Assembly (NCBI GenBank): GCA_030679255.1
Contig: JAUXTO010000018.1
Coordinates: 2,973 to 66,972 of the forward strand
Direction: 5' to 3'
DNA length: 64,000 bases
From: Candidatus Gottesmanbacteria bacterium
Lineage (GTDB): Bacteria; Patescibacteriota; Microgenomatia; UBA10105; UBA927
Part shown: one piece after another, positions 1-64,000 of the stretch
Position numbering within the stretch: position 1 is the stretch's first letter
Layout: the number at the start of each line of letters is the position of its first letter
Made by a program: the position numbers and the translations under genes
Notes under the pieces: model-generated
Told to the model about the DNA's origin: nothing
Database searches by the model: none
The model's input: the letters and a program-made list of their open reading frames with translations, nothing else

Positions 1-776
1 AATTTTCGGTATAGCGGCTGTTTTTTTTCATGCGGACTTGGTATCAATGGCGCTTGGTCTTGTGGCTGAAAAATCGGGAGGGAAAACGAAGCAGGCAGAG
101 GTTCTTCAGGAATAGGTACGGGACGTGATGTGTCTCCGGTTGAGGACAAAGAAGAGTGTTTGGATGTATCAGAGAGATCATCTTTGATTTTATTTGATAT
201 AGGTTGTAAAGATGAAACGGTGTTTATTTTTGAGATATCTCTCTGTAGATCCTGATTCGTGGGTTGGGAAGTTGGTGGTTGATCTATGATTTGAGCATCA
301 GAAGAATCTGACTGTTCAGCATTTTGTATCGTATTCGCATTACTTGAGTCGATAATAGGTTGTTTTATATCTTCTGATATATTTGATTTTGTAATTATTG
401 GAACACGTTGATAGGTGGTGCGTGAGGTCAAAAGATTGGTGATCCGTTCGGCTTCATACCGGCGTTCCCCGCCTGGCGTACGGCTGCTCGAGAGTATTCC
501 CGCAGATTCCCAACGCCGAAGTGTGGAGCGCGATACGCCGGCCAGTTTTGCCGCCTGGCTGATCGTGAGGGGTCCTTGAGTGTTCGCTCCTACCTGCCCG
601 TTTTGGGGACGTATGACGTTGAGCGTTTGTTGTGTTATCACATGGACACCGTTTTCGTCTTTGATGGCGCTGATCATCCCGGATTTTACCCGGCGCTTCA
701 TGGTGCTTTTTGAAATACCGAGGTATTTAGCGGCTTGACTTATAGTAAAAAGTTTATCGTTTGGTATGGATATCAT
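1..776 (-). CDS. MerR/excisionase-type DNA-binding protein with two tandem HTH (HTH_17-like) domains and a Ser/Pro/Gln-rich disordered tail. The C-terminus runs off the window start (partial).
   Basis: Reverse-strand ATG at 776. Translation reads MISIPNDKLFTISQAAKYLGISKSTMKRRVKSGMISAIKDENG..., then a second copy PLTISQAAKLAGVSRSTLRRWESAGILSS...GGERRYEAERI, which is the classic MerR/excisionase HTH signature. There is no stop down to nt 1. The ORF is absent from the track because it is truncated at the window edge. Confidence 0.6.
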   Translation of the reverse strand, partial: MISIPNDKLFTISQAAKYLGISKSTMKRRVKSGMISAIKDENGVHVITQQTLNVIRPQNGQVGANTQGPLTISQAAKLAGVSRSTLRRWESAGILSSSRTPGGERRYEAERITNLLTSRTTYQRVPIITKSNISEDIKQPIIDSSNANTIQNAEQSDSSDAQIIDQPPTSQPTNQDLQRDISKINTVSSLQPISNKIKDDLSDTSKHSSLSSTGDTSRPVPIPEEPLPASFSLPIFQPQDQAPLIPSPHEKKQPLYRK

Positions 777-1242
777 AGGGGGTATTGGGATAGCTGAGGA
801 CGGTTGAGTAAAGCAATACACGCGGGAAAAGAGATTCCCGAAGCGGGTTTATGACTGCGGTTTGCGTATGGTTGCGAAGCAGATGGACCTCTCATGCACT
901 TATTAAGAAAGAGAATCAAGAGGATGTCAAATGAGGGGAATACGGTGTTTTTCGCCGTGGCTATACTATGGGGTAGTTCTCAACACCAGTGAAGGAGCAA
1001 CTATAGGTTAAAATAATATTTTTTCACTGTATCATACTGAATTTACACTGTTTAAACGGCATTATTCATCCACTTTTATTTTGCTTCATTGGTTCCAATT
1101 TTATCGTTTGATTTTTGTCTATTATGAATCATTTATATCTTATAGGAAACATACTACGGCTGTAAAAGGACCTCGGTATTTTGGTTGTCTAAGAAGCGCG
1201 TACCGGCTTAGTATCCGCGATTGGTCTCCCAGCACAAGTATT

Positions 1243-1271
1243 TGACTAATAGGGTGACTTCGGGTAATGTG
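1243..1271 (+). promoter_or_regulatory. Candidate sigma70-like promoter TTGACT-N17-TAATGT immediately upstream of the LysM/M23 gene start.
   Basis: TTGACT at 1243-1248, a 17-nt spacer, then TAATGT at 1266-1271, lying 7 nt before ATG 1279. This would give a leaderless or near-leaderless transcript. Pattern match only. Confidence 0.3.
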
Positions 1272-1278
1272 GTGAGAC

Positions 1279-2358
1279 ATGAGAGAAATCCTGCGCGAGT
1301 TCCGCGATGACGTAGGACTGTGGGTCCACGGCTGGTCACTCTATATTGAAAAGAAACTCCGTCACTTTGGCGTGGGATTTGAGCGGAACAAAGAACTCGT
1401 CGTCGATATCCTCATGGCCCGGCGGGGGAGTTATCAGCGGCCGTTTCTGCATTTCTCGCTCGGCGTGCTCTTCATGGTTGGACTCGTTTCGGCTCCCATC
1501 CTCTCCAACTCCTACCCAGGGACGTATGCCAGTAACCTTGTGGACATCACATCGCCATCGGCGACCGTCATATCTCTCGATGATCCAGCCTCCTATGGCA
1601 TCCAGACCACTCAATCCGAAAAACCGCGGGATCAGGTGATTAGCTATGAGGTCGCATCCGGTGACACACTTTCGATTATCGCGCAAAAATTTGGTGTATC
1701 AATCGATACTATTAAGTGGTCAAATGATCTAAAAAGAGATAGTTTGAGCATAGGACAAGAACTTAAAATTCCCCCAGTCTCCGGCATCGTCCACAAAGTC
1801 AAAGATGGAGAATCCGTTCAAAGTATTGCCAAAAAGTATCGTACCGAATCACAAAAGATCGTTAACTTCCCTTTTAATGATTTTGCCGATCTCGATACGT
1901 TTGCTCTCAACGCGGGCCAGACCCTTATCATACCGGACGGCATCCAGCCGGAAGCCCCGGCGATTGTCCGTCCTTTGCCTCCATCTTTTGCCGGAGGATC
2001 CGGCCAACTCCTTTGGCCGACCAACGGCATCATTACTCAGTATCCGGTCTGGTACCATATGGCCCTGGATATCGCCAACCCCGCCGCACCGGGCATTGCG
2101 GCTGCGGACGCAGGAGTCGTGACGGATGTGCAATATCTCCGGTACGGCTACGGCTACCATGTCATTGTTTCCCACGGCGATGGTCTCTCGACGCTCTACG
2201 CACATATGTCCGAAATTTATGTAAAAGTGGGCGACCGCGTGGCCCGCGGCCAAGTCCTCGGCCGCATGGGTTCGACGGGTCGCTCGACGGGCACGCACCT
2301 TCATTTTGAAGTCCGGAAAAATGGGGTGATTCTCAATCCTCTGTCGTTTTTGAAATAG
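1279..2358 (+). CDS. Membrane-anchored peptidoglycan endopeptidase with two LysM domains and a C-terminal M23 (LytM-type) peptidase.
   Basis: 359-aa ORF in the track. A TM segment (FLHFSLGVLFMVGLVSAPIL) is followed by two LysM repeats (YEVASGDTLSIIAQKFGVSIDTIKWSNDL; HKVKDGESVQSIAKKYRTESQKIVNFPFNDF) and M23 motifs (HMALDIA...; GYHVIVSHGDGLSTLYAHM; GSTGRSTGTHLHFEV). Confidence 0.85.
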   Translation: MREILREFRDDVGLWVHGWSLYIEKKLRHFGVGFERNKELVVDILMARRGSYQRPFLHFSLGVLFMVGLVSAPILSNSYPGTYASNLVDITSPSATVISLDDPASYGIQTTQSEKPRDQVISYEVASGDTLSIIAQKFGVSIDTIKWSNDLKRDSLSIGQELKIPPVSGIVHKVKDGESVQSIAKKYRTESQKIVNFPFNDFADLDTFALNAGQTLIIPDGIQPEAPAIVRPLPPSFAGGSGQLLWPTNGIITQYPVWYHMALDIANPAAPGIAAADAGVVTDVQYLRYGYGYHVIVSHGDGLSTLYAHMSEIYVKVGDRVARGQVLGRMGSTGRSTGTHLHFEVRKNGVILNPLSFLK

Positions 2359-2369
2359 ACATAAGACGC

Positions 2370-2408
2370 ATGGGTCACATGAGTCTCATTTGACCCATGG
2401 GTCTCATG
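2370..2408. repeat. Palindromic CATGAG-W-CTCATG motif cluster 1. It is nested in a larger inverted repeat, ATGGGTCA...TGACCCAT, directly after the LysM/M23 stop.
   Basis: atgggtca CATGAGTCTCAT t tgacccat gggtctcatg. ATGAGTCTCAT is an 11-bp palindrome with an odd central W. Confidence 0.6.
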
Positions 2409-2431
2409 AAGGTACACTATCAGTTATTCGA

Positions 2432-2504
2432 GGGCCTGTGGTATACCGGTAACACATCTCCATGGCATGGAGAAGTAGGGGGTTCGATTCCCCCCAGGTC
2501 CACC
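2432..2504 (+). tRNA. tRNA-Ala (anticodon GGC)-like, with an atypical short D-arm.
   Basis: Acceptor GGGCCTG pairs with CAGGTCC and carries the G3:U70 Ala identity pair. Anticodon stem TCTCC/GGAGA with loop ATGGCAT gives anticodon GGC. T-arm is GGGGG-TTCGATT-CCCCC, discriminator A. The D-region contains a GGTATACC palindrome and does not fold canonically, and no CCA is encoded. It could be a divergent or degenerate copy. Confidence 0.55.
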
Positions 2505-2512
2505 CTGACTTC

Positions 2513-2553
2513 CATGAGACTAATGAGTCTCATGGGCCCCATGAGTCTCATGG
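2513..2553. repeat. Palindromic CATGAG-W-CTCATG motif cluster 2. It overlaps the stop of the four-helix-bundle gene.
   Basis: CATGAGACTAATGAGTCTCATGG at 2513-2535 and CCATGAGTCTCATGG at 2539-2553. Confidence 0.6.
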
Positions 2554-3095
2554 AGCGCTTTGCGGCGAGCAAGGAATAGTTTCTCCCGAAATCCTCCCTC
2601 GCGGACAAAACGGTTTTTGATGCCTGTTAAAAATCGATCCATGAGAAAGCCCTGTTTTATGCAAAGCGTCATCATGAGGTTGGCGAAGCTTTCCTGATCA
2701 TCAAAACGGATTTCATGCCACGCCTGAGCGTCATGAGACACATGAGTCTCATGAATATCGATGAGAATTTTTCGAAGTCGAAACACCCGCGGATCATTTT
2801 TATCCCATACGGGGAACCCTTTTTTGAAAAGAAAATCTTTATAGTCTTCGGTCAGCTCCCCATAGCTTGCCCGCGAGACGCCCGAGAGCTTAAGATTGCT
2901 TTCAACCGAGTTTTCCAGACTCCCTTCGACGAGATTCTGTTTTCCTGAGCGGTTCGCCTGTTCCATTTGATCGAAGGTTCTCGTAGTGCGGGGGATATAG
3001 CGGGTTATGAAGATATGGTTGAGGTGGGAAATTTCCTGGGCAAGCCAGTAGACAAGGGTGTTTTCTATCCCGCCAGTTTTTTGTGAGTTTTCCAT
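2520..3095 (-). CDS. Four-helix-bundle protein (23S rRNA intervening-sequence protein family, PF05635-like).
   Basis: Reverse-strand ORF, 2520..3134 in the track. The likely start is ATG at 3095 (MENSQKTGG...), 4 nt after the tRNA-Ala(CGC) 3' end. The sequence matches the family pattern: LVYWLAQEI...F..RYIP, then QNLVEGS, then SGVSRASYGELTEDY (compare NIAEG...ARGSL.EL.TQ). The C-terminus (IHETHVSHD...LHETHGAHETH) is translated read-through of the palindromic motif, where CATGAGACTCAT reads as HETH. Confidence 0.55.
   Translation of the reverse strand: MENSQKTGGIENTLVYWLAQEISHLNHIFITRYIPRTTRTFDQMEQANRSGKQNLVEGSLENSVESNLKLSGVSRASYGELTEDYKDFLFKKGFPVWDKNDPRVFRLRKILIDIHETHVSHDAQAWHEIRFDDQESFANLMMTLCIKQGFLMDRFLTGIKNRFVREGGFREKLFLARRKALHETHGAHETH
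2732..2767. repeat. Palindromic motif cluster 3. It lies inside the four-helix-bundle CDS.
   Basis: CATGAGACACATGAGTCTCATGAATATCGATGAGAAT. A further half-site, CCATGAGAAAG, sits at ~2638. Confidence 0.5.
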
Positions 3096-3098
3096 GGG

Positions 3099-3171
3099 TG
3101 GACCCGATCGGATTCGAACCGACCACCCCTGCAATGCGAATGCAGTGCTCTACCAAATGAGCTACGGGCCC
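3099..3171 (-). tRNA. tRNA-Ala (anticodon CGC).
   Basis: Reverse complement of 3099-3171 reads GGGCCCGTAGCTCATTTGGTAGAGCACTGCATTCGCATTGCAGGGGTGGTCGGTTCGAATCCGATCGGGTCCA. This is a canonical cloverleaf with G3:U70, D-arm GCTC/GAGC, anticodon loop TTCGCAT, and T-loop TTCGAAT. Confidence 0.85.
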
Positions 3172-3182
3172 GGGAAATACTT

Positions 3183-3223
3183 CATGAGTCTTATGAGACA
3201 CATTACTCTCATGAGCTCCATGT
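3183..3223. repeat. Palindromic motif cluster 4, upstream (on the reverse strand) of tRNA-Ala(CGC).
   Basis: CATGAGTCTTATGAGACACATTACTCTCATGAGCTCCATG. Confidence 0.5.
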
Positions 3224-3244
3224 GTCAAATGGAAAAAGTGGATT

Positions 3245-3463
3245 TTATTTTGAAGTACTCGCTCCCGCCACTTGGGGGGTAGACTGGTTGAGCTGATTAT
3301 TGATAAAGTTCCCCATCATGGCTCCAAGCCCGAGCATCATGGCGAATGCGACCAGGAACATCCAGCTACGTACAACGATGAGATAGTGGGGAGACGTAGC
3401 CCGCGATGTGCGGTGCGCGACGTGATGATGGGTCCGATTTCTGCGGGTAATTTTTTTCTTCAT
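3245..3463 (-). CDS. Hypothetical small basic protein with one TM helix (73 aa), divergent from the giant gene.
   Basis: Internal Met of the track ORF 3245..3628. Translation is MKKKITRRNRTHHHVAHRTSRATSPHYLIVVRSWMFLVAFAMMLGLGAMMGNFINNQLNQSTPQVAGASTSK. Upstream (reverse orientation) are TTGACA-like boxes: ccTTGACAagg and gTGTCAAGG. No homology is recognised, so it may be spurious. Confidence 0.3.
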   Translation of the reverse strand: MKKKITRRNRTHHHVAHRTSRATSPHYLIVVRSWMFLVAFAMMLGLGAMMGNFINNQLNQSTPQVAGASTSK

Positions 3464-3762
3464 ACTCACTCTAGTTTTCTCTCTTTTTTGCTCCTTGTCA
3501 AGGGGGCAAACTCGTCCTTGACACACCCTTTTCGCGCGCGTCATTATGTATATATAATAACTTTTTTCGCTAGCGGTTTTCGTTGGGTTTGAAACAGTTG
3601 GTGAAAAAAGATTGCATGCCCGGATCACTACCCAGGAATTTTTTTCATTTCAAGCATACAAATAAAAAATTAAAATCCCACGCATTTCTCCGTTTACCCA
3701 TCGTTGATGCATTTCTTTCTCTATTGATATCGTTATTGTCTCCCATGAGACACAGGAGACCC
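3464..3762. promoter_or_regulatory. Divergent intergenic control region between the small reverse-strand ORF and the giant gene. It contains an AT-rich tract and TTGACA-like boxes.
   Basis: Direct repeat tcCTTGTCAagg ... CCTTGACAcacc at 3491-3529. AT-rich stretch at 3540-3700. AGGAGA at 3754-3759 is a possible Shine-Dalgarno for ATG 3763 or 3772. Confidence 0.3.
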
Positions 3763-3780
3763 ATGAGTCGCATGAGTCCA
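3743..3780. repeat. Palindromic motif cluster 5, overlapping the giant-gene start codons.
   Basis: CATGAGACACAGGAGACCCATGAGTCGCATGAGTCC. In-frame ATGs at 3745, 3763 and 3772 all lie inside motif copies. Confidence 0.5.
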
Positions 3781-6700
3781 TCGGGTGGCTTCATCCACCT
3801 CCTCCCCCTCATCCTCCTCGCCGTATTCGCCCTCACGACGTTTATCATCGTGGGGAAAGTCGAAAAGGATAAGCAGGATGTCCGGAGCAGGGCCGCCATG
3901 TCCGATGAAGGAGGAGGGGGAGGGGTTAATCTTGACATCACCGATTCGATGCGCGCCACGCAAAACGAAGTTGCCTATGAGGAAAAGCAAGCGTCGGTGC
4001 TTCAGCAAGAACAAGAAGTCGCCTATCAAGAGGTTAAACCCCCGACCGTAAAAGACGATGATCGTCCCACAAGCGGCAACAACACCATCCAGACGACCTC
4101 ATACGACGAAGATCGTGAAGCCGCCCGGGCACGACAACTCACGGAAAATAACGCCAATCAAACGACCACCGGTACTACGACGACCACCCAGACGACCACG
4201 GAAAGAGATGATTGGCGTCCCAATTCAGGAAATACAACGACTAATACGACAGGTGGAAGTGGACAACAACAGGTCGATACGACCACGACAAATACAACGA
4301 CCAATCAAGTAAATAACGCCCCCGTTCCCGATGCAAGCATCACGACTGTCCCCGTCCCGGTTGTCATCACGGACGCACCTAAGCCTACGACCAAAGCTGA
4401 TCAGCTCACTGATTGTTACGACCAGTTTGGTTACAACAGTTCCCGGTGTGATTATTTCAAGCCCACCGTCACACAAGCGCCTTTTACACCAACAGAAATA
4501 GAGACTCCTACGCCAAAACCGAGGTTGTCCCGTTACGACGAGCTTGAAAAATCTGTCACGACGACCCCCCCTCCTGCCAACGTCACGCCAACGTCGGATG
4601 AGCGTATCGCATTGGGTATCACTCCAACGTCAACGCTCCCTCCCCGTATCGTTCCCATTAATCCACCATCAACGACGACTTCCACAGTGCCCACGACGCC
4701 TCCATCCCAGAATGTATCCAATACGAACTCGTCGCTCAATCTCGCCACAACAGCCAAATCCGCTAGTCAAATTAAGAAAGATTATGATGAATGTATTCGG
4801 AGTGATTCTGGTACTGTAGCGGATTGTTACGGTATCGCCTCTGGCAAGACGACCCCCGCGCCGATTGCCTACGTTTCTCCGGCGAATGGGGGATCCACCC
4901 CGCCGATTGCGCAAGGTACGACAGGAAAAAGCGGTACATCGACACAAACTTCCAGAGATAAATTTAAAGACGCGCCGGAGCAAACACCGGATCAAAGCGT
5001 TGGAGGCGATGCATGCGCGAAAGCGCAAGGATGGGATTTGTTTAAATGTAATCTACAGAAACCAGGCACGGCGTTTCAGGCGGCTATTATTTCGTATTTT
5101 AATCAAACGTCCATAGTCGCTCCGACCAAGGCTCCCGGTGTCGTCCCTGCCCTTACTTTTGAACAGATACAGCTGAAGCGACAAGAACTTGCTGACTGTG
5201 ATACTCCGGCATGCCGTGATGACGTGAATAAAAGATTTGGTAGCCTACCTTCGACTGTTCCCACGACGGCAAAACCACCACTAGCATCTGGCAATCAATC
5301 AGTATCAACTGCTGGCGCTCCTCCTACATCAGGTGCTAAGCCCACTGGTCCCGCATCCACGACTACCACCGCTCCGGTCGCAGCGACGACCACAACGACA
5401 ACGAGTTCCACAGGATCGACCTCCACCACCGCCTCTCTCATCCCGAAAGGTTACACCGATCCGGGGGAGGCCGGGGAGAAAGCCTGGGGAGATTGTAAAA
5501 AGTCCGGCAAATCCGATTTGGACTGCCGGGGGGCCGCGGAAAAAGCCCACGCCGTGGCAGAAGCCAATTTGCCGGCAAAAATTCGATTGAGTCAGCAGTG
5601 GCGTCAGGCTAAAGACATCGGCAGGGCGGTCGATGAAGCGAGCAAAACCATGCTTGCCGAGGCCCTCAAAGCCGCCGGGGTCAAGGACAGTAAGGGGCTC
5701 TCCGCCGATGCATCGGCCAACATCCAAGCCATCCAAAAACTTTTAGCTCAACAACTTCAGGGTGATGCGGGAAAAGGTAAAACTGCCGCCGAGCTTATCC
5801 GTATTGGGGTGCTTGCGGGTAAGCTTGCCGGAGCGTCCGCAGGGACTAAATCCTCAGTGGAGATTGCCGCCGAAATCGCATCCGCCGGCCTTTTTACCGC
5901 AAAGGCCGACCCGAAGCTCGTCGTAACGACGACCACAATCACCACGCTCCCGATGTACAAAAATTCCGGCGAAGCCGTCAAATCCAACCAAAAGACGATT
6001 ACCCCGGATCAATGTACCTGGTGCGGGAGTGCGGGCCAAGGCTACTGCAGTAAAGAATGCGGCGGCGACAAATCCTGCGACGCAGGGTTTAAATTGAACG
6101 CCGAAAAAACGAGCTGTGTCGTCGATCCCAATTACAAACCCACCCCGACCCCGGCGGCGACCGAATTGGCATCTTCATCAAAGACCACGACGACTGCTCC
6201 ACTCACCCAGGAGCAATTTGATAATTACACACTCGCTAACCCTCCGACGAAACTGAAGTTTGGTGATGCAGGGTGTTTATGGTGTAACAGTTGCGGCAAG
6301 GGTTTCTGCGCTGCTATCCCTGGCGGTGGTTGCAACGATCAGGCCGCCAACCTCTGTTCAGACTGGACAAAGACCAATGACATAATTCAGGAAAATGTTC
6401 GTCAGTCTCAAAGCACGGTCGCTGTTGCGCTCCCGCAAGCAGCTCAAGATGCGTATCAGGAGGCCATAGCCACCTATAAATCTGATGAAAAAAAGCATGA
6501 AGAAGCGGTTAAAACGTTTATTGCAAATGGTGGATCTCTCGCGCAAATCGTTGCAGCCACCGGCGCCGTCGATGCATTTGACCAATGGAAGACGTATGTG
6601 GACCGCAAAGCACAGGCGACCCAGTGGGATGAACGACGATTGGAAGTGATGGGCGACAAGCTCGATCGTAAAGTAGCCCAGCTCACTTCCCAGCAGCAGG

Positions 6701-9700
6701 CCATGCTCGTCGACCGGCAAAAAGCATTCCTCGTCAATCTTGGCGCTCAAGAAGCGGCCCGTAAAGCAGTGTTTGGCGTCTCATCCGCCGGACCGAACTC
6801 GGACTCAGCTCTTTTTGAGGCAGGCACAAGCAATCTCCCGTCGGATGTCAAAAATGATATCGACAAAGACGTCACGGACAAAACGCCGGTCGTCAAAGAA
6901 GTATTTCAACTTCAAAAAACTATGGAGGATTCGGTGCAAAATCTCCAAAAAGGCCTCGCCGAGTGTGATACCGACGAGTGTCGGACCAAGGCAGCTGCGT
7001 TTTTTCAAAATTCTAAAGCAACGATTCTCAACATTGTCAATGTCGATGCTCCCCGATTGGGCCTGGATGACGGGAGGATTAAAGAGTTCAATACATATTT
7101 GACCAATGGCGAGTATACAGCCAAACTCGCGGTGGATAAGCAAAAGCTTCTCCAGGCCTACACTTCCTGTACACCGAATTGTACAAGTACGGAAGATGTC
7201 GATGGTCGCGTCCTGGTATCCGCGGAACAAAAAGCATTCACTGCACAGTATGGCAAATATGTCACGGATCTTCGCAAGGCCAATGAGGCCAACGTTTTCA
7301 AAGAAGGCTACCAGGCGGGTTTGAACGCACTTGACGTTGATTTTCAGGTCGAAGACAAAAAGCTCGCGATGCGGGATATCCAGCTCAAACTTCCTACCAT
7401 GCCGGATCATGATATTACTCAGTATTGGCAGGATTATAACAAGTTAAAACAAGAGATCGAGCAGACGAGAGGCGTTAAAGAAGCCAATCTCGCCGATGCC
7501 TATGCTCAGACGTCCGGTTGGACGGATGCTGCAGCAAAGGCGTTTATTACCTGTATTGCAACAGGAAAAACATCGTGTGATTCTGATCCGGCTGTAAAAA
7601 CAGCGAGGACGGAAATTGTCCGAAGTAATGGCGAAAATAGTCCTCAAGTCGTCCAACTTGATCGGAAGCTTGTAGAAGTCAAAACCCGTTTTGAAATGAA
7701 CGATCTCTATGCCGCGAGGTTGGAATCCGCAGGCAAGAAAGATAATTATGCATTGGAGGATCAGTATGCCAAAACAATCAGTGAGTTAGTAAGAAACGCA
7801 GATAATTATGATCTCGTCCGCGAGATTCAAAAAGATGAAGGAAAGATAAAGACTGCATTCATAAATACTGCCGTAAGAGACGGAAAAGATTGGGCGCTGG
7901 AGATGGTATGGAGAACCGGTAATCCAGTTATAGAAAAAGATGGCACGAAGAGGGAAGCCACCAAGGCAGAATATGAAGAACAAAAGCAAGCTTTAACGAA
8001 ATTACTCGCTCAGCAGGAGGCCGCCGGAATTCCGGAGCCCGTTCGAAAGTCGTTTGAACAAAAATTCTATAACGGTGAACTGCCGGATCCGAAGAAACTA
8101 CTGGCTGATGGGACTATGCCCGTCACGTATGTACGGGATGGCGCGACAGTTACGCAGGAAGTGAAAGCCAAGCCCACGGACCTAGGCAACGTGCTCCTTA
8201 TTGCTCAGACCTCCGTTCAGAAAAACGATCACTATCAGACCTGGCTCCTCCAATCGGGAAATAAGGAAAAGACTCCGGCAGATTTTGACGCCTACCAAAA
8301 GAAAGCCTTTGAGACCTATCAAAAGGACAAATGGCTCTCAGACTTTTTCCTGACGGATGAGAAAGCGAAATCAGACTACGTGAAGGGGCTTTATACCGGA
8401 GAGAAAAATGCAGACGCCTTTGCCACAGCATGGAAGCAAACATCCTGGAGGGAAGCAGTAACTATTAAAGTTCGTTCTATGGTCGGTCCGGAAATTAACC
8501 ATAAAATGGACGAATTTTATGGACTCCAAAAGGATCTCCCCATCGTGCAAGCTGACTACGTGAGCGCGCAGCGCACGAAGGATGCAGACACGCGTATCGT
8601 TTTGAGTCGTTCAAAAGAGATCGAACAAGATCCAAATTTTGCAGATATACAAAGAGACTATGGATGTACCACCGGCCGCCAGTGTCTGGAAAAACAAATA
8701 GCTCAGATGTGGCTCATGGGGCAGGATGCCAAGTTTGGGAATAACGACAAAACCAAAAAAGTTTTTGCCGACGATCCGGATTGGGCGGTCAACGGCGTGA
8801 TAACCGGAAAATTGCAGGTGGGCGATGTCCAGAATCTGGTGAATCAGTATAACAAGGAGCGGGACGAAACAGTGATTAATCCTGTCGTGAAGTATGTTGA
8901 TACGGTTTTGGGTTTTGCAAGCAACATTCCATTATTAGGCGAGCTTGCCAAGCTCGAGAGAAAGCTCGTGGAAGGCACAGTCACCCAAGCCTATCGTCCG
9001 GCAGACGAAAAGCTCGCTTTGGGATTGGCAGAATTGTACGTCAAAAGCGTTGGCGGTACGCTGGAAGACAATGACAAGCTCAAAGATGACGAAATAAAGA
9101 AAAGAATCGTCAATGTCGCGGCCCAGATTGCCCTGGGCACGTCGCTTGATAACCTCAAAAGCGGTATTGATGCGCAAGATAACCTGTCCCTGGTCAAGAA
9201 AATGGAAATACACGGCAAAAATTCCATCCAGGCAGCGTATAAATTGGAAACGAACGCCGTAGCGCAAAAGGAATATATAGAAAAGCTGGACTGGGGGGAG
9301 AAAAACGCGCTGGATTTCGTCAACTGGACACACGGCTCAGCCGTCCGTGGTCATGTGACGACCGAGCAAGGGAAAGAGCGGCTGATAAGAGGCAGTGCAA
9401 CCGGTAACAATATTGAGTATTTTGCTGGCCTTGGTGACATGGCCCGGGGCACCGTTATGTCCGGCGGTAAACTGTATGGCACACTTCTGGCATTTACTGT
9501 ACCGGCAGCGGGACTTGTGGGGGGGACTACAGCTATCACCGGTCAAGGGTTACTCAACGCAGTGGGCACCGGCATGGGTCAGTATCTGGCCGGCGAAAGC
9601 TGGGCAGGGACAGCCGAGGCATGTTCGTTTAAATCCTCGATGGATGGGGCAGCCTGCGGCAGGTCTGCCCTCATGACGGCATTTATGACGATCTCCGCGG

Positions 9701-12700
9701 GTCAGGGTGGCGCGGCGATCTTGAATAAGCCCGCAGCATTGACAAATTCAGTTGCAGTAGCAGAAAACGTAATTGTTGGTGGGTCCAAGGTGGGCGCGAT
9801 TACGTCGGCCGCGCGCAGACTTGAAGGAGCCATCGCTGCTTCCGCACCGGTGCAAGCTATTGAACGCGCTATGGTCAGCGCGCCCGCGCAGTTAGGTCTT
9901 AATGGGTTGGGTATCGCAGCGTTTGGCGGCGAGGCGTTGCATGTTTGCGGCACCGAAGGAGTAGGGGTCAACTGCGGTATCCAGGCTGGATTTACGGCGG
10001 TGACGGCGCTTCGTTTTCTTAATGGTGGAGCGCAGATGATTGCCGCGAGGCAACCTCCGGGAAGCGCTCTGGGCAAGGTTATTACAAACGGCAATAAAGC
10101 TATCGCCGTCCTTGATGCCGGGGTCAATGGGACATTAGCCGGTTCCGCCTGTACGGCGGCCCTCGTCGGTCTTGCGCCCGGGGAGAGCTGTGGCACGGCC
10201 ATCATGTTTTTGACGACAGCGACGATTCATACACGGGATGCGTTCAAACCCGGTGGTCATCCGCCGGAGACTGCCGCTTCAACCAAAGATTCGGGAAAGA
10301 AGTTCGCATCTATGCAGGACGTGGCCAAAGATTTTAACAGCGCGCTTTCCGTAGACGCCAAGACCGGTAAGGTCACGGTTAGGGCGGATAAAGAAATTAC
10401 ATTCACAGACGTACAGGGAAAAGAAAAAAAGATTTCAGTCAAAACGACATCGACTGATGCGGAGATTGCTGCCGCGCGTAAGCAGCTCGTGAATGATTAT
10501 GCAGAGACGAAAGTCGCATTCGACGAATCGGTGAAAGTGGCCCAAGCAATAGCCCGGACGAAAGTAGATCCCAAAGACACAGCGATGGACAGCGCGATAA
10601 AGCTTGCCGAAGCTAAAAAAACATTCGACTCATCCGTCTCAGAAGCCTCATCAGACCCATCGAAATTATCCCAAGTTGATACCGCAGCCAAAGCGCTCGA
10701 AACGGCCGCCACCCGCTACCGGGCAGAATCGGCGGATCTGAAAGCCGCCCGCGGGTACAAAGTCCCTGCGGACAGTGATCCGGTCAAAGCTAAGGCACAT
10801 CAAGACGCATTAGCCACATTAGACACATTGGTCACACGAACCCGTCCCGCAGGAGAGACTCCCGCAGCTGAGAAAGCGTATAATGTGGCCTACGAACGCG
10901 CTAAAGAGGGAGTCGTTATAGCCCAGGAGTCTATCAAAGCAACGTCATACAAGGGACGACAGGAAGTTCTTCATAAAGAAGTCACCGCCGCCCGCGCCGT
11001 CAAAGCCGAGGCACAAACCCGTCTTGATAATGCCGAACCAGAGCTCGCGCTTGGCCAAAAGGTTGGTAGTTTATCACGCGCAGAACGTTTTACCGCGATT
11101 GTCAATCTTGAAGCAAGAGTTAATGAATATAAAAACGCGGCACAATCAGAAGGAGGATGGGAGGCAAAGGTCCAGCAAGCAGAAACACTGCTCACTGCAG
11201 CAAAAGCAAAACATGCATACATCACGAGTTTGGAAGTCGTTAATGGCGATAAACCACTGGCGAAACTTCCGGAAATTCCTGCGGATATCCAACAAACATA
11301 TGATGCACTGACCAAACATAGTGAAGCCCAACAGCAGATTGTTCAAGGGGCTGAAAAAGCGATTGAGCAATCCAACACGACGATTGCAGAAAAAGTCAAA
11401 GCCCGTGACGGCGCCGGGACCAGACTTGCCAAGCTCGGTGATACCCCCGTTGGCTCGTATGTCCGTACGGAAATTCTCGGAAGACTGTATCCCGAAGAAT
11501 CTCAAGCGCAACAGAGACTAGCTACCGACGTCGGCCGCAGTGTCGTCGACAAAATCCTCGCTCAACTGCGGAGCGCTCCGCAAGCTCCGGCAGCCGCCGC
11601 CAATCAGCCGCTTCTGACCCGCCTCCGTGACGTTTTTTCTCCTGATGCTGCTGCTCGCCGAACCGCTGCAGAGGCAGAAAAAGTTCAGAGCACGGCCGCG
11701 ACTGCTACACAGCGCGCACAACAGACACAAAGTGAACTATCACGGGAAGTTGCACGGCTGGAAAAAGAAGCATTGGACGCAAAAGATAGGAGTACAGTGC
11801 GTACTACAGAATATGAATCTGCTCTTGCCAAAGCCAGACAAGAATCGGAGCAAAAGCCCGCATTACACGCCAAAGAAAAAGGTGAAGTCGCATTTCAGGA
11901 ACGATTACTCGCAGAAAAACAAGCGGAAATTAGACGGTTAGAAGAAAGCCGCGCGTCACTCAAAAGCGACGTGGATAAGGCGGTGCGCGATAGCGTCATT
12001 GTGGGCGCGCGCCAGACAGAGCAAACATATCGTGATCAATTAACCACAGCAAAACAAGCGCTGGAGGATGCCATCGCGCGGACATCAGAGGTTGTTCGGG
12101 CCAATGATCAGCTTGGCAAAGCTAAACAAACTGCGCTTGATATCGAGGCTGCAAACAAATCAGCAAAGGAAAAATTAACTGAGGCCACGAAAAATACCGA
12201 CGTTGCCAAACAAAAAGAAAAACAAGCCAACGATCGGGTATTTTTAGAGCGGAAAGCCCTCAAAGATCTCGCTTCCGTGGCGAAGGATGGTCAGGCACTG
12301 CAAAAAGAACTCCGGGAGCAAAAGGATTTGGAAAAAAAGTATGACCGCGAGCTTGTGGATTTGCAGTCCGAGCGGAAAAAATTGGAATTAGAGGTACAAA
12401 AGCAGACCGACGCGCTTACCAAAGCCAGAAATGAAGTCAAATCCAAACCAAGCAAAGAAGTGTTGGATGCCAACGAATTGGTACGCCAGGCAGAAGTGAG
12501 GGTTGCTCAGGCGCAAAATGAGCTGACGCGTTTGGATAATGAACTAAAAGAAGGAAAAACAAGTAAAGCCGTTGTTGATATCGCTAAGATTGCCTATCAG
12601 GAAACCAAAAATGATGCAGAACTGAGGGTCCGTGAAGCTAATAAAGCGCGCGATGGCGTAATAGACCTCGATCCGAGGGCGCAGAAAGCCAAGGATGCTT

Positions 12701-15700
12701 TGGATAAGACATGGAAATTACTGACGGAGAAAAATCAGAAATACGCCACAACAAATAAAGCCTGGGAGACAGCAACCAACCGAATTACAGAGTTAGAATC
12801 CCTTCCGTTATCTAAATCCTTCGCCCAGCGTCTTAAAGACGCCTTCATTCCTCCCAAGACAACTGTTCCCGCCTCGCCCGTCGATTTATCCGCCGAAGCT
12901 CCGGCGAAGGCGGACCCCACCGCCGTCAAACAGATCTTCGACCGTACCACGGTCTACAATGAATCACTCCGGGCAGCACAAGATGCGTTGGGAGAAAATG
13001 TATTAGCATCTCCATCCCAAGAAGCCATCAGACGAGCTCAAGATGCCACAAAACAGATCATAGAACAACAGCTAGTTCTTGAAAATGCTGCTGCTCGTGG
13101 GGTTGCTGCCGATTCGGTGGCAAATAGTTTGAACTTTAAGCCTCGTCCGCGTGGCATTGCCGCGATGCAGGCTGGGATAGAAACGCGTCAGGTATGGGCA
13201 CGGGATGTATGGAATGCTACGGCAGAAAGTACACAGGAAAGAGTCTGGGGAACCGTGGAGAAGCCAAGCCGCCTCCGGTTATTTGTCGACCGTATGGGTG
13301 ACGGTCCGCTCAATCGCGCACTTGCCGCAAGTGAGATGGCCCGCGCATACAACCGGCAGGAAATTACGGGATTTGTGGCTACTGCCAAAGTTGAAGGCGT
13401 TCTGCGCGATGGTAAACAGATACGACTTCGCGGTGCAGGTGATACGATAAAAAGTTTGAGTGATACCCTCTCTGGCTCACCCGATGGCGTGTATGATGTC
13501 ACAACCAGCGGAGAGAACGTTCGCGTGGTCAAATATGGAAATAAATTGTACGTTGGGAGTCAAAACAGTCCCGAAGCAGTTGCGAACGCATTTGCAACGA
13601 AAGAATCATTGACCATCAAATCGCGCGTGACGGATATTCCTGTCGATAGCAGCGGAAAAGTCACTGTAACCATCAATGGAGAAGCAATCGCAGCGGATTC
13701 GTTTGCTGCATTGAAGCCTAAATTGGCAGGGAAAAGTGGTGTCGCCCGTAGTGAGATTGGCGGCAAAGAAGTGCTCTTAGAAGTGCGGGAAGGTGATGTG
13801 TTCATTGCCAAAAACGGGAGCAACGGACAGCCGCAACTCGTTGAAGGGAAGATCGGGACAGAATTTTGGATCGATGAGTCGATTGCCAAAACGAGGAGCG
13901 CTAAGCGGGTCATCGCAGAGTTGAAACGAGGCATTGCAGATATCCAGAAAGCCAAAGGCGACCAGCAATTTTGGGGATTTGAAAAAGGAGAGAAAAATCA
14001 AGTTCAGTATATTGCTGACGCCATTTTAGGCCGGGAGACCGGACAACGCGGCACGCTTTACGAGGCGATCACCGGAATAGGAAAGACGACCACGATTATT
14101 CCGAGTGTCGCGGTTCTCAAGGCCCGCATCACCGGTTCGCCGGTTGTGGTGATCCTCAATACGACGGCTGATGTTGCGGCGTTTTTTAAAGATTCCCCGT
14201 CGGAATTTTTTACGAAAGTCGGGCAAAAAATCGTCGAGTTTGACGCCAACAATTTTGATCCAGGAAGCCCCGCGCATACCAAAGCCCTTGCGGAAGCCAA
14301 CATCATCGTCACGACCAAAGATGCGATTTTTGAGTCCATCAAAGGCAAGCAAGGTGAGCCGTTTCTGCGGAAAGCCAAGGGGTCGGTGCTCCTTGCTGAT
14401 GAAGCCCAAAATACCCTGCGCCTGGAGATCGACTACATCATCACCCATGGTGGCCGGACGCGGCTTGCGGACCGTCCCGACGGACAGTCAAAGATCGATA
14501 TGTTCACGGAGGTTTTGGATGGGGCAACCCTAAAGAAGCTTCGTGCCACACTTGCCGAACGGGGGCTTGAGGCGATGCTTGAAGAGTCCGGTATCACGCG
14601 CGCAGATGGCCGCGGCAAGGTGGGGAAAGCGGAAGTGCTTGCCGAAAGTTACCGCGATCTTTTGGAATCAGCGATTGCCGCGACGGAAAAGGCAGTTCCG
14701 GGGAGCGAGACCGCCATACGGGAGTACTTGCGGACAAAAGGGCTGGAAACGGGTCAGCCGGTCACGAGCGAACAGGCATTTGCGCGGTTTTTGAATGAAA
14801 TTTCTTTTGCTGGAGACAGTAGCGTTGCCATCAAGATAGTACAAGCCAACACGCGGGAGAGGATTGCAGCGTTTAATAGTATTGTGAATCAGTTTGCCCA
14901 AGTGCCGGGCAATGACTTTACGGCTGGTAAAGGTGGGTTTGTCGTCCTTGCCGAAGGAGGCGCGATATCCGGCAGGACTCCTTCCCGGGCGTATGATTCG
15001 CTTGCGCTTGCCCAGGTGGGGTTTGAAGTACTTTCCTCCCGCGGGGTGAAGGATCTCGTCAGTCCACCGCTTCGGGATGTATCGATAAGCGAAAGCAGTA
15101 TCGGTACCAATTATGCCAAGTTTCTCAAAAACTTCTCCGAGATTTACGGGTTTACGGGGACTCCTGATCGGGTAGCAGCACAGTTTGATCGGGTTTATGG
15201 TATTAAACTCGGCAGCGGTGGGGTCAAGCAGTTTGATTTCGTCTTCGGTGATCCGGTAAAAGGCTCCCCGGCCAAGCACGGAATTGCTTCTATCGTGGGT
15301 TTGGGTCAGGCTACTACTGAGAAACTGCGCGAGACGTTTTCTACGGTTGTTGACGGGCAGGGAGACAAACAAGTCACGCATATCGTCAATACCGATAGCA
15401 GTATTCCCCAGGGAGAACTCCTTGGATTTGCCCGTGAGCAGGCAGCGAAAGATTTGAGCGGGAAGTATGCCGGCAAAGGTGTCGTGGTCATCGTCAATGA
15501 TCCGAATGGTCAACATTACGCCGTAGAATTTGGCCGCGACGGAAGTGGGAAAGTGGTCGAAACGTCGCGCCGGATGCTTACTGATAGTGACGCTAAACGC
15601 GTGAGCGCAGAAACGAACAATACAGCAATCACTTCAGCCAAAGAACTCATCAATAGCGAGCTTGCGGCAGCCCGGACAGATGGCAAGCGGGTATATCAGA

Positions 15701-18700
15701 TTTATGAAATCGGACAGCATTATGGGGTAGACCGCGTGACCTTAGCACAGGATGGGTTTGTCGTTCTTGCCAACAACAATACGACGCTCACGGATTTTCT
15801 CCAGGGGGTGGGACGCGACCGTGGACTGAATGGTGGTGCTGGGACGAATGCATACTCTCGGGTTGATGCGATCGTTCGTGGTGTAGACGTAGCGAATCAA
15901 GGCACATTTACCGATCAGGCAGCGATACGCAATCTCGCCGATCAGGTATTGCGTGCCTCAGAGAAACGTGCCATTGCCCAGTCTGAGCTGGATGCGCTAG
16001 GACGCATCGCCGAAAACGTCGGGTTCGATGTTATTGCGCGTATGGAAGAGGCAGCAAAAGGTGGAAGGATTACGCAAGCCTGGAATAGTGGCAAAGTCCC
16101 GCAGGCGGCTCTTTTTGACGGTCTTCGCGAGACGCTCCGCAGCCGCGCTGAGCTGGATTTTTCCATCGGCAAAAGCGATGTGACCGGTAAACAGGATTTA
16201 CTTGAAAAGGTGAACCGTATCCAGAAAATGTTGGTTGAAACCTACGAGAGCGAGTCCTATAAATCTTTGCCGGAGTCTTCCAAGCGGGTGCTTCGTGATG
16301 CGTTGACACAACAGGATGGTACGGTCAAAACAAATCTTTTTACCGAGGCGGACCTTGTACTTCGTGGTGACCGGAAAAATGGGAAAGGAGACGCTGTCGG
16401 CGCTCTCAATGAGTCAAAAAATCTCATCGATTATCTCGACCGAGTTAATGGTGTTGTGAAAGCAGAGGATATACCCAAAACTATCGCTCGCGGCTTGGTC
16501 CCAACGGAAAAGAATACCGATTTTGCTGCAGCAAATCAAACGGGTCAAGCGCCATCAGTTTCCGCTGTTCCCAACGATCCCATTGGCACCGCCAACCGCC
16601 TCGCCGCCGAGATTGCCAATCGTGGAACTGCCGCTGACACGACTCCCCTCACTACCTCTCAACAAACGACTCTCGCTGCGGGTTTTGTCGCCGCCCAACA
16701 AGCGCTTACACAGGCCGCTTCTGCCCGTGATCAATTTGCTGCAACTATTCCACAACAATCATTCCGTACGTCAGGCTCTTTGAGTCTCGATGACCATATT
16801 ATCGCGGTTGACAGTCAGGGTAATCGGGTGATGCTAGCGATTGGAAAAGATACGAAAATTGTCACACCGCTTGCCGGTGGTGCAGGCGAGACATATTACG
16901 ATTTTAATGTTAATTTTCAACCATTTCAGATATCTGATCAGGTAAGGACACTTACCATTCAGTCCGGCAATGAAGTGTATACGGTGGGCGCTGATCAACT
17001 TGATGATGCCAGAAACAAGGTGGAGCAGGAACTCATCACTCCCGAAGACCAGACCAAGAGAGATGCCCTGGAAAATGACCTCGCTCAAGCCAAAGCACAG
17101 GCAAAAGAGTTTGAGCGTTTACTCGTCCAATCTCCCCAAATCCCCCAATCTCCCCAAATACCCCAATCACCCCAACTTCCCGTCGACCTCCGCTCCGGCC
17201 CCTGGACCAAACCTGTCGCCGACGCAGTAGCCCAAGACCTCGCCACCGGTAAAAAGACCGTGGCAGAGGTTGGGCTAGCCGAATCGTACGCCCTCCACGC
17301 TCAATCCGTGGGTCAAACCAGGACTGATATTGAGAAGAGGCTCGCCGCCGACCTCGCCGAACGCATCACTCAGGCTCTTCCCTCTAGTGTTTCTATCCCA
17401 TCTAGTGTTTCTATCCCTCCTTCTCTTCTCTCCGCCGTCGCGGCCTACGAAAACGCCGTCACCAAGGCACTCTATCATGACTACGACAAGTTCACTGCAT
17501 CCGAAGGCCGTACCCCCGACGAGGCCCAAAAGCAAATCCAGCTCGCAACTGACACGATCGTCATAGCCCGGGCCAACGCAGAGGAAGCGATCGCTAAGGC
17601 GCTTGCGGGCAAAACGGATCCAAATGCGCAGCTCACGGTTGCTGAACGGGTAGCGGGAAACCACGCCCTTACCGCCATCTCCGGCGCCCTCATCGCCGAT
17701 GCCCCGGCCGTCGCCGCCCGCCTCTCCGCCTTCGTCACCGGCGCCCGGGCCACTGGTATCAGTCCGTTTGTAGGGGATAAACCGTTTACCAACGTCACTG
17801 AAGTGCTTTTCCGCGCGACGCTGAGCGCTATCTTTCCACCGGCATCCCTCAGCCGTGCAATTATGCAAATTCCGGAGTTTTTAACTTCACTATCGCCGGA
17901 CTACGTTGCCCGTTTGAGAGCTATACTGGATCGGGTAGGCGCAACAAGAACGGATCGTTTATCGAAATATCTTTTTAACGCTTTCTCGACGTGGCTCAGC
18001 GTAAAAGATCCGGATTTTGCTCCTGCCGCACCGACTTCTACTGCTCCTTCGACTCCGTCTACCGCCACTTCCGGTACGGCCGAAGTCGTCCGATCAATGA
18101 AAGAAATCACTGATAATCTTGATAGTCTCCTTTCTGCGAGTTCGACACTTCCTACCCCTGATGCTGTCATGAGCCCTATCGAACGAGCTCAAGTCTATGA
18201 GAGTTTATCGTTGCCGGATGCGGGGGTCGTAGAGAGCGCAAAACAATTGCTTCAAGGTGACGTTGGCATTCGACTCATGAGGGCATTAGGTCAGAAGACG
18301 GATGTATTGTTGTCGTCACAGGTAGAGGCCAAACAAACAGCTACTATCGATGCCATCATCGCCTACGAAGCCGCGGTGTTGTCCGGAGATAAGACTCAGA
18401 TTGCCGCTGCCAAGTCAAAAGCCGAAGCAGCCATCAAAACCTTCGTCACAGATTCTTCTCCGGAAATGCAGTCGATACGCGCCGGAGCGCCGAAGAAATT
18501 TATATTCGGCATTGATTATGCCGCCATCCTCACCCGTACTTCATCAGTCGTCGTTTCACCATCAAAAGTTTCAAATTCTGCTCCCTCTCTTCCTTCTACT
18601 CCTCCTCTTTCCTCTGTTTCCCAACCCGCCCCGGCTCCCGTAACTTCTCCTACAACTCCCGTAGGTTCTCCCGTATCAGCTCCCGCTACGAGCCAACTAT

Positions 18701-21700
18701 CACCCGGCATGCCTCAGGATTACTATAAACCGATTCATGAGGATAGTCAGGCATGGCCATTTGCAAGCGGTATCTCCCGAGCGTGGGATATACTCGGCAA
18801 AACCGTCCATGTACTTGTGAAAGAAGTGATATTTGCTGACCCTTTCGCCTCCGTCAAAACATACGGCCCATTTGCGATCAATGAAGATTCGGTCATCTCG
18901 TCAGGCATGGTTCGGACACTTCGCGCGGTGACGCTTGTTGCTTCACGCGCGGCGATTCTTTCCATGCCCGGCATGCAACCGTTTATTATCCCGGTTCTTA
19001 TGGAAGACGCCGGCAGGATATCACGAAGCGCGTTTGTGTCCGTTGTCGTGCGTCCCGTCGCCCGTTGGTTTGCCAAAACCGCACTCGGTGGATTCATTCG
19101 TGATGTAGCGACCATGAATATCCTGGAAGACTGGGTCAAGCCCGGATCGCGTCTATCCCAGACCATTAAAAATATCCTCATCGGAAGCCGCGAGGGACTT
19201 GCAGAGCATTACATGAACACGACGCCCTTCGGGATCGGGCGTAAAGACTGGACACCGGTCAATGCGGTTACGGATACCCTTGGTTGGATCGGGACGCGGT
19301 CGTTTTCCGGAGGCGTATTGCTTCTCTGGGACGGATGGCGCGCATGGCGTGGGGTGACGGAGTTTATTCTCGGGGACGATTCGAAGCTAGCCGGTTATGA
19401 GGCGGTGCGACCCAATTATTGGGCGACGGTGGGCAACAGACTTTGGATATTTCCCAATTGGCTTGTCAACGCGACCCCTATCAATAATGGCGCCGTGTGG
19501 ACGCTCACGCGATTTGGGTACCTGATTCTTCCTTTTTCCATCGGGTTAGTTGCGGTAGGCTTGAGCTTTATTCCTCTCGTAGGACCGATAGCTGGTGGCG
19601 TGGTTGGTTTATTGGCCGCGATGACATTCTATGTTGCCCAGCAGGCCGGGTCAATGCTTTGGGATTATGACATGCACCGGCTGATCAATGATTATGGATT
19701 TGCTAAGCCATGGTATTGGAAAGTAGGGAAAGAGCAATTCCGCATGAGTCCTGACCAAGTGGAGCTCCAAGCAATCAACGCCGCAAAAGCAACCCCGGCA
19801 AGTCCAGTCACCGTGTTTACGAACGCTCATAAAGCAATCATTGATGAGATTTATACGCAAAACGCAAATATTTTAGGGGCGTCAAATACGCCGATAGTCA
19901 GAGCGCAAAAGATGGTCAATGCATTACTCAAGTCAAATCCTGAATTATTCCAAAGTCCTGCTGTTATTGAACAGATGGCGCAATATGTTCTGACGCTCAA
20001 ACCAAATAGTAAGACGGATATCGCTGAAGTTGCGCGTTTGGTGAGAAGTTATGTGCCTACTGCCCCCTCCACCCCGGCCCCGGCCACATCAGCACCCACA
20101 CCGGCCAGCGGCAATGGAGTCGGCGTTACTCCTTCCTCCCCAACGACCCCAATATCCCCAATTACCCCAACCTCCCCAATCCCTGTTGTCCCCGGCAGTT
20201 ACTCTGATGCCACGATTCGGGATGTCCGTGGCGTTTTTACAGCAGAGACGAACCGGGTGATTGAGGAGATTCAGACAAACATGCAAACGCGATTGGCCAA
20301 GCGACCCGCGACCCGTACCCCTCCTGCAGAATTTTCCCAGGCCCTGCGGGCAAGAATTTCCGGTAGCATTCGGGACGAGCTGACGGACACGGGATCCCCG
20401 ACGATGCGGACGATCACGGATCGCTTGAAAGGTCTCGGAGTCGACCAAGCAGATATTCCGGCGGTCCTCGCAGCATACGTGACCCAGATCGAGACGGGCG
20501 ACCGTGTCGGTCAGATGGTAGACCAAATTCTCGCCGGTCTTTCATCAGAGACGAATACGAGAGTGATACCGCAGTCTGAACTCGTTGCGGTTAAAGGTAC
20601 GCGCATGACTGTCGCAGACATCCACGGAGATATCGCCGCAATTGAACAGTTACTTTTGGACGAGAACATCATCACCGTCAATCCATTGACGAAAGCGTGG
20701 ACACTCAATACCAATTGGATAGAGCGCAATAATGATCCCTTTATTCTCACATTCTTAGGAGACAAGCTCGATCGCGGTGAAAATGATGCGGGTAAACCTG
20801 CCCAATTTGTGACGGACTATTACGGATGGCTATCTCTCTTTAGGGGACGCTCGGATACACCAGGTACGGCGATTATTCAGAAGATACAAGATCTTATCGA
20901 TCAGGCCAGACGTGCCGGATTGGAAAAAAAGTTTATTGTTCAGGACTTTGCGGGAAACCATGAGATACTCAACCTTTGGGCGCTAGAGGTCTTTGCGACA
21001 GAGTTGGGTAGTGATAACCCTCCGGATCGAACGTCCCAAAAAGGGAACCTTTGGTATGGTGATCCGAGTAAACCAAAAGCATTTAGCTTTGTCGCAAACG
21101 GTGTGAGCTGGAGCGAGCTTCGTGCACTTAAGGATGCGAAGTTTATCGTCGACGGACAAGGTGTTCCGTACCGTGAATTTGTAGCCAGCCGTCTCTACGT
21201 CCAGGCCCGATCGGACACATCTATCATGCAGCACACCGATACCACGGTATACGCTCGCTATATATTTACTCCGGATGATTTTACGAGGACAGATCAAAAA
21301 GAATATATCCGCGCACTTCTTTCCGGTGATGACCGGTTGAGTGCTAGGGCTTTACGATGGATTGATGGCCAGGTCAAAGCAAAGGGCCTTACCCAACAGC
21401 AAGTTGTCGATCGCATTAACGGTAACATCGGGAAACTCGTTCGCTCTAAAGAGCCGGGTTTTGCCAAGGCGTTGTTTAATGCGATGACCGATCATGGGCA
21501 GTTTAGTGAAGAGATCCGTACGTTTGATTTATACCGTTCGATCATGGGAGTGGCCGATGGCGCCATGGTCAGTCATGGTCATAATCCCGATGTCGTGGGG
21601 GATTACTTGAAGAACGGGAAGGCCGAGGGGCTTGATCGCAAGCTTTCTCGCGCGTACAGCAAACGGTCGACCGCTTCATCAGGAACTGCAAACAAAAGGG

Positions 21701-24700
21701 AAACGTCAGTGGTGACTTTACAAGAACGCCCACCAGAGTTTGAAAAAGTCTACAAATATACGCTCACCCTCCCAGGCATCGACCTACCATTCCTGCAGAC
21801 GATGAATATCTCGCTAAATATCCCCGTCGCGGCCCCCGCCTCCGGCGCGACCGCCGTTCCCTCCACAGTTACTCCTCCTTCTACTCTGTCTCAACCGTCT
21901 ACCGCCGCCCCCGCCCCGCAATCGACAGTAAAGAGCGATGAGGTTATAACAACGACAACAGTTGATGGTATTCCGGGTAATGTCACCATCCTAAATAAGG
22001 GAAATGTTCTTATCGTATCGTATGTCGAGACTGATCCGGCAGGGACTCGAAGAGAATATGAGCTTACGCAAGGCGTTCGTACGAATATTGGTCACAATAT
22101 CGTCATGGTGTTTGAAGGATTGAATCCATTCAGTGGAATAAAATTGAATACGTATTCAGAGCTTGAAAGTAAAACAATCGAATTTACCGATAGCCAAAGT
22201 GGAGACCTGAGAGAGCATGTCTATGTTAACGCTTTTGGTATACCGTTTGATCGGTCCGGAAATGAAATAACGAATCAGTGGAAAGATACAGCTGTTTCCT
22301 CGAGATATGAAATAAGAAATAATAATGGGTCAATCGAGATACGCAAAAAGAGAGTCCTGATTGTTCGATCCGGCGATACTATCGGAGGGAAAACACTCAG
22401 TCCTTCCGATAAAGTCTCCTACCTTGCGGGAGCACAGAGCGTGGGCGATTATGGGACTTCTGAGGAAATTTGGCGACGGTTCGATACCAATAATCAGATG
22501 GAAGTTCCGATTGACGCAAGCTTTGATTCGGCGAAAGCACCGTTGGGTGTTTTGAGTAATAACACAGTGAGTATTGGTGCATATCAAGGTAATAGCACGA
22601 TTATTGATGCTCATTCTGTTTCACCGGTAGTACGGTCGTCAGGTATTGGAGTGCGAGATGATGATCTATTTTTAGGATCCACGAGTCTCTCAAGGAAAAA
22701 TATATATCTTAACGGGATAGGATTAACATCAACACAAAAAGCTGAAGCGGTACGAAGCATTGTTAATTCATCACAATCTATTGCTGGTTTGTTGAATGAT
22801 ACAGATAGGTATGATCAGTACGTTATTAGGACGATCCGAGACTTAATTACTAATGGATTATTGACTCAGGAAGAAGCTGTTGGTGTGCTTAAGACGATTG
22901 ATCAAGGTGATTATCTTGCAAATATTCAAAAAGTAATTATAGAATTGTCAAAATCTACCGTTCCTGCCGCCGCTGCCGCACCACAACCCGCTCCCCAGCC
23001 GGCTACTCCAAAATATGTATTTCCGCCCCCATCCTTTGCTCCTTCCCGTGAATGGCAGGTTGTTGGTGATTGGATTCTGCCTTCCGGTGGCGAATATCAT
23101 ATAAATCTAGATACTGGCTTCAAAGAAGCCAGGTGGCTGAATTTACCGAAAGCTCAACCCGCTCCCAAGCCCGCCGCTCCAGCCCCGCAGCCCGCCGCGC
23201 CAGTCCAGCAACCCGTCCCACCATTCTTTAAAACCCCAACCGCCCCTACCACCCAACCCGCCCCGAAAACCCAGCCTTCCGCTATCCTTCCCCTCCCCAG
23301 CGAAGTCATCACGGACGCGCTCGTCGGTGCATTTACGCAGGCGGGGATTGCCATTGATTCGGCTGCCAGGATATTCATAGAACGGCTCGTCATGAATGCT
23401 CCGACAATAGCCGGTCAAAATATGAACACGATGAATGCTGTCGTGGTACTCATTAACAGAGCGCTTGCCCTCGATCCCATCCAACGAGCACTTCAGGGCA
23501 TCGGTACTCTTGAAGATGCCCGTCTTTACATTCCCATTATCACCCGCATTATTACGACCAACCCTCTTCGTGCGCCCGCGCTTCTTGCCAATCTCCTTAC
23601 AGCTATTAATGCTGTGGGAACCTTCACAGATACGCTCGTAATACCCATACAACCAGACGGTTCCACGGTGACTCCGGAAAGTATATTCCTTCAGCTTACC
23701 GTCCCGGTTGCTGGTCAAACTATTGATGGATTTATGCGTGATGTGTTTGATCTGAATCACTTCGCTTCGGATGCACTGACTCCTGCACTACAGACAGACG
23801 TCGCCCGTATCCTCCTCGCCCGCAACGCCCGGTCTCAGGCAGCCCGAGCTGCAGCTCAACCCTTAACTTCTCCTAACTCTCTCCTAACTTCTCCTGCTGT
23901 CACTGATGATTCTGGCACCGGGGTGATAGAGGTCACACCCCCCATAAATCAAAAAATCACAATGACTCTGCCAGATTTTCTCGCTCTCGTAAAAAGCTCA
24001 ACGTCTCCCTCTCTTGATCCGATAGGCCGGCAAGCGCCAGACGGGTGCAGTCTCTGTAGCGATCTCATAGCAAATATCCAGAAAGATTTTGCAGAGTACT
24101 ATTTTGCCAAGGCTCAAAATGATCCTACAGCCCCCGCTAAACTTACTGCGATTAAGACGAAGCTCGAGTCCCATTTTCTTTTCAAAAACGGCAAACCGGT
24201 TACCGAGCCGGGAGTGGGAGATTTTGCGTCTATCATGAGGAAGGCCGGCAATATTTTATTCGGATGGGCGGATAAAAACTGGCTCCTCTACTTTGCCACC
24301 CAAGCCTGGATTGCCCAGGCGCGAGGGGATACGGACGCTCAAACGATGTACAGCCAAAAATTTGCAGTCTACCGCAATGTTCTCAGCGCTCCCCTGGACC
24401 TAGACACAGCCATCATCAAATTTTTGGAGAGCCTGGGAGATATCGAAAAGGCCGCCAAGACCTCCACTCCCCGTCCCGGCGGTGGCGCCGGCTCCACGTC
24501 CGAACCTGATGTCATCCCCAACGCCAGTCCGGATGTTGTTCGGGAGAGCCCGACTTCGTATGAATACAAAGACAGTACACAGCATTTTTCCGGTATTGAT
24601 TATGAGCATTACGTTCATGCTCAGTATCGCCTCGGCAGGAAAGAACTCACGCTTGAGCAGGTAGATAAGGTGCTCGAAGCACTCTCTCTTCAGGCAGAGT

Positions 24701-27700
24701 TGAGGGCGTCGGCAGATCGAAAGTATGAGGCAATCTACGAAAAGCTTGCCGATGGTAATTATCGGAAAAGTATCATTGACCTCATTAACGCAGACCCCCG
24801 AGATCCTACCAGAAGCACCTACAAAGATCCACGACTTGGTATTACCGTGCAAAGTCAGAGCAAAGGACCCAAAGTTCAATCCATCAATGAGGCAGCCAAA
24901 AACGGCATCGATGCGATTCTTGCACTCGTTTCAGGCAGTCGCCCAATAGGCCAGTTTGGCAAAGGGGTGAAGCAGATTCTTGACTGGCTGAGTATGTCCG
25001 GAAGCGATAGGGTTGACGTGGTGACGTCTACGGATGGGAACACCTTTTATCGCATCACATTTCTTAAGGACACGAATGGTCAATTGTACATTGCTCCATC
25101 CCGAAAAGTTTCATCGGGAGACGTCCTGCGGGAGTTTGGCGTCGATCCCTCAAAAGGTACCATTGTCCGTGTTTCGCTCTCAGAGCCCCTTCCGGTCCGC
25201 GCGTCAGAGGCCGATGATCTTCACCCGGTGTCTCAGGAGGATATTGTTAATGATATTCATACGCGGTTTCCCTATATTCGTCAGGTGAATATTACCACAC
25301 AGAAAGACGGCGAGACGGCGCCACAAAAGGTGAACGGATATGAGACTAAAGAAGAGTATGTACCCGGCACTGCTGCGCCGTATACACCGGAGGAAAGCAA
25401 AGGAAGAGACATTACTCTACGGGTGAGTGCGCGTACAATTATCATCCAAGATAACGGATCAGGTATGGGTCATCGGGCGTTTGCCAATATGTTTGTCCCA
25501 CGACAAGGGGAGAAACAACAAGAGACTCTCGATGTTTCACGCGAACTGGCCGACTATGTGAAAGTTGTTCATGACAAAAATCCGAAGGCTCCACACAGAA
25601 TTTCATTTGCCAGAGACGGCGTTGTCATCGAAGCAATTGATATCCCGGGAGACATTGCTGCGGATGCCACGATACAAGGCGGTTTATTGATAGATCTAGG
25701 GCTCTTGGCGGAAGTGTCTGAAGAATGGGATCGGGTGATTATTCCGGGGCCGGTGAAAGGGGGAAAAAACAATCTACAACTCGCACTAGAACGGGCCATT
25801 GGCGGAGTCCTCGATCACAAAACGCTTTCTCCTCTCCAGAAAGTTAGGGTTGTAAACTGGATTATCGTTGGGATAGAGCGGTTGAAGTCATCAGACCTTC
25901 CTGAAGCCAAAAAACTTGCAAAAGCGATTCGTATGTTTGCCATGCAGCGGTTGGACCCTTTGTTGGTTGAGTTGAAAGCGCAAGGATACACAATTCTTCC
26001 TCAAGATGCTCGCTACCGGAAGCTCGTCGTTCCATCCGGGAAGGTCATCTATCTCAATGAGCGTTTGTTTCGTTGGAGCGGGCCGGTTAAGCTTCAGGAA
26101 CTCGGCGGTATCGTGGTGCCGGGCGTACAGTTTGGAGGAAGGAAGGAAATTCCCCTTGTCGTTGTACCGTTTACGAAAGAAAGTGTTGCCCCGGTGAGCG
26201 CGTATAAAGATCGCTGGTGGGAGATGACAGAGGCGGACCGCCTCCCAATCATCAAATCCGATCACGCATACATAGTCCCGCCCGAGTTGGGAGCCAGGCT
26301 TCTTGGGTTGGCAAATCGCAGATCAAAGGGTCCGCTTTCGGAAGGAGAGGAACTTCTGTATCGTTCACTTATCCAGCGGTTTAATGTGCTCACGGCAGAT
26401 GAAGTGGTGACGAGTTATGAAAAATTTGGAGCAAAACAAAATGCAGTGATCAGCGCTGATACGACTCATGCAATCGGTGATATCGATCGGGAGGCAGTAC
26501 AACATTTTCTCACGGGTTTCCCGTTCGAAGAAACCGGAAGCGGAGCAGATGTTTTGGTCGGCAATACACTAGTTCCCGAGTGGAATAGAACACAACTTAT
26601 TAATCCAATTACCGGAAATGTCGATTATCACAATGTTCTCCAAGTATGGTATTTACGAAAAAATACCGTGATGATTGAATTTGTTAACGGGGATCATGAG
26701 GTTGTGATGTACGCTGATAATGGAACCAAAAAGAGCATTTCATTAACGCGATCTTCAAATATATCCCTCGACGGATCGAATATCATTTCCTTAGACCGTT
26801 ATAACAAGATTACGTCTGTATTTGTTGTGAGTAGTGGTCAATTGATGGTAGATCCACTTTCGTTTAAAGGTCATGAATTTATCCTTCAGTCGGTTGCCAA
26901 CGAGACGACGGATATTGTGGTTACGAAAGATGCCGGGAATCAATATGTCTGGACGGTCGATAAAAACACGGGAGTGGTCACAAAGGTTGCGAATCTGATT
27001 TCCGACGACAAGATCCAAATAATTAGGACTCATGTATATATTAAATTTCCGGATGGAGCACTCGGATTTATTGATGTATCAAATGGTCAAAAAATCATGA
27101 AGATGGCTGATGATCCCATGCCACTACAATCTATCACTTCTACTAAAAATAACATCAAATCTATCACCCCTGATCCTACCGGTACCTATACTGTGTTTAC
27201 GGATACTAAGGAACACCTGCAAATATATATTCATAAAACAGGAAAAGTATTAAATCCACAGGATTTTGGAGATAACTATGAGCCTATTGAGACTATCTGG
27301 TCGGGTGACAAGACATATTTTCGGGCGAATAATATATGGTTTACGGCGGATGGAGAACTGGGTGGTCCCATGGTCGGTAATGCAGATTATACATTTTCCG
27401 TTACCCGTGCCGGATTTATGATGATTTCAGATGCTGCACAACGGGCGGGGACGACGCAGCCGTTCCATAACAGTACTACGCCAGTGCCCTATGACGTTTT
27501 TAACAAAACACTTACCTATGATCCGGTAAGTAATGTATTTATAGATACTCGTGATCAGAACAACAAATCTGTTATTGTCCTAAAAGACGGATCAACGCAT
27601 GAGTTTGAAGGAACGTATATCAGTTATCGTAAGGGCCTTGGTATTGTAGGTGCAATTAATCATAGAAATAAATATGTTGAATTCTTTCCTGATGGCAGCA

Positions 27701-30700
27701 TGAAGACGGTCGGACCGTTGGGAACTATAGACCAGCAACAATTGATTTTAACGACAAATATTCAAAGTCAAGAAGGAACAAATGGAATCAGGACATTTGT
27801 ATATCAATATCCATCTGCGAATCATTGGATGATCCAAGAAAAAGATGGAGGTGCTTCGGGAGAAACGGATGTCGATCTCTCCTACGCACGTGTACATTTT
27901 GACGGCGCTCGCTATGTATTCACTAATCCCGATACCGGACGCGTATTATATCTGGATTCGGATGATTGGACGCATTCCTATGATCCTAAAGCGAGTCCGG
28001 ATGCCCGCATAGCTGATGATTATCTGAAAGCGAATTCGCTTGATGAACTGAAAGAAGCGATTCGCAAGCGGGGCCTTCTTTCGTATCAAGCATTTGGAGT
28101 TACTGTAGATGCCGATAAGATGATTGCCATAATCGATGACTATCTCGCAAGTACTCCGGTCGCCGATAGATCAGTGACTTCAGCAAAAGATTTTATATCC
28201 CTAAAGACCTGGAATCATGTTATTTTTGGCCAAGGGATTACCATCCGGCTGGTAGAACTTATGGGCGGGAACGTTGAACCATATTATCGGTATAAAAGAA
28301 AGCCCGCTGTAGTTGCCTCTCCCTTAAGCCCGGAACAGATTCGTGCGCGCCTCCTTTGGGAGAGAAGCGTCCTGGGAGAAAATAGCGTCAATAAACAAAT
28401 TCTTGTCGACCGCATTCAAGCCATTTATGCTCCGCTTCTTACTGTTGTTCCGGAGGAGTATAAAGGCGATGTTGAGAAGCAACTTCAGGAATTGATCGCT
28501 GCAATCTACCAGGATCAGGAGGCAGAGATTCTTGCCCGTTTTTCTACAGGCCTTGCATCCGAAATAGTGGATCTGTCCGATCTTCTTATAGATGGTATCC
28601 GGGAACGCATGGACGTGCTTCTGCCGCTTCTTTCTGCTTATCTTGAGACTTCGCGTGCTGATGTGTCTCAAGAGTCCGGAGGTGCTCAAAAAGCTCATAT
28701 CGTGGAACTTTTCCAAAATATCTTCCGGCTCGCAACCCAAAAAGAACTCGTCATTTCCCCGGCACTCCTGGACATCGAAACGCTTGCGCTCGTGGGACTT
28801 TCCCCGGAGAGTACGCCGGAGACCTTGAAAGCATTTCCGGCATTTCGCCGGTTTGTCGATGCATACCGGGACAGTGAGGGAGACGTGAGCCGTGCGGAAT
28901 TGAGGCTTCTTTTTCACTTCCTCCGTAGTTTTGCAGATCATCAAGGGGTCATGGCGACGGTAGTGTCTCAGATGCAGCGCATTGTAGGTGCGACCCCGGG
29001 GCTTCAGGGGCAGTTTTTTAAGGGCTTACGTCTTGGGCTCACCGGTGTATCGTCGGACATATTGGGAGCCGTGGTAAACGGGCAACCGATATCAACAATA
29101 GGAAGTGCCCATAGCTTCATCGCATTTTTGATCAATGACGCAGAACTCGTTCGTCAGTTGACCGACGAAGAAATGCAAAAAAAAGATTATAAAGGAGAGG
29201 ACGTACGTTTTCCATCAGGAGATATAGCTATTTCGCAAATGATGCAGTTAGAAGATAGTCGTCCCACTGGTGTCGATGGGGAGCATGTCATGAGTGTTGA
29301 GTATTTCTTATCCCATTTGGCCGAATTTGATGCCACGAGTCCAAATGGAATACCGGTTAATTCTGACGCGGAGACATCGCTTGTTCAGGACATCAACGTC
29401 CAGCGTGAGCCGAATGCTCATACGGGTGAGATAGCGGCAAATACTCGGGATGATACGAAGGGGACAGAAGGGAAGTTGGTTGTCGATCACTACGTACAGA
29501 CGCGTAATGGCCGTAAAGAATCTGTAGAAGAAGCCAGTGACAACGGTCACGGTGCGCTCGAAGAGCTTGCCCTGGTGCTTGCGAAATCTACCAAAGCGAA
29601 AGGTGGCCAGATAGATCTTACCGGATTTTTCGGGACAGGCAAGTACACCATATTTCAGGATGTCGATCGGGTGGAAATTATTTCTAATAATGGTACTCGG
29701 GCGTTCATGTTTACCTTTACCGTCAAAAAGGATGCGTCAGGAAAAGTAGTGTCTATTCGGCTTTCGGGTGTACGAAAGATTACCGATCCGTCGCTATCCA
29801 AAGGTGTCATCGTCAGAAGGATCAAATTTGCAGATACGACCATTCCGGAGCTTGATCATCTCATGGCGATCCAATCGTGGAAAATGTTTGCCGGCCTGTC
29901 TCAGTACAAAGATTCGACAGGCAGTTTTACCATTTACCTCGTGGGTCAGGATGGAGTTGCGCGTCCACTCGAGGTTAAGCATGAAATACTCGCAGAATCG
30001 GTCATGAAGGGCATCGATCCGATCACTCGTCAGGCCAAAGAGTATGGTGCCATTCGGATTATTGCAGTTGATGATGCGGATATGCCCAGGCAGATAGTCG
30101 AAGGCGCGGCATTTCGTGTGTCCGAAATTCCGGAGAGATTTCTGGAGCTTATTCCCCCCAATTACCGCCGGTATATAGAAGATTTACACCTGACGATACA
30201 GATTCCGTTGGCGCTTATTCGTAACAGAAGTGCTTTTGAGCATGAAACGGAGTTTCTCCCACTCATCCAGAAGCATGTCGCTGCGACATTCTTCAAAGCG
30301 CTTGCCTATAAAACACTGACGCAGAAGTCTCCGCAGTTTTCTTTTGAAGGATTACCGCACGATTGGGAGACGAGTGATAACTACGATCGGGAGTTTGAGA
30401 ATATCGATCCGGCGATCATCGAGGTTGCAAACCAGATAAATGCAGGAACAATTTCAGATATTTCTACGAAAGCATTGCTCTCGTTACTGCAAAACAGTGG
30501 TGAACGGGACTTGGCAAAAAAGTTAGTGAAGCTGATTATTCTCTTGAAGGTTTCCGTTGATAGGACCAATCCTTCGTTGACCATGAGCCTCTTTGAGCGC
30601 CGTATGGCAGTTATGGCCGAGACACGCGCAGATGCCGCACGCGCACAAGCGGAATCATTGCGTCGTCTTGGAGTGGCGGTAGATATGGGAAGCAATCATT

Positions 30701-33700
30701 TGAGTGCTATAGCAGAGCGCGATGCAGATGCGTTTGCGAGACGTGTGGGCGAGGCGAAATCTGTAGCACTTGGTCATAAAAACATGGAACATCCGTGGGA
30801 TTATGCGGTGGAGCCGCAAACGCCGGAAGAGATCCGTGTCATGGTATTGGCGTTAGAGGCAGGCCGGAGGTTCGGGATAGAAGATGTTGTTCTCATCGAA
30901 GGCATGAATGCCTTGGGGGCATTTAAGCTTGATCCAAAAACAGGGAAACGGACATTTTATTTGGATCGTTCTGCCGGATTTACACTTGGGAAGACGTACG
31001 GTGTGAAGGTAGACAAGGGGACTGATGGAATTGGTCATGAACTGACGCATTTTACAGAAGAACTTCGTGATAATGATGACCTATGGGTGCGTGGTTTTTT
31101 TGCAGATGTATCAGGATTTACCCATGACGCAGTGGGCACATTTGCCGATACGTTTAAGTATGTCATGGCGGTATGGCTTTTTGATGAGACAGGTAGCAGC
31201 AAGGGATTCTTTGACGTGATGCAGCCGGTTATCCGGGACATGCTTGCAGGTGTTGCCAACGGGCAAAATCCGAATAGTGCCGTGTTGACCGGCACCATCA
31301 AGGAAATGTTGACCGAGCAAAAGATTGTCTATACTCAAGAAGATCTTGATTGGATAAAGGCTCATCTTGAGTCTCTTGCGGTCAGAGCTATACGCGACCG
31401 CGAGAGTCAGGTGGTAAAGAAATCACTTGAGGAGCTTCAAACCGCGATTGCCGGAGGGGATGTGGCTCATGCTGTTAGGGCGTTGCAAACGTTGAGTGTC
31501 AGTTCATGGCGGGTGTACGCCGGGGATATACGGACCGTATTGGCAGGCATTGAAACAATTCAGGATCGGAATCGTCTTAGAGATATCGGCGTTGCCATAC
31601 ACCCACTGTTAGATGCGTGGAACGCATTTGATGAATTGCAATTAGCGGTTGCAAAAGCCAGGAGACATTTTTCCCAGCCTGCCACTTCTGACCCTCTCTC
31701 CCAGGATCTCCAGGCCATCATTGATGTGCAAAAAGTTATCAGTGCGGTGTTGGATGCAAATCAGCCGAAAAATGCATTGAATGACCAGCTGAATGCGTTT
31801 GACCAGAAGATTACCGGAATACATGATTCCATGCTGGCTCAGCGTACAAAAAATTCAGATTTGACTGATCCGGAATATCGCCGGTTGAGCGACGCGCTTG
31901 AAGCAGCACGAAAAGAGCGCAATACACTCACCGATCAATGGATGGCATTGCCGGATGTTGCACTAACACCAGAACAAACGACCCAAATAGCCCATGCGTT
32001 CGCGTCGCTTACTCATGAGCATTTCACAGATAGTGAGGTCGAGATTATTTTTAATTCAGACAACTATATATCGTCTCATGGGTTGAGAAGAATCCAAAAT
32101 ATTTTGGATGATGAATTATTCCGTCTAGCACAGTCACCCAAACCTGCTCCTGACTATCTTCCCTTCGCCGGGGCCATCCACGCGGCGTTGCCAGTGCAGT
32201 TAAGAACCGCTATTACCCAAAAATCCATCGAATCCCTCCTGCCCGGAATATTCCCGCTGGGCGCCGCAGCGGATCATATTGCCGCCGCACTTCGACAGTG
32301 GCAAGGAGGCCTCGTCCCACAACGCATCGGGTCGTTTCTCACTCTGCTTGGAGATGCGGGCAGCGACACCAGAACGATGATTGGTTTGGCTTTGCAGGCG
32401 GCTGTGGAAAATCAAACAGACCCTGCCGGAGCGGTGCAAACGGTATTGAATACCTATCGTTCAGCGCTTCTACTATCATGGGGAGAGCTACCGGAAACCG
32501 TAAAACAATTTAAAGAAGAAAAGAAAGATCTTCTGAATTCTTCCGGCGCCATGCCGTTTGCCGATGTCCTCTACCATCAGCTTCAGAGAGAAACAGGACG
32601 CGAAAGAGTGGCGCTTCAACATGTGTCTGTTGGTTCTGCAGTCTACAAATCGATTATCGATCAAGCTGTGGTGGTGGCAAGTACGACCTATCACACAACT
32701 CCGAGTAAATCTGTCAACACTCAAGCGGCCCTTGTTGACGCGGCTCGAGCAGTATTGGGAATCAGACGCCTATCTAATGGAGCTGTGGAAATCGCATTGG
32801 ATGTTCAAATCACCCGCCAAGACTACAACGCCGTCAATGAAGCCGCTTTCAAAAAAACCGGACTATCTCCACAATTAAAACCAGAGGTTCAGGCCCTCCA
32901 TGATGCACAGGTGGGCGGCAAGATCGCCAAAACGACGGGCGATCTGGTCGCAGATAAATTGAGAGCCAAGTACAACGAACTCGTAAGCCAGAAACAATCC
33001 TCATCGACGAAGCTCGATAACCCACTCTATATGTTCGATCTCCCGCGTCTTGCTGCGTACTGGATGACGAAGACCGAGGGGAAGACGGATAGCACTGCCA
33101 TGACAGATGATGTTCGTAAGTCAATGTTTTTTGCTGTAGGAAATGTCAGGAGTTCACTGCAAGGACTAATCAACAAGGGTTCCACAAATTCATCCGTAAA
33201 GAGTATAGAATCTGATTTCCGTAGAATAATGTTTGACCTATTTCTGGATCAGGATATCGTGATTGAGTTGTTTTTGCGTGAGACAAAGCAGAAATCATTT
33301 CAGGATGCTTTAAATGCAATGCTTGCGGATGCTACTGTGCAAAAAAAGTATTTAGACGTGTTGCAAACCATACTAGAGCGGATTGTACCTCCCGTCAATA
33401 CACTCATTGCTGATGCGCTAAACGTCACTCCTTCGAATGTCCAGCCCGCGGTCTCCACCCGTACAAAACTCGCCGCGGCAATTGAAGCATATGCCAACCA
33501 ACAATCCGGCCTCCCGTACTCGGGCTACAAAGCGTTGGATTCTGTAGAAGTCAACCTCTCCAATTTCCTCAAGTTTTTGGGGGAAAATAAACTTTTTGCT
33601 CCTCCTATTACGCCTCCTCCGGCCGGTGACGTCCTTCCGGAGACGATCGCCATCGTGCCGGATGATTTACTGACGCAACCGTATCAAATACTCTCATTCA

Positions 33701-36700
33701 CCCAGGGGAAGCAGAGCGAGGAGCGGGCGAAGAATCCGCCGCAACCGATTGACGCGGTCATGGCGATCCCTCCCATCGCGGCACCGGTAGTCCCGCCTCC
33801 CGCACCGGGAACAGCACCCGGCCAATCGCCGCTTGGAATTCCGGCCCAACTCCCCGAGTGCGTCACCGGAGATACAAAGCTCAAGAGGAGAAAGAAAGGA
33901 AGAAAGCAAGAGAGGAAGATAGCCGGAGCCGGATCAGATTTAGATGGTGTGGAGAAAAAACAAACCGCCTCTTTCGAAGCGGCTGTTGGTGAAGGAGATA
34001 CAATATCTCCGTCGTCCGATAAGCTTATATATGATACATCGCTTATGCCGGTTATGTCAAGTGGGCGGAAGGCGGGAGACTTGCACTCCATCCCGTCTTA
34101 CGACGGGACCATTCGCTTATCAGACGACGCCCCCTCGTCGGAGGTTCACCTTCCACCTGACGCCAGTATATCACAGGATGAATATGAGGACGTTGCCATC
34201 AAAGACATCCAGGCGGGCGACGAGATCCTGTCTCTGAACGAAGCCACCGGCCAGTTTGTCCCCCAGATTGTGGAAAAACTCATGGATAAGGGCATGCAAC
34301 AAACCTATCTTCTTGTGACATCATACGGAAAGCATATTCGCACGACAGCACAACACCCCTACCTTGTGCGCGATCCGCGGTTTGTAGAGCCGCCCATATT
34401 CCCTGAGCGGATTTTTGGCAGCTTTGAAGTGGATTTATCCGGTCATATTGAGGACACCTCTGTCGATACGTTTGTATCCGTTGCGAACCAATCATTTGCG
34501 CAGACCATACTGATCGAACAAACAGTCAAAAGACTACTCCAAAAGTTATTTAAGAAAAAAAATCACCTGAAGTATCTCGGACCACGCGTATTGGCAGCAG
34601 CGATTATGAGAATTATTCGACAAAGCAACATCGCCGTGACACATTTGACCGTTGATTTGAAATTCCCCGGATATCTGGAGGAAATTTCGCAGATACTACA
34701 TAGATTTGATCCGGACATGATGGTGTATTTCGGATCTATCGGCAAGCATTCACCAGCTCACTATGCCGCTCATGGCGCATTTATTGGGAAACAGCCGATT
34801 ATCGGCTTTTTACAGAAAGAGGATATTTTCGGTAACAAAAAAGACCGCGATTCCCGAAAGAATCTAGGCGCTTTGCAAAGTAAGGACGATCATATCCTAG
34901 GGAAATCGCCTGACCAAGTAAAGAGCGCACGCGGTCAATTTGTCTCCCCAGTATATACGAGAAGTCTCGATCTGTCAAACGGATCTTCGTGGAGAAAAGT
35001 AAAGGATATCAGAGTCAATCTGGAGGTAGCAACGATCGATGGTTGGGAGCGGATCGTGAGCATTGTGCCGATAGCCCGTGAGCATGTATACGATGTTCAA
35101 ATTTCCGGCACCCATAACTTCGTCGGCAACGGCATCGTCGCGCACAACACCTCAATAGAATCGATGCGGGTCCGGGAGTTCCATGCCGATACGGACGGGC
35201 AGGGGACTCAGCACTCAAAGGTTATCGAAGATATGCTCGTCCATATTTTGAATAATCCTGATACGGCAGGAGCGTTCCAGCTCATCCGGTCTGTCCGGTT
35301 GTTTGCAGCCCAGCACGGTATGACGGCGCTTGCAAGCATGGAGGAAACGCGTATCCGCGAGCTCCTCCCCACGATCTTTCGGTTTTTTGCACAGCACCAT
35401 GAAATGGGCAACTTCATGGGGATTGTGGATGGCAAACTCGCCGTATTCAAGCTTCAACATCACCCGGGCGCGGAAGCGCGGGCAAAAGCGATTTGGGATT
35501 TGATGACGGGCAACGATGCGTCTGCCTATCGCGCGAAAGCTCAGGAGTACGGAGCAGGTACTCTTAATGACGACGAGTGGAATCTCATCCGGGGATTAGT
35601 TGGGCAGATGATTATCGAGACGAACGTCGATCAAAACACAGACGGGTATGGGCTTGTCAGCCGCGTCTTTAATTTCAACATCAACGGGCCAGAGATGAAG
35701 GAGGCAGAGGGGTTTCAAAATACCCTTGTTAATTTGTATTCTCTATCCCAACGCCAAGTCCTCGTAACCAATCCGTTTACGAAGAAATTTGACCTCCCCC
35801 AACCATGGCTCCTGAAACGGATGTACGATATTGCCCTCCATTATACCAATTCATCAAATAAATCTTACGAAGAAAGTATCCGTGCGACTGTCGAAGAGGG
35901 ATGGACCCAGACAACTGAAGAAATTGATGCGCTCACCGGTCTTGCCAAGCTCTTTCATCGGGCCCGAAACGGTCTGGGAAACCTTGCTGCCCTCGCCGAT
36001 CAGGAAGTGGGTGCGTACCTACCGGATGGCGCCTATACCAACCCCCGGACCAATATTTCCTGGGCTCTCATGGCCGAGTACATCCGCCGCGACGTGCCCG
36101 TACCGGGCTACAACCCGGCCAAACCGGAAGAGTATTTGGGTTTCATCGACACGATGGCCAATATCGAATTTGGCAAACTCTTCCACAATCTCATGCAGGA
36201 TGCAGGAGGGGAGTTAGCGTGGACCAACCGGACCCCCGCCGCCCAGCTGGCCTTCGCCCGCGCCCGCCAGGCGGAGCTTAAATCCATGGTCGCCGAAGCG
36301 ATGAAACAACAAAGATTGACCGAATTACAACTCGCAGATCTGCCCGGATTTTTAGAGAAACTGCCCGGGAAGTATCCGGACGGCGCTAGACAGAAATTTG
36401 AACAGGCACTTGAAGAGGCGATGAATAGAGTGAATGACCTGCGGTCGGCAGAACAAAAAAATACTGCGAAGACTATCCAGACATTCACTGCTCCTTTTGA
36501 AAAATTGAGTGCTGATCCGGAAGTGTCGGCATATATCATTGGTCTGGATCCGGACTATCTCGCAAGTCTTGTTGCAGAAAAGGGGGCAGTGGATCGTAGG
36601 GACGCGGAAGTGATGGTCGCTGCATTGGAGCTGCTCGCCCAACGGGATCCACCAAAGAACGCACCGCAAGATCCGGTTGTAATGGCCAAAAGAGCGCTCA

Positions 36701-39700
36701 CTACGGTCAGGGGAGTGCAAAATGCGAGAAATCAAGCGATTTGGGCGTGGGACGCGGTTGCGACCCTTACCGAGCTTGTGAAAGAAACGCAACCACCACT
36801 CCAATTTTGGATCTACCTTGCCGATCTGCAGGACATTTTCGACGCTGCGGTAAAAACAGACCAAGAATTACTCCAAGAGACCAAAGTAGCAACCCGTGAA
36901 GTTTCAGAGAGTCTTGCCGATTTAGTTACGATCGATAACGCACGGGACATGACGAAAGCAGTCAGTCAGATCAGCGCAAATCGGGACGCATTGCTTGTGG
37001 CAAATGCAAAATCAACCGGGCTTATTCTTTTGGCTATCGCCCGCGGCGATGAAAAATTCACGATACTCGGGATGATTCATACGGCGCTTACCAAAGGGGT
37101 GAATAAGGCGGTTGTCACCCGATTAGGAATCACGCCGGAGACCCTTGCGGCATACGAAGATGCCGTGTATGTATCCGTATCAGAAACATTAGATGCCTAT
37201 GTTGTTGATAAAACAGATACCCGTCTCGCCCGCCTGAATCCGGCGGCAGGCAAGAAAGTATTTGATAAACCGGCATACGATAAATTAGTCACAAAAGCCC
37301 AAGCGGGAGCAAATATTCAGGAGGCATTAGCCGTAGATGTTTTTCCAAATAATCCTGATCTTCGACCGGCCCTTCTTCGGAGGCCAGAACTTCTTGATGG
37401 AATGGCAAAAGCCATTCTTGCTACAGCAGAGAAGCGAACGGATGACGCACTGAAAGAGCAGAAAAAAGCCGATGAAGATCGCCTCGCCCGCGCGGAAAAA
37501 ATAAAGTTAGCAAATGCCCAAAAGAAGGCGGAGAAAGAAGAAGCCAAACGTCGGAAAGAGCAATTAACGAGGGATCAGAAAGTGGAGCAAGAGCGCCTCG
37601 AGTTGGAACGGATAGCCCGTGAAAAAGCTGCTGAGGAGACGCGGCTTCGCGATGAAGCAGAAGCCCGTCGTAGGGCTGATGAAGATGAGCAGAGGCGGGC
37701 GCAAAAGCAAAGGGACGCAGACGCCCAGCGGCTTGCCCAGCAGGAGCAAACCCGACTTAAAGGATTTATCCAAGCGAGTAAGGCCCGCCGCGCGGTACCG
37801 TTTGCTCCACCGAGCCAGGATCAGATTCGTGACGTCGTCACTCGGTCCTTCGAATTAGGAGTCCTTCCGGCTTTAGCAGCGCGTGATGCGGTCATAGAAA
37901 CTGCACTTCAATTTGGTGAAAAGGAACTGGCTATGCGCATGGGCGTGAACTTTGAGACGTTCCGATTTTTGGCGGAAAAGTATGGACAGCGGGTCATGAG
38001 ACAGTATGCGGAGCAGGGACTGCCGGAGATCGGTCGGGCGATCAATTCCGGCAAAGCAGAAGCGATCAAAGCTGCGCTTGATCAAAACAAGATCACACCA
38101 TTCTATTACACCGATCAAGCAGGCTTACTTGCCCTGTTTAAGGCAAACGGTGAACCGGCACCATCCCCAGAGGTGGTTACCCGCATGATGCAGGGAGACC
38201 TGGGGACGGCGACGAAAAAAGGCATCTACCTTAAAGCTGATATGTTAAGTGGTGAAAACGTAACTGTTCTGTATCAGCGGATCATCGCCGAGGAAGTCAC
38301 GCACTTCATACGGTTGAACGATCCCACTGTCACGATCACCCAAAAGAACGTGGGACGCGAAGAGCTCATCGCCGCCGCCGTCTCCGTGGCGATGCTCAAA
38401 ACCCCGCCGCAGGAGGCCTACCAGCACGCCCAGACGACCACCATCCTGACCCATTTGGTATGGACGACAACGACCCCGGAGCCGGAGAAAGAAAAAGATG
38501 CCGGAGCGGCGAAAAAACCGGCATCCAACCTCCGTCGGCCACTTTCGAAAGAACAATTGGAAGTAAAATTGAAACAACTTGGTTTTGCAGATGGAACGAA
38601 CGATTTAATTAGTAAGCATCAGGCACTTGAGCTATTCCAGAAAAGCGATGTATTCAGAGGATGGACAGTTCGTGACGTCGATGATCACGGTGCCGCATCA
38701 CTCGTCATCTTTGCCAATACACCCGAAGGCGAACCGAGAGCAGTGAAAGTTGCCCTGAGTCCGAATGATGAGGAATCGGCCAAAATATCATTATTTGTAA
38801 ATTCCGGTACCCCTACAGTATATAGTTCTGGGCGTATTCAAAGAGATACGAGTGCCTCTTATTCATATATGGTCATGGAGGAGCTTCCGATTAGTGAGGA
38901 ATACAAACCCGGATCGTATATTTCATACGATAACCTGATCGTATCAGTAGAATATGACAAATTATCTCCAAAAGAAAAACTATCCTTTGCACTTGGTTTT
39001 GTTAAGAAGTATTGGGGTATCATGTTAGCTGCTTCGATCAACCCGCACGTATTCAATGCGGATTTTGCTAAAGGTGACAGTATGTTCTTTTATATTGACG
39101 AACAGGGGAAGGAACCAAGAGATGGGGCGTTCAAGCTTATTGATTATGGAGGAGTAAAAAGTGCAGACCAGAATTTTCTAGATCAGCGTCGAGGTTTGCA
39201 CAAACCCATGCTAGGCAATGCAGACGGACAGTTGAGAGAAATTTTTCCCATTCTGGCTCGTATTGATCCTATGTATTTTATAGGGAGCGACGCGCATATG
39301 TTCACAACAAAATCTCCAATCGGCGAGGAGGTCATACCGTTAGAGAGTCTTCCGCCGGAAATTCAAAAGTTCATCATGTTTATCGCCAGATTTAACGAGG
39401 TTACGCATCCTACATTTGGAAAAATGCTCGGCGATGGACTGTTGCATGGCGTGAATTTTGCTGAGGGTGAGAATAATTGGGACATAGGAGGATTTATGCG
39501 GGAAGTTATACTTCCTGCAGAAAAGTCATTGGCAACTATGGGTGATCTTAAAGGAGAAAAAAATGATGCAGCATATAAAGTAAAGCGAGATGCTCTATTT
39601 CAATCCTTTGCTGACGCTAAAAAGAATTTTTCACCACGTGGTACTTCCTATGAAAAAGCCCAAACAGATGCCGATATTGGTGCGATCGTGGATGTTGTAC

Positions 39701-42700
39701 TGAATGGAAAGTATCATCCTGACGAGCGTCTGCGTGAAGCGCTTGAGAAGCCGGGAGTACGTGAAACGGTTGCAGGATTCCTTCCGGTCCTCCGCATAGT
39801 CCGGCCCGGACTTCGGGATATTATCGATGCACCTAATCAGAGAGAAACAGTGGGCGATACCATCACGACATTTGTTGCCAAGCGTTTGAAGGTTACGGAT
39901 TCGGCACAAGTGGAAGCGATTCGTGTAGCAGTAACCGCTGCGATTCCTCCAGCAATCGCTACTGGATTTGATATCGGCACGCGACTGTCTGGTGATGACG
40001 GAAAGCGAATTGGTACTATTTTGTCTACTGTATGGAAAGATTCCGGGCAGAACGCGTCAAATTTCCTCACCCGTCTCCCCGTCTTTGTTCGGGCCTTGAC
40101 TATTCCTGACCTTTTGGTCGCCCGTAGCTTTATCTCTGACGTGCAAAAAGCCCTCGAAGAACTGGAAAAAGTGACTTCCGGGATGAACGCGACGGGCATT
40201 GACTCTCCAGACGCCTTCCTTACTGCTTCTTCGTACACCGGCACCGACACCCGCTATGCCGGAAAAAACAATCAACAAATCATCGAAGCAATCCTGACTG
40301 CTCATGAAATTTCGACCAACACTGACGGGGTCACCCCACCCGAATACACCTCCCTCATCCAGACTTACGGCACCGTCATCTTCAATATCTTGCAGTCCAG
40401 ACCAATACAGCCCGCCTCAACTCAGCAAAAAATTCAGGCAGTGCTTGATCTGCTATCCACTGCACCAAGCGCGTTGATTGTAAAGGAGGAAGCACCGAAG
40501 GATCAATTACCATCAGTCGTGGGAAATCAAGTCAAACTTCAGGAAAAGGTCATTGAAATAATTCAGGGGAAGAATGTGCGTTTGGCAGAGTTATTGCAAC
40601 AACCAGGATTGGCATTTAGTTTTATGATGTTTAATAATATTCGACTTGAATTACGTCTTGACGCTTCATGGATAGATACACCAGAGAAATATCTCGATGT
40701 TATTTTACGCTACTTGGTGGAGAAAGTGAGTAAAGACATTTACACGCATAAGTTTGAACATGAAAAAAATGAAATAGAAGGATTTAGCAGTCAATATAAT
40801 CAGGAGTATATAAAATATTTGAAATCAGTTCTGCTTGAATATGGATTCATCGAAAAACACATAGATGCATATATAGAAGGATATAAGGCTGATGCAAATG
40901 AGTTATCGAAGATTTACCAAAGTGGTAATACTGGGGGGTTAGAAAAAATATATAGGGTTTTAAATAGTTATTTTAGAGATGATTTTAGAGTTGATGATGC
41001 AAAGAATAAAGTCTATATTGACTTGATTGGCGGGTATCGATCAAATCTGTTAAAAACGATCAACAATGCACTCGCATCGGGTCGAGCTGGTTTACCTACC
41101 GCAGAGAGCATTCAGGCCCAATCGCAGAATCTTGAGAAACAGCGTCGTGAGAATACTGCAGGTGAAACGTTGAAACAACGCGTTTCAGACACCGTTACAC
41201 CCGGAGTATTTTTGGCATATGGATTGGCCGTTCCCGCGTGGCTCGATACTCCTCTTTCCGCGCTTACTCCTCAGGAAATCGGAAATGTTACGAAAGCATT
41301 GGAAGCGCTCAAGGTTCTCGTTGCAGGTGATAATGGGGTGAAGGCCGCCCAAACACTTTCACCGGTCACCATCGCCGACATTACCTCATCCCCCAAACAA
41401 GTAGTAGGTAGCCGCACGTTCCGCATGACCTCACAGGGAGTATTTGAAGAGGTAGCCAACACAGGATTTATGTTTTTTCCCAAGGGAACGGTGATTGCGA
41501 CCGGCACAGAAAACGTAGTGATGATCATCGGAGATCGTGTTGTCGATATCATCGTTGTGCAACGTGACTATCGCGTTTCAACAGATACATATATCGCATT
41601 TCCCAACTATAGAGATGATGAAGGGGCAAGAAATATTTATACATATGCGCTCCGGGGTGGCCAGCATATCGTCACCGGACCGCTTGCCGTCGGCACACTT
41701 ATTTCGCTTACCCAGCCAGTAAAGAAGGCAGCGATCGTTACGGCGAACGATATTGATTTGTATGATGTCGTTACCGTGGCGACGGGAAACACGATACTCA
41801 CACGCGGAGTAAATCCAACCCGCGTCTATATCCATAACGGGTCTTTTCTGCGGGAAATTACGACTCTTGAGGATATTGTATTGCCCGATAGCACGACGCT
41901 TCGCGTCGATCCGCGCCATTTTTCAGTAGGAGCCGTTATCTACAAGGAACGAGTTACCATTGGCGCAGTCGAAGTATTACGTACCACGGATGGACACATT
42001 GCTTTGTCGGTTGGAGCGGACGCGGGAGCTTGGTATTTCCAGTTTGGATCAGCAGGCCAAATGCCCTTGACCGTGATTGTGCCAAGTACATTGCAGAAAG
42101 TTAGTCTCATTGCCGAGCCATGGGATAGGACAAAGAATCAGGATTTTGATATTAATCATACTGCGTCTTCCTTGGCCGACGCGGTAACACCGAGCTATGA
42201 ATATGCGGGTGAACTTTTGGACGGATCGACGCTTCAGTACCGGGTAAAAGGAGATGGTACGAGAGAATGGATATCGGTCGATGCGGCGAACAAGCGTACG
42301 CCGGTTCCGATCGGTACCCTTCTGCAGAATTCATCTGGTGCGCCGCTACTCGTAGAATCCACCGGCACCGTTGTTGTCACGCAATTAGGCGATTTTCCGG
42401 TGTATGTCTCCAAGGATGGAAGACGCGTATGGAGGGAATCTGGTGCGCTCCTCACGCCTGCTTCTTCACCGCTGTTACTCGCTAATGGTCAAATGATATG
42501 GTTTGATGGGCAGGGGAGTATCCGTGTATTTGATGAGTATCTGAAGGTGTCGTTTGCAGGTGCGGGGGATATGCCTCTCCTGTTGGGCAAGGAAGCCACG
42601 ACCGGCACGCTCTATTGGGTAGGAGAGGCAGACGCGAGAGAGCAGCCCACCGGATCTGAATTTTCGGTTAATGATGTTCGGTTTCGGGTATCGCCCGGTC

Positions 42701-45700
42701 AAACGGTAGCGAGCCAACTTGTTGTGGTAGGGCTTACCGACACCAATGGGTTGTGGAATACCCTTCGATCGGATATGGATTTCCTCATCGGGTTTTATCA
42801 AAGCGTGGATTGGGCGGCGGTGGCAGAGGGGCAAGATGGATTGAGGAATAAAGACCAATTAATCGTTGATGTGAGGGAAAGAGCAAAAAAAGCCGTGAGA
42901 AGATTGCTCGTAGGAGTCGCAACGGACGTGACCGTCTTCGGGCCGGCATTTGATGCGTATATAGAAGAGACGATTATCCCGGCAGTGCGCACAAATATCC
43001 GGGCGATTGGTCAGCCGACTGTAGTGAAGGGAGCGCTTGAGATTGAACAAAATTTTGCCGTTTGGCGGGCGACCCATGAGATGGTCGATGCGTTTGTGCG
43101 TAGTCCGGCTCTGGCAAAAAAGAAGGGAGTGGTTGCCGTAGCCGGCCGTATCGCTGGGCTGCGTGCCGGGACTCAAGGCTCTGACACGGTTCCGATCGTG
43201 CGTGATGCACTTTGGACTGCCCTTCAAAATCAGGAATTGACGCTGCCGGTTGCCTACGGAAAGAAAAAGATCATCACGCTGCGATCTGCGATAGAAAGTA
43301 TGTACCTAAATGGGACGAGAGCGGGCTTTGCAGCCGAAAAAGCTCGGCTCATCGATGCGGCATGGATGGCGATTGATAACGCAGGCGCTTGGGAAGAATT
43401 TTTGGAGAGGGTGGGAGGGGTAAGTGTTACCATGCGTTCATGGTTTGGAGGATTAACGTATAGCGCGCAGGAAACCGCACTCTATGAACGTCTTGAAGTT
43501 GCCCTTCGGGATATTGGCACAGACAAAGACGCGAAAGCCGCAGCAGAAGCGGAGGCGAAACTTCGTAGTGATACGATCCAAGCACAATCGTTTGCCCAAG
43601 TTGCTGCGGATGGAATCATCGGTGAAGCATCGGGTTTGTATGGGATTGATATGTTTCGGGATGAAGTGACACGCTTGATCCGATCTCAAATCAGCACTAT
43701 GGCAGACGGCATCCGCAAGCAAAACAAAGAGCGTACAGAGGCCGTTGAGCGCATTGGAATGCGTCTTGGTAAAGCATTGTTCGATCAAGTGGCTAGCGTG
43801 AACATTGTCGGGATGCTTGAATTGGATCTAACGGCTACTCCAGCCAGAATCGAATCTAACATGTTACAGGGAAATTATACGGTGGAAGCGCAAGATTCGA
43901 TGTCTATCTGGAGAAACTATCTACCTGATCCATTGATGACGCTCTTTGATGATGCTATGAAGGATACTACATTGACTGCACTTACTCCGATTGAGCAGCA
44001 ATCCTATATAGATGACGTTCGCCGTGTAGCGGCACAAGAAGCACTGCGATTGTGGACTGCGCGGGAGGATGATGGTGGAATTTTATCCGTGATGACTCCA
44101 GAGGAGCGGCAGGCAGTGGTTGGGCTTGGGGTTAAAGCAATTGGATCAGAAAGAAGAATGGATTGGCTCATGGATGGAAGCGGGATATCATTACTTCCAG
44201 AGACGCGCAAGGCTCTCATACAGAAAGTATTTACTGATACGGATAAATTTATTGAAAACCAGCGGTTTACTGCGGCGCTTGCAGATGTTCAGCGCTTTTT
44301 TCCATCTCTTTCTTTAATATATGAAACGAGAAATAGATTTAATGCAAAATTATTTGAAGGTAATCTGGCATGGAGTTTAGCGGAGGCTGATACATTACAC
44401 GCGTTATTTGATGACGGCAAAGCATGGGAACAGACGAAAGCCGCATTACAGAAAACAGGAAGCTTGCGGGATCATATTTATCATAATTTTATCCTTCTTC
44501 ATTCAATTCCCCGGTATGCAGATCGGCTTCCGGATTTGTCGGTTCGGTTTTTTCGAGACGGATTGCCAAGCAGGATGCTTGAAGAGATATTTACACCGCA
44601 CAGTCTTTTTTGGAAATCTGAGTCCGTACAGTCCGCTATGAACTCGATCTTTTCAAAAAAACAAACCGATCAGGAATATATAGCGCAAATCTATATATTT
44701 CTCACGCGTATGTTTGGGAAGTTGATCGATACGAGTAATCTTAGTGGCACATATCACATATCCAATGATCAGTATCTCAGCTTTGTCCAAGTCGTGTCAG
44801 AGATTGTGTATGAAACGCATAAGGATTGGGTTGTCGTAGCGGATAATCCACCTAAGGTAGTCTCAAAAGAAGGGAAGACACTATCAATACTTGATATGTT
44901 TGCTAAACAAGTTGGTGTCCGTCAAGAAATAGCGGGTGTATACCAAAGAGTAAGGAGCGAATTTTTGAGCAGTGAATCATCAATGAGGTCCGTTGCCGCA
45001 GCCGCACTCAACATAACGACGGATGCTTCAAACAATAGTGCTAATGTTATTACCGCCAACCGAAGGCTCATGAAAGTAATTCATCCTGATACCACTGGTG
45101 TAACAGATGAATATATCAGCACAATTATGTCGTATATCGAACAGGTTAAAAAATACCTTGAAATCATCAACGATACTGTTATGTCGAAAGACAATATTGA
45201 TGCAGCATCATTTGTTTTTGCTCTCATTACCGATAAATTCATCTATAAGGAATCTATTTATGGGTTTAGTACTGGTGAGCAAATGAAACCCAGAAAAACT
45301 ACATATACTTTTCGTGAAAAGGAGTATTTGCTATATTCTCGTAAAATGCTGGGAAATGAGTTACAAGAATTTATACAATTTGTAATTAAGGACACAGCAT
45401 TAGATGAGCGTGCTATGGTTGTCAACCAAGCTGTTGCAACGGGTTCATATCAAGATGTACGGGATCAGATGGAGCAAGTATTTTTGAAATATGTCAGAAG
45501 TGCCGATGTGAACATGAGGGAGTGGGATAGCGATTGGTGGGAGTTGCAGATGTGGAATACCTATCGCCAAATCAGGCTCGCCCAAGGTTTAGAGCCGAGT
45601 GTGAAAAACGATGGAAGTGATTCTCCTTCGCGTCCGAGTGGTCCTTTATTCCTTCCTGCGCCCAGTATTCAAGATCTTGTGACACACATCGTTGTGCGGA

Positions 45701-57700: not shown

Positions 57701-60700
57701 CTGGTAAATCTGAAAGGGATTATTTTGATGCCCCTGCAGTGAAGCCATATATAAATACAGTGGTAAATAATATGGCAATTGGGGATATAACCCAAGTCGA
57801 CCCACTCACATTTCGTTTGCTTGCAGCGTTGACCACCGATATGGTTTTCCTGCGACAACAAACCGCCAGCGTTCCATTTACCACACTTGGATTACCTGCA
57901 AAACCTCCCGTCGCATTTGTTCCGATCGGACAGCCACCTGCAGATTCTCAGAAAGCGCCAGCGTTGACGCCTAATCAGCCGGTGTCTACGCAGGTATCTC
58001 TCGGGTCATTTACACCTACTGCTGATCAATTATTGAGTACAATTCCTATTCCTCCGGAGTTGCCTACGCTTGTGGCACAAGCAAGTTCATTATTGGATCA
58101 AGCACAAGAAGACCTCAACCAGGGGAAGAGAGATGTGTTTGAACAACATGTAGCGCAAGCCCATGGACAAATCGCAGACCTCATGAAGCACTGGCCGACT
58201 GACGACGACGTGCAACGAGTCATAGCCCAACACAACTTATTGACGGCTCAGATACGTGGTAAAGGTATTCAGATGATCGTATCCACAAATGAATCAAAAT
58301 CAAATCAGATTATCACTGCATTTCGGTGGGACGGGAAAAAAGTCGAGATTTATCTTTCCAACGAACAAGGAGACGAACAATTTCCTGCTTTAGGAATCCA
58401 AGAAACCTCCACTGCCGATACCGCTCAGGAATATGATCAACGAATTACTGAATATCTGTCAAATCGGGGAAAACAGGCATTTTACGCGAGAAAAATATCG
58501 AGGGTATTAGATGGCATTGAGGATATCGTAAAACCACAAAATGCTCATACCCCTAAGGACGTAGGATCCGCTGGCCTCGGCGGGGGAGGAGAGGGAGAAA
58601 ATAAATTACTCAATTTGCTCAATTCCGGAAACGTCAGGATGAAATTCCCTTTTTCGTATCATTTCAGTACTGGTTTTTCACTGGCGAGCAGGATGTATGG
58701 TATCAATCCTACTGATGGAAGTGACGTCAATAAGGCAAAACTTAAACAACTCTTCGGATCTACGAGAAATATCATGGATCCAGTATCACTTAATATGGTG
58801 AATGATGTGGTTGCGGTTCGGGTTTCGGTTATTGATGGTTCATATGTGATGATTGAACAAAATTATGCGGAGTTATTTGCGATGGCCGTTTATTATGGAC
58901 TGACGCCTGAAGAAATTTATGTCTATGATCGCGGGACAGGGAATTACATGAGCTTGAATGATCTTTTATCAGTTGTTCCGCAAAGAACAGAAACAAAAAG
59001 CCGCTATGATGTTTTATTCACCGACATGGAGAAAGATGAAAAGACCAGCCGTGGGTACGCTGATTATTCAGATATTTTTCCTGACCAAAACCCACAAGGT
59101 CTATCCCTTGAGACAGTTCTTATGGATCTTCTAGAAAAGAAAGCACTGTCTGGTGACCACACGCTTACGATTCTCGACCAGGGGGCCGGGGTAGGAAATT
59201 TTGGCCGTGTCCTCGCTGCTTTGTTTGAAAACCCAAATAGGAGTGATAAGGAAATGAAGCAATATTTCGGTAATAAGAAATTTCTTGCCGTATGGAGACC
59301 TGAGCGCATGGAAGAAGCTCGGCGTATTGCCCGGCGAGCGAGGGACCTTGGCATCGCATTGCGGTACGTGGGTATTACGGATGCCAATCGTACGCAAAAT
59401 CTTTTTGATAGAAACTGGACGATTGGGGCGCCTGGAAAGAGTGTCTTTGCGGAAAATATTGCGTATACCTATACGCCGAGACAACGGCTTAAACAGGTGC
59501 TCGATACTTTGGGTATTACTTCTATAGATTTTGCATTTAGCGTTGCATTTGAATCGTATTTAGATGAAACAACGCACACAGCCCTTACTCAGGATATTAT
59601 TGGAGCATTGGGGCAGGATGGCATCTACGTTGGAGAGACGGCAAAGCTGCAATTGATGCTTCAAAATTTTGAGCGGAAAGGAATTGTTACGTTGCTTGAT
59701 GCAGCCCAACAGGTTTCTTACGGGGTAACATATAGCAGTTTAAGGAGTATATTTTCCGTCAGACGCACTAAACAAAGTGATCGTAAACAATTCACGACAG
59801 CCGGAGAACGGGTGGTACAAGCGGAACTTCGGTCAAATCCTCAAATTAATGCAGATCAGCTTGCTCAGCACGCAATTGATGCGCTGGCAGAAGCTAAAGC
59901 TCATTCGGATTTATTGCAATCCGTTTCTCCCGCCGGCGGGGGAGGAGAGAGACCGATGGATACGTCCAATTTAGCCAGTAGAAAAATAGTCGAAGCCGAG
60001 GCGGTCAGACTTATTGAAACATCCAATAAAAATGCAGCAAGTACGCTCATGGCCCAGTATGAGCGGTTGGTTGCGGGACTCGTAAACGTACTGGAACAAA
60101 ATCCTAATCTTTCGTTAGATTCATACCTTGATATGGTGGCGACCAACGATAACGTACGGGAGCTTCTGGGGATCAGCCCGACTGGAGATCGGAGTCCTCC
60201 AACTCCTTTTCAATCGTCCCTTCGTACTTCTCTCGCCTCCGACCTCCCGTCCCTCCATACCCAGGCCGCACAGCCAAATGCCACCAAAAAACCCGCTTTC
60301 GCGGGTTTTGGCGATCTCGCCAGGTTGGTAAAAAAGCTGGACCTAAGAAGTAATGTACTTATATCATTTTATGAACGTTTTGTCACTCCCAGCTCCCAAC
60401 CTGGCAGGCCCACTCCATTGGTGAGTATACCACAGCAAATTCACGCTGTTTTATCAGATTTTGTGGCTAAATTTCTGCCTAAAAAGAATGTTTTGCAACC
60501 TGTCCCCGGCGGCACCGGCGGCGGGGGAGACGGAGGAGCGGCAGTGATGCCCGGGGAGTCCGGATTGACGCCTCTTGAATTGAAAGCCAAACAACTGACC
60601 GAACCGGCAGCAGCGGCCATTGGAGAAGCGCTCGTGAAGCCTCTTGAGAAAAAAGTTAATGATCTTTGCAATGATCGTACGGGATTTATACCGGGTGGAC

Positions 60701-63700
60701 AGCAGAAATTGGCTGACGGGTCAGGATTTGCTTTCCCTCTTGGGGGGAGAGGTGCGAAAAATCAGGAGAGCAAACAGCAACACAGCAATAATGAGGAGCA
60801 TGTACGCGGACGCAGCGTCACCCAAAAATTTACTGAATTGGTCGATAGTCATAGCTTTTTACCCCTTTCGATGAACCATACGGCAACGAATAACGATACT
60901 ATACCAAACGGGAGATGGAGAAACAAGAGCGACCGAAATTTTTCTGATGATGTCGCTATAAATCCCGGACTGATGACTAACATGCCAATCCATCCGGATG
61001 ATAGATTGATAAATAATGCTCCAAACGCTTCTGCAAATGATTTTCGGGATATGGCAAACATCACCCCCGACTCTACCACTCAGCCAACTGCATTGTCAAC
61101 CAATTTTTCCTTTACGCCAAAAGTCTATGCAGACAACGGCTTTGCTCCATCCGGCGGTCCCAGCGCCCGCTGTGCTGTAGCCCGGGCGGCCGCAGAAGTT
61201 GCCCGTGGAGCAGCTGATTTTGTCAAAAACACGAGTTGGCAGATGCCCAACCGCGTATTGACTCAATGGTTTCTCGGGAGTATTCGGAGAGTGGGAGATC
61301 AAGCATATGATATATTTCGCAATGCATCCCAACGGTATGATATTGATTACAACACGTTACTCGGTAAAGGTGGAATAGCGAAAGTTTATAAAGGATTTGA
61401 CCGTTGGAGAAATGTTCCGGTCGCAATAAAAGTATTACCCCGCGGTTCGGATGATCAAGATCTAGGACGTGAAGCACGAATATTAGCTCAATTCTCTGAT
61501 TATAATGTACTCCAAGTATATGATCTGCATGCATTTCCTGATGGCACTGTTGGATTGGTGACGGAATTAGCGGATGAACATAAAACATTAGGTTCGATCA
61601 TTCAACCTGGATACGCTATTAGTTCAGACACCATGGCTGATGTGCTTGCACAGATCGGGTCTGCGATCGATCACATTCATGCTTTTGGAGTTTTTCATCG
61701 TGATATTAAACCGAAGAACATCCTGATCCAGGATCTCGGCAACGGTCTCATAAGGCCGATGTTAAGCGATTTGGGTTCAGCGGTTCTTTCCAGGCCATTA
61801 TCGACGGGACTAGTTGACGATTCAGGGTATGGAAACAGCGCACAGACCTTGATATATATGGCCCCTGAATTAGTGTTAGCGCAGGATCAACCTGCGACTA
61901 TACAAACAGATATATATTCCTACGCAGTCACGTTGTATGAAATATTAGGTGGTTTGCATCCATATTTTCCCGATCCGGATGCAGAATATCCAGTGCTTTA
62001 TTTAAGGTTTAGTTCAATTGATAGTAGTAAATACATTCCATTATCATCGATACGATGGGCAAATACCCAAATTATCGATCCGGAAGTAGTGAAAACAGTG
62101 AATCAATTGCTTCAAACGGCCTTATCAGTCGATCCTGCGCTGCGTCCGAAGTCTGCAAGCGAGCTGACCAAAAATATTATTGAAGCCATTACCAGTCATT
62201 CATACGTGTCCAAGTATCATCCAATCACCAACAGACAATTAAAAAATGTCATTCCGGATGATTCCGTCGCTCCCTCCATCGATCTCGCCAAGGCCAAGGC
62301 TGGGGGAGGGGTGAACGATACGGTGGGTACGATAACCCACGATCCTTCTCGACCTCAATGGCTCGAAGCGTTACAAAAGAGAATAACCTCATTGTTTAAT
62401 CGCATGGCGATCCAATTTGGATGGTATCGCGGTCCGGAAGCACCAATTGTCCGATTTGCACGGGAGTATGGAGATTTATTGGATCAATTATTAACTGATA
62501 CAGATGTTCGAGAGGCGATTGTGCATGATCAGCAACCATACAAAGCCATGCGGCTGGTAAATAGAAAGATACAAGATATCGTAGGGTCTAGATATGCAGA
62601 CGCTGACAGACTCAAGATTGTCGAATTTATTATAAATAAATTTGACTTTATCTGGCATGTCGGTAGGGCAACGGAGGATATACAAAGAGGTCAATATGAA
62701 TCATACCGCAAGGGTAGCCGGGGACAAAGAAAATACACTTTGAATCCTAGATATTTGTCGGTATATCAAACGGAAATCATTGAAGGATCTGTACGTCCAA
62801 AAACAGTTGAATTACCTACGGCACAAATAGAGGAGTTTGTGCAAAGGGGTCGCCAAGTCGCAGGCGCAATGGTCATACCAGCAGGGAAAATCAATCATGT
62901 CGGTGAACTTGTGGCTGGCTTAGCAGCAACTCTTGAGGATGCTGATACGCCGATAGGACGAGATCAGCGGTTGTTGATTCATCTATTGACCTTTGCGGAT
63001 CAAACAAACCCGGTTAGTGGTGGTAGCGATTTTAAAAAGGCGCTACGTACATTTTCCGAAAGCCAAATGAATCCAGAATATATTCCTGAATTGTTTTCTA
63101 GACTTCTCGCGATAAATTTTGCACGATATATGCTCTATGAGCCGTTTTGGGGTCCTGTATTGGATGTTTACAATACCAAGGTGCTCCCCATTATTCATGC
63201 TCAGGGCGCTGAGTATCAGCGGTTTCATGCGGTAACGCCGGAAAGCATTATCTGGACAGAAGGAGAGATGCCGATTGGCTGCGTTGGGCAGTGTCTCGTG
63301 CCGACGGCCATGAAAGATTTATACAGATCATTCATGGTGATTAACACAATTGGGGAAACTGGTAACTCTGTGTTTGATGTTCGTACGACTTTGAATGGAA
63401 AAAATATTACTGGAGTGCGTGACGGTTCTGTTGCATCAAAACCGAGAAATGCAGCTTTGGCGACGTTAAAGCATGAAGCTATCCATGCGCAGAAGATTGA
63501 TGAAATTGGGAGTGCAAATATCCCAACAGATACACAACTTATTGGTACCCTTGAAGGGTTGACTGAGACAGAACAGTTACGATTGACTGACATTGTTTTT
63601 GCTACTTCCCCTGATCTTTATGGTCAGTTTGAACGACCTGCCGCATATCCAGGCGAACGAATAATAAATAGAGTATTTTTTGATCTTTTAGAAGTGCCGA

Positions 63701-64000: not shown

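What the first reader, a model, noticed from the sequence alone, without database searches (positions are those of the whole stretch)
2370..3780. Odd-centred palindrome CATGAG-W-CTCATG repeated at least 9 times in 1.4 kb, bracketing both tRNA-Ala genes
Copies or near-copies lie at 2378, 2396, 2513, 2525, 2539, 2732, 2742, 3183, 3193, 3211, 3745, 3762 and 3771. Several are nested in larger inverted repeats, for example ATGGGTCA…TGACCCAT at 2370-2398. They sit immediately after the LysM-M23 stop, on both sides of each tRNA, inside and at the 3' end of the four-helix-bundle CDS, and over the giant-gene start. I do not recognise the motif as a known operator. Its dyad symmetry fits a dimeric DNA-binding protein. 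The MerR-type HTH protein encoded divergently at 1-776 is a candidate. It could also be a recombination or integration site family associated with the tRNAs. The motif contributes the odd HETH…HETH C-terminus of the four-helix-bundle ORF.
Basis: seen in the sequence. Interest (0 to 1): 0.7.

Follow-up and report, generated by a model that had tools for sequence, protein, structure and literature searches.

The report
Nine-base repeats escorting a helix-bundle gene
The "palindrome" is a 9-base tandem repeat that, in many bacterial phyla, lies before, inside and after a small four-helix-bundle gene of unknown function and changes sequence together with that gene, which points to an undescribed repeat-gene partnership and not to an operator for the neighbouring regulator.

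Summary
14 of the 16 near-copies of CATGAG-W-CTCATG in 64 kb lie in 2360-3774, against 1.4 expected. The true unit is a 9-bp tandem repeat, CATGAGWCN, in five arrays (A-E). The arrays belong to the four-helix-bundle-suffix gene (4HBs; TIGR04258, 23S-rRNA-IVS-protein/Avd fold) at 2520-3095(-), not to the tRNAs or the MerR-like gene. In 80 relatives of this gene fetched from metagenomes by protein similarity alone, period-9 arrays are about 9 times denser near the gene than further out. They peak just upstream, at one fixed internal position and just downstream. The 9-mer differs between lineages, but each gene's internal and flanking arrays share it (0/5000 permutations). The internal array encodes a surface loop and is constrained at synonymous sites. 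In a related Gottesmanbacteria genome the ORF alone is inverted between the same two tRNA-Ala genes, with breakpoints in the arrays. Arrays B, B' and E come and go among six orthologous loci. In Prevotellaceae the same repeat sits in-frame inside Era and at the ends of other genes. Most likely these are self-complementary, recombination-active sites bound by the 4HBs protein; that step is inferred. I found no prior description.

The parts
2360..2413 (.). Array A: 6 units of CATGAGWCN-like 9-mers between the LysM-M23 stop and tRNA-Ala(ggc). It folds as a hairpin. Its variant unit CATTTGACC supplies a -35-like TTGACC (2390), followed 17 nt later by TACACT.
   Evidence: present in all six orthologous loci
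2432..2504 (+). tRNA-Ala(GGC)
   Evidence: ARAGORN; Rfam
2513..2557 (.). Array B: 5 units at the 3' end of the 4HBs ORF. It encodes ...HETHGAHETH and contains the stop codon, and it forms two hairpins. It is the left breakpoint of the inversion seen in L262. It is absent in L120 and L267.
2520..3095 (-). Four-helix-bundle-suffix gene (4HBs, 191 aa): the gene to which the arrays belong. It starts right after the 3' end of tRNA-Ala(cgc).
   Evidence: TIGR04258 42.4 bits, cut-off 40; 40/60 relatives hit PF05635; AF2 pLDDT 88; best folds 2gsc, 2rld, Avd
2732..2758 (.). Array C: the internal array, translated as HETHVSH in the loop between helix 3 and helix 4. It sits at the same alignment position as the internal arrays of relatives from other phyla.
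2574..3095 (.). Segment that is inverted in the related genome L262 while both flanks stay collinear.
   Evidence: blastn; feature maps
3097..3171 (-). tRNA-Ala(CGC)
3183..3227 (.). Array D: 5 units upstream of tRNA-Ala(cgc), mostly direct repeats. On the minus strand it contains TTGACA-17-TAATGT.
   Evidence: present in all six orthologues
3245..3472 (-). Small membrane-protein ORF (75 aa) between array D and the divergent promoter region. It is conserved in the orthologues and is context only.
3744..3779 (+). Array E: 4 direct units in frame (MRHRRPMSRMSP) in the 5' end of the giant ORF. It lies in a stretch of about 37 codons that the L120 orthologue lacks. It is weak in L262 and absent in L267, L269 and L270.
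3616..64000 (+). Giant ORF. The in-frame ATG at 3616 is orthologous to the L120 start, with a later ATG at 3745; the ORF is open to the end of the window. It hosts array E.
   Evidence: the L262 orthologue is called at 20,250 aa

Best explanation
The motif clusters are the local (Candidatus Gottesmanbacteria) version of a family of 9-bp tandem-repeat arrays that accompany four-helix-bundle-suffix (4HBs) genes across bacteria. One array lies inside the gene, where it is translated as a tolerant surface loop. Others mark the borders of the gene. Copies also spread to nearby or distant sites, here the 5' end of the giant gene. Shown: the association, the co-variation of repeat sequence with gene lineage, the nucleotide-level constraint on the internal array, and recombination and turnover at the arrays. 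Inferred: the arrays are the nucleic-acid sites recognised by the 4HBs protein, which is an Avd/IVS-protein-like helical bundle and probably an oligomer. The self-complementary units would let the arrays act both as dyad-symmetric binding sites and as substrates for inversion, insertion and deletion. On this reading the gene and its repeats persist together as a semi-selfish cassette that relies on host transcription, here from a tRNA-Ala gene in either orientation. In its logic the system works like REP sequences with their RAYT gene, but with different parts.
For: 1. Gene-first test. 80 loci were fetched only by similarity to the protein. Period-9 repeats make up 159 of 366 TRF rows and peak at -200..0, +300..+400 and +500..+700 relative to the start of the protein match. 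58/80 loci have at least one; density is 1.43/kb near the gene and 0.16/kb further away.
2. Co-variation. The 9-mer differs between lineages (CATGAGTCT, TATAGGTCC, TTATAAAAA, AATTTGACT, TATAACAGT, CTTAAGTWA and others). The internal and flanking arrays of one locus share 8-mers 488 times against 171 expected (0/5000 permutations).
3. Nucleotide-level constraint inside the gene. The variable residue of the [Y/H/N]-x-[S/T] repeat uses G-ending codons in 88% of cases (background 27%). The Y/H/N codon ends in T in 91% (background 51%). The same holds in 17 loci without flanking arrays. A 7-bp dyad is kept in 86% of cells against 24-47% when the partner columns are slid.
4. Pattern-first test. 7 of 118 loci found by the DNA motif alone have a 4HBs ORF overlapping or within 50 bp of the array.
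5. Recombination. Window 2574-3095 matches L262 3052-2531 inverted, with collinear flanks. Arrays B, B' and E are present or absent among six orthologues. A ~100-bp duplication flanks the gene in L080.
6. Spread. In Prevotellaceae the repeat sits in frame in Era (a stretch of ~27 residues where a reference Era has ~6), forms the C-terminal tail of Pth, and lies at the 5' ends of lipoprotein genes and of a >2254-aa ORF.
7. Varied contexts. The gene sits in cas7->4HBs->cas4, in R-M loci, next to helicases and next to giant genes, and 74% of neighbouring ORFs are co-oriented with it.
8. Fold. The closest folds are 2gsc, 2rld and Avd. Xcc0516 (2gsc) is described as an assembly of five four-helix bundles (title cited in PMC10053308). 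That Avd binds nucleic acid is from my own knowledge.
Against: No binding, cleavage or recombination activity is known for this protein family, and nothing here tests binding. Flanking arrays are not universal: 34/74 loci have one upstream and 21/76 downstream. Co-variation of arrays about 350 bp apart could come from gene conversion alone. Enrichment of cognate arrays more than 800 bp away is weak (66 vs 35, p about 0.015). Only 22% of units are fully self-complementary, and arrays D and E do not fold. A reversed control 9-mer pattern is more frequent than the motif in viral contigs (56 vs 6). Raw counts of tandem 9-mers therefore prove nothing, and some pattern-first loci (for example Streptomyces) may be unrelated coding repeats. 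I could not check whether genomes with many arrays always carry a cognate 4HBs gene.
Confidence: 0.55

Rival explanations
1. RNA-level element. The arrays act in the transcript as hairpins, or as long-range pairing between the upstream and downstream arrays. They would direct processing (RNase III-type excision, as for 23S rRNA intervening sequences), stabilise the promoter-less 4HBs message cut out of tRNA, cas or giant-gene transcripts, or control its translation.
For: Arrays A, B and C fold far better than shuffles (z = -5.0, -5.5, -3.0). The internal dyad is maintained with some compensatory change. The gene lies directly downstream of a tRNA in both orientations, and 74% of its neighbours are co-oriented. 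Relatives of the protein are encoded in rRNA intervening sequences (10.1101/2024.02.27.582315). The synonymous-site constraint fits an mRNA element as well as a DNA site.
Against: Arrays D and E are direct repeats with no fold signal. Only 22% of units are self-complementary. No Rfam family matches. In-frame copies inside Era and other genes would be cleaved if arrays were processing sites. The DNA inversion with breakpoints in the arrays is a DNA-level event.
Confidence: 0.15
2. Passive repeat. A slippage-prone coding tripeptide repeat in the 4HBs gene has been copied locally by duplication and gene conversion. The flanking and dispersed arrays are neutral by-products with no binding partner, and the inversion is a one-off homologous event between inverted repeats.
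For: Tandem 9-mers are common in general (control pattern). Flanking arrays are absent in about half of the loci. Arrays are gained and lost among close relatives. The distant cognate signal is weak.
Against: The internal array keeps third-position G and T in 17 loci with no flanking copies to convert from, and across lineages whose units differ. No gene fragments accompany solo arrays. Arrays abut the start and stop codons instead of lying ~330 bp in, as decayed gene copies would. The same three positions recur from CPR to Planctomycetota and Bacteroidota.
Confidence: 0.15
3. One reading: operator sites for the divergently encoded MerR/excisionase-type HTH protein (1-776, minus strand).
For: The sites have dyad symmetry. 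An HTH-TM protein lies in the same neighbourhood in the window, in L262 and, fused to a large surface protein, in L263. Arrays A and D overlap -35-like boxes of the tRNA promoters (and direct reading).
Against: No homologue of the HTH domain occurs in the other 80 gene-first and 118 pattern-first loci that carry arrays. Orthologues L267-L269 have Rho, not the HTH gene, next to LysM-M23, yet keep arrays A, C and D. The HTH gene's own upstream region has no array. The protein is membrane-anchored with a long collagen-like tail.
Confidence: 0.04
4. Attachment or integration sites of a tRNA-targeting mobile element.
For: Arrays bracket two tRNA-Ala genes. A few pattern-first loci have a tRNA within 200 bp of an array (L036, L046, L052) and L083 has tRNA-Asp ~685 bp away. 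L083 has the order tRNA-Asp -> 4HBs -> array.
Against: Only L120 and L186 of the 80 gene-first loci have a nearby tRNA. No integrase is present. The motif does not repeat a tRNA 3' end. The same arrays lie in cas operons and inside ORFs.
Confidence: 0.03

Closest known systems
REP sequences / REPINs with their RAYT gene (REP-associated tyrosine transposase)
   Same: A single-copy gene is flanked by its own cognate short repeats. The repeat sequence co-varies with the gene lineage. Copies are dispersed elsewhere in the genome. The repeats are (partly) self-complementary.
   Different: The gene here is a four-helix bundle with no HUH/Y1 motif. The repeats are head-to-tail 9-mers, not 20-40-nt imperfect palindromes. 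One array lies inside the gene and is translated. Copies are tolerated in frame inside ORFs.
Rickettsia palindromic elements (RPE), selfish DNA inserted in frame into protein genes (own knowledge: Ogata et al. 2000)
   Same: The repeat DNA lacks stop codons in most frames and is found in frame in loops and termini of housekeeping proteins (Era and Pth in L007 and L067).
   Different: RPEs are 100-150-bp single elements without an associated gene. Here the unit is 9 bp, the copy number varies, and a dedicated gene family travels with it.
23S rRNA intervening sequences encoding an IVS protein (PF05635)
   Same: The protein superfamily is the same. A small promoter-less ORF is embedded in a stable-RNA transcription unit and bounded by self-complementary sequence.
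   Different: The gene is not inside an rRNA gene, and the boundary sequences are tandem 9-mers. Excision from RNA was not tested.
Diversity-generating retroelements (Avd accessory protein, template and variable repeats)
   Same: The protein has an Avd-like four-helix-bundle fold (4dwl, 8ub7). A repeat near or in the accessory gene matches repeats in target genes, often large surface-protein genes.
   Different: No reverse transcriptase appears in the window or among the 25 commonest neighbour families. The repeats are 9-bp tandem units, not a ~100-bp TR/VR pair, and no adenine-specific differences were looked for or seen.
Invertible DNA segments (fim, hin and shufflon-type switches)
   Same: A short gene-sized segment bounded by inverted repeats is found in both orientations in related genomes, with a promoter-bearing gene (a tRNA) facing it from each side.
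   Different: No invertase or recombinase gene is nearby. Only one of six orthologues is inverted, so this may be an evolutionary event and not a switch.
Cyanobacterial STRR short tandemly repeated repetitive sequences (own knowledge: Mazel et al. 1990)
   Same: Both are short tandem units dispersed in intergenic regions, lineage-specific and of unknown function.
   Different: STRRs are heptamers. In the loci here, period-7 and period-8 arrays lie far from the gene, and only period-9 arrays peak at it.

Membership tests
Four-helix-bundle-suffix / 23S rRNA IVS protein superfamily (the ORF 2520-3095) | Match to NCBIfam TIGR04258 above its curated cut-off | tested here: met
   42.4 bits against a cut-off of 40, E = 4.7e-11
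Four-helix-bundle-suffix / 23S rRNA IVS protein superfamily (the ORF 2520-3095) | Match to Pfam PF05635 (23S_rRNA_IVP) | tested here: inconclusive
   The window protein itself has no hit at E <= 0.01. 40 of 60 close relatives do, best E = 2.7e-6.
Four-helix-bundle-suffix / 23S rRNA IVS protein superfamily (the ORF 2520-3095) | Four-helix-bundle fold like Xcc0516 / BT_0352 / Avd | tested here: met
   AF2 model pLDDT 88.3. The top Foldseek PDB hits are 2gsc and 2rld (probability 0.97-1.0, TM to target 0.58-0.74), then 8ub7_B and 4dwl; E-values are weak.
Four-helix-bundle-suffix / 23S rRNA IVS protein superfamily (the ORF 2520-3095) | Encoded inside an rRNA intervening sequence | tested here: not met
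   No rRNA in window 1-5000 (Rfam). The gene lies between two tRNA-Ala genes.
REP / RAYT (REPIN) system | The associated gene is a Y1 (HUH) transposase | tested here: not met
   The associated gene is a four-helix bundle. Y1_Tnp was seen next to the gene in only 2 of 85 neighbour ORFs.
REP / RAYT (REPIN) system | The gene is flanked by cognate repeats that co-vary with the gene lineage | tested here: met
   (0/5000 permutations)
REP / RAYT (REPIN) system | Many dispersed copies of the same repeat in the same genome | tested here: inconclusive
   Several loci per MAG for Prevotellaceae CALDLA01 and Lentisphaeria JBAZOO01. The signal in the unbiased far flanks is weak. No whole genome could be scanned.
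MerR-type operator | A dyad in the promoter of, or adjacent to, the regulator gene, with co-occurrence of regulator and site | tested here: not met
   No array in 777-1278. An HTH homologue is present in only 2 other loci with arrays.
tRNA-linked integrase att site | An integrase gene plus a direct repeat of the tRNA 3' end bounding an island | tested here: not met
   No integrase among the ORFs or Pfam hits of 1-8244. The motif is unrelated to the tRNA sequence. tRNAs are absent from 78 of 80 related loci.
Diversity-generating retroelement | A reverse transcriptase gene beside the Avd-like gene | tested here: not met
   The window ORFs near the gene are HTH, LysM-M23, 4HBs, a small TM ORF and the giant ORF. 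RVT is not among the 25 commonest neighbour families in 49 loci.
Diversity-generating retroelement | A template/variable repeat pair differing at adenines | not tested
   No search for long TR/VR pairs in the giant ORF was made.
CRISPR array | Repeats of 24-48 nt separated by unique spacers | tested here: not met
   The units are contiguous 9-mers. The cas genes beside some relatives are neighbours of the gene, not of this window.
Any Rfam RNA family | Covariance-model match | tested here: not met
   Only the two tRNAs pass; nothing lies on the arrays at E <= 1 except chance-level hits.

The most novel reading that the evidence does not exclude
The 23S-rRNA-IVS-protein/Avd-like four-helix-bundle-suffix proteins are sequence-specific binders of lineage-specific 9-nt tandem arrays. 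Gene and arrays together form a widespread, previously unrecognised selfish repeat-gene system. The master copy of the site lies inside the gene's own coding sequence. Copies seed the gene borders, flip or move the cassette, and invade other genes in frame, including signal peptides and the 5' ends of giant surface-protein genes. This would give the first function for a protein family that has had crystal structures since 2006 but no known role outside DGRs.
Probability: 0.35. Interest if true: 0.9.

Novelty: categorically new. Interest (0 to 1): 0.8.

Why it matters
The PF05635/TIGR04258 proteins (about 3,300 clusters at 50% identity for this subfamily alone) turn up in rRNA intervening sequences, cas operons, DGRs and defence islands, and papers still call them functionally uncharacterised. 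A cognate nucleic-acid motif that co-varies with the gene gives a direct, cheap experiment: cognate versus swapped 9-mer binding. It also gives a handle on how these small genes move. The finding explains odd low-complexity peptides (HETHETH, MSPMSP, GLMGLM) at protein termini, in loops of housekeeping proteins and in signal peptides in Prevotella, PVC bacteria and CPR. It would matter for annotating start codons, including that of the giant gene here. It may also explain why assemblies break near these genes, though that was not tested.

Tried and rejected
1. Rfam search of window 1-5000: only the tRNAs match.
2. Literature searches for the repeat strings, for the family names and for combinations with "repeat": nothing on arrays. 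The papers only say that the protein is uncharacterised and occurs in cas loci, DGRs and CPR rRNA insertions.
3. tRNA association as the general rule: rejected. Only 2 of 80 gene-first loci have a nearby tRNA.
4. MerR-like protein as the partner: rejected.
5. Solo arrays as scars of decayed 4HBs genes: rejected. tblastn finds only array-encoded peptides and no gene fragments.
6. My first estimate that about 4 database hits were expected by chance was naive. A reversed control pattern gives 56 viral hits against 6 for the motif. I therefore do not use the >=118 genome hits as evidence of enrichment, and I treat Streptomyces-type coding repeats as possibly unrelated.
7. Six-frame ORF context of all pattern-first arrays: too noisy in high-GC genomes to use.
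8. Hairpin formation as a universal property: rejected, because D and E do not fold.
9. The promoter scan gives no more sites than shuffles. The -35 overlap of arrays A and D rests only on conservation in L120 and L262.
10. A regex hunt for the two Y1-transposase neighbours found nothing, so that lead is open.
11. A sequence-profile search of the PDB gave no significant hit; only fold comparison links the protein to 2gsc, 2rld and Avd.
Full report

Yes. The region 2360-3780 holds 14 of the 16 window matches to CATGAGWCTCATG at up to 2 mismatches, against 1.38 expected (0 of 100 shuffles reach 16). It also holds 16 of the 31 matches to the 7-mer ATGAGWC on either strand (p = 8e-19). The exact 13-mer occurs only twice.

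Reading the clusters in register shows what the motif is: a tandem repeat of a 9-bp unit, CATGAGWCN (TRF period 9). There are five arrays: A 2360-2413, B 2513-2557, C 2732-2758, D 3183-3227 and E 3744-3779. Because the unit is CATG followed by AG-W-CT, a run of units is nearly its own reverse complement.

A, B and C fold as strong hairpins (z = -5.0, -5.5, -3.0). D and E are plain direct repeats (z = -1.05, -0.36). The rest of the window is one giant ORF in which the motif is not visibly clustered. An independent assembly is identical over 12.4 kb.

**2. Layout of the locus**

The features run in this order:
- A MerR/excisionase-type HTH gene (776->1, minus strand). In L001 it continues into a TM helix and a long collagen-like tail.
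- LysM-M23 peptidase (1279-2358).
- Array A, then tRNA-Ala(ggc) on the plus strand, then array B.
- A 191-aa ORF on the minus strand (2520-3095), with array C inside it and array B covering its last codons.
- tRNA-Ala(cgc) on the minus strand, ending just before that ORF's start codon.
- Array D, then a small membrane ORF on the minus strand, then an AT-rich promoter region.
- The giant ORF, with array E in frame near its start.

The 191-aa ORF matches the four-helix-bundle suffix family TIGR04258. [quoted passage not shown] The AlphaFold model (pLDDT 88) is closest to Xcc0516 (2gsc), BT_0352 (2rld) and the DGR protein Avd. I call this gene 4HBs. The source organism is a Candidatus Gottesmanbacteria MAG.

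**3. What the arrays belong to**

*Pattern-first scan.* A scan of GTDB genomes for three consecutive units returned loci from many phyla. A control scan later showed that tandem 9-mers of similar composition are common: the reversed pattern gave 56 viral hits against 6 for the motif. I therefore draw nothing from the number of hits. What matters is that 7 of 118 such loci have a homologue of the 4HBs gene overlapping or within 50 bp of the array. In those loci arrays lie upstream, downstream and inside the gene. The internal ones sit at the alignment position of window array C.

*Gene-first scan.* I then fetched 80 metagenome loci solely by similarity to the protein.
- Period-9 repeats are 159 of 366 TRF rows. 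They pile up at three places: within 200 bp upstream, at +300 to +400 nt of the protein match, and just after the gene.
- 58 of 80 loci have at least one such array.
- Density is 1.43/kb near the gene and 0.16/kb further out.
- Period-7 and period-8 repeats show no such peak.

**4. Co-variation**

The 9-mer is not the same everywhere. The commonest form is TATAGGTCC/TATAAGACC. Other forms are TTATAAAAA, AATTTGACT, TATAACAGT and CTTAAGTWA. The CPR clade to which the window belongs uses CATGAGWCN.

Within one locus the internal and flanking arrays use the same 9-mer. Shared 8-mers between a gene's internal zone and its own flanks total 488, against 171 expected from other loci's flanks (0 of 5000 permutations).

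Units are self-complementary (reverse complement equals a rotation, one mismatch) in 22% of cases near genes, against 3.6% for random and 8% for composition-shuffled units.

**5. The internal array is constrained as nucleic acid**

The internal array encodes a [Y/H/N]-x-[S/T] tripeptide repeat. In the model this lies in a lower-confidence loop between helix 3 and helix 4. The residue x is highly variable (R, K, E, L, A, M, T, V and others).
- The x codon ends in G in 88% of 173 triplets (27% elsewhere in the same genes).
- The Y/H/N codon ends in T in 91% (51% elsewhere).
- The same holds in 17 loci that have no flanking copies. Gene conversion from neighbouring arrays therefore cannot be the whole explanation.
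- A 7-bp dyad between the first and second unit is kept in 86% of cells, against 24-47% when the partner columns are slid. Both-side changes number 25 against 13 in shuffles. The tool warns that relatedness inflates such numbers.

**6. Recombination and turnover at the arrays**

I compared six orthologous loci from Gottesmanbacteria-like genomes: the window, L120, L262, L267, L269 and L270. All have LysM-M23, the two tRNA-Ala genes and the 4HBs gene; the small ORF and the giant gene are called in most of them.
- Arrays A, C and D are always present.
- Arrays B (gene/tRNA-ggc junction), B' (gene/tRNA-cgc junction) and E (giant-gene start) are present or absent case by case.
- In L262 (GCA_016218205.1) the ORF alone is inverted. 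Window 1323-2534 and 3093-3921 align collinearly, while 2574-3095 aligns to L262 3052-2531 on the opposite strand. The tRNAs keep their orientation. Both breakpoints fall where arrays lie.
- In either orientation the ORF points away from a tRNA-Ala gene that could drive its transcription.

Array E sits in a stretch of about 37 in-frame codons that the L120 orthologue of the giant protein lacks. In L080 a ~100-bp duplication containing arrays flanks the gene.

**7. Spread into other genes**

In Prevotellaceae MAGs the same repeat is found in several settings:
- In frame inside Era, where a stretch of ~27 residues replaces ~6 in a reference Era, between two conserved blocks.
- As a C-terminal tail of peptidyl-tRNA hydrolase.
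- In linkers of large proteins.
- At the 5' ends of lipoprotein genes. One signal peptide (L101) is entirely array-encoded.
- At the 5' end of a >2254-aa ORF.

In other CPR genomes the 4HBs gene sits between giant surface-protein genes, with arrays in the 3' end of the upstream gene and the 5' end of the downstream one.

Elsewhere the gene lies between cas7 and cas4, or next to type I R-M genes and helicases. 74% of its neighbouring ORFs are co-oriented with it.

**8. Interpretation**

*Shown:* the arrays are companions of the 4HBs gene family, co-vary with it, are constrained at the nucleotide level inside it, and are sites of inversion and indel turnover.

*Inferred:* the 4HBs protein recognises them. 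The inference rests on three things: the co-variation; the analogy with REP/RAYT; and the fact that the only characterised relative, Avd, is a nucleic-acid-binding scaffold (my own knowledge). Xcc0516 is described as an assembly of five four-helix bundles (title cited in PMC10053308).

The protein has a strikingly conserved polar face on helix 2 (R39, T40, Q43, Q46, R49, S50, K52, Q53, N54, E57) and a GGxRE turn.

Whether binding is to DNA (operator-like or recombination-related) or to RNA (processing or translational control) is open, so I keep the RNA reading as the main rival. In arrays A and D a variant unit CATTTGACM provides a TTGAC -35 box 17 nt upstream of a -10-like hexamer in front of each tRNA. 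This is conserved in L120 and L262. Occupancy of these arrays could therefore affect transcription of the tRNAs and of the 4HBs gene. The promoter scan itself finds no more sites than chance.

**9.

The MerR-like protein is not the partner. Its homologues occur in only two other loci, both CPR. Three orthologues (L267, L268, L269) that have Rho in its place keep the arrays. The tRNA link is local to this lineage. The dyad symmetry, the contribution to the HETH tail and the suspicion of a recombination role are borne out.

**10. Novelty**

None of the known systems fits by its defining features:
- REP/RAYT needs a Y1 transposase.
- RPEs have no associated gene.
- DGRs need a reverse transcriptase and a TR/VR pair.
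- IVSs lie in rRNA.
- CRISPR repeats have spacers.

I found no description of these arrays in the searchable literature.

**11. Limits**

- No whole genome could be scanned, so dispersal within genomes rests on a few MAGs found by the pattern itself and on a weak signal in unbiased flanks.
- Flanking arrays are missing in about half of the loci.
- Relatedness among the 80 loci was not corrected for.
- Nothing here tests binding.

Noticed in passing
window 1-776 (-), continued in L001 1-1228: The MerR/excisionase-type double-HTH protein continues into a transmembrane helix and several hundred residues of collagen-like G-X-Y repeats. It is a membrane-anchored HTH protein with an extracellular collagen tail. 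A relative in L263 is fused to a Peptidase_S74 domain (1670 aa).
   Followed up: partly
window 3616/3745-64000 (+): The giant ORF is open to the end of the window; its orthologue in L262 is called at 20,250 aa. In other CPR genomes (L263, L265) the 4HBs gene lies directly next to giant Laminin_G_3 surface-protein genes. A second 9-bp repeat, TCATCCACC, lies at 3791-3819 in the signal/TM region.
   Followed up: partly
window 2390-2418 (+) and 3190-3230 (-): A variant repeat unit CATTTGACM supplies a TTGAC -35 box 17 nt upstream of a -10-like hexamer in front of each tRNA-Ala gene. This is conserved in L120 and L262, so the arrays overlap the probable tRNA promoters.
   Followed up: partly
L143, L148, L153 (about 2000-4200): A clade of the same gene family is inserted between cas7 and cas4 of type I cas operons. 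Among 85 neighbouring ORFs, Cas7 (11), Cas1 (6), Cas4 (3), type I R-M subunits and helicases are the commonest families.
   Followed up: partly
gene-first loci, neighbour ORFs (alignment A4): Two of 85 ORFs next to 4HBs genes are IS200-type Y1 transposases, the enzyme family of RAYTs. This could be a lead to the enzyme that moves the arrays. I could not identify which loci they are.
   Followed up: no
L007 3526-3579; L067 4967-5056; L101 1129-2231: Prevotellaceae/Bacteroidales: the repeat is in frame inside the Era GTPase, forms the C-terminal tail of peptidyl-tRNA hydrolase, and encodes a whole lipoprotein signal peptide (MRKMRRMRLMGLMGLIGLMGLMGC).
   Followed up: yes
L004, L024, L044, L055, L106 (Lentisphaeria MAG JBAZOO01): At least five copies of a ~100-bp composite element: a GC hairpin, ACTTCCGCCACCGT, (CATGRGTCC)n, then CCATGGGACCAATGACCGATCCCAAGGGCCGCCCTT. 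The 9-mer array is here part of a larger dispersed repeat.
   Followed up: no
L032, L040, L084, L111 (Chloroflexota): A conserved element in which inverted 9-mer runs (GTCTCATGYGTCTC ... GAGACRCATGAGAC) flank a conserved ~20-nt loop and are followed by GGAYCSATAAGGG. It looks like a structured hairpin family built from the same unit.
   Followed up: no
L080 1800-2900: The 4HBs gene is flanked by a ~100-bp direct duplication that contains two arrays and a unique spacer, as if the cassette had been inserted with duplication of an array-bearing target.
   Followed up: partly
Viral-contig loci L206-L261: The reversed control pattern GTACNCWGAGTACNCWGAGTAC is frequent in viral contigs (56 stretches), often several times per contig. 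This is probably a coding tripeptide repeat of phage structural proteins.
   Followed up: no
internal arrays of L120-L199: The repeated codons are almost always NAT (Tyr, His, Asn), the U-ending codons read by queuosine-modified tRNAs, spaced every third codon. Whether this has any translational meaning is unknown.
   Followed up: no

Follow-up and report, generated by a model that had tools for sequence, protein, structure and literature searches.

A single open frame of at least 60 kb in a Gottesmanbacteria-related bacterium: a probable motor-bearing surface megaprotein with a variable modular tail and two predicted inteins

Can a single gene fill almost an entire 64-kb stretch of a bacterial chromosome, and if so, what kind of protein would it encode? 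The question is raised by the stretch of 64,000 nt analysed here (the window), which belongs to contig JAUXTO010000018.1 of Candidatus Gottesmanbacteria. A preliminary description had claimed one uninterrupted frame of more than 20,000 codons from nt 3763 to the window end and had proposed a search for in-frame stop codons. Six-frame stop counts bear out the claim and shift the beginning of the open frame even further upstream: the plus-strand frame (coordinate ≡1 mod 3) spans 60,427 nt with 20,142 codons, none of which is TAA, TAG, or TGA. The preceding stop of this frame is at nt 3571-3573, and the frame runs off the window end. The longest open stretch in the remaining five frames is 966 nt. 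Stop codons make up about 5% of the codons in the other two plus-strand frames, and the chance of an equally long open run is far below 1e-300. Because all three stop codons are missing, the openness of the frame does not depend on the genetic code.

The start of the gene had been placed at the ATG at nt 3763, which has an AGGAG 4 nt upstream and is still a possible start. More probably, translation begins 147 nt further upstream, because the in-frame ATG at nt 3616 is retained in two other lineages, one of which (L004) has no other Met ahead of the transmembrane helix. The distant homologues P0013, P0014, and P0016 have N-termini that similarly begin with MP followed by basic residues. To judge from this conservation, the gene most likely starts at nt 3616 and comprises at least 20,128 codons within the window. 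Its 3' end lies outside the window, so that this number and the length of at least 60.4 kb are lower bounds. The last 59 nt of the window had no exact match in genome or metagenome contig collections, and the last 600 aa of the product had no detectable homologue among 5.8 billion proteins. The sequence element in front of the gene is conserved at the DNA level despite saturated synonymous sites within the gene, and probably acts as a promoter. The 9-nt repeat found as an array in the N-terminal coding region also brackets both upstream tRNA-Ala genes, and L002 has a different 9-nt array at the equivalent N-terminal place.

Independent assemblies were found for part of the frame. The Logan contig SRR13727518_11618 is 100% identical to the window over the 12,358 nt compared, and the gene called on this contig encodes 10,457 aa and reaches the contig end, which corresponds to window nt 35,134. 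The contig ends inside a 34-nt repeat common to both inteins, as is expected of an assembler with k=31. For nt 35,135-64,000 no independent assembly was found, and support of this kind stops at nt 35,134. The orthologue L002/L005 is known from two independent assemblies and is open for at least 28.8 kb, and L002 is collinear with aa 1-6052 of the window protein at about 55% amino-acid identity (52-56% for aa 189-6052). In a third lineage (L003) the frame is open throughout the 19.8 kb fetched from a 75-kb contig. The comparison with L002 gave a pN of 0.28 and a saturated pS of 0.685, corresponding to an omega of at most about 0.19, and indicates that the frame is a gene subject to purifying selection. 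In the near-identical population variant L004, a 4-nt insertion splits the orthologous frame; either the intactness of the gene is thus not universal, or the assemblies contain errors.

The relatives also indicate the host and the history of the locus. P0001, which shares 83% identity, carries the name Candidatus Gottesmanbacteria, and L002 derives from a MAG of the Patescibacteria; by its relatives, the host is a Gottesmanbacteria-related bacterium of the CPR/Patescibacteria. The relatives originate from the Hainich groundwater well H41 and from JGI metagenomes. In L007 and L008, rho and a LysM/M23 gene precede the large gene, and in L007 the genes for tRNA-Ala(GGC) and tRNA-Ala(CGC) are located between the M23 and the large gene, matching the order in the window. 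Complete counterparts at the same locus elsewhere encode 5,270 and 5,782 aa, and the window gene is about four times longer. The window gene represents a strongly enlarged orthologue of this CPR gene of the chromosome, which keeps its place behind LysM/M23 and two tRNA-Ala genes.

The core, conserved over about 5,300-6,000 aa, consists of the anchor, the stalk, a Gly/Ala segment, long helical regions, the motor, and a hairpin (Table 1). The N-terminal anchor is conserved in L002, L004, P0003, and P0020. Of the 50 cysteines of the protein 36 fall within aa 218-2143, all of them as close pairs, and only 14 are found in the other 17,900 aa; this suggests that the Thr/Pro-rich region forms an extracytoplasmic, disulfide-bonded stalk. 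A hydropathy scan predicted transmembrane segments at aa 13-31, in the hairpin at aa 5245-5295, and at aa 15152-15174, and weaker ones at aa 1907-2150. The architecture proposed earlier, an N-terminal transmembrane helix followed by a Thr/Pro-rich stalk, helical regions, and many enzyme domains, holds, and so does the statement that the protein is not a simple repeat adhesin. A self-BLAST of 20,079 aa revealed only six short paralogous pairs and no long tandem arrays, and an adhesin of the Bap/RTX/SiiE type was rejected on these grounds. No domain could be recognised in about 85% of the protein, and single-sequence searches of the PDB with aa 1-10,000 gave no match.

The motor is the most conserved block of the protein (80-86% identity). 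Its Walker A motif reads GIGKT; DEAQ follows at about aa 3556 and, after an insertion of about 250 aa, GFTGTP at about aa 3807. The AF2 model of aa 3390-4060 has a pLDDT of 79.6, and its predicted fold is nearest to SecA by two methods, with Foldseek aligning about 700 columns to full-length SecA. As in SecA, there are two RecA-like domains with an NBD1 insertion between motifs II and III, and the large insertion between motif II and GFTGTP is located where SecA has its preprotein cross-linking domain. The GxGKT and DEAx motifs and the second RecA-like domain are shared with SecA and SecA2. However, the identity to these proteins is only 10-14%, and neither the window protein nor ten relatives (11 motors) matched Pfam SecA_DEAD, SecA_PP_bind, or SecA_SW at E<=1. 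With a motor profile, generic SF2 helicases in the PDB outscore SecA, which was found only with E=0.29 at the GFTGTP motif, and a three-sequence motor profile against the PDB yielded noise only. The relationship to SecA therefore rests on the predicted structure, by which the motor may be called structurally SecA-like. No scaffold, wing, or two-helix-finger parts of SecA are claimed for it, and unlike SecA it lies 3,400 residues deep within a chain of 20,000 residues. Matches to the motor comprise only 24 cluster representatives among 1.84 billion proteins, mostly within proteins of 2,000-8,000 aa.

Table 1. Features of the window (positions in nt; strand as in the window).
Feature	Position	Strand	Evidence or remark
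LysM + M23 peptidase gene, upstream neighbour	1279..2358	+	same neighbour in L007 and L008
tRNA-Ala(GGC)	2432..2504	+	same tRNA pair between M23 and orthologue in L007
tRNA-Ala(CGC)	3097..3171	-	same tRNA pair in L007
Promoter-like element (CGCGCGCGTCAnTATGTATATATAATAACTTTTTTCG)	3527..3570	+	DNA conserved in window, L002, and L004 (alignment)
Uninterrupted open frame	3574..64000	+	0 stops; 636-1,303 in each of the five other frames
Likeliest start codon (MPGSLPRNFFHFKHTNKK...; MPGSLPRNF...NKK)	3616..3618	+	in frame, conserved in L002 and L004
9-nt repeat array (CATGAGNCN) inside N-terminal coding region	3735..3795	+	family D1, 13 copies
N-terminal transmembrane anchor (LLPLILLAVFALTTFIIVG)	3799..3855	+	Kyte-Doolittle mean 2.66
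Thr/Pro-rich region, aa 40-2143	3880..10191	+	residue composition, paired cysteines
Gly/Ala-rich hydrophobic segment, aa 1907-2150	9481..10212	+	occurs in P0003 and P0020 (same family) as well
Divergent SecA-like DEAD motor ATPase (predicted), aa 3390-4060	13930..15942	+	most conserved part of protein
Conserved hydrophobic hairpin, aa 5245-5295	19495..19647	+	hydropathy; ~75% identity to L002; common to P0020
Calcineurin-like metallophosphatase module (DxH, GDxxDR, GNHE, H, GHxH)	20611..21657	+	motifs invariant in alignment A6
Core/tail boundary, end of collinearity with L002 (aa 6052)	21918..21920	+	tetranucleotide and GC3 shift here too
HELTH, first of three HExxH zincin-type motifs	31036..31050	+	motif scan
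Intein 1 (predicted), aa 10033-10462, in Pro-rich linker	33859..35148	+	Intein_splicing 51.4 bits, TIGR01443, PDB DnaB inteins
GNAT acetyltransferase	46363..46641	+	Acetyltransf_7 29.4 bits, Acetyltransf_1 27.9 bits
Intein 2 (predicted), aa 14363-14706	46849..47880	+	Intein_splicing 43.2 bits, TIGR01443
Transmembrane segment immediately upstream of LCP domain	49216..49284	+	hydropathy; TM + LCP common to P0002
LytR-CpsA-Psr (LCP) glycopolymer transferase domain	49780..50307	+	33 bits, cut-off 24.6; TagT
SGNH/GDSL hydrolase-like module, weak match	50878..51456	+	E=5e-4, below Pfam cut-off
Spacer module copy 1 (…NFSxxPxAYA…)	52189..52923	+	precedes FHA domain
FHA phosphothreonine-binding domain	53188..53394	+	56 bits; GarA/OdhI
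HEMLH zincin-type motif	54484..54498	+	acidic residues ~25 aa downstream
Fic/DOC-like module (HPVSNFNGR), weak match	55960..56256	+	E=7e-4, 20.8 bits, cut-off 24; PADLOC PDC-S04 at same place
Spacer module copy 2	56458-57417	+	precedes block without domain match
Spacer module copy 3	60760-61131	+	precedes kinase
Hanks-type Ser/Thr protein kinase domain	61351..62160	+	128 bits
HEAIH zincin-type motif, last module visible in window	63472..63486	+	motif scan

The tail of at least 14,000 aa is non-repetitive, and its module content differs among the relatives. In all, the window protein contains about a dozen modules with enzymatic or signalling functions. In L002, other sequence replaces aa 6907-9958 of the window protein and both inteins are missing, and the tail of L003 contains four FHA domains and a PP2C. 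The metallophosphatase module was not detected by Pfam and its best PDB profile match is a cold-active phosphatase of Shewanella (E=0.013), so that the assignment rests on the motifs and this marginal match. Three HExxH motifs were observed where 0.19 are expected, and the family member P0002 ends about 120 aa past an HEFFH motif comparable to HEAIH. The transmembrane segment directly before the LCP domain corresponds to the canonical LCP arrangement, and the spacer module is found together with an intein in the fragment P0027 as well. The base composition of the tail is its own; it changes at about nt 20-22 kb, where the core meets the tail, and this position falls within the independently assembled (Logan) part. 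The codon usage of the last 20 kb correlates with that of the first 20 kb at only 0.5-0.6, GC3 goes down to 0.36-0.43, and Cys accounts for only 0.08% of the tail residues. A defence system was considered and rejected, as PADLOC gave no defence-specific match but only generic kinase models (mad6, PD-T4-6), PDC-S04 in the Fic region, and a weak DinG match on the motor. Modules suspected by eye around aa 7,230 and 8,590 (GHKL-type ATPases), 18,470 (SAM-methyltransferase), 11,700 (kinase-like fold), and 13,760 and 15,040 (J-domains) were confirmed by no search and are not claimed; the J-domain around aa 15,040 has only weak NCBIfam DnaJ matches (E ~0.06).

Two elements in the tail are, by motifs and profile scores, class-1 inteins that are predicted to splice. 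Their Intein_splicing scores exceed the Pfam cut-off of 35.8 bits, and TIGR01443 (cut-off 15.6 bits) scores 30.2 bits for intein 1 and 31.9 bits for intein 2. Intein 1 starts with Cys1, contains TTAQH and an insert domain of about 200 aa, and ends with GTHNFVGNGIVAHN followed by T. This layout (C-VTGDT..., TTA[QE]HPYL, and the same end) is common to both inteins, and all splicing residues are kept (Cys1, TxxH, HN, Thr+1). The two share 37-41% identity and a 34-nt exact DNA repeat (47837-47870 and 35105-35138). L002 is intein-free and joins ...PQPIDAVMG to AREFHADTDG..., and this empty site is not base-precise because the flanking linker of 30-40 aa is missing there as well. Like class-1 inteins and BILs, the elements have an insert where homing endonucleases sit and are absent from an orthologue. 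In contrast to class-1 inteins, which occupy conserved sites of replication and repair proteins, they are located in poorly conserved, Pro-rich linkers between modules, and a basic stretch (KRRKKGRKQ) is inserted after block A. Their insert domain has no Pfam match, and related CPR inteins have NYN in its place. A weak match to PT-HINT (E=0.0036) lies inside intein 1. The relatives of the inteins are found almost only in CPR surface proteins. The location in non-essential linkers, a CPR-wide family of surface-protein inteins, and the uncharacterised insert domain make these elements of interest to intein biology.

Considering all these features, we think that the frame is probably a genuine single gene for a self-threading surface megaprotein with splicing inteins, built from an anchored, motor-bearing core and a variable modular tail. 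The signal anchor would insert the protein into the membrane, with the first ~2,100 aa forming the disulfide-bonded stalk outside the cell and the motor and the nucleotide-dependent modules remaining on the cytoplasmic side. The SecA-like motor, acting in cis, might help to thread later extracytoplasmic stretches of its own chain, for example the block of transmembrane segment, LCP, and SGNH, and the inteins would splice out and restore the continuity of the chain. In an episymbiotic cell, such a megaprotein could tie contact at the cell surface and with the host to cell-wall enzymes and Ser/Thr phospho-signalling, and its tail would evolve by gain, loss, and exchange of whole modules. Against this topology, the hydropathy scan found no return transmembrane segment between SGNH and the FHA, Fic, and kinase modules, and the extreme scarcity of Cys in the tail agrees more readily with export than with a place in the cytoplasm.

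It could also be imagined that the chain does not stay intact. The gene would then be an operon in one ORF, and its product a polyprotein: its zincin-type modules, side-reactions of the inteins, or host proteases would cut the chain at linkers and set free many independent enzymes. The linkers are indeed Gly-rich and Pro-rich, the excess HExxH motifs are each located in a block-terminal module, the spacer module occurs three times (before FHA, the unassigned block, and the kinase), and the two Hint-fold elements are found in linkers and not in catalytic sites. Kinase, FHA, LCP, GNAT, and Fic are usually separate proteins, and the same possibility has been raised for the giant proteins of Omnitrophota (West-Roberts et al. 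2023, 10.1101/2023.11.21.568195). However, neither cleavage sites nor products are on record, the HExxH modules could be assigned to no known peptidase family, and both inteins keep all residues for full splicing, which re-ligates the chain instead of cutting it. Processing of this kind is conceivable though rather doubtful, and it is compatible with the self-threading surface protein favoured here. Delivery of effectors in the manner of polymorphic toxins appears unlikely. Here the conserved N-terminal part would be a trafficking apparatus and the variable, Cys-depleted tail the cargo, exported onto the host surface or injected. This would agree with a C-terminus that varies among relatives by whole-module replacement behind a conserved N-terminus, with the motor upstream of the cargo in cis, with the foreign-looking composition and low Cys content of the tail, with an intein family otherwise found in CPR surface proteins, and with kinase, Fic, and GNAT modules, which need nucleotides and would work only inside a cell. 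But apart from the weak PT-HINT match, Pfam, NCBIfam, and PADLOC revealed no known toxin, pre-toxin, trafficking, or secretion-system marker, the chromosomal locus is syntenic with housekeeping genes, searches of plasmids, phages, and IMG/VR gave no relatives of the motor, and sets of FHA, PP2C, PPP, and kinase are characteristic of envelope signalling within the bacterium itself. The window ends before the C-terminus and a possible immunity gene. A bolder version, which we regard as decidedly improbable, is a self-exporting effector cable: the core, with its anchor, hydrophobic segment, in-cis SecA-like motor, and hairpin, would thread the Cys-depleted tail of at least 14,000 aa out onto or into the host cell, where the kinase, phosphatase, Fic, GNAT, and cell-wall modules would act, lineages would swap whole tail modules, and the linker inteins and zincin modules would be conditional processing switches. 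If true, this would be a principle of protein delivery outside the numbered secretion systems.

The remaining explanations concern the DNA itself. Several genes or genomes might have been fused in frame during assembly, for example at the 34-nt repeat of the inteins. A second assembly is missing from nt 35,135 onwards, there are exact repeats of 34 nt (35105/47837) and 25 nt (40061/45851), and the codon usage of the last 20 kb deviates as described. Against this, the composition is patchy from about nt 20 kb, with the main shift inside the Logan-spanned part and no break at either repeat. The 34-nt repeats are shorter than the final k of the usual metagenome assemblers. Joining keeps the frame in one third of the joins and alone cannot clear the stops from 29 kb, the frames of the relatives are independently open for at least 28.8 kb and 19.8 kb, and in P0027 and P0029, fragments obtained from other samples, spacer, linker, intein, and module are arranged in the same way. 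An assembly artefact is therefore very unlikely. It is even harder to imagine that the gene encodes a polyvalent protein, a conflict protein with many domains that belongs to a phage or conjugative element and happens to lie in a CPR contig. The window protein does have many unrelated enzymatic domains in one chain, Hint-fold and zincin-like elements, and an SF2 ATPase, all of which recur in polyvalent proteins (Iyer et al. 2017, PMC5512222). However, tblastn with the motor found no relative in 72,556 plasmids, 50,697 phage records, or IMG/VR, and a phage or plasmid origin was rejected for this reason. In addition, the locus keeps its synteny with rho, M23, and tRNA genes on contigs of 0.4-0.5 Mb, the protein carries a membrane anchor and a putative extracellular stalk, and no DNA-modification, anti-restriction, or conjugation domains were detected.

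CPR/Patescibacteria genomes have a size of only about 1 Mb, and a gene of at least 60 kb thus takes at least 6% of the coding capacity. For a host that has shed most of its biosynthesis, one such molecule is a very large investment. Because complete orthologues of 5,270 and 5,782 aa exist at the same position, the core can be separated from its expansion, and the growth of a gene through the accretion of modules becomes open to direct study. The motor, as a compact domain of 670 residues with a confident model, can be expressed and assayed.

Among known systems, polymorphic toxins, MARTX, and polyvalent proteins share with the window protein (PMC3482391, PMC5512222) a conserved N-terminal part, an exchangeable modular C-terminal array, and Hint-fold or zincin-like elements between modules. 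Unlike these, the window protein has no repeats-in-toxin, Rhs/YD, cysteine-protease, or known toxin domains, is encoded at a chromosomal, syntenic locus, and has no relatives in the phage or plasmid collections searched. Another known system is the large surface proteins of CPR/DPANN episymbionts, for example of Vampirococcus lugosii (PMC8080830), which also belong to CPR, are membrane-localised, putatively mediate host contact, and occupy an outsized share of a tiny genome. Those proteins have 1,392-4,163 aa and WD40, PKD, integrin, and fibronectin domains (PMC8080830), whereas the window protein has at least five times this length and contains an ATPase motor together with enzymes.

Of all known kinds, the motor-bearing giant proteins of Omnitrophota come nearest; a SecA-like motor is reported in most giant proteins (West-Roberts et al. 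2023, 10.1101/2023.11.21.568195). In the size tiers of the same study, 'large' proteins exceed 10,000 aa and 'giant' proteins have at least 30,000 aa; with at least 20,128 aa inside the window, the protein described here belongs to the large tier. The comparison with Omnitrophota made in the preliminary description is apt because the protein carries a structurally SecA-like motor, though the host belongs to the Patescibacteria/Microgenomates of the CPR and not to Omnitrophota/PVC. Further differences exist. The motor is not recognised by Pfam SecA_DEAD and forms a very small separate family (24 cluster representatives); by hydropathy, there appear to be few transmembrane segments, numerous ones being a feature of the Omnitrophota giants; the cargo is mainly phospho-signalling (kinase, PPP, FHA, Fic) and cell-wall modules (LCP, SGNH); and there are two inteins, which are not mentioned in the two accounts of the Omnitrophota giants (10.1101/2023.11.21.568195, 10.64898/2026.06.07.730766). 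Searches with Pfam and NCBIfam (E<=1 or E<=0.1) found none of C39/S8 peptidase, dockerin/TSP3, glycosyl hydrolases or transferases, and NUDIX, and by its domain content the protein fits neither of the two named subtypes (Archaeovorin, dockerin). The likeness to the Omnitrophota giants ('Archaeovorins' and relatives; 10.1101/2023.11.21.568195, 10.64898/2026.06.07.730766) begins with the host, an ultra-small and probably host-dependent bacterium. Both kinds of protein have more than 10,000 aa, are non-repetitive and membrane-associated, and have an N-terminal part without recognisable domains; both carry a divergent SecA-like DEAD motor without the canonical C-terminal domains of SecA; and both combine many unrelated enzyme modules with mostly unannotatable sequence, encoded by genes that are fragmented in assemblies. 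Up to now, most documented genes of more than 10,000 codons have come from Omnitrophota and a small number of other phyla. The same design of anchor, unannotated N-terminus, built-in SecA-like motor, and string of enzymes is now seen in another ultra-small, host-dependent radiation, and this recurrence points to a convergent or ancient use of motor-bearing megaproteins in episymbiosis.

The claim that the plus-strand frame with coordinates ≡1 mod 3 contains no TAA, TAG, or TGA between nt 3763 and 64000 was borne out by a stop scan of the window. The last stop in this frame is found at 3571-3573, from where it is open to the window end over 60,427 nt or 20,142 codons. This openness is independent of the genetic code, since TAA, TAG, and TGA are all missing. 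The other five frames contain 636-1,303 stops and have a longest open stretch of 966 nt, and given a stop frequency of about 5% in the other plus frames a chance open run is excluded by hundreds of orders of magnitude. The preliminary description placed the start at ATG 3763, which indeed has an AGGAG just upstream, but the upstream in-frame ATG 3616 is to be preferred. It encodes MPGSLPRNFFHFKHTNKK..., and this N-terminus is conserved in frame in two other lineages with orthologous giant frames (MPGSLSRNFYHLKNRNKK in contig L002 and MPGLLSRNFINQSRQNKK in contig L004), all indels up to the membrane helix in the window, L002, and L004 being multiples of three. L004 has no further Met ahead of the helix, distant homologues called by other pipelines start with a similar "MP + basic" N-terminus, and a promoter-like element with a TATATATAATAA box (about 3527-3570) shows DNA-level conservation despite saturated synonymous sites in the gene. 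Because of these observations we would place the start at ATG 3616, and the gene then has at least 20,128 codons within the window. Amino-acid numbers count from ATG 3763.

In the Logan assembly of run SRR13727518, a 36,362-nt contig agrees with the window at 100% identity across the 12,358 nt compared, and the 10,457-aa gene called on it is cut off by the contig end. This end corresponds to window nt 35,134 and falls within a 34-nt exact repeat common to both inteins, at which a k=31 assembler has to stop. Independent assembly support for the giant gene spans the window up to nt 35,134, not 35,135-64,000. The orthologue on L002 (Patescibacteria MAG contig JBBTWJ010000010.1) is open across all 28.8 kb fetched, and L005, an ENA contig assembled separately from groundwater of the Hainich well H41, is 100% identical to L002. 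The orthologue is collinear with the window protein over aa 189-6052, where 52-56% of residues are identical, and since pN is 0.28 against a saturated pS of 0.685 in the collinear stretch, omega is at most about 0.19. In a third lineage the frame is open across all 19.8 kb fetched of the 75-kb JGI contig L003. Its 99.97%-identical twin L004, from a different JGI sample, carries a 4-nt insertion by which the orthologous frame is broken up into a pair of overlapping ORFs; the insertion is a natural frameshift or population variant, or else an assembly error. The composition of the tail, the variable modules after the conserved core, is patchy (GC3 0.36-0.55). The main shift, at about 20-22 kb, coincides with the core/tail boundary and lies inside the Logan-spanned stretch, and a composition scan of the window found no break at either exact repeat. 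The identical Logan contig, the orthologous open frames, and a pN far below pS support the proposed single genuine gene, and it is very improbable that an assembly chimera has produced a false giant frame.

The core comprises the first approximately 6,000 residues. The Thr/Pro-rich region following the membrane anchor holds 36 of the 50 cysteines, all closely paired (aa 218-2143), and the other 17,900 aa contain only 14, including the catalytic Cys1 of each of the two inteins. Long helical stretches follow the Gly/Ala-rich segment, and the core also holds the motor, a divergent SecA-like ATPase module. The most conserved block of the protein is aa 3169-4360 (80-86% identity to L002). The top PDB profile match of the metallophosphatase module is a Shewanella PPP-type phosphatase (E=0.013).

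In the motor, Pfam detects only ResIII/DEAD (aa 3411-3553), and among 1.84 billion cluster representatives a profile search returned only 24 relatives. The majority have 2,000-8,000 aa, with the common order anchor-stalk-hydrophobic-coil-motor and differing tails, in which FHA, metallophosphatase, VanY-like, GGDEF, HD, HEAT, methyltransferase, and LCP modules were recognised by reading the sequences by eye and from Pfam hits at the loci (FHA, LCP, weak Metallophos and VanY). A single AlphaFold2 model built from an 11-sequence alignment reached a pLDDT of 79.6 and a pTM of 0.78, and in a Foldseek search against the PDB the first 15 places are SecA/SecA2 structures (E 3e-11 to 7e-8, about 700 aligned columns). 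Like SecA, the motor has GIGKT, DEAQ, an insertion of about 250 aa, and then GFTGTP. However, Pfam SecA_DEAD matched none of the 11 family motors, and the motor profile reaches SecA with E=0.29 only. Because structure and motif order agree while Pfam and profile do not, the motor probably works like SecA and shares distant ancestry with it, but as judged by sequence-level membership it is not part of the SecA family.

The tail extends from about aa 6,050 to beyond 20,079 and is non-repetitive by self-BLAST, in agreement with the view that the protein is not a repeat adhesin. The only matches of the protein to itself are between the two inteins, two short duplicated domains, and three copies of a spacer module (about 250-330 aa), which lie ahead of FHA, a block without domain match, and the kinase, respectively. 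In Pfam, NCBIfam, PADLOC, and PDB sequences, about 85% of the giant protein has no match. Three HExxH motifs (aa 9092, 16908, 19904) are observed versus 0.19 expected. The tails of relatives differ by whole modules: L002 has about 1,400 aa of unrelated sequence in place of window aa 6907-9958, and in the L003 tail a PP2C is found along with four FHA domains. Duplicated modules of about 105-133 aa without known domain are encoded at 40018-40416/45808-46200 (43% identity), with a common 25-nt exact DNA repeat at 40061/45851, and at 57553-57867/59956-60270 (36% identity). GHKL, methyltransferase, a second kinase-like fold, and J-domains are by-eye candidates only and are not claimed.

Features of the giant protein and its locus (nt, window unless stated)
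Feature	Position	Remark
M23 peptidase gene	nt 1279-2358	upstream neighbour of giant gene
tRNA-Ala pair	nt 2432-2504 and 3097-3171	between M23 gene and giant gene
TM anchor	aa 13-31	hydropathy
Gly/Ala-rich hydrophobic segment	~aa 1907-2150	also in homologues P0003, P0020
Hydrophobic hairpin	aa 5245-5295	hydropathy
Metallophosphatase	aa 5617-5965	DxH, GDxxDR, GNHE, H, GHxH invariant in four homologues
Intein 1	aa 10033-10462	
GNAT	aa 14201-14293	
Intein 2	aa 14363-14706	
TM segment	aa 15152-15174	hydropathy; followed by LCP
LCP	aa 15340-15515	
SGNH	aa 15706-15898	weak match
FHA	aa 16476-16544	
Fic	aa 17400-17498	weak match; HPVSNFNGR
Hanks-type Ser/Thr kinase	aa 19197-19466	
34-nt exact repeat	nt 35105-35138 = 47837-47870	one copy per intein
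Intein insert domain	nt 34300-34950 and 47150-47650	~200 aa, between blocks B and F
4-nt insertion GAGG	L004 18748-18751 vs L003 16498	adjoins G-rich run

Both inteins have Cys1, TxxH, and ...GTHNFVGNGIVAHN followed by Thr, and score above the cut-offs of Pfam Intein_splicing and TIGR01443. They sit in Pro-rich linkers; L002 has neither, and the adjacent linker residues are also missing there. [quoted passage not shown] The insert domain has no Pfam match, and its conserved motifs (F[ED]VDQS.RIE[ED]..., FGP..FA, L.ID.EY.GYE, [IV]GK.SPAH.AA) are common to the CPR-wide intein family. Many related inteins have an NYN nuclease (PF01936) at its place, and the domain is a candidate for a new homing-endonuclease type. 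A strongly basic stretch (KRRKKGRKQERK / KRRRKKARKQDRK; 33880-33930, 46870-46920) just after block A of both inteins is also present in nearly all related CPR inteins (…CVTGDT.L.RRRRK…). Two fragments from other samples, P0027 and P0029, have the same spacer-linker-intein-module context and are pieces of further megaprotein homologues.

The sole close protein in a 5.8-billion-sequence collection is a 923-aa fragment (83% identity) from a 'Candidatus Gottesmanbacteria bacterium' (Patescibacteria group, Microgenomates). The distant complete family members P0020 (5,270 aa, locus L007) and P0013 (5,782 aa, locus L008) are encoded on 0.4-0.5 Mb contigs directly 3' of rho and a LysM/M23 peptidase. 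In L007, the peptidase gene is separated from the large gene by tRNA-Ala(GGC) and tRNA-Ala(CGC), which is also the layout of the window. This shared neighbourhood argues that the giant gene is the positional orthologue of a conserved chromosomal CPR gene, enlarged about fourfold. Motor relatives were found neither in plasmid and phage collections (tblastn) nor in IMG/VR (scan). The approximately 1.3 kb upstream of the M23 gene (1-1278) has no ORF longer than 54 aa and no Rfam match, and the Logan gene calls are likewise empty there; the relatives have rho upstream of M23. A 204-aa ORF without Pfam match (2520-3134, minus strand), perhaps a gene, lies between the tRNA-Ala genes; its 5' end overlaps tRNA-Ala(CGC), and both ends fall within arrays in which the 9-nt unit CATGAGNCN, with the palindromic core TCATGA, is repeated. 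These arrays (2360-2411, 2504-2573, 2714-2756, 3174-3234, 3735-3795) flank both tRNA-Ala genes and recur within the opening codons of the giant gene, where they are translated as ...PMRHRRPMSRMS...; L002 has a different, CTCCCGTAC-like 9-nt array there, encoding SRTSRTFHTSRTS, and L004 has none. They may be regulator binding sites or recombination hot spots, and may be the reason that relatives' contigs end immediately ahead of the gene. Genes for NPCBM-domain, sulfatase, and YfhO- or Wzy-like membrane proteins are found 3' of the family members (L007, L008, and L006, the locus of the homologue P0002), together with genes for further very large proteins (2,598 and 2,702 aa), which hints at a surface-glycan neighbourhood.

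From this anatomy, conservation, and variability we infer how the protein might work. Judging by the signal anchor and the paired cysteines, the first approximately 2,100 aa lie outside the cell, where they would form a disulfide-bonded, probably glycosylated stalk. The motor, kinase, Fic, and GNAT modules depend on ATP or acetyl-CoA and should face a cytoplasm, and FHA, a reader of the phosphothreonine made by kinases, should lie on the kinase side of the membrane. LCP and SGNH would act outside the cell, and a TM segment precedes them as expected. With cytoplasmic and extracellular modules in one chain, it probably crosses the membrane several times, a topology based on hydropathy. The motor is made before the tail leaves the ribosome and would thus be well placed to pass the later, extracytoplasmic parts of its own chain through a channel. 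The same role has been suggested for Omnitrophota giants (West-Roberts et al. 2023, bioRxiv 10.1101/2023.11.21.568195).

The signalling and wall set comprises the kinase, PPP (PP2C in a relative), FHA, LCP, SGNH (VanY-like in relatives), and the M23 peptidase next door. In Gram-positive bacteria, sets resembling this one serve the signalling of envelope growth and division. Based on the topology clues, the motor position, and this set, the protein would be best read as a surface-to-cytoplasm link, by which contact with a host or at the cell surface is coupled to phospho-signalling and wall remodelling. That the tail is instead exported or acts as an effector would fit its extreme poverty in cysteine, its foreign-looking composition, and its modular turnover, but we consider this unlikely. 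The HExxH motifs, linkers, and spacers would suit a polyprotein, a somewhat less doubtful alternative that is compatible with a surface-to-cytoplasm link.

A count in 18 long-read metagenomes gave 3,650 proteins with 10,000 aa or more (2026 preprint 10.64898/2026.06.07.730766), so that size by itself no longer makes a protein unique. The giants known so far from CPR bacteria have up to about 4,000 aa (PMC8080830), and one survey lists Peregrinibacteria among the phyla that are rich in proteins with 5,000 aa or more. The closest known kind are the large and giant SecA-motor-bearing proteins of Omnitrophota and some Actinobacteria (bioRxiv 10.1101/2023.11.21.568195); Patescibacteria in this context, and inteins, are absent from both that paper and the 2026 preprint. 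Neither named subtype of the Omnitrophota giants fits the protein described here, which differs from them by its own motor family, its signalling and cell-wall cargo, and the presence of inteins in its linkers.

Follow-up and report, generated by a model that had tools for sequence, protein, structure and literature searches.

What is an ATPase with the look of a protein-export motor doing in the middle of a giant protein of an ultra-small bacterium? The question is raised by a stretch of Candidatus Gottesmanbacteria DNA (the window, 64,000 nucleotides), in which an initial annotation, made from the sequence alone, read the segment 13990-15860 as a SecA-like translocation ATPase on the basis of three blocks of resemblance.

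The giant protein and its ATPase cassette

A frame free of stops for at least 20,142 codons runs through the window and beyond its end, and the corresponding frame is also open in the orthologue L003. Translation probably starts at ATG 3763, the start given by the gene call of an independent Logan contig, or else at ATG 3745. The frame and its hydrophobic segments are as follows.

3574..63999, continuing beyond the window end, + strand: giant open reading frame
3799..3855, + strand: N-terminal hydrophobic signal or anchor helix (hydropathy 2.66)
9481..9537, + strand: weak second hydrophobic helix, aa 1970-1988 (hydropathy 1.51)

The N-terminal helix is followed by KVEKDKQDVRSRA and then by a Thr-rich tract (approximately 4081-4353); a K/R n-region, a TM helix and the motif Q(Q)D[IV]R.RA are common to the full-length homologues. 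The second helix aligns near much stronger TM helices of the homologues P0003 and P0016. Paired cysteines end close to it, the last Cys of the giant protein being aa 2206, and the helix may mark where an ectodomain gives way to a Cys-free part that holds the ATPase. The host protein, of more than 20,000 residues, is encoded on the chromosome of a Gottesmanbacteria-like member of the Patescibacteria and is either membrane-anchored or secreted. An antisense ORF at 14668-15516 was rejected as spurious, because it contains six stops in the orthologue.

The ATPase cassette starts about 3,400 residues into the giant protein and is single-copy, the family HMM matching aa 3451-4151 only. We set its limits by BLASTP against the homologues P0002, P0003, P0008, P0010, P0011, P0014 and P0020. 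Since the alignments with several of them reach aa 4295-4346, the conserved cassette is larger than the segment first proposed, which lies within it. The four peptides on which that proposal was built (TGIGKT, DEAQ, the TNY..GFTGTP block and QGVGRDR) are all present in the giant frame on the + strand, and the SecA strings quoted beside them match E. coli SecA. The parts of the cassette are listed below with the evidence for each.

13891..16593, + strand: conserved ATPase cassette, aa ~3440-4340, ~900 aa (BLASTP extents against homologues)
14071..14088, + strand: Walker A or motif I, TGIGKT (G61 and K62 invariant in 15 sequences)
14398..14409, + strand: Walker B or motif II, DEAQ (D167 and E168 invariant in 15 sequences)
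14422..15099, + strand: first-lobe insertion of ~225-240 aa between motifs II and III (15-sequence alignment, AF2 secondary structure)
15097..15219, + strand: re-entry block SIGTNYAKFLKNFSEIYGFTGTPDRVAAQFDRVYGI, with TGT as motif III (hhalign to the cognate SecA block)
15220..15915, + strand: second RecA lobe (invariant residues, AF2 order of strands and helices)
15703-15732, + strand: motif V, YEIGQHYGVD (Y602 and G605 invariant in 15 sequences)
15802-15822, + strand: motif VI, QGVGRDR (Q635, R639 and R641 invariant in 15 sequences)
15916..16593, + strand: long helix, then a conserved tail of ~180 aa (AF2 helix, conservation among homologues)

In the AF2 model the insertion consists mainly of helices and has two beta-hairpins; the 15-sequence alignment places its conserved core, V.P.E.G..SGR.YS....LAY...G, at 14920-15039, with G358 and G374 invariant. 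The helix after the second lobe spans at least 44 residues (15916-16047, H673-716 of the model). With motifs I, II, III, V and VI all intact, the cassette reads as a catalytically intact, apparently active SF2 ATPase of DEAD/DExH type. One assignment of the initial annotation has to be changed: GVGRDRG, offered as the equivalent of the SecA GRGTDI arginine finger, belongs to helicase motif VI (Q..GR.R). Motif V, GRGTD in SecA, corresponds by position to YEIGQHYGVD, in which the residue matching the SecA motif V arginine is not conserved in the family, as judged by eye from the alignment.

The cassette is under strong purifying selection: its dN/dS against L003 is 0.052, with synonymous sites saturated, and over 40 codons of the re-entry block dN equals 0. 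A search of 1.84 billion representatives yields 27 relatives, 22 of them with E<=1e-10. The cassette is found only in giant proteins of Patescibacteria and of one DPANN archaeon; all the relatives are parts of other giant proteins, 1.5-8 thousand residues long, most of which carry a signal or anchor at the N terminus.

Comparison with SecA, helicases and viral ATPases

Pairwise BLASTP against E. coli SecA gives nothing significant, the Walker A segment reaching E=7.7, and AF2 run from the single sequence produces a poor model. Both results would suit the view that the resemblance is due to chance, or that the segment is the decayed, inactive remnant of a helicase and acts only as a spacer. That view is effectively refuted by the low dN/dS at saturated synonymous sites, the catalytic residues invariant across 15 diverged homologues, the 22 relatives below 1e-10, and the confident AF2 model obtained with the alignment (pLDDT 79.3, pTM 0.69); we leave it a negligible probability.

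Searches with curated SecA models, proposed as a check of the initial annotation, are negative. Pfam SecA_DEAD, SecA_PP_bind and SecA_SW do not match the segment 13990-15860 at E<=10 or any of the 15 family members at E<=1; NCBIfam SecA gives no match, and a home-made SecA HMM gives the family members at most 6.5 bits. Profile-to-profile comparison does detect a relationship: hhalign aligns the 15-member family profile with a profile of 12 SecA/SecA2 sequences over 286 columns, from Walker A through the insertion to the TGT block of motif III (probability 95.3%, E=2.4e-8), against E=0.68 for the reversed-profile control. The three blocks contribute unequally. In a panel of SF2 controls scored against the family profile, E. 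coli DeaD (57.0) outscores UvrB (47.0) and SecA (46.9); because DeaD stands above SecA, the Walker A and Walker B blocks are generic SF2 similarity, and only the third of the blocks claimed as SecA-like keeps a SecA-directed signal. Taken alone, this third block aligns with the cognate SecA block at a probability of 91% and E=1.3e-6. SecA also comes first in a PDB-wide profile search (2ipc, residues 368-407) and among nine SF2 controls, at E-values of only 0.7 and 0.023, respectively. The block thus ranks SecA first in three tests and appears to be the sole, weak, sequence signal directed at SecA. The other parts of the cassette give nulls in hhalign: the insertion alone is not significant against SecA (E=0.13-0.23), and its best local pairing, at that same non-significant score, is collinear with SecA DYIV..GEV.IVDE.TGR; the second lobe has no sequence similarity to SecA NBD2; and the conserved 300-aa tail gives no significant similarity to SecA, scaffold and wing included (E=0.41).

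The generic score of the first lobe brings in a different explanation, which we consider unlikely: the cassette would be an SF2 helicase or translocase that depends on nucleic acid and resembles the DEAD/DEAH, Ski2 or XPD/DinG families, its insertion being of Arch type. As one enzymatic module among many in a multi-effector giant protein, it would work on RNA or DNA, either inside the producer or, once delivered, inside the host cell that the CPR bacterium attaches to. Besides the higher score of DeaD, the sequence searches lean this way. Pfam ResIII matches 12 of the 15 members and DEAD 9 of the 15 (best 2e-10); the window sequence itself lies above the curated cutoff for ResIII (24.4-25.1 bits against 22.5) and below it for DEAD (21.6-22 bits against 26). 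The best PDB sequence-profile matches are SLH1, ASCC3, Brr2 and RIG-I (E=7e-10), and the sole PADLOC match is a type IV DinG. The giant protein also carries further domains, namely kinase, FHA, GNAT and a weak Fic match (cytoplasm-type) together with HINT, as is the case in multi-effector proteins. Yet the helicase matches are confined to the lobe from Walker A to Walker B, which is common to all SF2 proteins including SecA, whereas the sequence beyond the N-lobe recovers SecA as the only family. Pfam detects no nucleic-acid-binding accessory domain in the segment or in the 15 members, and the locus is a syntenic one on the chromosome and not part of a mobile element. Membership of XPD/DinG finds no support in FeS cysteines, an Arch domain or a DinG/Rad3 profile; the cassette has no cysteines at all, so an XPD-type FeS cluster is impossible. 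Generic SF2 helicases (ResIII PF04851, DEAD PF00270, Ski2/Brr2, RIG-I, DEAH, XPD/DinG) share with the cassette the RecA-RecA fold and motifs I, Ia, Ib and II in lobe 1 and V and VI in lobe 2, but they lack the re-entry block, and their likeness ends at the shared motor. XPD/DinG is the only one of these families known to have a large domain at the same insertion point.

The predicted structure also favours SecA over the helicases. In a Foldseek search of the PDB with the AF2 model, the top 21 matches are all SecA or SecA2 (best 6itc_A, E=7e-13, TMq 0.46). DinG is the next family at E=2e-8, approximately 4.5 orders of magnitude behind, and RIG-I/MDA5 trail by more. SecA and SecA2 are therefore the solved structures closest to the predicted fold of the cassette, and not some unrelated P-loop family, as structure prediction had been expected to reveal if the initial annotation were wrong; of the two results named there as jointly refuting it, the absence of a SecA_DEAD match is observed and the unrelated structural match is not. 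The domain order is that of SecA: NBD1a, inserted domain, NBD1b, NBD2 and helical C-domain.

Predicted viral structures offer a second group of comparable matches. The BFVD and PDB Foldseek libraries are probably of similar size, and in BFVD 7 of the top 10 matches come from Klosneuvirus-type viruses and are labelled DUF3638 or 'ubiquitinyl hydrolase 1' (A0A1V0SG94, A0A3G5A476 and A0A3G5AAN1 among others). Their E-values of 1.2e-13 to 4e-10 and TMq of up to 0.51 equal or slightly better those of SecA over the whole model, and they too are ATPase modules within large proteins (~1,000-1,500 residues). The cassette could belong with the uncharacterised DUF3638-type SF2 ATPases of giant-virus proteins, in a distinct lineage of giant-protein ATPases, its likeness to SecA being convergent or very ancient. 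We think this improbable. These proteins are viral and have no sequence-level match to the family (Pfam DUF3638, PF12340, and DUF3645, PF12359, match 0 of the 15 members at E<=1), the targets are predicted and not solved structures, and DUF3638 proteins could themselves be SecA-like. The assignment is also mechanistically empty, because DUF3638 has no functional literature.

Topology, locus and a possible export role

The reading that we put first, tentatively and at somewhat less than an even chance, is that the cassette is related, at an extreme divergence, to the SecA-like ATPases that Omnitrophota and Actinobacteria carry in giant secreted proteins, and serves as a cis-acting motor for self-export. 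On the combined evidence, the SecA-like export motor of the initial annotation is partly supported. Such a motor would be ATP-driven and would thread polypeptide: inserted domain and second lobe might close on an unfolded part of the giant protein in the manner of the SecA clamp and pass it through a membrane channel, which would help the export or insertion of extracytoplasmic parts of the same polypeptide.

Topology bears on this reading in both directions. Ahead of the cassette, most homologues with an N-terminal region have another TM helix and show a steep fall in cysteine content, as would suit a cassette in the cytoplasm with access to ATP. In the archaeal homologue, and at the thresholds used in some others, no TM helix lies between signal peptide and cassette; this would put the ATPase outside the cell, where ATP is absent, and counts against an export motor. 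The neighbouring genes include rho, a LysM/M23 peptidase and PMT/DUF2298/YfhO-type membrane proteins, with a sortase and Wzy_C in one genome; enzymes of the cell envelope and of glycosylation are encoded among them, a point in favour of the export reading. No dedicated channel gene is seen nearby, which speaks against it. The analogy with accessory SecA2 systems drawn in the initial annotation does not extend to the locus, as SecY2, Asp and Gtf genes are absent within 10 kb of three full-length homologues and upstream in the window.

Relation to SecA and to SecA-like domains of giant proteins

SecA and SecA2 (PDB 6itc, 1tf2, 4uaq, 3bxz, 2fsf) share with the cassette a two-lobe DEAD-type motor with intact ATPase motifs, a large insertion that parts motifs II and III in lobe 1, where SecA has its PPXD, and what appears to be a common re-entry block, NY..F....G.TGT....F...Y, which in SecA takes the form QNYFR.Y.KL.GMTGTA..E..EF..IY. 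A long helix after lobe 2, in the position of the scaffold and wing, and a total length of approximately 900 aa are shared as well. The insertion of the cassette is more helical than that of SecA and not demonstrably a PPXD, although full-length SecA chains lead the structural matches; its tail is not demonstrably the helical scaffold, helical wing and IRA1 two-helix finger of SecA, and Pfam SecA_SW gives no match. SecA is free-standing and cytosolic, docks on SecYEG and binds signal peptides, whereas the cassette lies inside a chain of 20,142 aa or more.

The fusion of a SecA-like ATPase to a giant protein, thought undescribed when the locus was first annotated, has precedents. West-Roberts et al. 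2023 (bioRxiv 10.1101/2023.11.21.568195) described ATPases of SecA-like type within giant secreted proteins and proposed self-export; giant actinobacterial secreted toxins carry a SecA-like ATPase with a proposed self-export role (Kaur et al. 2021, PMC8195603); and a 2026 preprint (10.64898/2026.06.07.730766) reports divergent SecA_DEAD and SecA_PP_bind domains in giant proteins. The hosts of the published divergent domains are Omnitrophota and Actinobacteriota (West-Roberts et al. 2023; 10.64898/2026.06.07.730766), as against Patescibacteria and DPANN here. Those published domains are found by Pfam PF07517 and PF01043, and the CPR family is not; the Omnitrophota proteins were compared by description only. 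A plasmid protein of a Rickettsia endosymbiont and an Embleya protein reach E=4e-65 and E=1e-30 with the SecA HMM that gives the CPR family at most 6.5 bits, and their SecA-like domains give no bridge to it. The common ground is a SecA-shaped ATPase with no recognisable scaffold or wing, set inside a giant, membrane-associated or secreted multi-enzyme protein with TM segments, in ultra-small or predatory/episymbiotic prokaryotes. A SecA-like motor in a giant secreted protein is a known theme in other phyla, to which the CPR cassette would be a divergent addition.

The ATPase module, its conservation and its locus

The gene of the giant protein occupies a forward-strand frame that runs without interruption from 3574 to beyond 63999, comprises at least 20,142 codons and exits the window. 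In an independent assembly, which has the same LysM/M23 peptidase gene upstream, the start of the giant gene is called at the ATG equivalent to position 3763. The product is most similar to a partial Candidatus Gottesmanbacteria protein (84% identity) and to a protein from a Patescibacteria MAG (87%), which makes the organism a CPR bacterium. CPR genomes are usually smaller than 1 Mb, so a gene of this length takes up a sizeable share of the genome. Elsewhere among CPR genomes the syntenic homologues encode only 3,899-5,270 aa, and the window copy has therefore been expanded several-fold.

The initial annotation placed a SecA-like motor at 13990-15860. The four peptides it quoted are all present, and the interval encodes residues 3473-4095 of the giant protein. 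It lies inside a conserved module, but BLASTP against several homologues shows the module to be larger, spanning approximately residues 3440-4340 (window 13891-16593), about the size of a complete SecA. The module is present in a single copy within the giant protein. HMMER run exhaustively over 1.84 billion representative proteins recovered 27 relatives, of which 22 have E<=1e-10, whereas two word-indexed homologue searches gave just one or two close fragments, and a scan with the single protein yielded no more than one orthologue and a 2.4-kb fragment assigned to a Gammaproteobacteria bin. Almost all relatives sit within other very large proteins of 1,500-8,000 residues; those with names belong to Patescibacteria (Beckwithbacteria, Gottesmanbacteria) and one Nanoarchaeota bin. 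That 2.4-kb fragment, a contig of 2,425 bases binned as 'uncultured Gammaproteobacteria' (CAZERT010000087.1), is 39% identical to the module; its size and the distribution of the remaining family make mis-binning of a CPR contig probable.

Across 15 aligned modules the GK of Walker A, the DE of Walker B, the proline of the TGTP motif III, the Y..G of motif V and the Q..R.R of motif VI are invariant. Comparison with the 87%-identical orthologue gives dN/dS of 0.052 at dS of 1.6, with zero non-synonymous changes over the 40 codons of the TNY..GFTGTP block. Judged from these sequences, the module is an active SF2 ATPase. An antisense ORF of 282 aa at 14668-15516 is spurious, as it contains six stops in the orthologue.

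The following features lie upstream of the giant gene:

1279-2358, LysM and M23 peptidase gene, immediately upstream of the giant gene in 4/4 genomes examined and preceded by rho in 3/4
2432-2504 (forward strand) and 3097-3171 (reverse strand), tRNA-Ala genes with GGC and CGC anticodons
2520-3134, reverse strand, 204-aa ORF between both tRNA-Ala genes, overlapping the second by ~38 bases

The 204-aa ORF and the tRNA-Ala pair thus separate the peptidase gene from the giant gene. The same LysM and M23 gene is found in three of the compared loci (L018 8047-9153, L019 7776-8852, L020 7735-8841). In three CPR genomes, on contigs of 417-608 kb, the homologous gene directly follows rho and the LysM/M23 peptidase gene, and this synteny indicates that the locus is chromosomal and vertically inherited. 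Neighbouring genes across these genomes encode GT-C-type membrane proteins (PMT, DUF2298, YfhO), Wzy_C, sortase and cohesin/dockerin proteins; SecY2/Asp/Gtf accessory-Sec genes are absent from the upstream region of the window and from the 10-kb flanks of three full-length homologues.

The Nanoarchaeota homologue (L021 10001-26284, 5,427 aa) carries the same cassette among genes for S27e, S24e, Spt4 and Rpb7. Its archaeal assignment looks genuine, because the surrounding ribosomal and transcription genes are of archaeal type. That a DPANN archaeon shares the cassette with CPR bacteria suggests transfer between the two domains of life. Close to this homologue is another protein, longer than 2,982 aa and bearing several kinase domains (L021 29469-36284).

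Relationship to SecA and to other SF2 proteins

Pfam assigns the segment to ResIII (24.4 bits, cutoff 22.5), with DEAD below threshold; the SecA_DEAD, SecA_PP_bind or SecA_SW match anticipated by the initial annotation is absent even at E<=10. Among the 15 family members ResIII is found in 12 and DEAD in nine (best 2e-10), and SecA families have no match at E<=1. Neither an NCBIfam search nor a phmmer search of the PDB returned matches, and BLASTP against E. coli SecA was not significant. When the family profile is run against the full set of PDB sequences, SLH1/ASCC3/Brr2 and RIG-I come out on top, along the Walker A-B lobe only, and a single weak SecA match (2ipc, E=0.074) falls on the TNY..TGT block.

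Against a SecA/SecA2 profile of 12 members, built from genes in a plasmid collection, hhalign aligned the family over 286 columns that begin at Walker A, include the insertion and end at motif III (probability 95.3%, E=2.4e-8). A reversed-profile control gave E=0.68. That the likeness is due to chance, or the segment a decayed remnant, appears extremely improbable. Taken by part, the N-lobe reached a probability of 88% and the 37 columns of the TNY..GFTGTP block (15097-15219) 91% (E=1.3e-6); the insertion alone gave E=0.13-0.23 and the conserved tail E=0.41, and the C-lobe was without signal. The N-lobe signal is generic, since in a panel of E. coli SF2 controls DeaD (57.0) outscores SecA (46.9), with UvrB at 47.0, RhlE at 40.4 and DinG at 35.7. 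Once the N-lobe is left out, SecA takes first place among nine controls, but only at E=0.023; a profile of the post-insertion region likewise places SecA at the top of the PDB, on the cognate residues (2ipc 368-407), though with an E of 0.7. Therefore, of the three blocks originally put forward as SecA-like, the third points to SecA consistently but weakly, whereas the Walker A and Walker B blocks are as in any SF2 protein. That the cassette is a nucleic-acid helicase module, as the Pfam domains and the PDB leaders might suggest, strikes us as rather unlikely.

The sequence GVGRDRG, formerly set at the position of SecA GRGTD, is instead helicase motif VI (Q..GR.R, 15802-15822). Reading of the 15-module alignment and the strand order of the model identify YEIGQHYGVD (15703-15732) as the equivalent of GRGTD (motif V), the C-lobes not being reliably aligned by hhalign; in the same alignment the position matching the GRGTD arginine is variable within the family.

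Embedded or truncated SecA-like domains from a Rickettsia-endosymbiont plasmid, Embleya and Mesorhizobium do not bridge the CPR family and SecA. The endosymbiont plasmid (pRiCimp001, Rickettsia endosymbiont of Culicoides impunctatus) encodes at L016 5086-9513 a 1,475-aa hypothetical protein with a clear SecA-like NBD1-PPXD-NBD2 (SecA HMM E=4e-65, residues 294-818), adjoining a hypothetical protein of 4,928 aa. Plasmids of rhizobia and other Alphaproteobacteria likewise carry truncated SecA-like genes, which are annotated as 'prepilin peptidase' or 'DEAD/DEAH box helicase'.

AlphaFold2 with the 15-sequence alignment produced a model with pLDDT 79.3 and pTM 0.69 (the single-sequence model, pLDDT 39, was unusable). 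The modelled order is RecA lobe 1, an insertion, the TGT strand back into lobe 1, RecA lobe 2 and a long helix of at least 44 residues. The insertion of ~240 residues lies between motifs II and III and is mainly helical with two beta-hairpins. Foldseek against the PDB returned SecA or SecA2 as the top 21 matches (E between 7e-13 and 1.6e-8, TMq reaching 0.46), followed by DinG (2e-8) and MDA5/RIG-I (2e-7). A SecA-derived polypeptide-threading motor is the favoured, if tentative, reading of the cassette. Among predicted viral structures the best matches come from Klosneuvirus-type giant viruses, whose DUF3638 / 'ubiquitinyl hydrolase 1' proteins fit the model as well as SecA does (E between 1.2e-13 and 4e-10, TMq reaching 0.51). 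The cassette could accordingly represent a separate DUF3638-like lineage with no assigned substrate, but none of the 15 family members matches the DUF3638 Pfam model, and we consider such a lineage unlikely. We found no functional literature on DUF3638; an identification of these proteins with the VTD deubiquitinase giant proteins was dropped, as the paper gives no support for it. PHROGs and PADLOC gave nothing useful.

Architecture and topology of the giant protein

A K/R-rich N-terminus is followed in most full-length homologues by a hydrophobic helix and a motif of the Q(Q)D[IV]R.RA type. In the window (3763-3900) the K/R-rich stretch precedes a hydrophobic helix of ~20 residues and then Q(Q)D[IV]R.RA or NFD[IM]R..A, a pattern seen also in the homologous proteins P0003, P0006, P0010, P0011, P0014, P0016, P0017 and P0028. 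The pattern might serve in sorting or processing as a signal specific to the lineage. Where homologues have an N-terminal region, most show a second hydrophobic helix 400-1,500 residues before the cassette, at which cysteine content drops from ~1-7% to 0.1-0.9%. In the window protein 36 of 51 cysteines are closely paired within residues 281-2206 (window 4414-10191), the next ~4,600 residues (2207-6824, window 10192-24045) have none, and the last ~18,000 residues have just 15. The archaeal homologue has a signal peptide, no further TM helix and three cysteines. The cysteine pattern would fit an ectodomain with disulfide bonds and a cytoplasmic part after it; it would also fit a part obliged to remain unfolded while transferred.

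Pfam domains elsewhere in the giant protein, all on the forward strand, are as follows:

34192-34389, PT-HINT, weak match
46363-46641, GNAT
46987-47880, intein-type HINT (Intein_splicing E=2.8e-24, three stretches)
49228-50307, TM helix then LytR-CpsA-Psr (LCP) domain
50878-51192, GDSL, weak match
53188-53394, FHA
55960-56256, Fic, weak match
61351-62160, Ser/Thr kinase

By analogy with polymorphic toxins, the HINT-type domains could split the giant protein into pieces or free its C-terminal modules. Within 49228-50307 a charge-free TM helix stands directly before the LCP domain; the pair is conserved with the homologue P0002 (residues 5876-6348) and resembles a complete LCP-type wall-polymer ligase inside the giant protein. 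A single polypeptide combines FHA, weak Fic, Ser/Thr kinase and GNAT domains, which need cytoplasmic cofactors, with wall-acting domains. FHA recurs in P0006, in P0016 and in a 1,788-aa gene overlapping the end of P0003. The topology signals conflict: an LCP domain placed behind the TM helix at aa 15219 speaks for a cytoplasmic location of everything before that helix, but the downstream FHA, Fic and kinase domains would then follow without a return TM helix.

A proposed motor in giant proteins and its known counterparts

For the making, export and use of proteins tens of thousands of residues long, a SecA-shaped ATPase recurring in such proteins is the main mechanistic clue to date. A more novel proposal, to which we assign little probability, makes the cassette a polypeptide-threading motor built into the giant proteins of ultra-small episymbionts (CPR bacteria, DPANN archaea). 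Such a motor might serve self-export, supplying the driving force where the cell's own machinery cannot export the giant protein; to our knowledge, archaea are without SecA. Alternatively, the protein might be a self-translocating effector, whose Cys-free part would enter a partner cell, where ATP of that cell would drive the cassette to reel in the remaining ~16,000 residues with kinase, FHA, Fic, GNAT and HINT-released pieces as cargo. We know of no characterised precedent for this mechanism.

Divergence is so great that standard domain annotation labels the cassette a generic helicase, and surveys that count PF07517 miss it. If it is an ordinary helicase, caution is due before similar ATPase domains of other giant proteins are read as motors for export. 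With few members (27 of 1.84 billion representatives), strong constraint, one copy per protein and a syntenic chromosomal locus, the family is a tractable target for biochemistry.

The initial annotation knew of no described SecA paralogue fused inside a giant surface or effector protein. Neither the concept nor the speculation about self-export is new. West-Roberts et al. 2023 (bioRxiv 10.1101/2023.11.21.568195) reported divergent SecA DEAD and preprotein-binding domains, without scaffold and wing, in most full-length giant genes of Omnitrophota and in some of those of Actinobacteriota, and proposed that they take part in exporting the giant protein itself. A 2026 preprint (10.64898/2026.06.07.730766) includes, for the long proteins of Omnitrophota, a PF07517 architecture cluster of 20 proteins, and Kaur et al. 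2021 (PMC8195603) described giant toxins secreted by actinobacteria, in which a SecA-like ATPase is predicted to aid the secretion. CPR examples are not mentioned in these three works. What stands of the claimed SecA-like motor is an SF2 ATPase that resembles SecA in domain order and nearest solved structures, but belongs to the SecA family by no sequence criterion. The cassette is best described as a new, highly diverged version of the known theme of an ATPase motor inside a giant secreted protein, a theme that now extends to CPR bacteria and one DPANN archaeon.

Follow-up and report, generated by a model that had tools for sequence, protein, structure and literature searches.

In the 64,000-nt stretch of Candidatus Gottesmanbacteria DNA analysed here (hereafter, the window), nt 20593-21657 of the + strand encode what is apparently a very divergent, intact bacterial-type PPP phosphatase domain. 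The best explanation of this segment, and one that we consider likely to be right, is a highly divergent binuclear metallophosphatase of this type, for which we propose activity on phosphoproteins. The domain, which occupies aa 5674-6028 of a giant protein (residues counted from nt 3574), was delimited with the help of its homolog P0001, by profile comparison and by alignments. P0001 is a 4,366-aa partial protein from Patescibacteria and the sole close homolog of the domain that was found. When the giant protein is compared with P0001 by BLASTP, aa 5552-6028 align with residues 3654-4066, which adds a conserved N-terminal extension of ~120 residues (nt 20227-20592) directly upstream of the catalytic domain. 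All features described below likewise lie on the + strand.

An earlier note, made from the sequence alone, had described a PPP-family Ser/Thr phosphatase domain at nt 20590-21300, with a complete GDxHG/GDxxDRG/GNHE triad in canonical order and spacing. The order is as described: VADIHGD, FLGDKLDRG and FAGNHE follow each other in a single frame that includes nt 20590. Motif I (VADIHGD, nt 20611-20631) contains the D-x-H metal ligands; motif II (FLGDKLDRG, nt 20752-20778, with the GDKLDRG core at nt 20758-20778) contains a bridging Asp, the Asp partner in the His-Asp dyad and an Arg that binds phosphate; and motif III (FAGNHE, nt 20947-20964, with the GNHE core at nt 20953-20964) contains an Asn metal ligand and the general-acid His. 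Of the claimed triad, the last two elements are present as written, whereas the first reads ADIHG, with Ala in place of Gly. The same block is ADVHS in P0001 and SDVHG in stand-alone relatives, and the deviation falls on a non-ligand position. The spacing is far from canonical, with 48 residues separating motifs I and II (D-to-D) and 65 separating motifs II and III (D-to-N), compared to 29 and 26 in lambda phosphatase, or 1.7-2.5 times the lambda distances overall. From the Asn of GNHE to the next His block, there are 92 residues versus 64 in lambda phosphatase.

The domain also extends well beyond nt 21300. Motif IV (IMQHTD, nt 21223-21240), which contains a His ligand and corresponds to VICHAD in lambda phosphatase and VIAHAD in PrpA, is followed further downstream by motif V (VSHGHN, nt 21568-21585), whose GH His ligand has its counterpart in FGHTP of lambda phosphatase, and by AEGLDRK (nt 21622-21642), which brings the end of the domain to ~21657. 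These last three blocks (QHTD, HGHN and GLDRK) align with HAD, GHT and IDTG of lambda phosphatase and PrpA. AEGLDRK is a deviant form of the bacterial-type fourth motif, (I/L/V)D(S/T)G, which lies downstream of the GH block and was defined together with the PPP signatures (PMC535813). The window reads L-D-R-K at this site, P0001 L-D-Y-G and the stand-alone relatives I-D-G-G; the essential Asp is conserved throughout, the third position deviates in all of them, and the Gly at the fourth position is lost, to Lys, in the window only.

Taken in order, the five metal-site blocks of Metallophos (D-x-H, G-D, G-N-H-[DE], H and G-H) span nt 20611-21585, and the six bacterial PPP blocks (DxH, GDxxDRG, GNHE, H-[AST]-D, GH and L-D-x-x) are likewise complete. 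In an alignment of 62 sequences, D9 and H11 of motif I, G56, D57, D60, R61 and G62 of motif II, G121, N122 and H123 of motif III, H214 and D216 of motif IV, G329 and H330 of motif V, and D348 of the final block are invariant. Measured against lambda phosphatase and PP1, none of the two-metal ligands has been lost: block I still provides Asp and His, GD its Asp, GNHE its Asn, and blocks IV and V one His each. The same holds for the residues that handle the phosphate and leaving group, namely the Arg of DRG and the GNHE His, whose partner is the second Asp of block II. These catalytic positions are shared with P0001, at 38-40% identity, and with 60 stand-alone relatives.

A protein of 20,142 residues offers many chances for short motifs to arise, and the Pfam Metallophos search (PF00149, calcineurin-like phosphoesterases) to which the earlier note had pointed leaves the window domain below the 21.5-bit cut-off, at only 16.3-17.8 bits (E 0.005-0.013), with no match in 1000- and 5000-aa slices of the giant protein. 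That the motifs simply co-occur by chance is nonetheless so improbable that we rejected it. In the full translation, GD..DRG and GNH[ED] each occur once, D.HG twice and the ordered triad once, whereas none of 2000 residue shuffles yielded the ordered triad, and three further blocks lie at their expected positions. The conservation across the 62 sequences and the two homology results that follow also argue against chance.

Searching 1.84 billion representative sequences with phmmer returned a single match, P0001 (E 1.4e-26, 40% identity), whose own domain passes Pfam Metallophos with 36.6 bits (E 8e-9). The representative library did not return the protein of the window itself, which indicates that very long proteins may be missing from it and that the rarity of this clade may therefore be overstated. 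In hhalign, a profile of the two-sequence clade matched a stand-alone family of ~266 aa, with 98.5% probability (E 2.7e-15) over blocks I-IV. This bridging family itself passes Pfam Metallophos (38.1 bits), and its best solved match is the Shewanella cold-active protein-tyrosine phosphatase (1V73/2Z72, E 8e-12), followed by RLPH2 and ApaH. The bridging relatives were fetched with a hand-made degenerate pattern, LTFLGDxxDRG, and were thus chosen for their similarity in block II; of the 69 metagenome loci that it retrieved, one (L023) belongs to the clade and ~30 others to the stand-alone bridging family. Elsewhere, the clade leaves few traces. Neither the domain nor the two-sequence alignment retrieved any homolog in word-indexed searches, related-locus scans of metagenome and viral contigs were likewise empty, and the scan of genome contigs recovered the P0001 contig only. 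NCBIfam gave no match to the phosphatase domain, and PDB sequence searches, whether run with the domain, the two-sequence clade profile or the P0001 domain, yielded no significant match. The predicted membership in Metallophos is thus based on the Pfam score of P0001, the hhalign profile comparison and the conservation of metal ligands.

Assignment to the PPPs in particular relies on different evidence. Against lambda phosphatase, PrpA and ApaH, the clade gives motif-length matches only (hhalign E 0.01-0.04 for lambda phosphatase and PrpA/PrpB), and comparison with single lambda phosphatase, PrpA, ApaH, SbcD and LpxH sequences does not separate PPPs from other metallophosphoesterases. Because this single-enzyme comparison is non-discriminating, the PPP assignment draws on two things, the DRG in motif II and the bridging family. 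GDxxDRG sets PPPs apart from other metallophosphoesterases, with SbcD having GDVFD and LpxH GDLFE in its place. The same motif bears on the description of the domain as PrpA/ApaH-like in the earlier note. The first half of this description agrees with the lambda phosphatase/PrpA-type blocks; the second does not, as ApaH-type enzymes modify GDxxDRG (PMC535813, Figure 3 legend). We rejected an ApaH-type identity since motif II is intact in the window (GDKLDRG) but GDLVARG in E. coli ApaH (NC_000913). Judged by its sequence, the domain appears closer to lambda phosphatase/PrpA and to Shewanella-like bacterial PPPs than to ApaH.

Metallophos members fold into a two-layer beta-sandwich with helices on its flanks. 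An AlphaFold2 model, built with the 62 sequences, has a mean pLDDT of 57.9 and is confident only over residues 1-130 (~90). Within this part, pLDDT values are 86-96 over residues 1-60 and 90-125, and the order of strands and helices matches that expected of the N-terminal PPP subdomain, whereas the C-terminal two thirds are unreliable. Foldseek found nothing at E <= 0.001 when the model was compared with the PDB; against BFVD, the top and sole significant match is a viral metallophosphatase (E 2.5e-4, 141 columns). As the model was built on an alignment containing family members, it does not constitute independent evidence.

Given its sub-threshold Pfam score, its large insertions, the Ala for Gly in block I and LDRK in place of (I/L/V)D(S/T)G, the domain might be viewed as a dead pseudo-phosphatase with no role beyond that of a scaffold or phospho-binding module. 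L023, the third member of the clade, would fit with such decay: it is short, appears frame-disrupted and has QENHE, in a shifted frame, where GNHE is expected. We regard loss of activity as very unlikely, since all metal-ligand and phosphate-binding positions are kept in both the window and P0001 despite their 38-40% identity, which is the pattern expected from purifying selection on catalysis.

The phosphatase domain is embedded in an exceptionally long reading frame. One stop-free run of 20,142 codons extends over nt 3574-63999 and leaves the window at its 3' end. From the ATG at nt 3763, the ORF that contains the phosphatase, FHA and kinase domains (nt 3763-63999) has at least 20,079 codons. 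In an identical Logan contig, the gene caller places the start at the equivalent of window position 3763, and the call continues for 10,457 codons, up to the end of that contig. The frame lacks all three standard stop codons, so codon reassignment is unable to produce it, and we rejected an alternative genetic code as its origin. A repetitive adhesin was rejected as well, since self-comparison of the giant protein reveals few, short paralogous segments only. The host protein, at least 20,079 residues long and encoded in a probable Candidatus Gottesmanbacteria (Patescibacteria) genome, is non-repetitive, multi-enzyme and probably membrane-associated. It additionally has helicase, GNAT, LCP, GDSL-like and Fic-like (Fic/Doc-like) modules with no obvious common pathway. 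Its first 2,500 residues are Cys-rich, there is an N-terminal membrane anchor, and hydropathy marks a candidate transmembrane segment at aa 76-94. In the literature on giant proteins in Patescibacteria or Gottesmanbacteria, we found no description of such a protein type; the largest proteins reported for Vampirococcus, a CPR bacterium, have 1,392-4,163 aa (PMC8080830).

In agreement with the earlier note, the same uninterrupted frame goes on to encode, tens of kilobases away, an FHA domain and a Hanks-type kinase, whose key residues are intact. The FHA domain (nt 53188-53395; Pfam FHA, E 8e-16 to 5e-15), which contains GR, SRNH and TNGS, has its phosphothreonine-binding positions in place (LGRDGD, SRNH and TNGSF, nt 53194-53319). 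The kinase domain (nt 61351-62161; Pfam Pkinase, E 5e-37, 128 bits) has VAIK (nt 61420), HRDIKPKN (nt 61696), DLG (nt 61765) and APE (nt 61855). They begin 31.5 kb and 39.7 kb downstream of the phosphatase, respectively, or 10,500-13,500 residues away. In P0001, too, the phosphatase domain has an FHA domain (E 1e-19) upstream of it, at a distance of ~400 residues. A search for PP2C over all 20,142 residues at E <= 0.1 found none, leaving the PPP-type domain as the sole phosphatase detected.

On the way from the phosphatase to the FHA and kinase domains, the frame encodes two paralogous HINT/intein elements. The first (nt 34171-35151; Pfam Intein_splicing, E 1e-13 to 7e-17) ends in ...GTHNFVGNGIVAHN, followed by TS, and the second (nt 46969-47883; Pfam Intein_splicing, E 5e-11) has the same C-terminal block. 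A weak PT-HINT match is also seen among the HINT modules of the giant protein. Hydropathy identifies a candidate transmembrane helix after basic residues at nt 49228-49284 (aa 15219-15237, hydropathy 1.85), which is followed by a LytR_cpsA_psr (LCP) domain (nt 49780-50308; Pfam LCP, E 8e-8). Upstream of the phosphatase by ~320 residues lies a strongly hydrophobic segment, ILPFSIGLVAVGLSFIPLV-GPIAGGVVGLLAAMTFYVA (nt 19525-19647, aa 5318-5358; mean Kyte-Doolittle value of 2.27 in a 19-residue span), which would fit either a single transmembrane helix or a hairpin of two. The fusion of the three domains into one polypeptide, as put forward in the earlier note, thus applies to the reading frame and does not extend to the mature product, as two HINT/intein elements and candidate transmembrane segments intervene.

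By analogy with its relatives, the domain would bind two divalent metal ions (Mn2+, Fe or Zn) and use a metal-activated water to hydrolyse phosphomonoesters, with phosphoproteins as its likeliest substrates. The clade-specific insertions, namely a hairpin (motifs I to II), an addition of ~25 residues (II to III) and a ~70-residue helical insert (IV to V), probably provide surfaces for substrates or partners. The most economical role, which is also the weakest step of this proposal, would be to undo phosphorylation for which the Hanks kinase and the FHA domain of the same gene product act as writer and reader, respectively. The occurrence of both domains with intact key residues in the same frame, together with the FHA domain of P0001, favors this role, whereas the 10,500-13,500 residues that separate them from the phosphatase, the two HINT elements, the candidate transmembrane helix and the normally extracytoplasmic LCP domain that intervene speak against it, as does the fact that the usual partner of Hanks kinases and FHA proteins is PP2C-type rather than PPP-type. 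The three domains of the phospho-Ser/Thr writer-eraser-reader set named in the earlier note are therefore all present, but that the eraser is specific for Ser/Thr is an assumption: bacterial PPPs can have broad specificity or even be Tyr-specific, and sequence does not predict which (PMC535813).

Alternatively, the domain may be an active PPP-fold hydrolase that acts on a nucleotide or other small phosphoester, such as an ApaH-type Ap4A hydrolase or an ApaH-like decapping enzyme, with the company of kinase and FHA being incidental. The PPP family does include diadenosine tetraphosphatases and decapping enzymes (PMC535813; PMC8220851), ApaH is among the PDB matches of the bridging family, and the lack of an obvious common pathway among the neighboring modules is compatible with an unrelated substrate. 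We find this unlikely, as DRG is kept here, whereas ApaH-type enzymes alter GDxxDRG (PMC535813), the bridging family has its best solved relative in a protein phosphatase, and the association with FHA recurs in P0001.

Phosphoproteins could also belong to another cell. Patescibacteria are generally episymbionts with large surface proteins (PMC8080830), and the domain might be an effector-type phosphatase, similar to WipA/WipB, that acts on host-cell proteins rather than on targets of the bacterium's own kinase, with the giant protein serving as a surface or delivery platform. Weak similarities to WipA_Phos and WipB, the N-terminal membrane anchor and Cys-rich first 2,500 residues, and modules typical of effectors and toxins (Fic/Doc-like, GNAT, HINT including the weak PT-HINT, and kinase) are consistent with such a function. 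However, the WipA/WipB similarities all fall short of significance, no domain for secretion or translocation was recognized in the giant protein, its topology by hydropathy consists of candidate segments only, and helicase, FHA, kinase and phosphatase modules are typical of cytoplasmic machinery. On balance, we think delivery to a host unlikely.

An extended form of the signalling proposal, which we offer as speculation of low probability, is a self-contained phospho-switch made up of the phosphatase, the FHA domain and the kinase within one membrane-spanning, non-repetitive megaprotein of >20,000 residues, produced by an ultra-small Patescibacterium from a gene that takes up several percent of its genome. 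Such a switch would allow the protein to self-regulate its helicase, GNAT, LCP, GDSL-like and Fic/Doc-like modules, perhaps after being cut or spliced at the two HINT elements, and the PPP clade would then be specific to giants, in which it replaces the PP2C partner. If the three domains do cooperate, a PPP-based rather than PP2C-based Ser/Thr signalling set would be encoded in one gene, offering a route to what giant proteins do and how they are controlled. The phosphatase is among the few interpretable modules in a >60 kb frame of a candidate-phyla-radiation bacterium, and it is small enough for direct expression and assay. It adds to the bacterial PPPs a very divergent branch that standard profile annotation misses and that has only two or three detectable members, and shows that catalytic domains hidden in giant "dark" proteins can be recovered by reading for motifs.

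Among known enzymes, the Shewanella protein-tyrosine phosphatase PPI (Shelph, PDB 1V73/2Z72) has the three PPP signature motifs and bacterial-type C-terminal blocks that we observe here. In both PPI and the window domain, motifs I and II are separated by an additional hairpin that carries a conserved Trp (...IIDSDGNWAFGEGHMVMTGD in PPI versus ...ITVNPLTKAWTLNTNW..ILTFLGD in the window domain), and GNHE and the following His block by an insert. The link between them is transitive, through the stand-alone family, with a direct BLASTP match being weak (E 0.022). Unlike PPI, which is a ~340-aa protein, the window domain sits in a giant protein, has extra insertions (II to III, ~25 residues; IV to V, ~70) and has a deviant block VI. 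Lambda phosphatase and E. coli PrpA/PrpB share the order DxHG, GDxxDRG, GNHE, x-H-[AT]-D, GH[TN]P and [IL]D with the window domain, and the binuclear, Mn2+-type mechanism that we propose is theirs, although the catalytic region is ~355 residues long here compared to ~220 in these enzymes. The Legionella proteins WipA and WipB similarly combine PPP-type N-terminal motifs with large helical insertions. They are the top phosphatase matches by sequence and fold, yet these matches are weak and none is significant (WipA_Phos Pfam E 0.04 with the P0001 domain; WipB PDB phmmer E 0.17, Foldseek probability 0.60, E 0.066), and they are type IV-secreted effectors of a Gammaproteobacterium, whereas no evidence for secretion is seen here.

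As in the window, a Ser/Thr-type Hanks kinase is encoded together with an FHA phosphothreonine reader and a phosphatase in modules such as the PknA/PknB-PstP-FhaA/FhaB cluster of Mycobacterium and PpkA-PppA-Fha1 of type VI secretion. In bacterial systems of this kind, the phosphatase that partners the Hanks kinase and FHA protein is usually PP2C/PPM-type, and each component has its own gene within an operon. Here, by contrast, the phosphatase is PPP-type, and all three are found 31-40 kb apart in one >60 kb frame. At the level of the whole protein, the closest parallel is with the giant proteins of Omnitrophota and Actinobacteriota, which are also very long and largely non-repetitive and carry many unrelated enzymatic domains; the survey that describes them does not mention Patescibacteria, and it lists serine/threonine phosphatase domains among the domains common to these giants (bioRxiv 10.1101/2023.11.21.568195).

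Within the giant frame, a single stop-free reading frame of 20,142 codons that runs on the + strand from nt 3574 to 63999 and is still open at the 3' end of the window, we find three PPP-type metallophosphatase motifs in order: block I, VADIHGD (nt 20611-20631, +), block II, FLGDKLDRG (nt 20752-20778, +), and block III, FAGNHE (nt 20947-20964, +). Across the 20,142 residues, GD..DRG and GNH[ED] each appear once, and the ordered triad occurs once in the giant protein and in 0 of 2000 shuffles. A chance origin is therefore ruled out, and the triad reported in an earlier note is real. Some details differ from that description. Where a GDxHG motif had been claimed, the Asp, His and second Gly are present, while the first Gly is replaced by Ala (ADIHG), and the spacing, described as canonical, is 48 and 65 residues versus 29 and 26 in lambda phosphatase. 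The start at nt 20590 is in frame with the giant frame, whereas the end at nt 21300 is too short, as conserved blocks continue downstream of block III and past that end: IMQHTD (nt 21223-21240, +), VSHGHN (nt 21568-21585, +) and AEGLDRK (nt 21622-21642, +), the counterparts of VICHAD, FGHTP and YIDTG, respectively, in lambda phosphatase. The domain thus spans about nt 20593-21657 (+). The columns that do not vary across an alignment of 62 sequences are those expected for catalysis: in block I D and H, in block II G, D, D, R and G, in block III G, N and H, in IMQHTD H and D, in VSHGHN G and H, and lastly the Asp of AEGLDRK. Upstream of the domain lies a conserved extension of ~120 residues, and a strong hydrophobic segment 320 residues upstream (nt 19525-19647, +) may form one helix or a hairpin.

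Placement in the metallophosphatase family is supported, although Pfam by itself does not carry it. The Pfam Metallophos profile does match the domain in slices of 550 or 237 aa, but at 16.3-17.8 bits (E 0.013-0.005), below the gathering score of 21.5, and it gives zero matches for the region when 1000- or 5000-aa slices are scanned. Searches of NCBIfam and of PDB sequences with the domain found nothing. When phmmer was run exhaustively against 1.84 billion cluster representatives, the sole match (E 1.4e-26, 40% identity over ~380 residues) was P0001, a protein of 4,366 aa from a Patescibacteria single-cell genome that is truncated by the contig end and is named "FHA domain-containing protein, partial" by NCBI. 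The giant protein itself is missing from these matches, so very long proteins may be absent from the representative library, and the count of one homolog may be an underestimate. The phosphatase domain of P0001 passes Pfam Metallophos (36.6 bits, E 8e-9). A degenerate DNA pattern for LTFLGDxxDRG retrieved 69 metagenome loci, about 30 of which belong to a stand-alone actinobacterial family of ~266 aa, selected by this pattern for likeness at block II. This bridging family passes Pfam Metallophos, and in hhalign the profile of the window domain and P0001 aligns with it across blocks I-IV (98.5% probability, E 2.7e-15). Of the solved structures, the one that the bridging family matches best is the cold-active protein-tyrosine phosphatase of Shewanella, 1V73/2Z72 (E 8e-12); RLPH2 and ApaH come next. 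The same loci yielded a short third member of the clade, L023 (Ga0124853_1231866, 4-729, -), whose reading frame stops at nt 184; the sequence goes on as SHWQENHEVEF in a different frame, where Glu replaces the Gly of GNHE. A stop codon splits L023 from a 480-aa coiled-coil ORF upstream. L023 may be a pseudogene or carry a sequencing error.

The gene that carries the domain is a more unusual object than the domain itself. On a Logan contig from run SRR13727518, identical to the window with 0 mismatches over 12,358 nt, the gene caller places the start at ATG 3763 and reads 10,457 codons up to the contig end; the giant gene (3763-63999, +) therefore has at least 20,079 codons and runs off the window. 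Upstream of it are an M23/LysM peptidase gene (1279-2358, +; NCBI MDP1722078.1, from the 70,122-nt contig of a Candidatus Gottesmanbacteria MAG), tRNA-Ala(GGC) (2432-2504, +) and tRNA-Ala(CGC) (3097-3171, -), and an AT-rich stretch at ~3540-3570 precedes the giant frame. The giant gene itself belongs to a probable Candidatus Gottesmanbacteria MAG, and P0001, the one homolog of its phosphatase domain, is likewise of Patescibacteria origin. Ser/Thr phosphatase domains are listed for giant proteins of Omnitrophota and Actinobacteriota in a giant-gene survey with no mention of Patescibacteria (bioRxiv 10.1101/2023.11.21.568195), and the largest proteins reported for Vampirococcus, a CPR bacterium, have 1,392-4,163 aa. 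At its N-terminus the giant protein carries a transmembrane anchor (nt 3799-3855) together with low-complexity sequence rich in Thr and Pro. Of its 51 cysteines, 37 fall within the first 2,500 residues (nt 3574-11073), and a hydrophobic stretch of ~280 residues (aa 1960-2240, nt 9451-10293), rich in Gly and Ala and containing conserved Cys, resembles aa 1140-1420 of P0001. These features point to an extracellular head with a membrane-embedded region behind it.

Most of the giant protein is without Pfam matches, the full list of modules being helicase, phosphatase, two HINT, GNAT, LCP, GDSL-like, FHA, Fic/Doc-like and kinase. Self-comparison finds repeats to be scarce, and the protein is thus largely non-repetitive; besides the HINT elements, the sole repeats are paralogous segments of 28-66% identity (nt 40018-40416 vs 45808-46200, +; aa 16206-16454 vs 17629-17952 and 19063-19183; aa 18001-18098 vs 18802-18899). 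The SF2 helicase module (13993-14422, +) scores 24.2 bits for ResIII, over the cut-off, with a weaker DEAD match, and contains a Walker A motif, GIGKTT (14074-14091), and LLADEAQ (14389-14409); P0001 has a P-loop, GAGSGKS, at the collinear position. A GNAT acetyltransferase (46360-46642, +; Acetyltransf_7 29.4 bits, Acetyltransf_1 27.9 bits) lies directly upstream of the second HINT element. The Fic/DOC match (55960-56257, +) is weak, at 20.8 bits and under the cut-off, and its motif at 56200-56226 is degenerate (HPVSNFNGR vs HPFx[D/E]GN[G/K]R), retaining the His, Pro, Asn, Gly and Arg.

The earlier note had joined the phosphatase to an FHA domain and a Hanks-type kinase as a phospho-Ser/Thr writer-eraser-reader set. 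Both partners are confirmed by Pfam in the same frame as the phosphatase: the FHA domain (nt 53188-53395, +; E 8e-16) with GR, SRNH and NG, and the kinase (nt 61351-62161, +; 128 bits) with VAIK, HRDIKPKN, DLG and APE. No PP2C domain was found in the giant protein, which leaves the PPP domain as its only detected phosphatase. The layout of P0001 lends comparative support to a link: its FHA domain (E 1e-19) precedes its phosphatase domain by 400 residues, and the N-terminal anchor, Cys-rich region, Gly/Ala-rich hydrophobic region, SF2 helicase and phosphatase are collinear in the two proteins. Functional coupling of phosphatase, FHA and kinase is nonetheless something we infer rather than observe. 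Against a simple reading, 10,500-13,500 residues separate the phosphatase from the other two, the strong hydrophobic segment (nt 19525-19647) lies upstream of the phosphatase, and HINT elements and a candidate transmembrane helix occupy the interval. Both HINT/intein elements (nt 34171-35151 and 46969-47883, +), each ending GTHNFVGNGIVAHN|TS, are placed in this interval. They are paralogous (38-49% mutual identity), each has a ~200-residue insert, and their N-termini are non-canonical, the usual Cys/Ser-Leu block being missing from both. The two may be true inteins that splice, or BIL-like autoprocessing domains that would cut the giant protein into three. The same interval holds a candidate transmembrane helix (nt 49228-49284, +) preceded by basic residues and followed by a LytR_cpsA_psr (LCP) domain (within 49228-50308, +; E 8e-8), a domain that is extracytoplasmic as a rule. 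Weak GDSL-lipase matches (50878-51457) follow the LCP domain, and an ordinary stand-alone LCP cell-wall ligase has this layout, here in mid-frame.

AlphaFold2 gave a pLDDT of 39 with a two-sequence alignment; with 62 sequences, pLDDT reaches 86-96 at residues 1-60 and 90-125, where strands and helices follow the expected order, and is < 50 outside this N-terminal subdomain. Overall identity is 38-40%, yet counterparts of the two-metal ligands, of the Arg that binds phosphate and of the His-Asp pair acting as general acid are all found and conserved. A binuclear metal centre would be predicted to hydrolyse phosphomonoesters, with phosphoproteins as the likeliest substrates. Bacterial PPPs are of broad specificity or Tyr-specific (PMC535813), and Ser/Thr versus Tyr specificity is not predictable from sequence; of the putative signalling set, the three domains in one frame stand, while the Ser/Thr eraser is an assumed role.

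The domain is a divergent form of a familiar enzyme family, carrying the three PPP signature motifs with one deviation at a non-ligand position. Blocks matching IMQHTD, VSHGHN and AEGLDRK are likewise present in PrpA. Of the label "PrpA/ApaH-like", the ApaH-like identity is rejected, since the window domain keeps the DRG of GDxxDRG, whereas ApaH has GDLVARG. The fourth motif of bacterial-type PPPs, (I/L/V)D(S/T)G (PMC535813), appears as LDRK with the Asp retained. In the Shewanella-like and Rhizobiales-like groups, extra sequence is inserted after GNHE and before the His block that follows (PMC535813), and the window domain has an insert there as well. The window domain and Shewanella PPI have in common a hairpin with a Trp that separates block I from block II, but compared directly the two match weakly (E 0.022). 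When single sequences of lambda PP, PrpA, ApaH, SbcD and LpxH are used in hhalign, the result does not discriminate among them. We therefore class the window domain as a bacterial-type PPP domain, probably close to the Shewanella-like group, by a link that is transitive.

Follow-up and report, generated by a model that had tools for sequence, protein, structure and literature searches.

The usual picture of an intein is of a parasite that occupies a conserved catalytic site of an essential protein and is equipped with a LAGLIDADG or HNH endonuclease. The PI-SceI, PI-PfuI and Tli/Pho VMA inteins carry a nuclease-type domain nested between splicing blocks B and F (LAGLIDADG, with HNH in a few inteins) and interrupt conserved catalytic motifs; the Hint domain of PI-SceI itself adds a nucleic-acid-binding surface, the DNA recognition region. 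The DnaB mini-inteins of Nostoc punctiforme (NpuDnaB, 4o1r) and Synechocystis (SspDnaB, 1mi8) lie at a conserved position within an essential helicase, have hydrophobic residues after block A, and have been solved in forms lacking a nested domain. The BIL and PT-HINT domains of Amitai et al. 2003 and Zhang et al. 2012, in contrast, reportedly reside in proteins of secreted type that vary, are not essential and are often giant or rich in repeats. Often several of these occur in one protein; they usually lack a nucleophile at position +1 and act mainly by cleavage, and in polymorphic toxin systems HINT domains mediate the release of toxins. The stretch of 64,000 nucleotides analysed here, from a Gottesmanbacteria genome and hereafter called the window, encodes two inteins within a single giant protein, a genomic setting that resembles that of BIL and PT-HINT domains.

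Two inteins in one giant gene

The host gene, intein 1 and the parts of its Hint domain are located as follows.

3574..64000, + strand: host giant ORF, stop-free from 3574 to 63999, at least 20,142 codons, with its 3' end beyond the window
33766..33858, + strand: Pro-rich linker of the N-extein (IPPIAAPVVPPPAPGTAPGQSPLGIPAQLPE), ending in LPE before Cys1, from the translation
33859..35148, + strand: intein 1, 430 amino acids, from Pfam/NCBIfam profiles, PDB sequence matches and an AF2 model
33859..33876, + strand: block A (CVTGDT) with the nucleophile Cys1
34168..34392, + strand: N-terminal Hint half with block B (TTAQHPYL; T163, H166), pLDDT 84-95, alignable to the NpuDnaB and SspDnaB inteins
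34960..35148, + strand: C-terminal Hint half, comprising blocks F and G (VYDVQISGTHNFVGNGIVAHN) and closing with the pair His-Asn430, from profile and PDB matches and AF2
35149..35151, + strand: Thr at position +1 of the C-extein (ACC), the transesterification nucleophile, from the translation

The giant ORF has possible ATG start codons at 3616, 3745 and 3763, the last of which is equivalent to the start chosen by a gene caller on an independent Logan contig. That contig reproduces the window's upstream gene together with the 5' part of the giant gene, the upstream gene is also present on an NCBI MAG contig, and a syntenic orthologue of at least 20,250 amino acids, 77% identical, is encoded in the Gottesmanbacteria MAG GCA_016218205.1 (JACREO010000013.1). 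Pfam domains of the giant protein are ResIII, GNAT, LytR_cpsA_psr, FHA and Pkinase, with a weak match to Fic. A search of 5.8 billion proteins with an 800-amino-acid query representing the spliced exteins returned no match. A gene of more than 60 kb is noteworthy in itself in a CPR lineage with small genomes.

The initial annotation had recognised an intein at 33859-35148, and its reading of the segment is borne out: the 430 translated residues begin with CVTGDTKLKRRKKGRKQERKIAGAG, include TTAQHPYL, end with THNFVGNGIVAHN and are followed by Thr, and the segment is stop-free in the frame that is open from 3574 onwards throughout the window. Two of the analyses proposed there, a search with intein block profiles and a structural superposition, agree with this reading. 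Intein 1 matches Intein_splicing (PF14890, E = 1.3e-14, 54.7 bits versus a cutoff of 35.8) and the intein C-terminal region (TIGR01443, 29.1 bits, cutoff 15.6), and phmmer against the PDB retrieves the NpuDnaB (3e-10) and SspDnaB (1.5e-8) mini-inteins. The AF2 model (pLDDT 84-95 in the Hint parts) matches 4o1r and 1mi8 with a TM score of 0.78-0.79 (Foldseek, target-normalised). Among solved Hint domains, none is nearer to intein 1 than these DnaB mini-inteins, in sequence or in fold.

Intein 1 shares blocks A, B, F and G with the DnaB mini-inteins, including the HNFVxNxIxxHN ending, and T163-A-Q-H166 aligns with TxxH in both SspDnaB and NpuDnaB. The residue set of a class-1 intein is complete: Cys1, T163-x-x-H166, the block F Asp and His, the terminal His-Asn, and Thr+1. 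All of the residues internal to the intein are found in both window inteins, and in a family alignment of 10 sequences, which covers C1, T163 and H166, these three are invariant, as are the other residues of block A (V2, T3, G4, D5, T6) and T162, P167 and Y168 of block B. Intein 1 is thus a Hint-fold protein with a full splicing residue set, and belongs to the family described below. It differs from the DnaB mini-inteins in having Thr rather than Ser at +1, an insertion site in a linker, an Arg/Lys run with a 95-residue hairpin expansion, and a nested domain of RNase H fold.

A paralogue in the same ORF was overlooked by the initial annotation.

46663..46848, + strand: Pro/Gly/Ala-rich linker before intein 2, ending in KVDPQ, from the translation
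46849..47880, + strand: intein 2, 344 amino acids, with CVTGDT, a basic run and a MID domain, ending in HNFVGNGIVAHN followed by TS
47185-47586, + strand: MID domain of intein 2, homologous to that of intein 1

The two inteins are clearly related (phmmer 1e-65; 39% identity in alignment). Their similarity at the DNA level is limited to the first and last ~70 nucleotides, which are approximately 85% identical and include an identical stretch of 34 nucleotides. Across the family, third-codon positions are free to vary, and the identity over 34 nucleotides is therefore local, arising from shared ancestry or gene conversion.

A chance resemblance, or an artefact of assembly or ORF calling, has nothing in its favour and is refuted by the Pfam and TIGRFAM matches above curated thresholds, the confident Hint-fold model, the paralogue in the same ORF and 203 related loci, and the agreement of the Logan contig, the NCBI MAG contig and the syntenic orthologue in a second MAG.

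Basic hairpin and nested MID domain

Between block A and the C-terminal Hint half, intein 1 contains four further segments.

33877..33918, + strand: Arg/Lys-rich run (KLKRRKKGRKQERK), 10 K/R in 14 residues, directly after block A
33901..34167, + strand: disordered, low-complexity expansion of the beta1-beta2 hairpin, intein residues 15-103, pLDDT below 50
34393..34800, + strand: MID domain, intein residues 179-314, RNase H-like fold, from AF2 and conserved residues
34801..34959, + strand: connector from MID to the C-terminal Hint half, mostly disordered (pLDDT below 50 at residues 326-367)

The basic insertion after block A had been described as 20 residues in length; it is real, but opens an insertion of ~95 residues (intein residues 7-105), and its first residues are placed by AF2 in strand beta-1 of the Hint fold (residues 7-11). 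The basic run is also kept in intein 2, and six or more K/R occur in residues 7-20 in 60 of the 66 complete inteins of the family. Most of the hairpin expansion, in contrast, is missing from intein 2 and from most relatives, the spacing from Cys1 to the GDEI motif being 119 residues in intein 1 versus a family median of 40. The basic-run hairpin may bind nucleic acid.

The initial annotation had noted an insert of ~250 residues with no obvious LAGLIDADG or HNH motif. Neither motif was matched between blocks B and F of intein 1 in Pfam or NCBIfam, even at E-values up to 1; what had appeared to be a single insert consists of a folded domain of 136 residues (MID) and a disordered tail (residues 315-367). 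The MID model (pLDDT 96.3) has three strands, two helices, a strand, a helix, a strand and a helix, in agreement with an RNase H-like core, in which a mixed beta-sheet with three antiparallel strands is followed by helix-strand-helix-strand-helix. By its predicted structure, MID is an RNase H-like domain. Six residues are invariant (D192, S194, E198, D203, K224, D266) and H301 is nearly so; in the model, D192 lies at the end of beta-1, E198 in the beta1-beta2 loop, D266 at the end of beta-4, and H301 at the start of the last helix. MID is a putative nuclease within the intein.

Searches of Pfam, PADLOC, PHROGs and PDB sequences and profiles gave no significant match for MID, and an NCBIfam scan of the whole of intein 1 matched the intein blocks and nothing else. 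Weak matches to PP_kinase, PDC-M05B and bS20 were dismissed as noise. RNase_HII was not matched in Pfam or PDB sequence searches with 12 family members and a 63-sequence profile, and no RNase H family profile was matched. Compared with the RNase HII of Thermococcus kodakarensis (1io2), MID is only 9% identical, has a DQS...E motif versus the DE dyad, and, at 136 residues, lacks the C-terminal substrate-binding domain. Free-standing MID genes (~150 amino acids) also exist, with NYN genes, GIY-YIG genes and a methylase/HerA island as neighbours. Families of homing endonucleases likewise occur as free-standing genes.

The MID domain of intein 1 is altered at five of the most conserved positions, that of intein 2 at none; the changes in intein 1 include E-to-K in DxE and, elsewhere among the conserved positions, Q-to-L and Y-to-F. 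With these substitutions and a disordered expansion of 75 residues in its first Hint hairpin, intein 1 appears to be the older, or the more decayed, of the two. The same two features could be expected of an inactive relic that no longer splices and stays as a tolerated extra domain, and an unspliced insert in a flexible linker would cost little. Such a relic is nevertheless improbable, for every splicing residue is intact in both copies at an overall identity of only 39%, and their terminal blocks alone have remained similar in DNA, which argues for purifying selection on the splicing machinery.

Insertion sites and the Patescibacteria family

Among GTDB species genomes, related inteins were found at 203 loci, of which almost all belong to Patescibacteria. 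Of 64 complete inteins surveyed, 63 have Thr at position +1; the sole exception is Ser, at a doubtful boundary called by the search pattern for a 147-residue intein. The two features that the initial annotation had singled out as unusual, the linker site and the basic segment, are real but not peculiar to intein 1, as they recur in intein 2 and across this family. At the point occupied by MID, sister inteins carry an NYN domain (24/64), a DUF3800 domain, or a domain weakly similar to LPD3. Up to five family inteins occur in one ORF of a relative, and other insertion sites lie in the 'GNVGIGTT...LHVxGQ' repeats of surface-type proteins. A phage origin was rejected, the family being nearly absent from IMG/VR with one good match. 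Scans of JGI metagenomes with the C-extein and with intein 1 yielded no relative, so that intein-less alleles were viewed solely in the GTDB loci. A literature search produced no relevant paper that joins an intein with an NYN domain, Patescibacteria or the candidate phyla radiation, and inteins are not mentioned in the polyvalent-protein paper or in the giant-gene paper; this is a large CPR intein family for which no earlier description was found.

As first annotated, intein 1 lies in a low-complexity linker, the N-extein just upstream being the Pro-rich sequence listed above. The same (Q)LPE ending before Cys1 is found at loci L004, L030, L041 and P0002, with the variants QPE, PPE and IPE at L026 and L046. 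The giant protein has only about 10 Pro-rich stretches in 20,142 amino acids, and each of the two window inteins terminates one; seven further inteins in loci of the giant-ORF type all have low-complexity N-flanks (7/7), mostly rich in Pro, Ala and Gly. The association with linkers is thus non-random. A site of this kind also relaxes selection for splicing, and an unspliced insert might be tolerated there, which counts against a splicing intein.

The homologous giant-gene fragment L004 is collinear with the window, with 38-72% identity on either side of the intein 1 site. Where the window has PQPIDAVMA, a 31-residue linker, the intein, TSIESMRV and then REFHADTDGQ, L004 reads PQPLDAILGTREFHGDTDGK, with neither the intein nor the Pro-rich linker; a sister intein of the MID type is present elsewhere in L004, at a position that is empty in the window. 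Similarly, the collinear interval of L046 that matches intein 2 has no Hint domain. Judged from these alignments, intein 1 is polymorphic for presence and absence relative to L004. The empty site of L004 does not correspond to a clean excision, as the Pro-rich linker and 7-8 residues of the C-flank are absent along with the intein, and neither a target-site duplication nor microhomology was seen at the window/L004 junction; classical precise homing is therefore not demonstrated. Variation at third-codon positions of the terminal blocks across the family likewise gives no sign of a homing signal at the DNA level. The GC and GC3 of the inteins are similar to those of the host, which, together with 39% identity between the two copies, indicates old residence and rules out recent horizontal arrival.

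Polyvalent giant proteins need internal processing (PMC5512222), and both window inteins lie in inter-domain linkers of a protein with many unrelated enzyme domains. The Hint domains might accordingly be viewed as cis-proteases of the BIL or PT-HINT kind, which would cut a giant polyprotein at its linkers with no ligation of the exteins. Intein 1 does weakly resemble PT-HINT and the BIL structures 2lwy and 6y75, but its score for PT-HINT (PF07591) is 19.5 bits, below the cutoff of 27.7, and its best matches are the true DnaB inteins. Furthermore, homologues that lack the intein have a continuous polypeptide at the site, and Thr+1, which the family retains almost without exception, is required for ligation and not for cleavage. 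This kind of autoprocessing is very unlikely. Assignment of intein 1 to the BIL/PT-HINT domains was rejected on the sub-cutoff score, the conserved Thr+1, and a C-extein of more than 9,600 further amino acids. The window family differs from those domains in conserving the full splicing set including Thr+1, and also in architecture: PT-HINT sits N-terminal to its toxin, whereas the Hint fold of the window inteins encloses the nuclease-type domain.

Predicted splicing and mobility, and their significance

The explanation that we favour, by a modest degree, is that intein 1 is a genuine, probably splicing-competent, mobile class-1 intein of a CPR family with a non-canonical nuclease module. The conservation of Thr+1, a residue dispensable for mere cleavage, argues for splicing. 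After translation of the giant protein, Cys1 would initiate an N-S acyl shift, the N-extein would pass to Thr+1 by transesterification, and cyclisation of Asn430 would follow, leaving GIPAQLPE joined to TSIESMRV as an uninterrupted flexible linker. Both splicing itself and the mode of mobility are predicted here from sequence. Instead of LAGLIDADG or HNH, the family carries interchangeable nuclease-type domains, in this case a new MID of RNase H fold with a conserved D-E-D-H set. The mobility module would combine the Arg/Lys hairpin, binding nucleic acid, with MID, cleaving it, and may spread the element to tolerant non-catalytic sites such as Pro-rich linkers of giant ORFs and repeats of surface proteins.

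In its nested position between blocks B and F, the MID domain of intein 1 is like the endonucleases of the PI-SceI type, but in kind it is not, the nested domains of the window inteins being RNase H-like and those of sister inteins NYN, DUF3800 or LPD3-like. Enzymes of the NYN and RNase HII-like kinds are chiefly known for cutting RNA or RNA/DNA hybrids and not as site-specific DNA endonucleases, a point against the favoured explanation. None of the six recognised structural families of homing endonucleases has an RNase H or PIN/NYN fold, and the DUF3800 and LPD3-like domains also fall outside them (PMC3384342). The RNase H-fold and NYN domains may be hitherto unrecognised families of homing nucleases, possibly with RNA or RNA/DNA hybrids as substrates.

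The nested domains may also be read as cargo. Splicing would then free a nuclease effector, consisting of the RNase H-like domain and an Arg-rich hairpin resembling a cell-penetrating peptide, and reseal the carrier, the intein being domesticated and not selfish; the functional analogue is HINT-mediated toxin release in polymorphic toxin systems. Consistent with this, the Hint scaffold is near-constant while the nested domain swaps among nucleases of the conflict type (NYN, DUF3800, weakly LPD3/EndoU-like, MID), the hosts are giant, multi-domain or repeat-rich and may hold several inteins, stand-alone MID genes keep the company of NYN, GIY-YIG and methylase/HerA genes, the giant host protein is poor in Cys, and the flanking linker seems to travel with the intein. 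On the other hand, nothing points to export of the giant protein or to an extracellular action of the intein, and no immunity gene was identified; the nested nuclease loop is in the exact position of ordinary homing endonucleases; the decay of MID in intein 1 fits a selfish endonuclease better than a maintained effector; and the presence of inteins varies between homologues. Liberation of an effector in this manner is unlikely, and it is equally doubtful that the Hint domain and poly-Arg/Lys hairpin constitute a release cassette, perhaps with a linker of its own, that frees interchangeable nucleases from giant proteins, of the multi-enzyme or surface kind, in CPR episymbionts and reseals the carrier afterwards.

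As a mobile intein, which is the explanation preferred here, intein 1 represents a family that departs from the usual description of inteins in three respects. The proteins that house its members are giant, evolve fast and seem to be non-essential, and the inteins lie in their disordered linkers or structural repeats; the nested domains of these inteins are RNase H-like, NYN or DUF3800, unreported in inteins within the literature searched; and the Hint fold bears a grafted poly-Arg/Lys hairpin. If splicing does occur, the family would provide compact new inteins with Thr+1 and a tolerance for low-complexity flanks, of use in protein engineering, as well as candidate new families of nucleases. 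It also raises the questions of how inteins may spread when their target is not conserved, and whether effectors may be released by splicing in CPR bacteria.

Intein 1 and its paralogue in the giant open reading frame

The segment that the initial annotation had called an intein (intein 1, nt 33859-35148, + strand) translates as proposed into 430 aa within the window's only long open frame, in frame with the host, with start CVTGDTKLKRRKKGRKQERKIAGAG, inner block TTAQHPYL, end THNFVGNGIVAHN and the claimed Thr at +1; the residues upstream are Pro-rich (IPPIAAPVVPPPAPGTAPGQSPLGIPAQLPE), consistent with the low-complexity linker described for the N-extein junction. The intein HMM search suggested there placed the Pfam Intein_splicing model (54.7 bits, cutoff 35.8, E 1.3e-14) and the TIGRFAM intein C-terminal model (29.1 bits, cutoff 15.6) over cutoff; PT-HINT, Hedgehog Hint and Hom_end_hint were each under threshold in the Pfam/TIGRFAM scan. 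Among solved structures, the NpuDnaB and SspDnaB mini-inteins come closest, with an alignment that covers block B (TxxH, T163 and H166) and blocks F and G. The suggested structural comparison with the Hint fold agreed: in an AlphaFold2 model built from an input alignment of 10 sequences, residues 1-11, 105-176 and 368-430 have pLDDT 84-95, and the Hint parts match the DnaB inteins on superposition (TM 0.78-0.79). Intein 1 has the full set of class-1 pathway residues (Cys1, TxxH, block F Asp/His, His-Asn, Thr+1). Intein 1 is a true intein by every computable criterion, and the original finding is correct and broader than was stated.

Searching the remainder of the ORF with intein 1 as phmmer query revealed a paralogue, intein 2 (E 1e-65; ORF residues 14426-14769, 344 aa), which begins with CVTGDTILKRRRKKARKQDRKIEGAG and ends with HNFVGNGIVAHN, followed by TS.

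Features at intein 2 (a slash marks the splice junction, here and below)
about nt 46363-46641, + strand: GNAT domain, with the linker and intein 2 just after it
nt 46663-46848, + strand: Pro/Gly/Ala-rich linker before intein 2, ending ...GAPIAKVDPQ
nt 46849-47880, + strand: intein 2, with basic run, nested MID domain and HN/TS ending as in intein 1

The two proteins are 39% identical, their DNA is alike (85%) only over ~70 nt at either end, no relationship is seen between their flanks and the GC content of both is that of the host; thus, they are old residents. The restriction of DNA likeness to the ends also indicates that selection has centred on the basic run and on the splicing blocks of either terminus, and splicing blocks intact in two copies this divergent argue against intein 1 being a dead relic. 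Within block F/G, 34 nt are identical, all synonymous positions included (35105-35138 and 47837-47870), and third-codon positions there vary across the family; the pattern resembles local gene conversion or common codon choice rather than a DNA signal of the whole family.

A patescibacterial intein family with exchangeable nested domains

The best protein-database matches to intein 1 are Patescibacteria (CPR) proteins (34-40% identity, all but the low-complexity expansion covered), and scanning GTDB with each species represented by one genome gave 203 family loci, nearly all in CPR MAGs. The family is sizeable, and no description of it was found in the literature. From 76 loci, 64 complete inteins were taken, all with the CVTGDT start that served as search pattern. 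Thr occupies +1 in 63 of them, the sole exception being a doubtful 147-aa boundary call; this near-universality argues against a role in cleavage only, and the splicing apparatus is complete and conserved. The basic stretch noted after block A of intein 1 proved to be a family trait, with at least six K/R in residues 7-20 of 60 of 66 inteins (the 64 and the window's two); the run is conserved and presumably functional. In the shortest members an acidic run (LKRRRRRKGKNGEWIEEWEDV) comes after it, and in the model of intein 1 the basic residues are strand beta-1; the proposed family hallmark is a first Hint hairpin much lengthened by charged residues. AlphaFold2 shows the hairpin of intein 1 enlarged by about 75 disordered residues (Cys1-to-GDEI distance 119 aa, versus a family median of 40).

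Both window inteins and their relatives contain MID (residues 179-314 of intein 1), with invariant D192, S194, E198, D203, K224, D266, G295, S298 and P299 and nearly invariant H301. MID has no match in Pfam, PADLOC or PHROGs families or in PDB sequences, and an NCBIfam scan of the whole of intein 1 matched the intein blocks only. Searched against 1.84 billion representative proteins, a MID profile returned 794 relatives, many embedded in larger proteins (up to 7,694 aa); about 100 of the best 150 are free-standing proteins of ~145-155 aa with the domain at the start. AlphaFold2 (63-sequence alignment, pLDDT 96.3) models MID, a conserved domain, as an RNase H fold in which three strands and two helices are followed by strand, helix, strand and helix. 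Its conserved D, E, D and H make up a plausible catalytic set: they occur at the end of beta-1, in the next loop, at the end of beta-4 and at the start of the last helix, which would correspond to the metal-ligand positions of RNase H-fold nucleases. Intein 2 keeps all highly conserved positions; the substitutions in intein 1 (Q-to-L, E-to-K at the DxE position, Y-to-F and two F-to-L) suggest that its predicted nuclease is decaying.

Free-standing MID genes (~150 aa) adjoin other small nuclease genes at loci L077 (5336-6444), L080 (3879-5456; context recurring in L081 and L082) and L084 (147-865; recurring in L085). Two contexts have a free-standing NYN gene alongside, in one case followed by N6/N4 methylase, HerA-like ATPase and HATPase genes; another has a GIY-YIG gene (89 aa) lying 12 nt upstream.

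Among the 64 surveyed inteins, MID is nested in 11, an NYN domain (PF01936) in 24 and other inserts in 29, including DUF3800 (L042) and an insert with a weak match to LPD3/EndoU (L046 and L049; those of L041, L040 and L076 look similar by eye). Thus one Hint scaffold (CVTGDT...RRRR...HN/T) carries alternative nested domains (L001, L017, L023, L026, L029-L032, L042, L046, L049 and others). None of the six recognised homing-endonuclease families has a MID-, NYN-, DUF3800- or LPD3/EndoU-type fold (PMC3384342), and the literature search found no paper tying inteins to NYN domains, RNase H-like endonucleases or CPR bacteria, or reporting NYN or DUF3800 domains within inteins. The swapped, nuclease-type nested domains form a toxin-like repertoire that, with the nature of the host proteins, points to effector release as a possible though less likely role.

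Insertion sites and the host giant gene

Family inteins occupy two classes of site. The majority (class A) lie in repeat-rich proteins at ...GNVGIGTTxP...LHVxGQ/C...HN/TYxxGNVGIGTT; in L024, L023 and L001 the motif occurs 5, 3 and 3 times, with an intein directly after each occurrence. Either the GNVGIGTT flank travels with the intein or the motif is its target. The motif in these three proteins reads GNVGIGTTSP...LHVxG[QA], and L024 is a single 4,325-aa ORF with five inteins (block A at residues 651, 1090, 2040, 2590 and 3315). Class B (the window, L004, L026 twice, L030, L041, L046 and L049) follows directly on a low-complexity linker, in most cases rich in Pro, Ala and Gly and typically of the form ...(Q)LPE/C, with a short low-complexity stretch after Thr+1, in very long ORFs that in L046 and L049 occupy the entire 21-kb locus.

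The window's giant ORF stays open from nt 3574 as far as the window reaches (+ strand, at least 20,142 codons) and encodes ResIII, GNAT, LytR_cpsA_psr, FHA, Ser/Thr protein kinase and weak Fic domains, with only about ten Pro-rich stretches in the whole protein. A syntenic gene in a second Gottesmanbacteria MAG (GCA_016218205.1; 74-82% identical DNA over the first ~8.5 kb) is called at 20,250 aa or more, running into the contig end, and the LysM-M23 peptidase upstream of the giant ORF is 100% identical to a Candidatus Gottesmanbacteria MAG protein on a 70,122-nt contig and is also present on a Logan contig of SRR13727518; thus, the giant gene is real. CPR genomes are typically small, and a gene of more than 60 kb would be a large share of one. 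A 2023 giant-gene preprint does not include CPR among the phyla named for a high incidence of very large genes.

With 51 Cys in 20,142 aa, the giant protein is strongly depleted in this residue. Cys is regularly paired in the N-terminal ~2,200 residues; residues 2207-16212 (nt ~10192-52209, about 14,000 residues) have four only, two of them the Cys1 nucleophiles of inteins 1 and 2. The M23 peptidase gene is separated from the giant ORF by two tRNA-Ala genes (GGC and CGC anticodons) on opposite strands.

Features upstream of the giant ORF
nt 2432-2504, + strand: first tRNA-Ala gene
nt 2520-3134, - strand: 204-aa ORF between the tRNA-Ala genes, its 5' end overlapping the second
nt 3097-3171, - strand: second tRNA-Ala gene

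Clear homologues of the Gottesmanbacteria giant protein, with CPR-type inteins, are also encoded on several contigs labelled 'uncultured Gammaproteobacteria bacterium' (L004, L024-L026, L030, L042, L046 and others), from TPA_asm 'binchicken' and ERP/SRP co-assembly MAGs; these organism labels look unreliable.

Presence, absence and spread of the inteins

Blocks of the window protein are collinear with blocks in L004, L026, L030, L046 and L049, but the inteins are differently placed. L004, a homologous giant-gene fragment, matches the window at 38% identity across 556 aa ahead of the intein-1 site and at 72% across 97 aa beyond it; it reads ...EERAKKPQPLDAILGTREFHGDTDGK... where the window has ...EERAKNPPQPIDAVMA, a 31-aa Pro linker, the intein, TSIESMRV and REFHADTDGQ.... 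The intein of L004 (MID-type, with a Pro-rich ...QPLDLPE flank) is located some 630 residues later in the protein; in the window this position, about 500 residues beyond the intein-1 site, has no intein. Likewise, where the window has GNAT, linker and intein 2, the corresponding interval of L046 is only 94 residues long and lacks a Hint domain. Given this presence/absence polymorphism, the inteins are dispensable insertions. Between the window and L004, the Pro-rich linker is found only together with the intein, and no target-site duplication is visible at the intein-1 site; on this comparison of two sequences, either the element carries the linker with it or the site may simply be prone to indels.

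The intein is predicted to splice by the standard four steps, rejoining the linker. The conserved basic hairpin and MID would form a nucleic-acid-binding and cleaving module driving spread, and linkers and repeats may be chosen, or survive as sites, because insertions are tolerated there. Compared with described inteins, this family departs in three respects: a non-canonical nested putative nuclease, a conserved poly-basic hairpin, and insertion sites in linkers and repeats.

Follow-up and report, generated by a model that had tools for sequence, protein, structure and literature searches.

What would a protein kinase domain do near residue 19,260 of a single bacterial protein? This question is raised by the stretch of DNA analysed here (64,000 nucleotides, hereafter the window), which comes from a MAG of Candidatus Gottesmanbacteria (CPR/Patescibacteria), an ultra-small groundwater bacterium. 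Close to the end of the window, a kinase domain is encoded within an open reading frame that spans most of it. The reading that we favour, with moderate confidence, is that this domain is a catalytically competent module of the giant protein and is most likely paired with a forkhead-associated (FHA) domain in the same chain.

A kinase domain inside one giant reading frame

The first-pass annotation had assigned a Hanks-type Ser/Thr kinase to 61336-62175 (+), and this assignment was upheld by profile, sequence and structure comparisons. The segment translates to 280 codons with zero stops, and its translation contains all of the hallmark strings that had been read from it, namely LGKGGIAKVYKG, VAIK, HRDIKPKNILI, DLG, APE and DPALRP. 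Pfam Pkinase (PF00069), the search that the annotation proposed, gave a strong match (127.9 bits against a cut-off of 31.7; E=6e-37), in which profile positions 4-255 of 263 cover 61351-62160 (+), or aa ~19,260-19,529 of the frame. The catalytic Lys and Asp, whose loss had been named as an argument against the assignment, are both present. A phmmer search of PDB sequences matched 1281 kinase chains, with ULK2 (6e-18) and Mycobacterium tuberculosis PknE (2e-17) at the top. In the AF2 model of the domain, pLDDT averaged 80 and exceeded 90 in the core, and Foldseek searches with this model gave a probability of 1.00 and a TM-score of ~0.8 to PknB (1o6y, 1mru), CaMKII and ULK1. The bilobal kinase fold is present in this predicted structure. 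The closest database kinase is at most ~36% identical, showing that the domain is very divergent. In itself, however divergent, it is an ordinary member of the very large family of bacterial Hanks-type kinases.

More specific assignments were considered and rejected. A PknB/Stk1/PrkC PASTA kinase was rejected because PknB_PASTA_kin (NCBIfam NF033483) scored 117.3 bits against a cut-off of 450 and matched the kinase part alone, PASTA repeats had no Pfam match, and no hydrophobic segment was found past aa 17,333, which leaves no transmembrane (TM) helix after the kinase. An anti-phage defence kinase (MADS Mad6, PD-T4-6, BREX PglW or Stk2) was also rejected, because the PADLOC and NCBIfam matches were limited to the generic kinase core (Mad6, 92.6 against 460; PglW, 41.2 against 990); no cognate defence-system genes were found within the window, and the kinase is internal to the giant ORF.

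A six-frame scan of the window revealed that the frame 3574-63999 (+) runs for 20,142 codons without a stop. The probable start is the ATG at 3763, chosen after the gene call on an identical Logan contig, and the giant ORF (3763..63999, +) thus has at least 20,079 codons and continues past the 3' end of the window. An independent Logan assembly matches the first 12,358 bases at 100%, and the gene there was called as a 10,457-aa fragment. A related Gottesmanbacteria MAG encodes an ortholog that has 20,250 aa or more and is 61% identical over aa 379-2938 (2,632 aa, BLASTP). Short HSPs between the N-terminal 2,795 aa and the syntenic gene in locus L006 had raised the idea of a hypervariable locus, and this idea was dropped because of the BLASTP identity. 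The M23 peptidase encoded next to the giant gene is 100% identical to an NCBI protein of Candidatus Gottesmanbacteria. A search of genome and metagenome contig collections for relatives of window 61000-63999 found none, using 8-mer peptide patterns that an ortholog of ~60% identity would escape.

A kinase gene with its own internal start was also considered and rejected, since no Shine-Dalgarno-like start lies ahead of the kinase. Rather than a separate gene, the kinase domain is one module of a single giant protein that exceeds 20,000 aa. The same frame holds an FHA domain, a degenerate Fic-like motif, GNAT and LCP domains, two inteins and a repeated element, module A, in three copies. After the kinase, the frame continues for 613 aa (62161..63999, +) up to the window edge; this region has a HEAIH motif at 63472-63486, no Pfam match even at E<=1 and no non-kinase homolog.

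Catalytic residues and predicted activity

The catalytic residues were judged from an alignment (A2) of 43 sequences, composed of the window kinase and its 42 nearest kinases. The window kinase matches every invariant column of A2; the matched residues include G19266, V19271, A19284, K19286, E19300, H19375-R-D19377, K19379, N19382, D19399 and G19401 and, further along, Y19428, P19431, E19432, D19446 and R19524. The Gly-rich loop G19264-K-G-G-I-A19269 (61363..61380, +) is of the GxGxxG type with Ala replacing the third Gly, like that of ULK2. The catalytic Lys19286 of VAIK (61429..61431, +) and Glu19300, its partner in the alpha-C helix (61471-61473, +), correspond to the invariant columns K64 and E78, respectively. 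The catalytic loop HRDIKPKN (aa 19375-19382; 61696..61719, +), with D19377, K19379 and N19382, follows the Ser/Thr-type pattern HRDxKxxN. The activation segment extends from D19399-L-G19401 to A-P-E19432 (61768..61869, +) and carries S19410, T19411, S19417 and S19422, as well as T19425 in the P+1 loop. Its middle part has low pLDDT in the AF2 model (query residues 195-199), which fits the flexibility of an activation loop. The C-lobe anchors are present, namely E19432 of APE, D19446 of subdomain IX and R19524 of subdomain XI.

The replacement of DFG by DLG, also pointed out in the first-pass annotation, was confirmed. Leu19400 is encoded by TTG (61771-61773), which differs from a Phe codon by one base, and is the single mismatch among the nearly invariant residues of A2; Asp19399 and Gly19401 of the Mg-binding motif are kept, and phmmer aligned the DLG with the DFG of PknE. 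DLG was found in 8 of the 123 kinase domains (6.5%) in the 119 nearest database kinases, and human RIPK1, an active kinase, has DLG as its Mg-binding motif (PMC6525537). Therefore, DLG is no mark of inactivity. Since all catalytic residues are present, the domain is probably catalytically competent, as far as this can be judged from sequence. The Ala at the third glycine of the Gly-rich loop and the Leu of DLG are possible weak points for activity.

FHA domain, module A and competing readings

The FHA domain (aa 16539-16607; 53188..53394, +; Pfam FHA, E=2e-14) is a candidate in-cis reader of the kinase product. Its phospho-Thr-binding residues are canonical (G16542-R16543, S16557-R-N-H16560 and N16579-G-S16581), and among PDB sequences GarA and OdhI come nearest to it. 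It lies in the same polypeptide, ~2,650 residues upstream of the kinase; this common polypeptide is the sole link between the two domains. In a more distant relative, a syntenic protein of 5,270 aa likewise has FHA as its sole recorded Pfam domain, which suggests that the reading of phospho-Thr is ancient in this protein family. A match to SF2 helicases at aa 3474-3616 (ResIII, 24.5 bits; DEAD, 21.7 bits) is likewise conserved in this relative, and the SecA family had no match in the giant protein. No PP2C phosphatase partner was detected within the window.

From these features, the following mechanism can be proposed. Lys19286 and Glu19300 would position ATP, Asp19399 of DLG would bind Mg2+ and Asp19377 would act as the catalytic base. 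The kinase may then autophosphorylate Ser/Thr residues of its own long activation loop and next phosphorylate Thr residues either in the giant protein itself or in partner proteins. The intact FHA domain in the chain would be the most likely reader of these phospho-marks, and kinase and FHA domain together may form a built-in STPK-FHA switch over assembly or activity of the giant protein. In this proposal we infer the catalytic activity, the coupling of kinase to FHA domain and the cellular compartment. The first-pass annotation had raised phosphorylation within the same chain, and the intact FHA domain in the frame lends this idea some support; the name polyprotein that it gave to the giant protein is unproven.

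The first-pass annotation had also described an adapter module A, in its third copy, before the kinase. Self-BLAST bore this out, as there are three related copies, the third of which it places at aa 19063-19260, and copy 3 ends at the kinase start. Copy 1 (aa 16206-16454; 52189..52935, +) is followed by the FHA domain. Copy 2 (aa 17629-17948; 56458..57417, +) lies between a Fic-like segment and a repeat domain X. Copy 3 (aa 18990-19260; 60541..61353, +), defined by self-BLAST, alignments and AF2, runs straight into the kinase. It consists of helix 1 up to Cys19032, a disordered loop of ~160 aa and helix 2 from Cys19200, and the loop carries the conserved motifs TIPNG, P-x-HP-DDRLINN and STNFSFTPKVYA-DNG. 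The AF2 model of module A likewise has helix, long loop and helix, and is mostly disordered (pLDDT 55.6). The Fic/Doc-like segment (55960..56256, +) has a degenerate motif, HPVSNFNGRLGH, and scored below the Pfam Fic cut-off (18.8 bits against 24). A Fic gene adjoining a module A gene in locus L005 was considered as a relative of this segment and proved unrelated to it. Module A as a translated structured RNA was also rejected, as there was no Rfam match anywhere in the ORF.

An index-free search of representative proteins found 50 members of the module A family. A search of a 5.8-billion protein set with the family alignment A1 returned zero matches and missed even the Gottesmanbacteria fragment P0001, probably because the word index was swamped. 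A1 was too diverse for back-translation, and the closer alignment A3, used instead, found three genome loci and no loci in JGI metagenomes. Module A is a rare, CPR-only element. Copy 3 is 53% identical to the best-matching module A copy of P0001, which precedes a TM-rich domain and not a kinase; other copies there precede other domains. This comparison of contexts covers fragments of relatives and not full-length proteins. Kinase and FHA motifs were absent from all 50 family proteins, and thus the order of module A followed by kinase is without comparative support.

A crude hydropathy scan gave three TM candidates, at aa 76-94, 5308-5339 and 15219-15237. The giant protein is predicted by hydropathy to have an N-terminal membrane anchor. 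The third candidate is weak (Kyte-Doolittle 1.85) and precedes the LCP domain, and LCP domains are normally extracytoplasmic. If aa 15219-15237 do span the membrane and no later helix brings the chain back, kinase and FHA domain would lie outside the cell without ATP, and an effector role would be favoured.

Such a role, which the first-pass annotation had also raised and for which a weak topology argument and analogy speak, is unlikely in our view. The C-terminal part of the protein would then be an extracytoplasmic array of cargo enzymes (FHA, Fic-like, kinase and unknown domains) set between module A adapters, and the kinase would act on host or target proteins, possibly once proteolysis has freed it at the conserved module A motif NFSL-P-KA[FY]A|ADG. 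It is consistent with this that the three module A copies flank differing cargo, that the copies of P0001 precede TM-rich or other domains and no kinase, and that the third TM candidate followed by LCP suggests a location outside the membrane for everything downstream. Kinase and Fic are classic activities of injected effectors, as in YpkA, LegK and VopS, and the modelled arrangement of two helices around a disordered loop with linear motifs could suit docking or a cleavage site. GNAT, another effector-type activity, is encoded upstream of the third TM candidate, outside the proposed array. On the other hand, a Pfam search of all 20,142 residues detected no CPD, RTX, Rhs, PT-HINT releaser or other secretion, translocation or autoprocessing domain. 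The two HINT matches are canonical inteins, one of which, spanning Cys1 to HN|T, overlaps a subthreshold PT-HINT match (20.1 against 27.7). The weakness of the third TM prediction also argues against an effector, cleavage of module A is purely conjectural, and FHA domains with Hanks kinases are far commoner as a cytoplasmic signalling pair. A bolder form of this idea, which we regard as quite improbable, is that the whole frame is a self-contained cargo train in which module A, with its two conserved Cys and the sequence NFSL-P-KA[FY]A|ADG, marks processing or recombination junctions. The kinase, as well as the FHA, Fic-like and other domains, would be set free as an individual protein; it would then be sent into the host of the episymbiotic Gottesmanbacterium, where it would rewire Ser/Thr phosphorylation. 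If true, this would make the giant protein a polyprotein or effector array of a new type among bacteria.

Two further readings question the kinase itself. The kinase fold could be a scaffold, that is, a binding module without phosphate transfer, and the Leu of DLG, the GxGxxA loop and the high divergence from database kinases all point in this direction. However, pseudokinases typically lack at least one of VAIK-Lys, HRD-Asp and DFG-Asp, whereas here all three are kept, together with Glu19300, Asn19382, APE, Asp19446 and Arg19524; both substitutions also have active precedents, DLG in active kinases as well as in neighbouring bacterial domains and GxGxxA in active ULK2. We therefore hold a pseudokinase to be very unlikely. 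It is highly improbable that the kinase was mis-assembled onto the giant frame or that DLG is a sequencing error. Past ~35,100 of the window, the kinase included, the collections searched hold no independent assembly, and the Leu codon is a single base from Phe. However, a chimeric join would rarely leave one frame intact over 20,142 codons, the GC content shows nothing unusual across the junction, module A copy 3, next to the kinase, has homologs further upstream in this frame in copies 1 and 2, and the ortholog in the related MAG is comparable in size.

Known systems and meaning

The favoured reading, a kinase paired in cis with an FHA domain, can be set against several known systems. The domain resembles M. 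tuberculosis PknB, PknE and PknA, Bacillus subtilis PrkC and Streptococcus pneumoniae StkP in its fold, its full catalytic motifs, HRDxKxxN and a long activation loop bearing Ser/Thr residues. Kinases of this kind rank with the best matches in sequence and structure, at an identity of just ~24-31%. These proteins have 600-700 aa, with an N-terminal kinase and, behind it, a TM helix and PASTA or other sensors, whereas here the kinase begins at residue ~19,260 of more than 20,000 and has neither a TM helix nor a PASTA domain after it. The joint encoding of a Hanks kinase and an intact FHA domain is shared with STPK-FHA pairs, such as PknB/PknG with GarA/OdhI, PpkA with Fha1 of type VI secretion, and kinase-FHA fusions, two of which (P0020 and P0057) are among the kinase homologs. 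The FHA domain is most similar to GarA/OdhI of these pairs; unlike in the pairs, the two domains here are separated by other modules and their coupling is putative. Asp-Leu-Gly at the Mg site with the rest of the catalytic set intact is a likeness to RIPK1 and to a minority of bacterial eSTKs. In sequence, the domain is not specifically related to RIPK1, and the shared Leu is convergent or a minor variant.

The giant structural proteins titin, twitchin and obscurin carry a Ser/Thr kinase close to their C-terminal ends. The likeness to these is one of architecture only, that is, an embedded kinase, and CaMK-type kinases rank with the best matches in structure; the window protein has no Ig/Fn3 repeats, an unrelated phylogenetic origin and no sign of mechanosensing. 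MARTX and polymorphic toxins are effector arrays or place variable C-terminal cargo behind a conserved demarcating motif. A possible likeness to them is that module A appears, in fragments of related proteins, as a conserved adapter ahead of non-homologous cargo, and effector-type enzymes (kinase, Fic-like) are present. Unlike in those toxins, no CPD autoprotease, RTX, Rhs/YD repeats or VENN/DPxGL-type motifs were found here.

Giant proteins are also described in Omnitrophota ('Archaeovorins', up to 85,804 aa) and in Actinobacteriota (West-Roberts et al., bioRxiv 10.1101/2023.11.21.568195). According to this preprint, domains in giants include GGDEF, Ser/Thr phosphatases, CheY and NUDIX, and the Omnitrophota proteins have many membrane-spanning regions as well as a SecA-DEAD-like helicase domain. 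The window protein is similar in being a single ORF of tens of kilobases from ultra-small bacteria, mostly unannotated, with scattered signalling and enzymatic domains, and a divergent helicase-like ATPase domain appears in both. It differs in its CPR genome, in having about three candidate TM segments instead of many, and in its two inteins and CPR-specific module A. In the passages of the preprint covered here, the kinases named are histidine-kinase-like ATPase domains and pyruvate phosphate dikinase domains alone, and neither a Hanks kinase nor an FHA domain occurs.

The interest of this locus is its architecture, a kinase inside a giant protein, and not the kinase domain itself. CPR bacteria have small genomes, and the gene described here takes up at least 60 kb. 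Few landmarks in its product of more than 20,000 aa can be interpreted functionally, and the kinase is one of them. With the FHA domain in cis, it offers an experimentally tractable handle on the regulation of giant proteins. West-Roberts et al. raise the question of whether giant bacterial proteins are one chain or are cut post-translationally (10.1101/2023.11.21.568195). Experiments on the kinase and the FHA domain could also bear on whether such a protein acts as a single chain or as cut pieces.

Identity of the kinase domain

The first-pass annotation had claimed a Hanks-type Ser/Thr kinase near the end of the window from its motifs, and the region 61336-62175 (+) indeed translates into 280 codons without a stop that hold every one of them: LGKGGIAKVYKG, VAIK, HRDIKPKNILI, DLG, APE and DPALRP. 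The PF00069 Pkinase search that it had proposed placed the domain at window 61351-62160 (+; aa 19260-19529; profile positions 4-255 of 263) with 127.9 bits and E=6e-37, far beyond chance and above the Pfam gathering score of 31.7. A phmmer search of PDB sequences retrieved 1281 kinase chains, led by ULK2 (6e-18) and M. tuberculosis PknE (2e-17), and VAIK, GREARIL, HRDIKPKN, DLG and YMAPE align onto the matching motifs of both. An alignment was then built from the domain and 42 of the database kinases nearest to it (n=43). The columns invariant in 43/43 sequences are exactly the Hanks catalytic set, and the window domain agrees at all of them: G19266, V19271, A19284, K19286, E19300, H19375-R-D19377, K19379, N19382, D19399, G19401, Y19428, P19431, E19432, D19446 and R19524. 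The catalytic Lys and Asp residues on which the claim had been made to depend (K19286, D19377 and D19399) are thus all there. In an AlphaFold2 model built from the kinase alignment, pLDDT averages 80 and exceeds 90 in the core; only the linker at the N-terminus, the centre of the activation loop and the tail at the C-terminus score low. Foldseek matched it to PknB (1o6y, 1mru), CaMKII and ULK1 in the PDB with probability 1.00 and a target-normalised TM of ~0.8. Because motifs, Pfam, phmmer, alignment, AlphaFold2 and Foldseek agree, the kinase observation is confirmed, and by all criteria of sequence and predicted fold the domain is in the Hanks-type superfamily.

The nearest database kinases are at most ~36% identical and are multi-domain kinases of Acidobacteriota and Myxococcota type. 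The domain did not join a named subfamily (PknB_PASTA_kin, 117 against a cut-off of 450), nor did it reach the defence-kinase families MADS Mad6 (93 against 460) or BREX PglW (41 against 990); its PADLOC matches are limited to the generic kinase core. It adds a new and divergent member to a family that is very well known.

The giant gene and its locus

The kinase is part of the giant frame and not a separate gene; an in-frame start with a Shine-Dalgarno was not found just upstream of it. In a six-frame scan, the stop-free frame 3574-63999 (+) has 20,142 codons and is open at the 3' end of the window. The independent 36-kb Logan assembly SRR13727518_11618 matches window 1-12358 at every base, and its gene call starts at the ATG at window 3763, giving a 10,457-aa fragment truncated by the contig end. 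Counted from this ATG, the frame within the window is at least 20,079 codons long. The product of the adjoining M23/LysM peptidase gene (1279-2355) matches, at 100% identity, an NCBI protein from a Candidatus Gottesmanbacteria MAG, and its next relatives (80-88% identity) are all from Gottesmanbacteria or Patescibacteria. In the Gottesmanbacteria MAG GCA_016218205.1 (JACREO010000013.1), a MerR-type HTH gene, the M23 peptidase and a giant gene follow in the same order. That giant gene encodes at least 20,250 aa and likewise ends at a contig edge; window aa 379-2938 and the first 2,846 aa of its product share 61% identity. A more distant relative, GCA_040960095.1, has at the syntenic position a complete 5,270-aa protein, in which FHA is the sole recorded Pfam domain and a helicase-like region is in common with window aa 3445-4219. 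The Logan identity, the same-order ortholog and the syntenic relative together indicate that the giant gene is real and conserved within this CPR lineage.

The MerR-type HTH gene of the window lies at 3-848 (-) and is truncated at the window start; its counterpart in GCA_016218205.1 is also upstream of the peptidase and giant genes. P0144, a giant CPR fragment with module A and an intein, begins with two fused MerR HTH domains. In the stretch separating the M23 peptidase gene from the giant gene, two tRNA-Ala genes on opposite strands (GGC and CGC anticodons; 2432-2504, + and 3097-3171, -) flank a 204-aa ORF (2520-3134, -), which ends in a HETHGAHETH repeat, overlaps the second tRNA gene and has no Pfam match.

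Anatomy of the giant frame and module A

Pfam and similar searches detected no family across most of the giant frame. An N-terminal TM helix (aa 76-94) was found by hydropathy scan. An SF2 helicase-like ATPase follows at aa ~3474-3616 (13993-14406, +; ResIII 24.5 bits, DEAD 21.7 bits) and resembles divergent SecA-DEAD domains reported from Omnitrophota giant proteins. The segment aa 3445-4219 is the sole part common, at 24% identity, to the syntenic proteins of GCA_040960095.1 and GCA_040960765.1 (at least 4,451 aa). Two class-1 inteins run from C10096 to N10526 (33859-35151, +) and from C14426 to N14770 (46849-47883, +), each followed by T. Both have TxxH and HN blocks, start with CVTGDT(K/I)LKRR, finish with GIVAHN before the T and carry a basic-loop insertion past block A; they are 38-49% identical to each other, and the ~200-aa central insert of each, at the expected endonuclease position, has no family match. 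The Logan contig apparently stops near the C-terminus of the first intein. A GNAT acetyltransferase domain (Pfam; aa 14264-14356; 46363-46641, +) lies ~70 residues ahead of the second intein. A hydrophobic segment (aa 15219-15237; 49228-49284, +) lies ~165 aa before an LCP (LytR-CpsA-Psr) domain (aa 15403-15578; 49780-50307, +), a layout that mimics stand-alone LCP enzymes; a weak GDSL-lipase-like match is seen downstream, at aa ~15769-15873. The FHA domain (aa 16539-16607; Pfam E=2e-14) has canonical pThr-binding residues (G16542-R16543, S16557-R-N-H16560 and N16579-G-S16581), and the solved structures nearest to it are those of GarA and OdhI, the FHA proteins that act as substrates and readers for Ser/Thr kinases in mycobacteria and corynebacteria. 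A degenerate, sub-threshold Fic-like motif, HPVSNFNGRLGH, lies at aa 17543-17554. The 613 residues downstream of the kinase matched no family or homolog.

Two further repeats have no family match: domain X (aa 18001-18098 and 18802-18899; 57574-57867 and 59977-60270, +; 34% identity), found also twice in P0001, a 1,775-aa C-terminal fragment from another Gottesmanbacteria MAG, where it adjoins module A, and domain Y (aa 12149-12281 and 14079-14209; 40018-40416 and 45808-46200, +; 43% identity). HExxH motifs, none matching a metallopeptidase family, occur at aa 9155 (HELTH; 31036-31050), 16971 (HEMLH; 54484-54498) and 19967 (HEAIH; 63472-63486), all +; HEMLH follows the FHA domain and HEAIH the kinase, both at a distance of about 430-520 aa. 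HELAH is present in the terminal cargo of P0001. Cys is scarce and uneven in frame 3574-63999 (51/20,142 residues): 36 are in the N-terminal 2,206 aa, most of them closely paired in a way that resembles disulfides, and the others are limited to 6825/6828, Cys1 of both inteins, two per module A copy, 17070/17074 and 19903/19907.

Module A occurs at aa 16206-16454 (52189-52935, +), 17629-17948 (56458-57417, +) and ~18990-19260 (60541-61353, +); copy 3, which had been annotated as preceding the kinase, continues straight into it. For the final 1,142 window residues, the top database match is over module A and not the kinase: 53% identity to P0001, which itself carries three copies. Only 50 family members were found when 1.84 billion representative proteins were searched with an index-free profile method, and 0/50 had a kinase catalytic loop or FHA motif. 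The retrieved genome loci belong to Gottesmanbacteria, to a 'Patescibacteria group' MAG and to a single short contig that was binned as Gammaproteobacteria. In P0001, a TM-rich domain and not a kinase comes after the copy closest to copy 3, which suggests that the cargo behind module A varies from protein to protein. Confidence is low over most of the AF2 model of copy 3, apart from two confident helices (aa ~19000-19033 and ~19196-19223) that are separated by ~160 disordered residues. Each helix adjoins one Cys kept in every copy (16213/16424, 17636/17922 and 19032/19200 in copies 1 to 3). The loop holds the conserved linear motifs TIPNG, PN[HQ]P-x-x-RL-x-NN and NFSL-P-KA[FY]A-ADG, the last of which, A-x-A followed by A-D, resembles a processing site; we regard this as a lead only. 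The central ~100 aa of module A (...HxxLLLS...N-x-TIPNG...PG...PN[HQ]P-x-x-RL-x-NN...) is also found inside inteins of the CPR giant-protein fragments P0144, P0146, P0149 and P0162, between the N- and C-terminal splicing blocks, where a homing endonuclease usually lies.

Possible function and its setting

It is unlikely that the kinase-in-giant-frame architecture is an assembly artefact. Although an independent assembly of the 3' half of the window was not found in the collections searched, a single frame runs throughout, module A repeats internally on both sides and the ortholog is similar in size. A pseudokinase is also unlikely, since the catalytic set is intact. The single near-invariant residue of the 43-sequence alignment that the window domain lacks is the Phe of DFG, replaced, as had been noted, by Leu19400 between D19399 and G19401; its codon, TTG (61771-61773), is a single base from Phe. 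Among 123 catalytic domains in the 119 nearest database kinases, 111 have DFG, eight DLG, three DMG and one DAG, and the Mg-binding motif of RIPK1, an active human kinase, is DLG (PMC6525537). DLG is therefore an unremarkable variant and no obstacle. The window kinase has a catalytic loop of the HRDxKxxN form and a P+1-loop Thr (T19425), both signatures of Ser/Thr specificity. Pseudokinases normally lack the VAIK Lys, the HRD Asp or the DFG Asp; because all three are kept here, the domain is probably catalytically competent.

A complete Ser/Thr kinase core and an intact FHA domain are in one giant chain with an N-terminal membrane anchor. The pairing of an STPK with FHA is well established as a signalling module in bacteria (PknB/PknG with GarA/OdhI, PpkA with Fha1). 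Because of this, and because FHA is retained in the smaller syntenic relative, we rank kinase-FHA signalling in cis first, as the best supported of the functional readings. Less probably, FHA, the Fic-like segment and the kinase could be effector cargo exported outside the cell or parts of a polyprotein. An effector role would fit the episymbiotic life of CPR bacteria, and both kinase and Fic activities are classic among effectors. A crude hydropathy scan gave only three credible TM segments (aa 76-94, 5308-5339 and 15219-15237), the third preceding LCP as in canonical extracytoplasmic LCP enzymes; if no helix follows it, the three cargo domains would lie outside and would be workable only after entry into another cell. 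However, this topology prediction is weak, the same simple topology would put the helicase-like ATPase on the wrong side, and a secretion or release domain was not found in the giant frame. In kinase-FHA signalling, ATP would be held by the G-loop with K19286 and E19300, Mg2+ by D19399 and N19382, and D19377 would be the catalytic base. The 33-residue activation segment would be autophosphorylated (candidate sites S19410, T19411, S19417 and S19422), and then Thr residues acting as FHA ligands would be phosphorylated.

Giant bacterial proteins with scattered signalling domains (GGDEF, Ser/Thr phosphatases, CheY, NUDIX) have been described in Omnitrophota and Actinobacteriota, and the preprint that reports them leaves their cleavage open (bioRxiv 10.1101/2023.11.21.568195). 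In a term search of the preprint, 'kinase' occurred solely in the names of pyruvate phosphate dikinase and histidine-kinase-like ATPase domains, and 'Candidate Phyla Radiation' appeared nowhere but the introduction and one reference. Compared with those giants as described there, the Gottesmanbacteria protein differs in its CPR lineage, its few TM segments, its two inteins, module A, and its Hanks kinase with FHA. MARTX and polymorphic toxins offer a functional analogy for a conserved adapter with variable cargo behind it, but the giant frame was searched for the release and secretion domains that define them and none was found. What is unusual is where the kinase sits: near residue 19,300 of a CPR protein that exceeds 20,000 aa, immediately behind a rare adapter specific to the lineage and with FHA in cis. 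The kinase as such is of little importance; it matters more as a handle on the regulation or processing of giant bacterial proteins.
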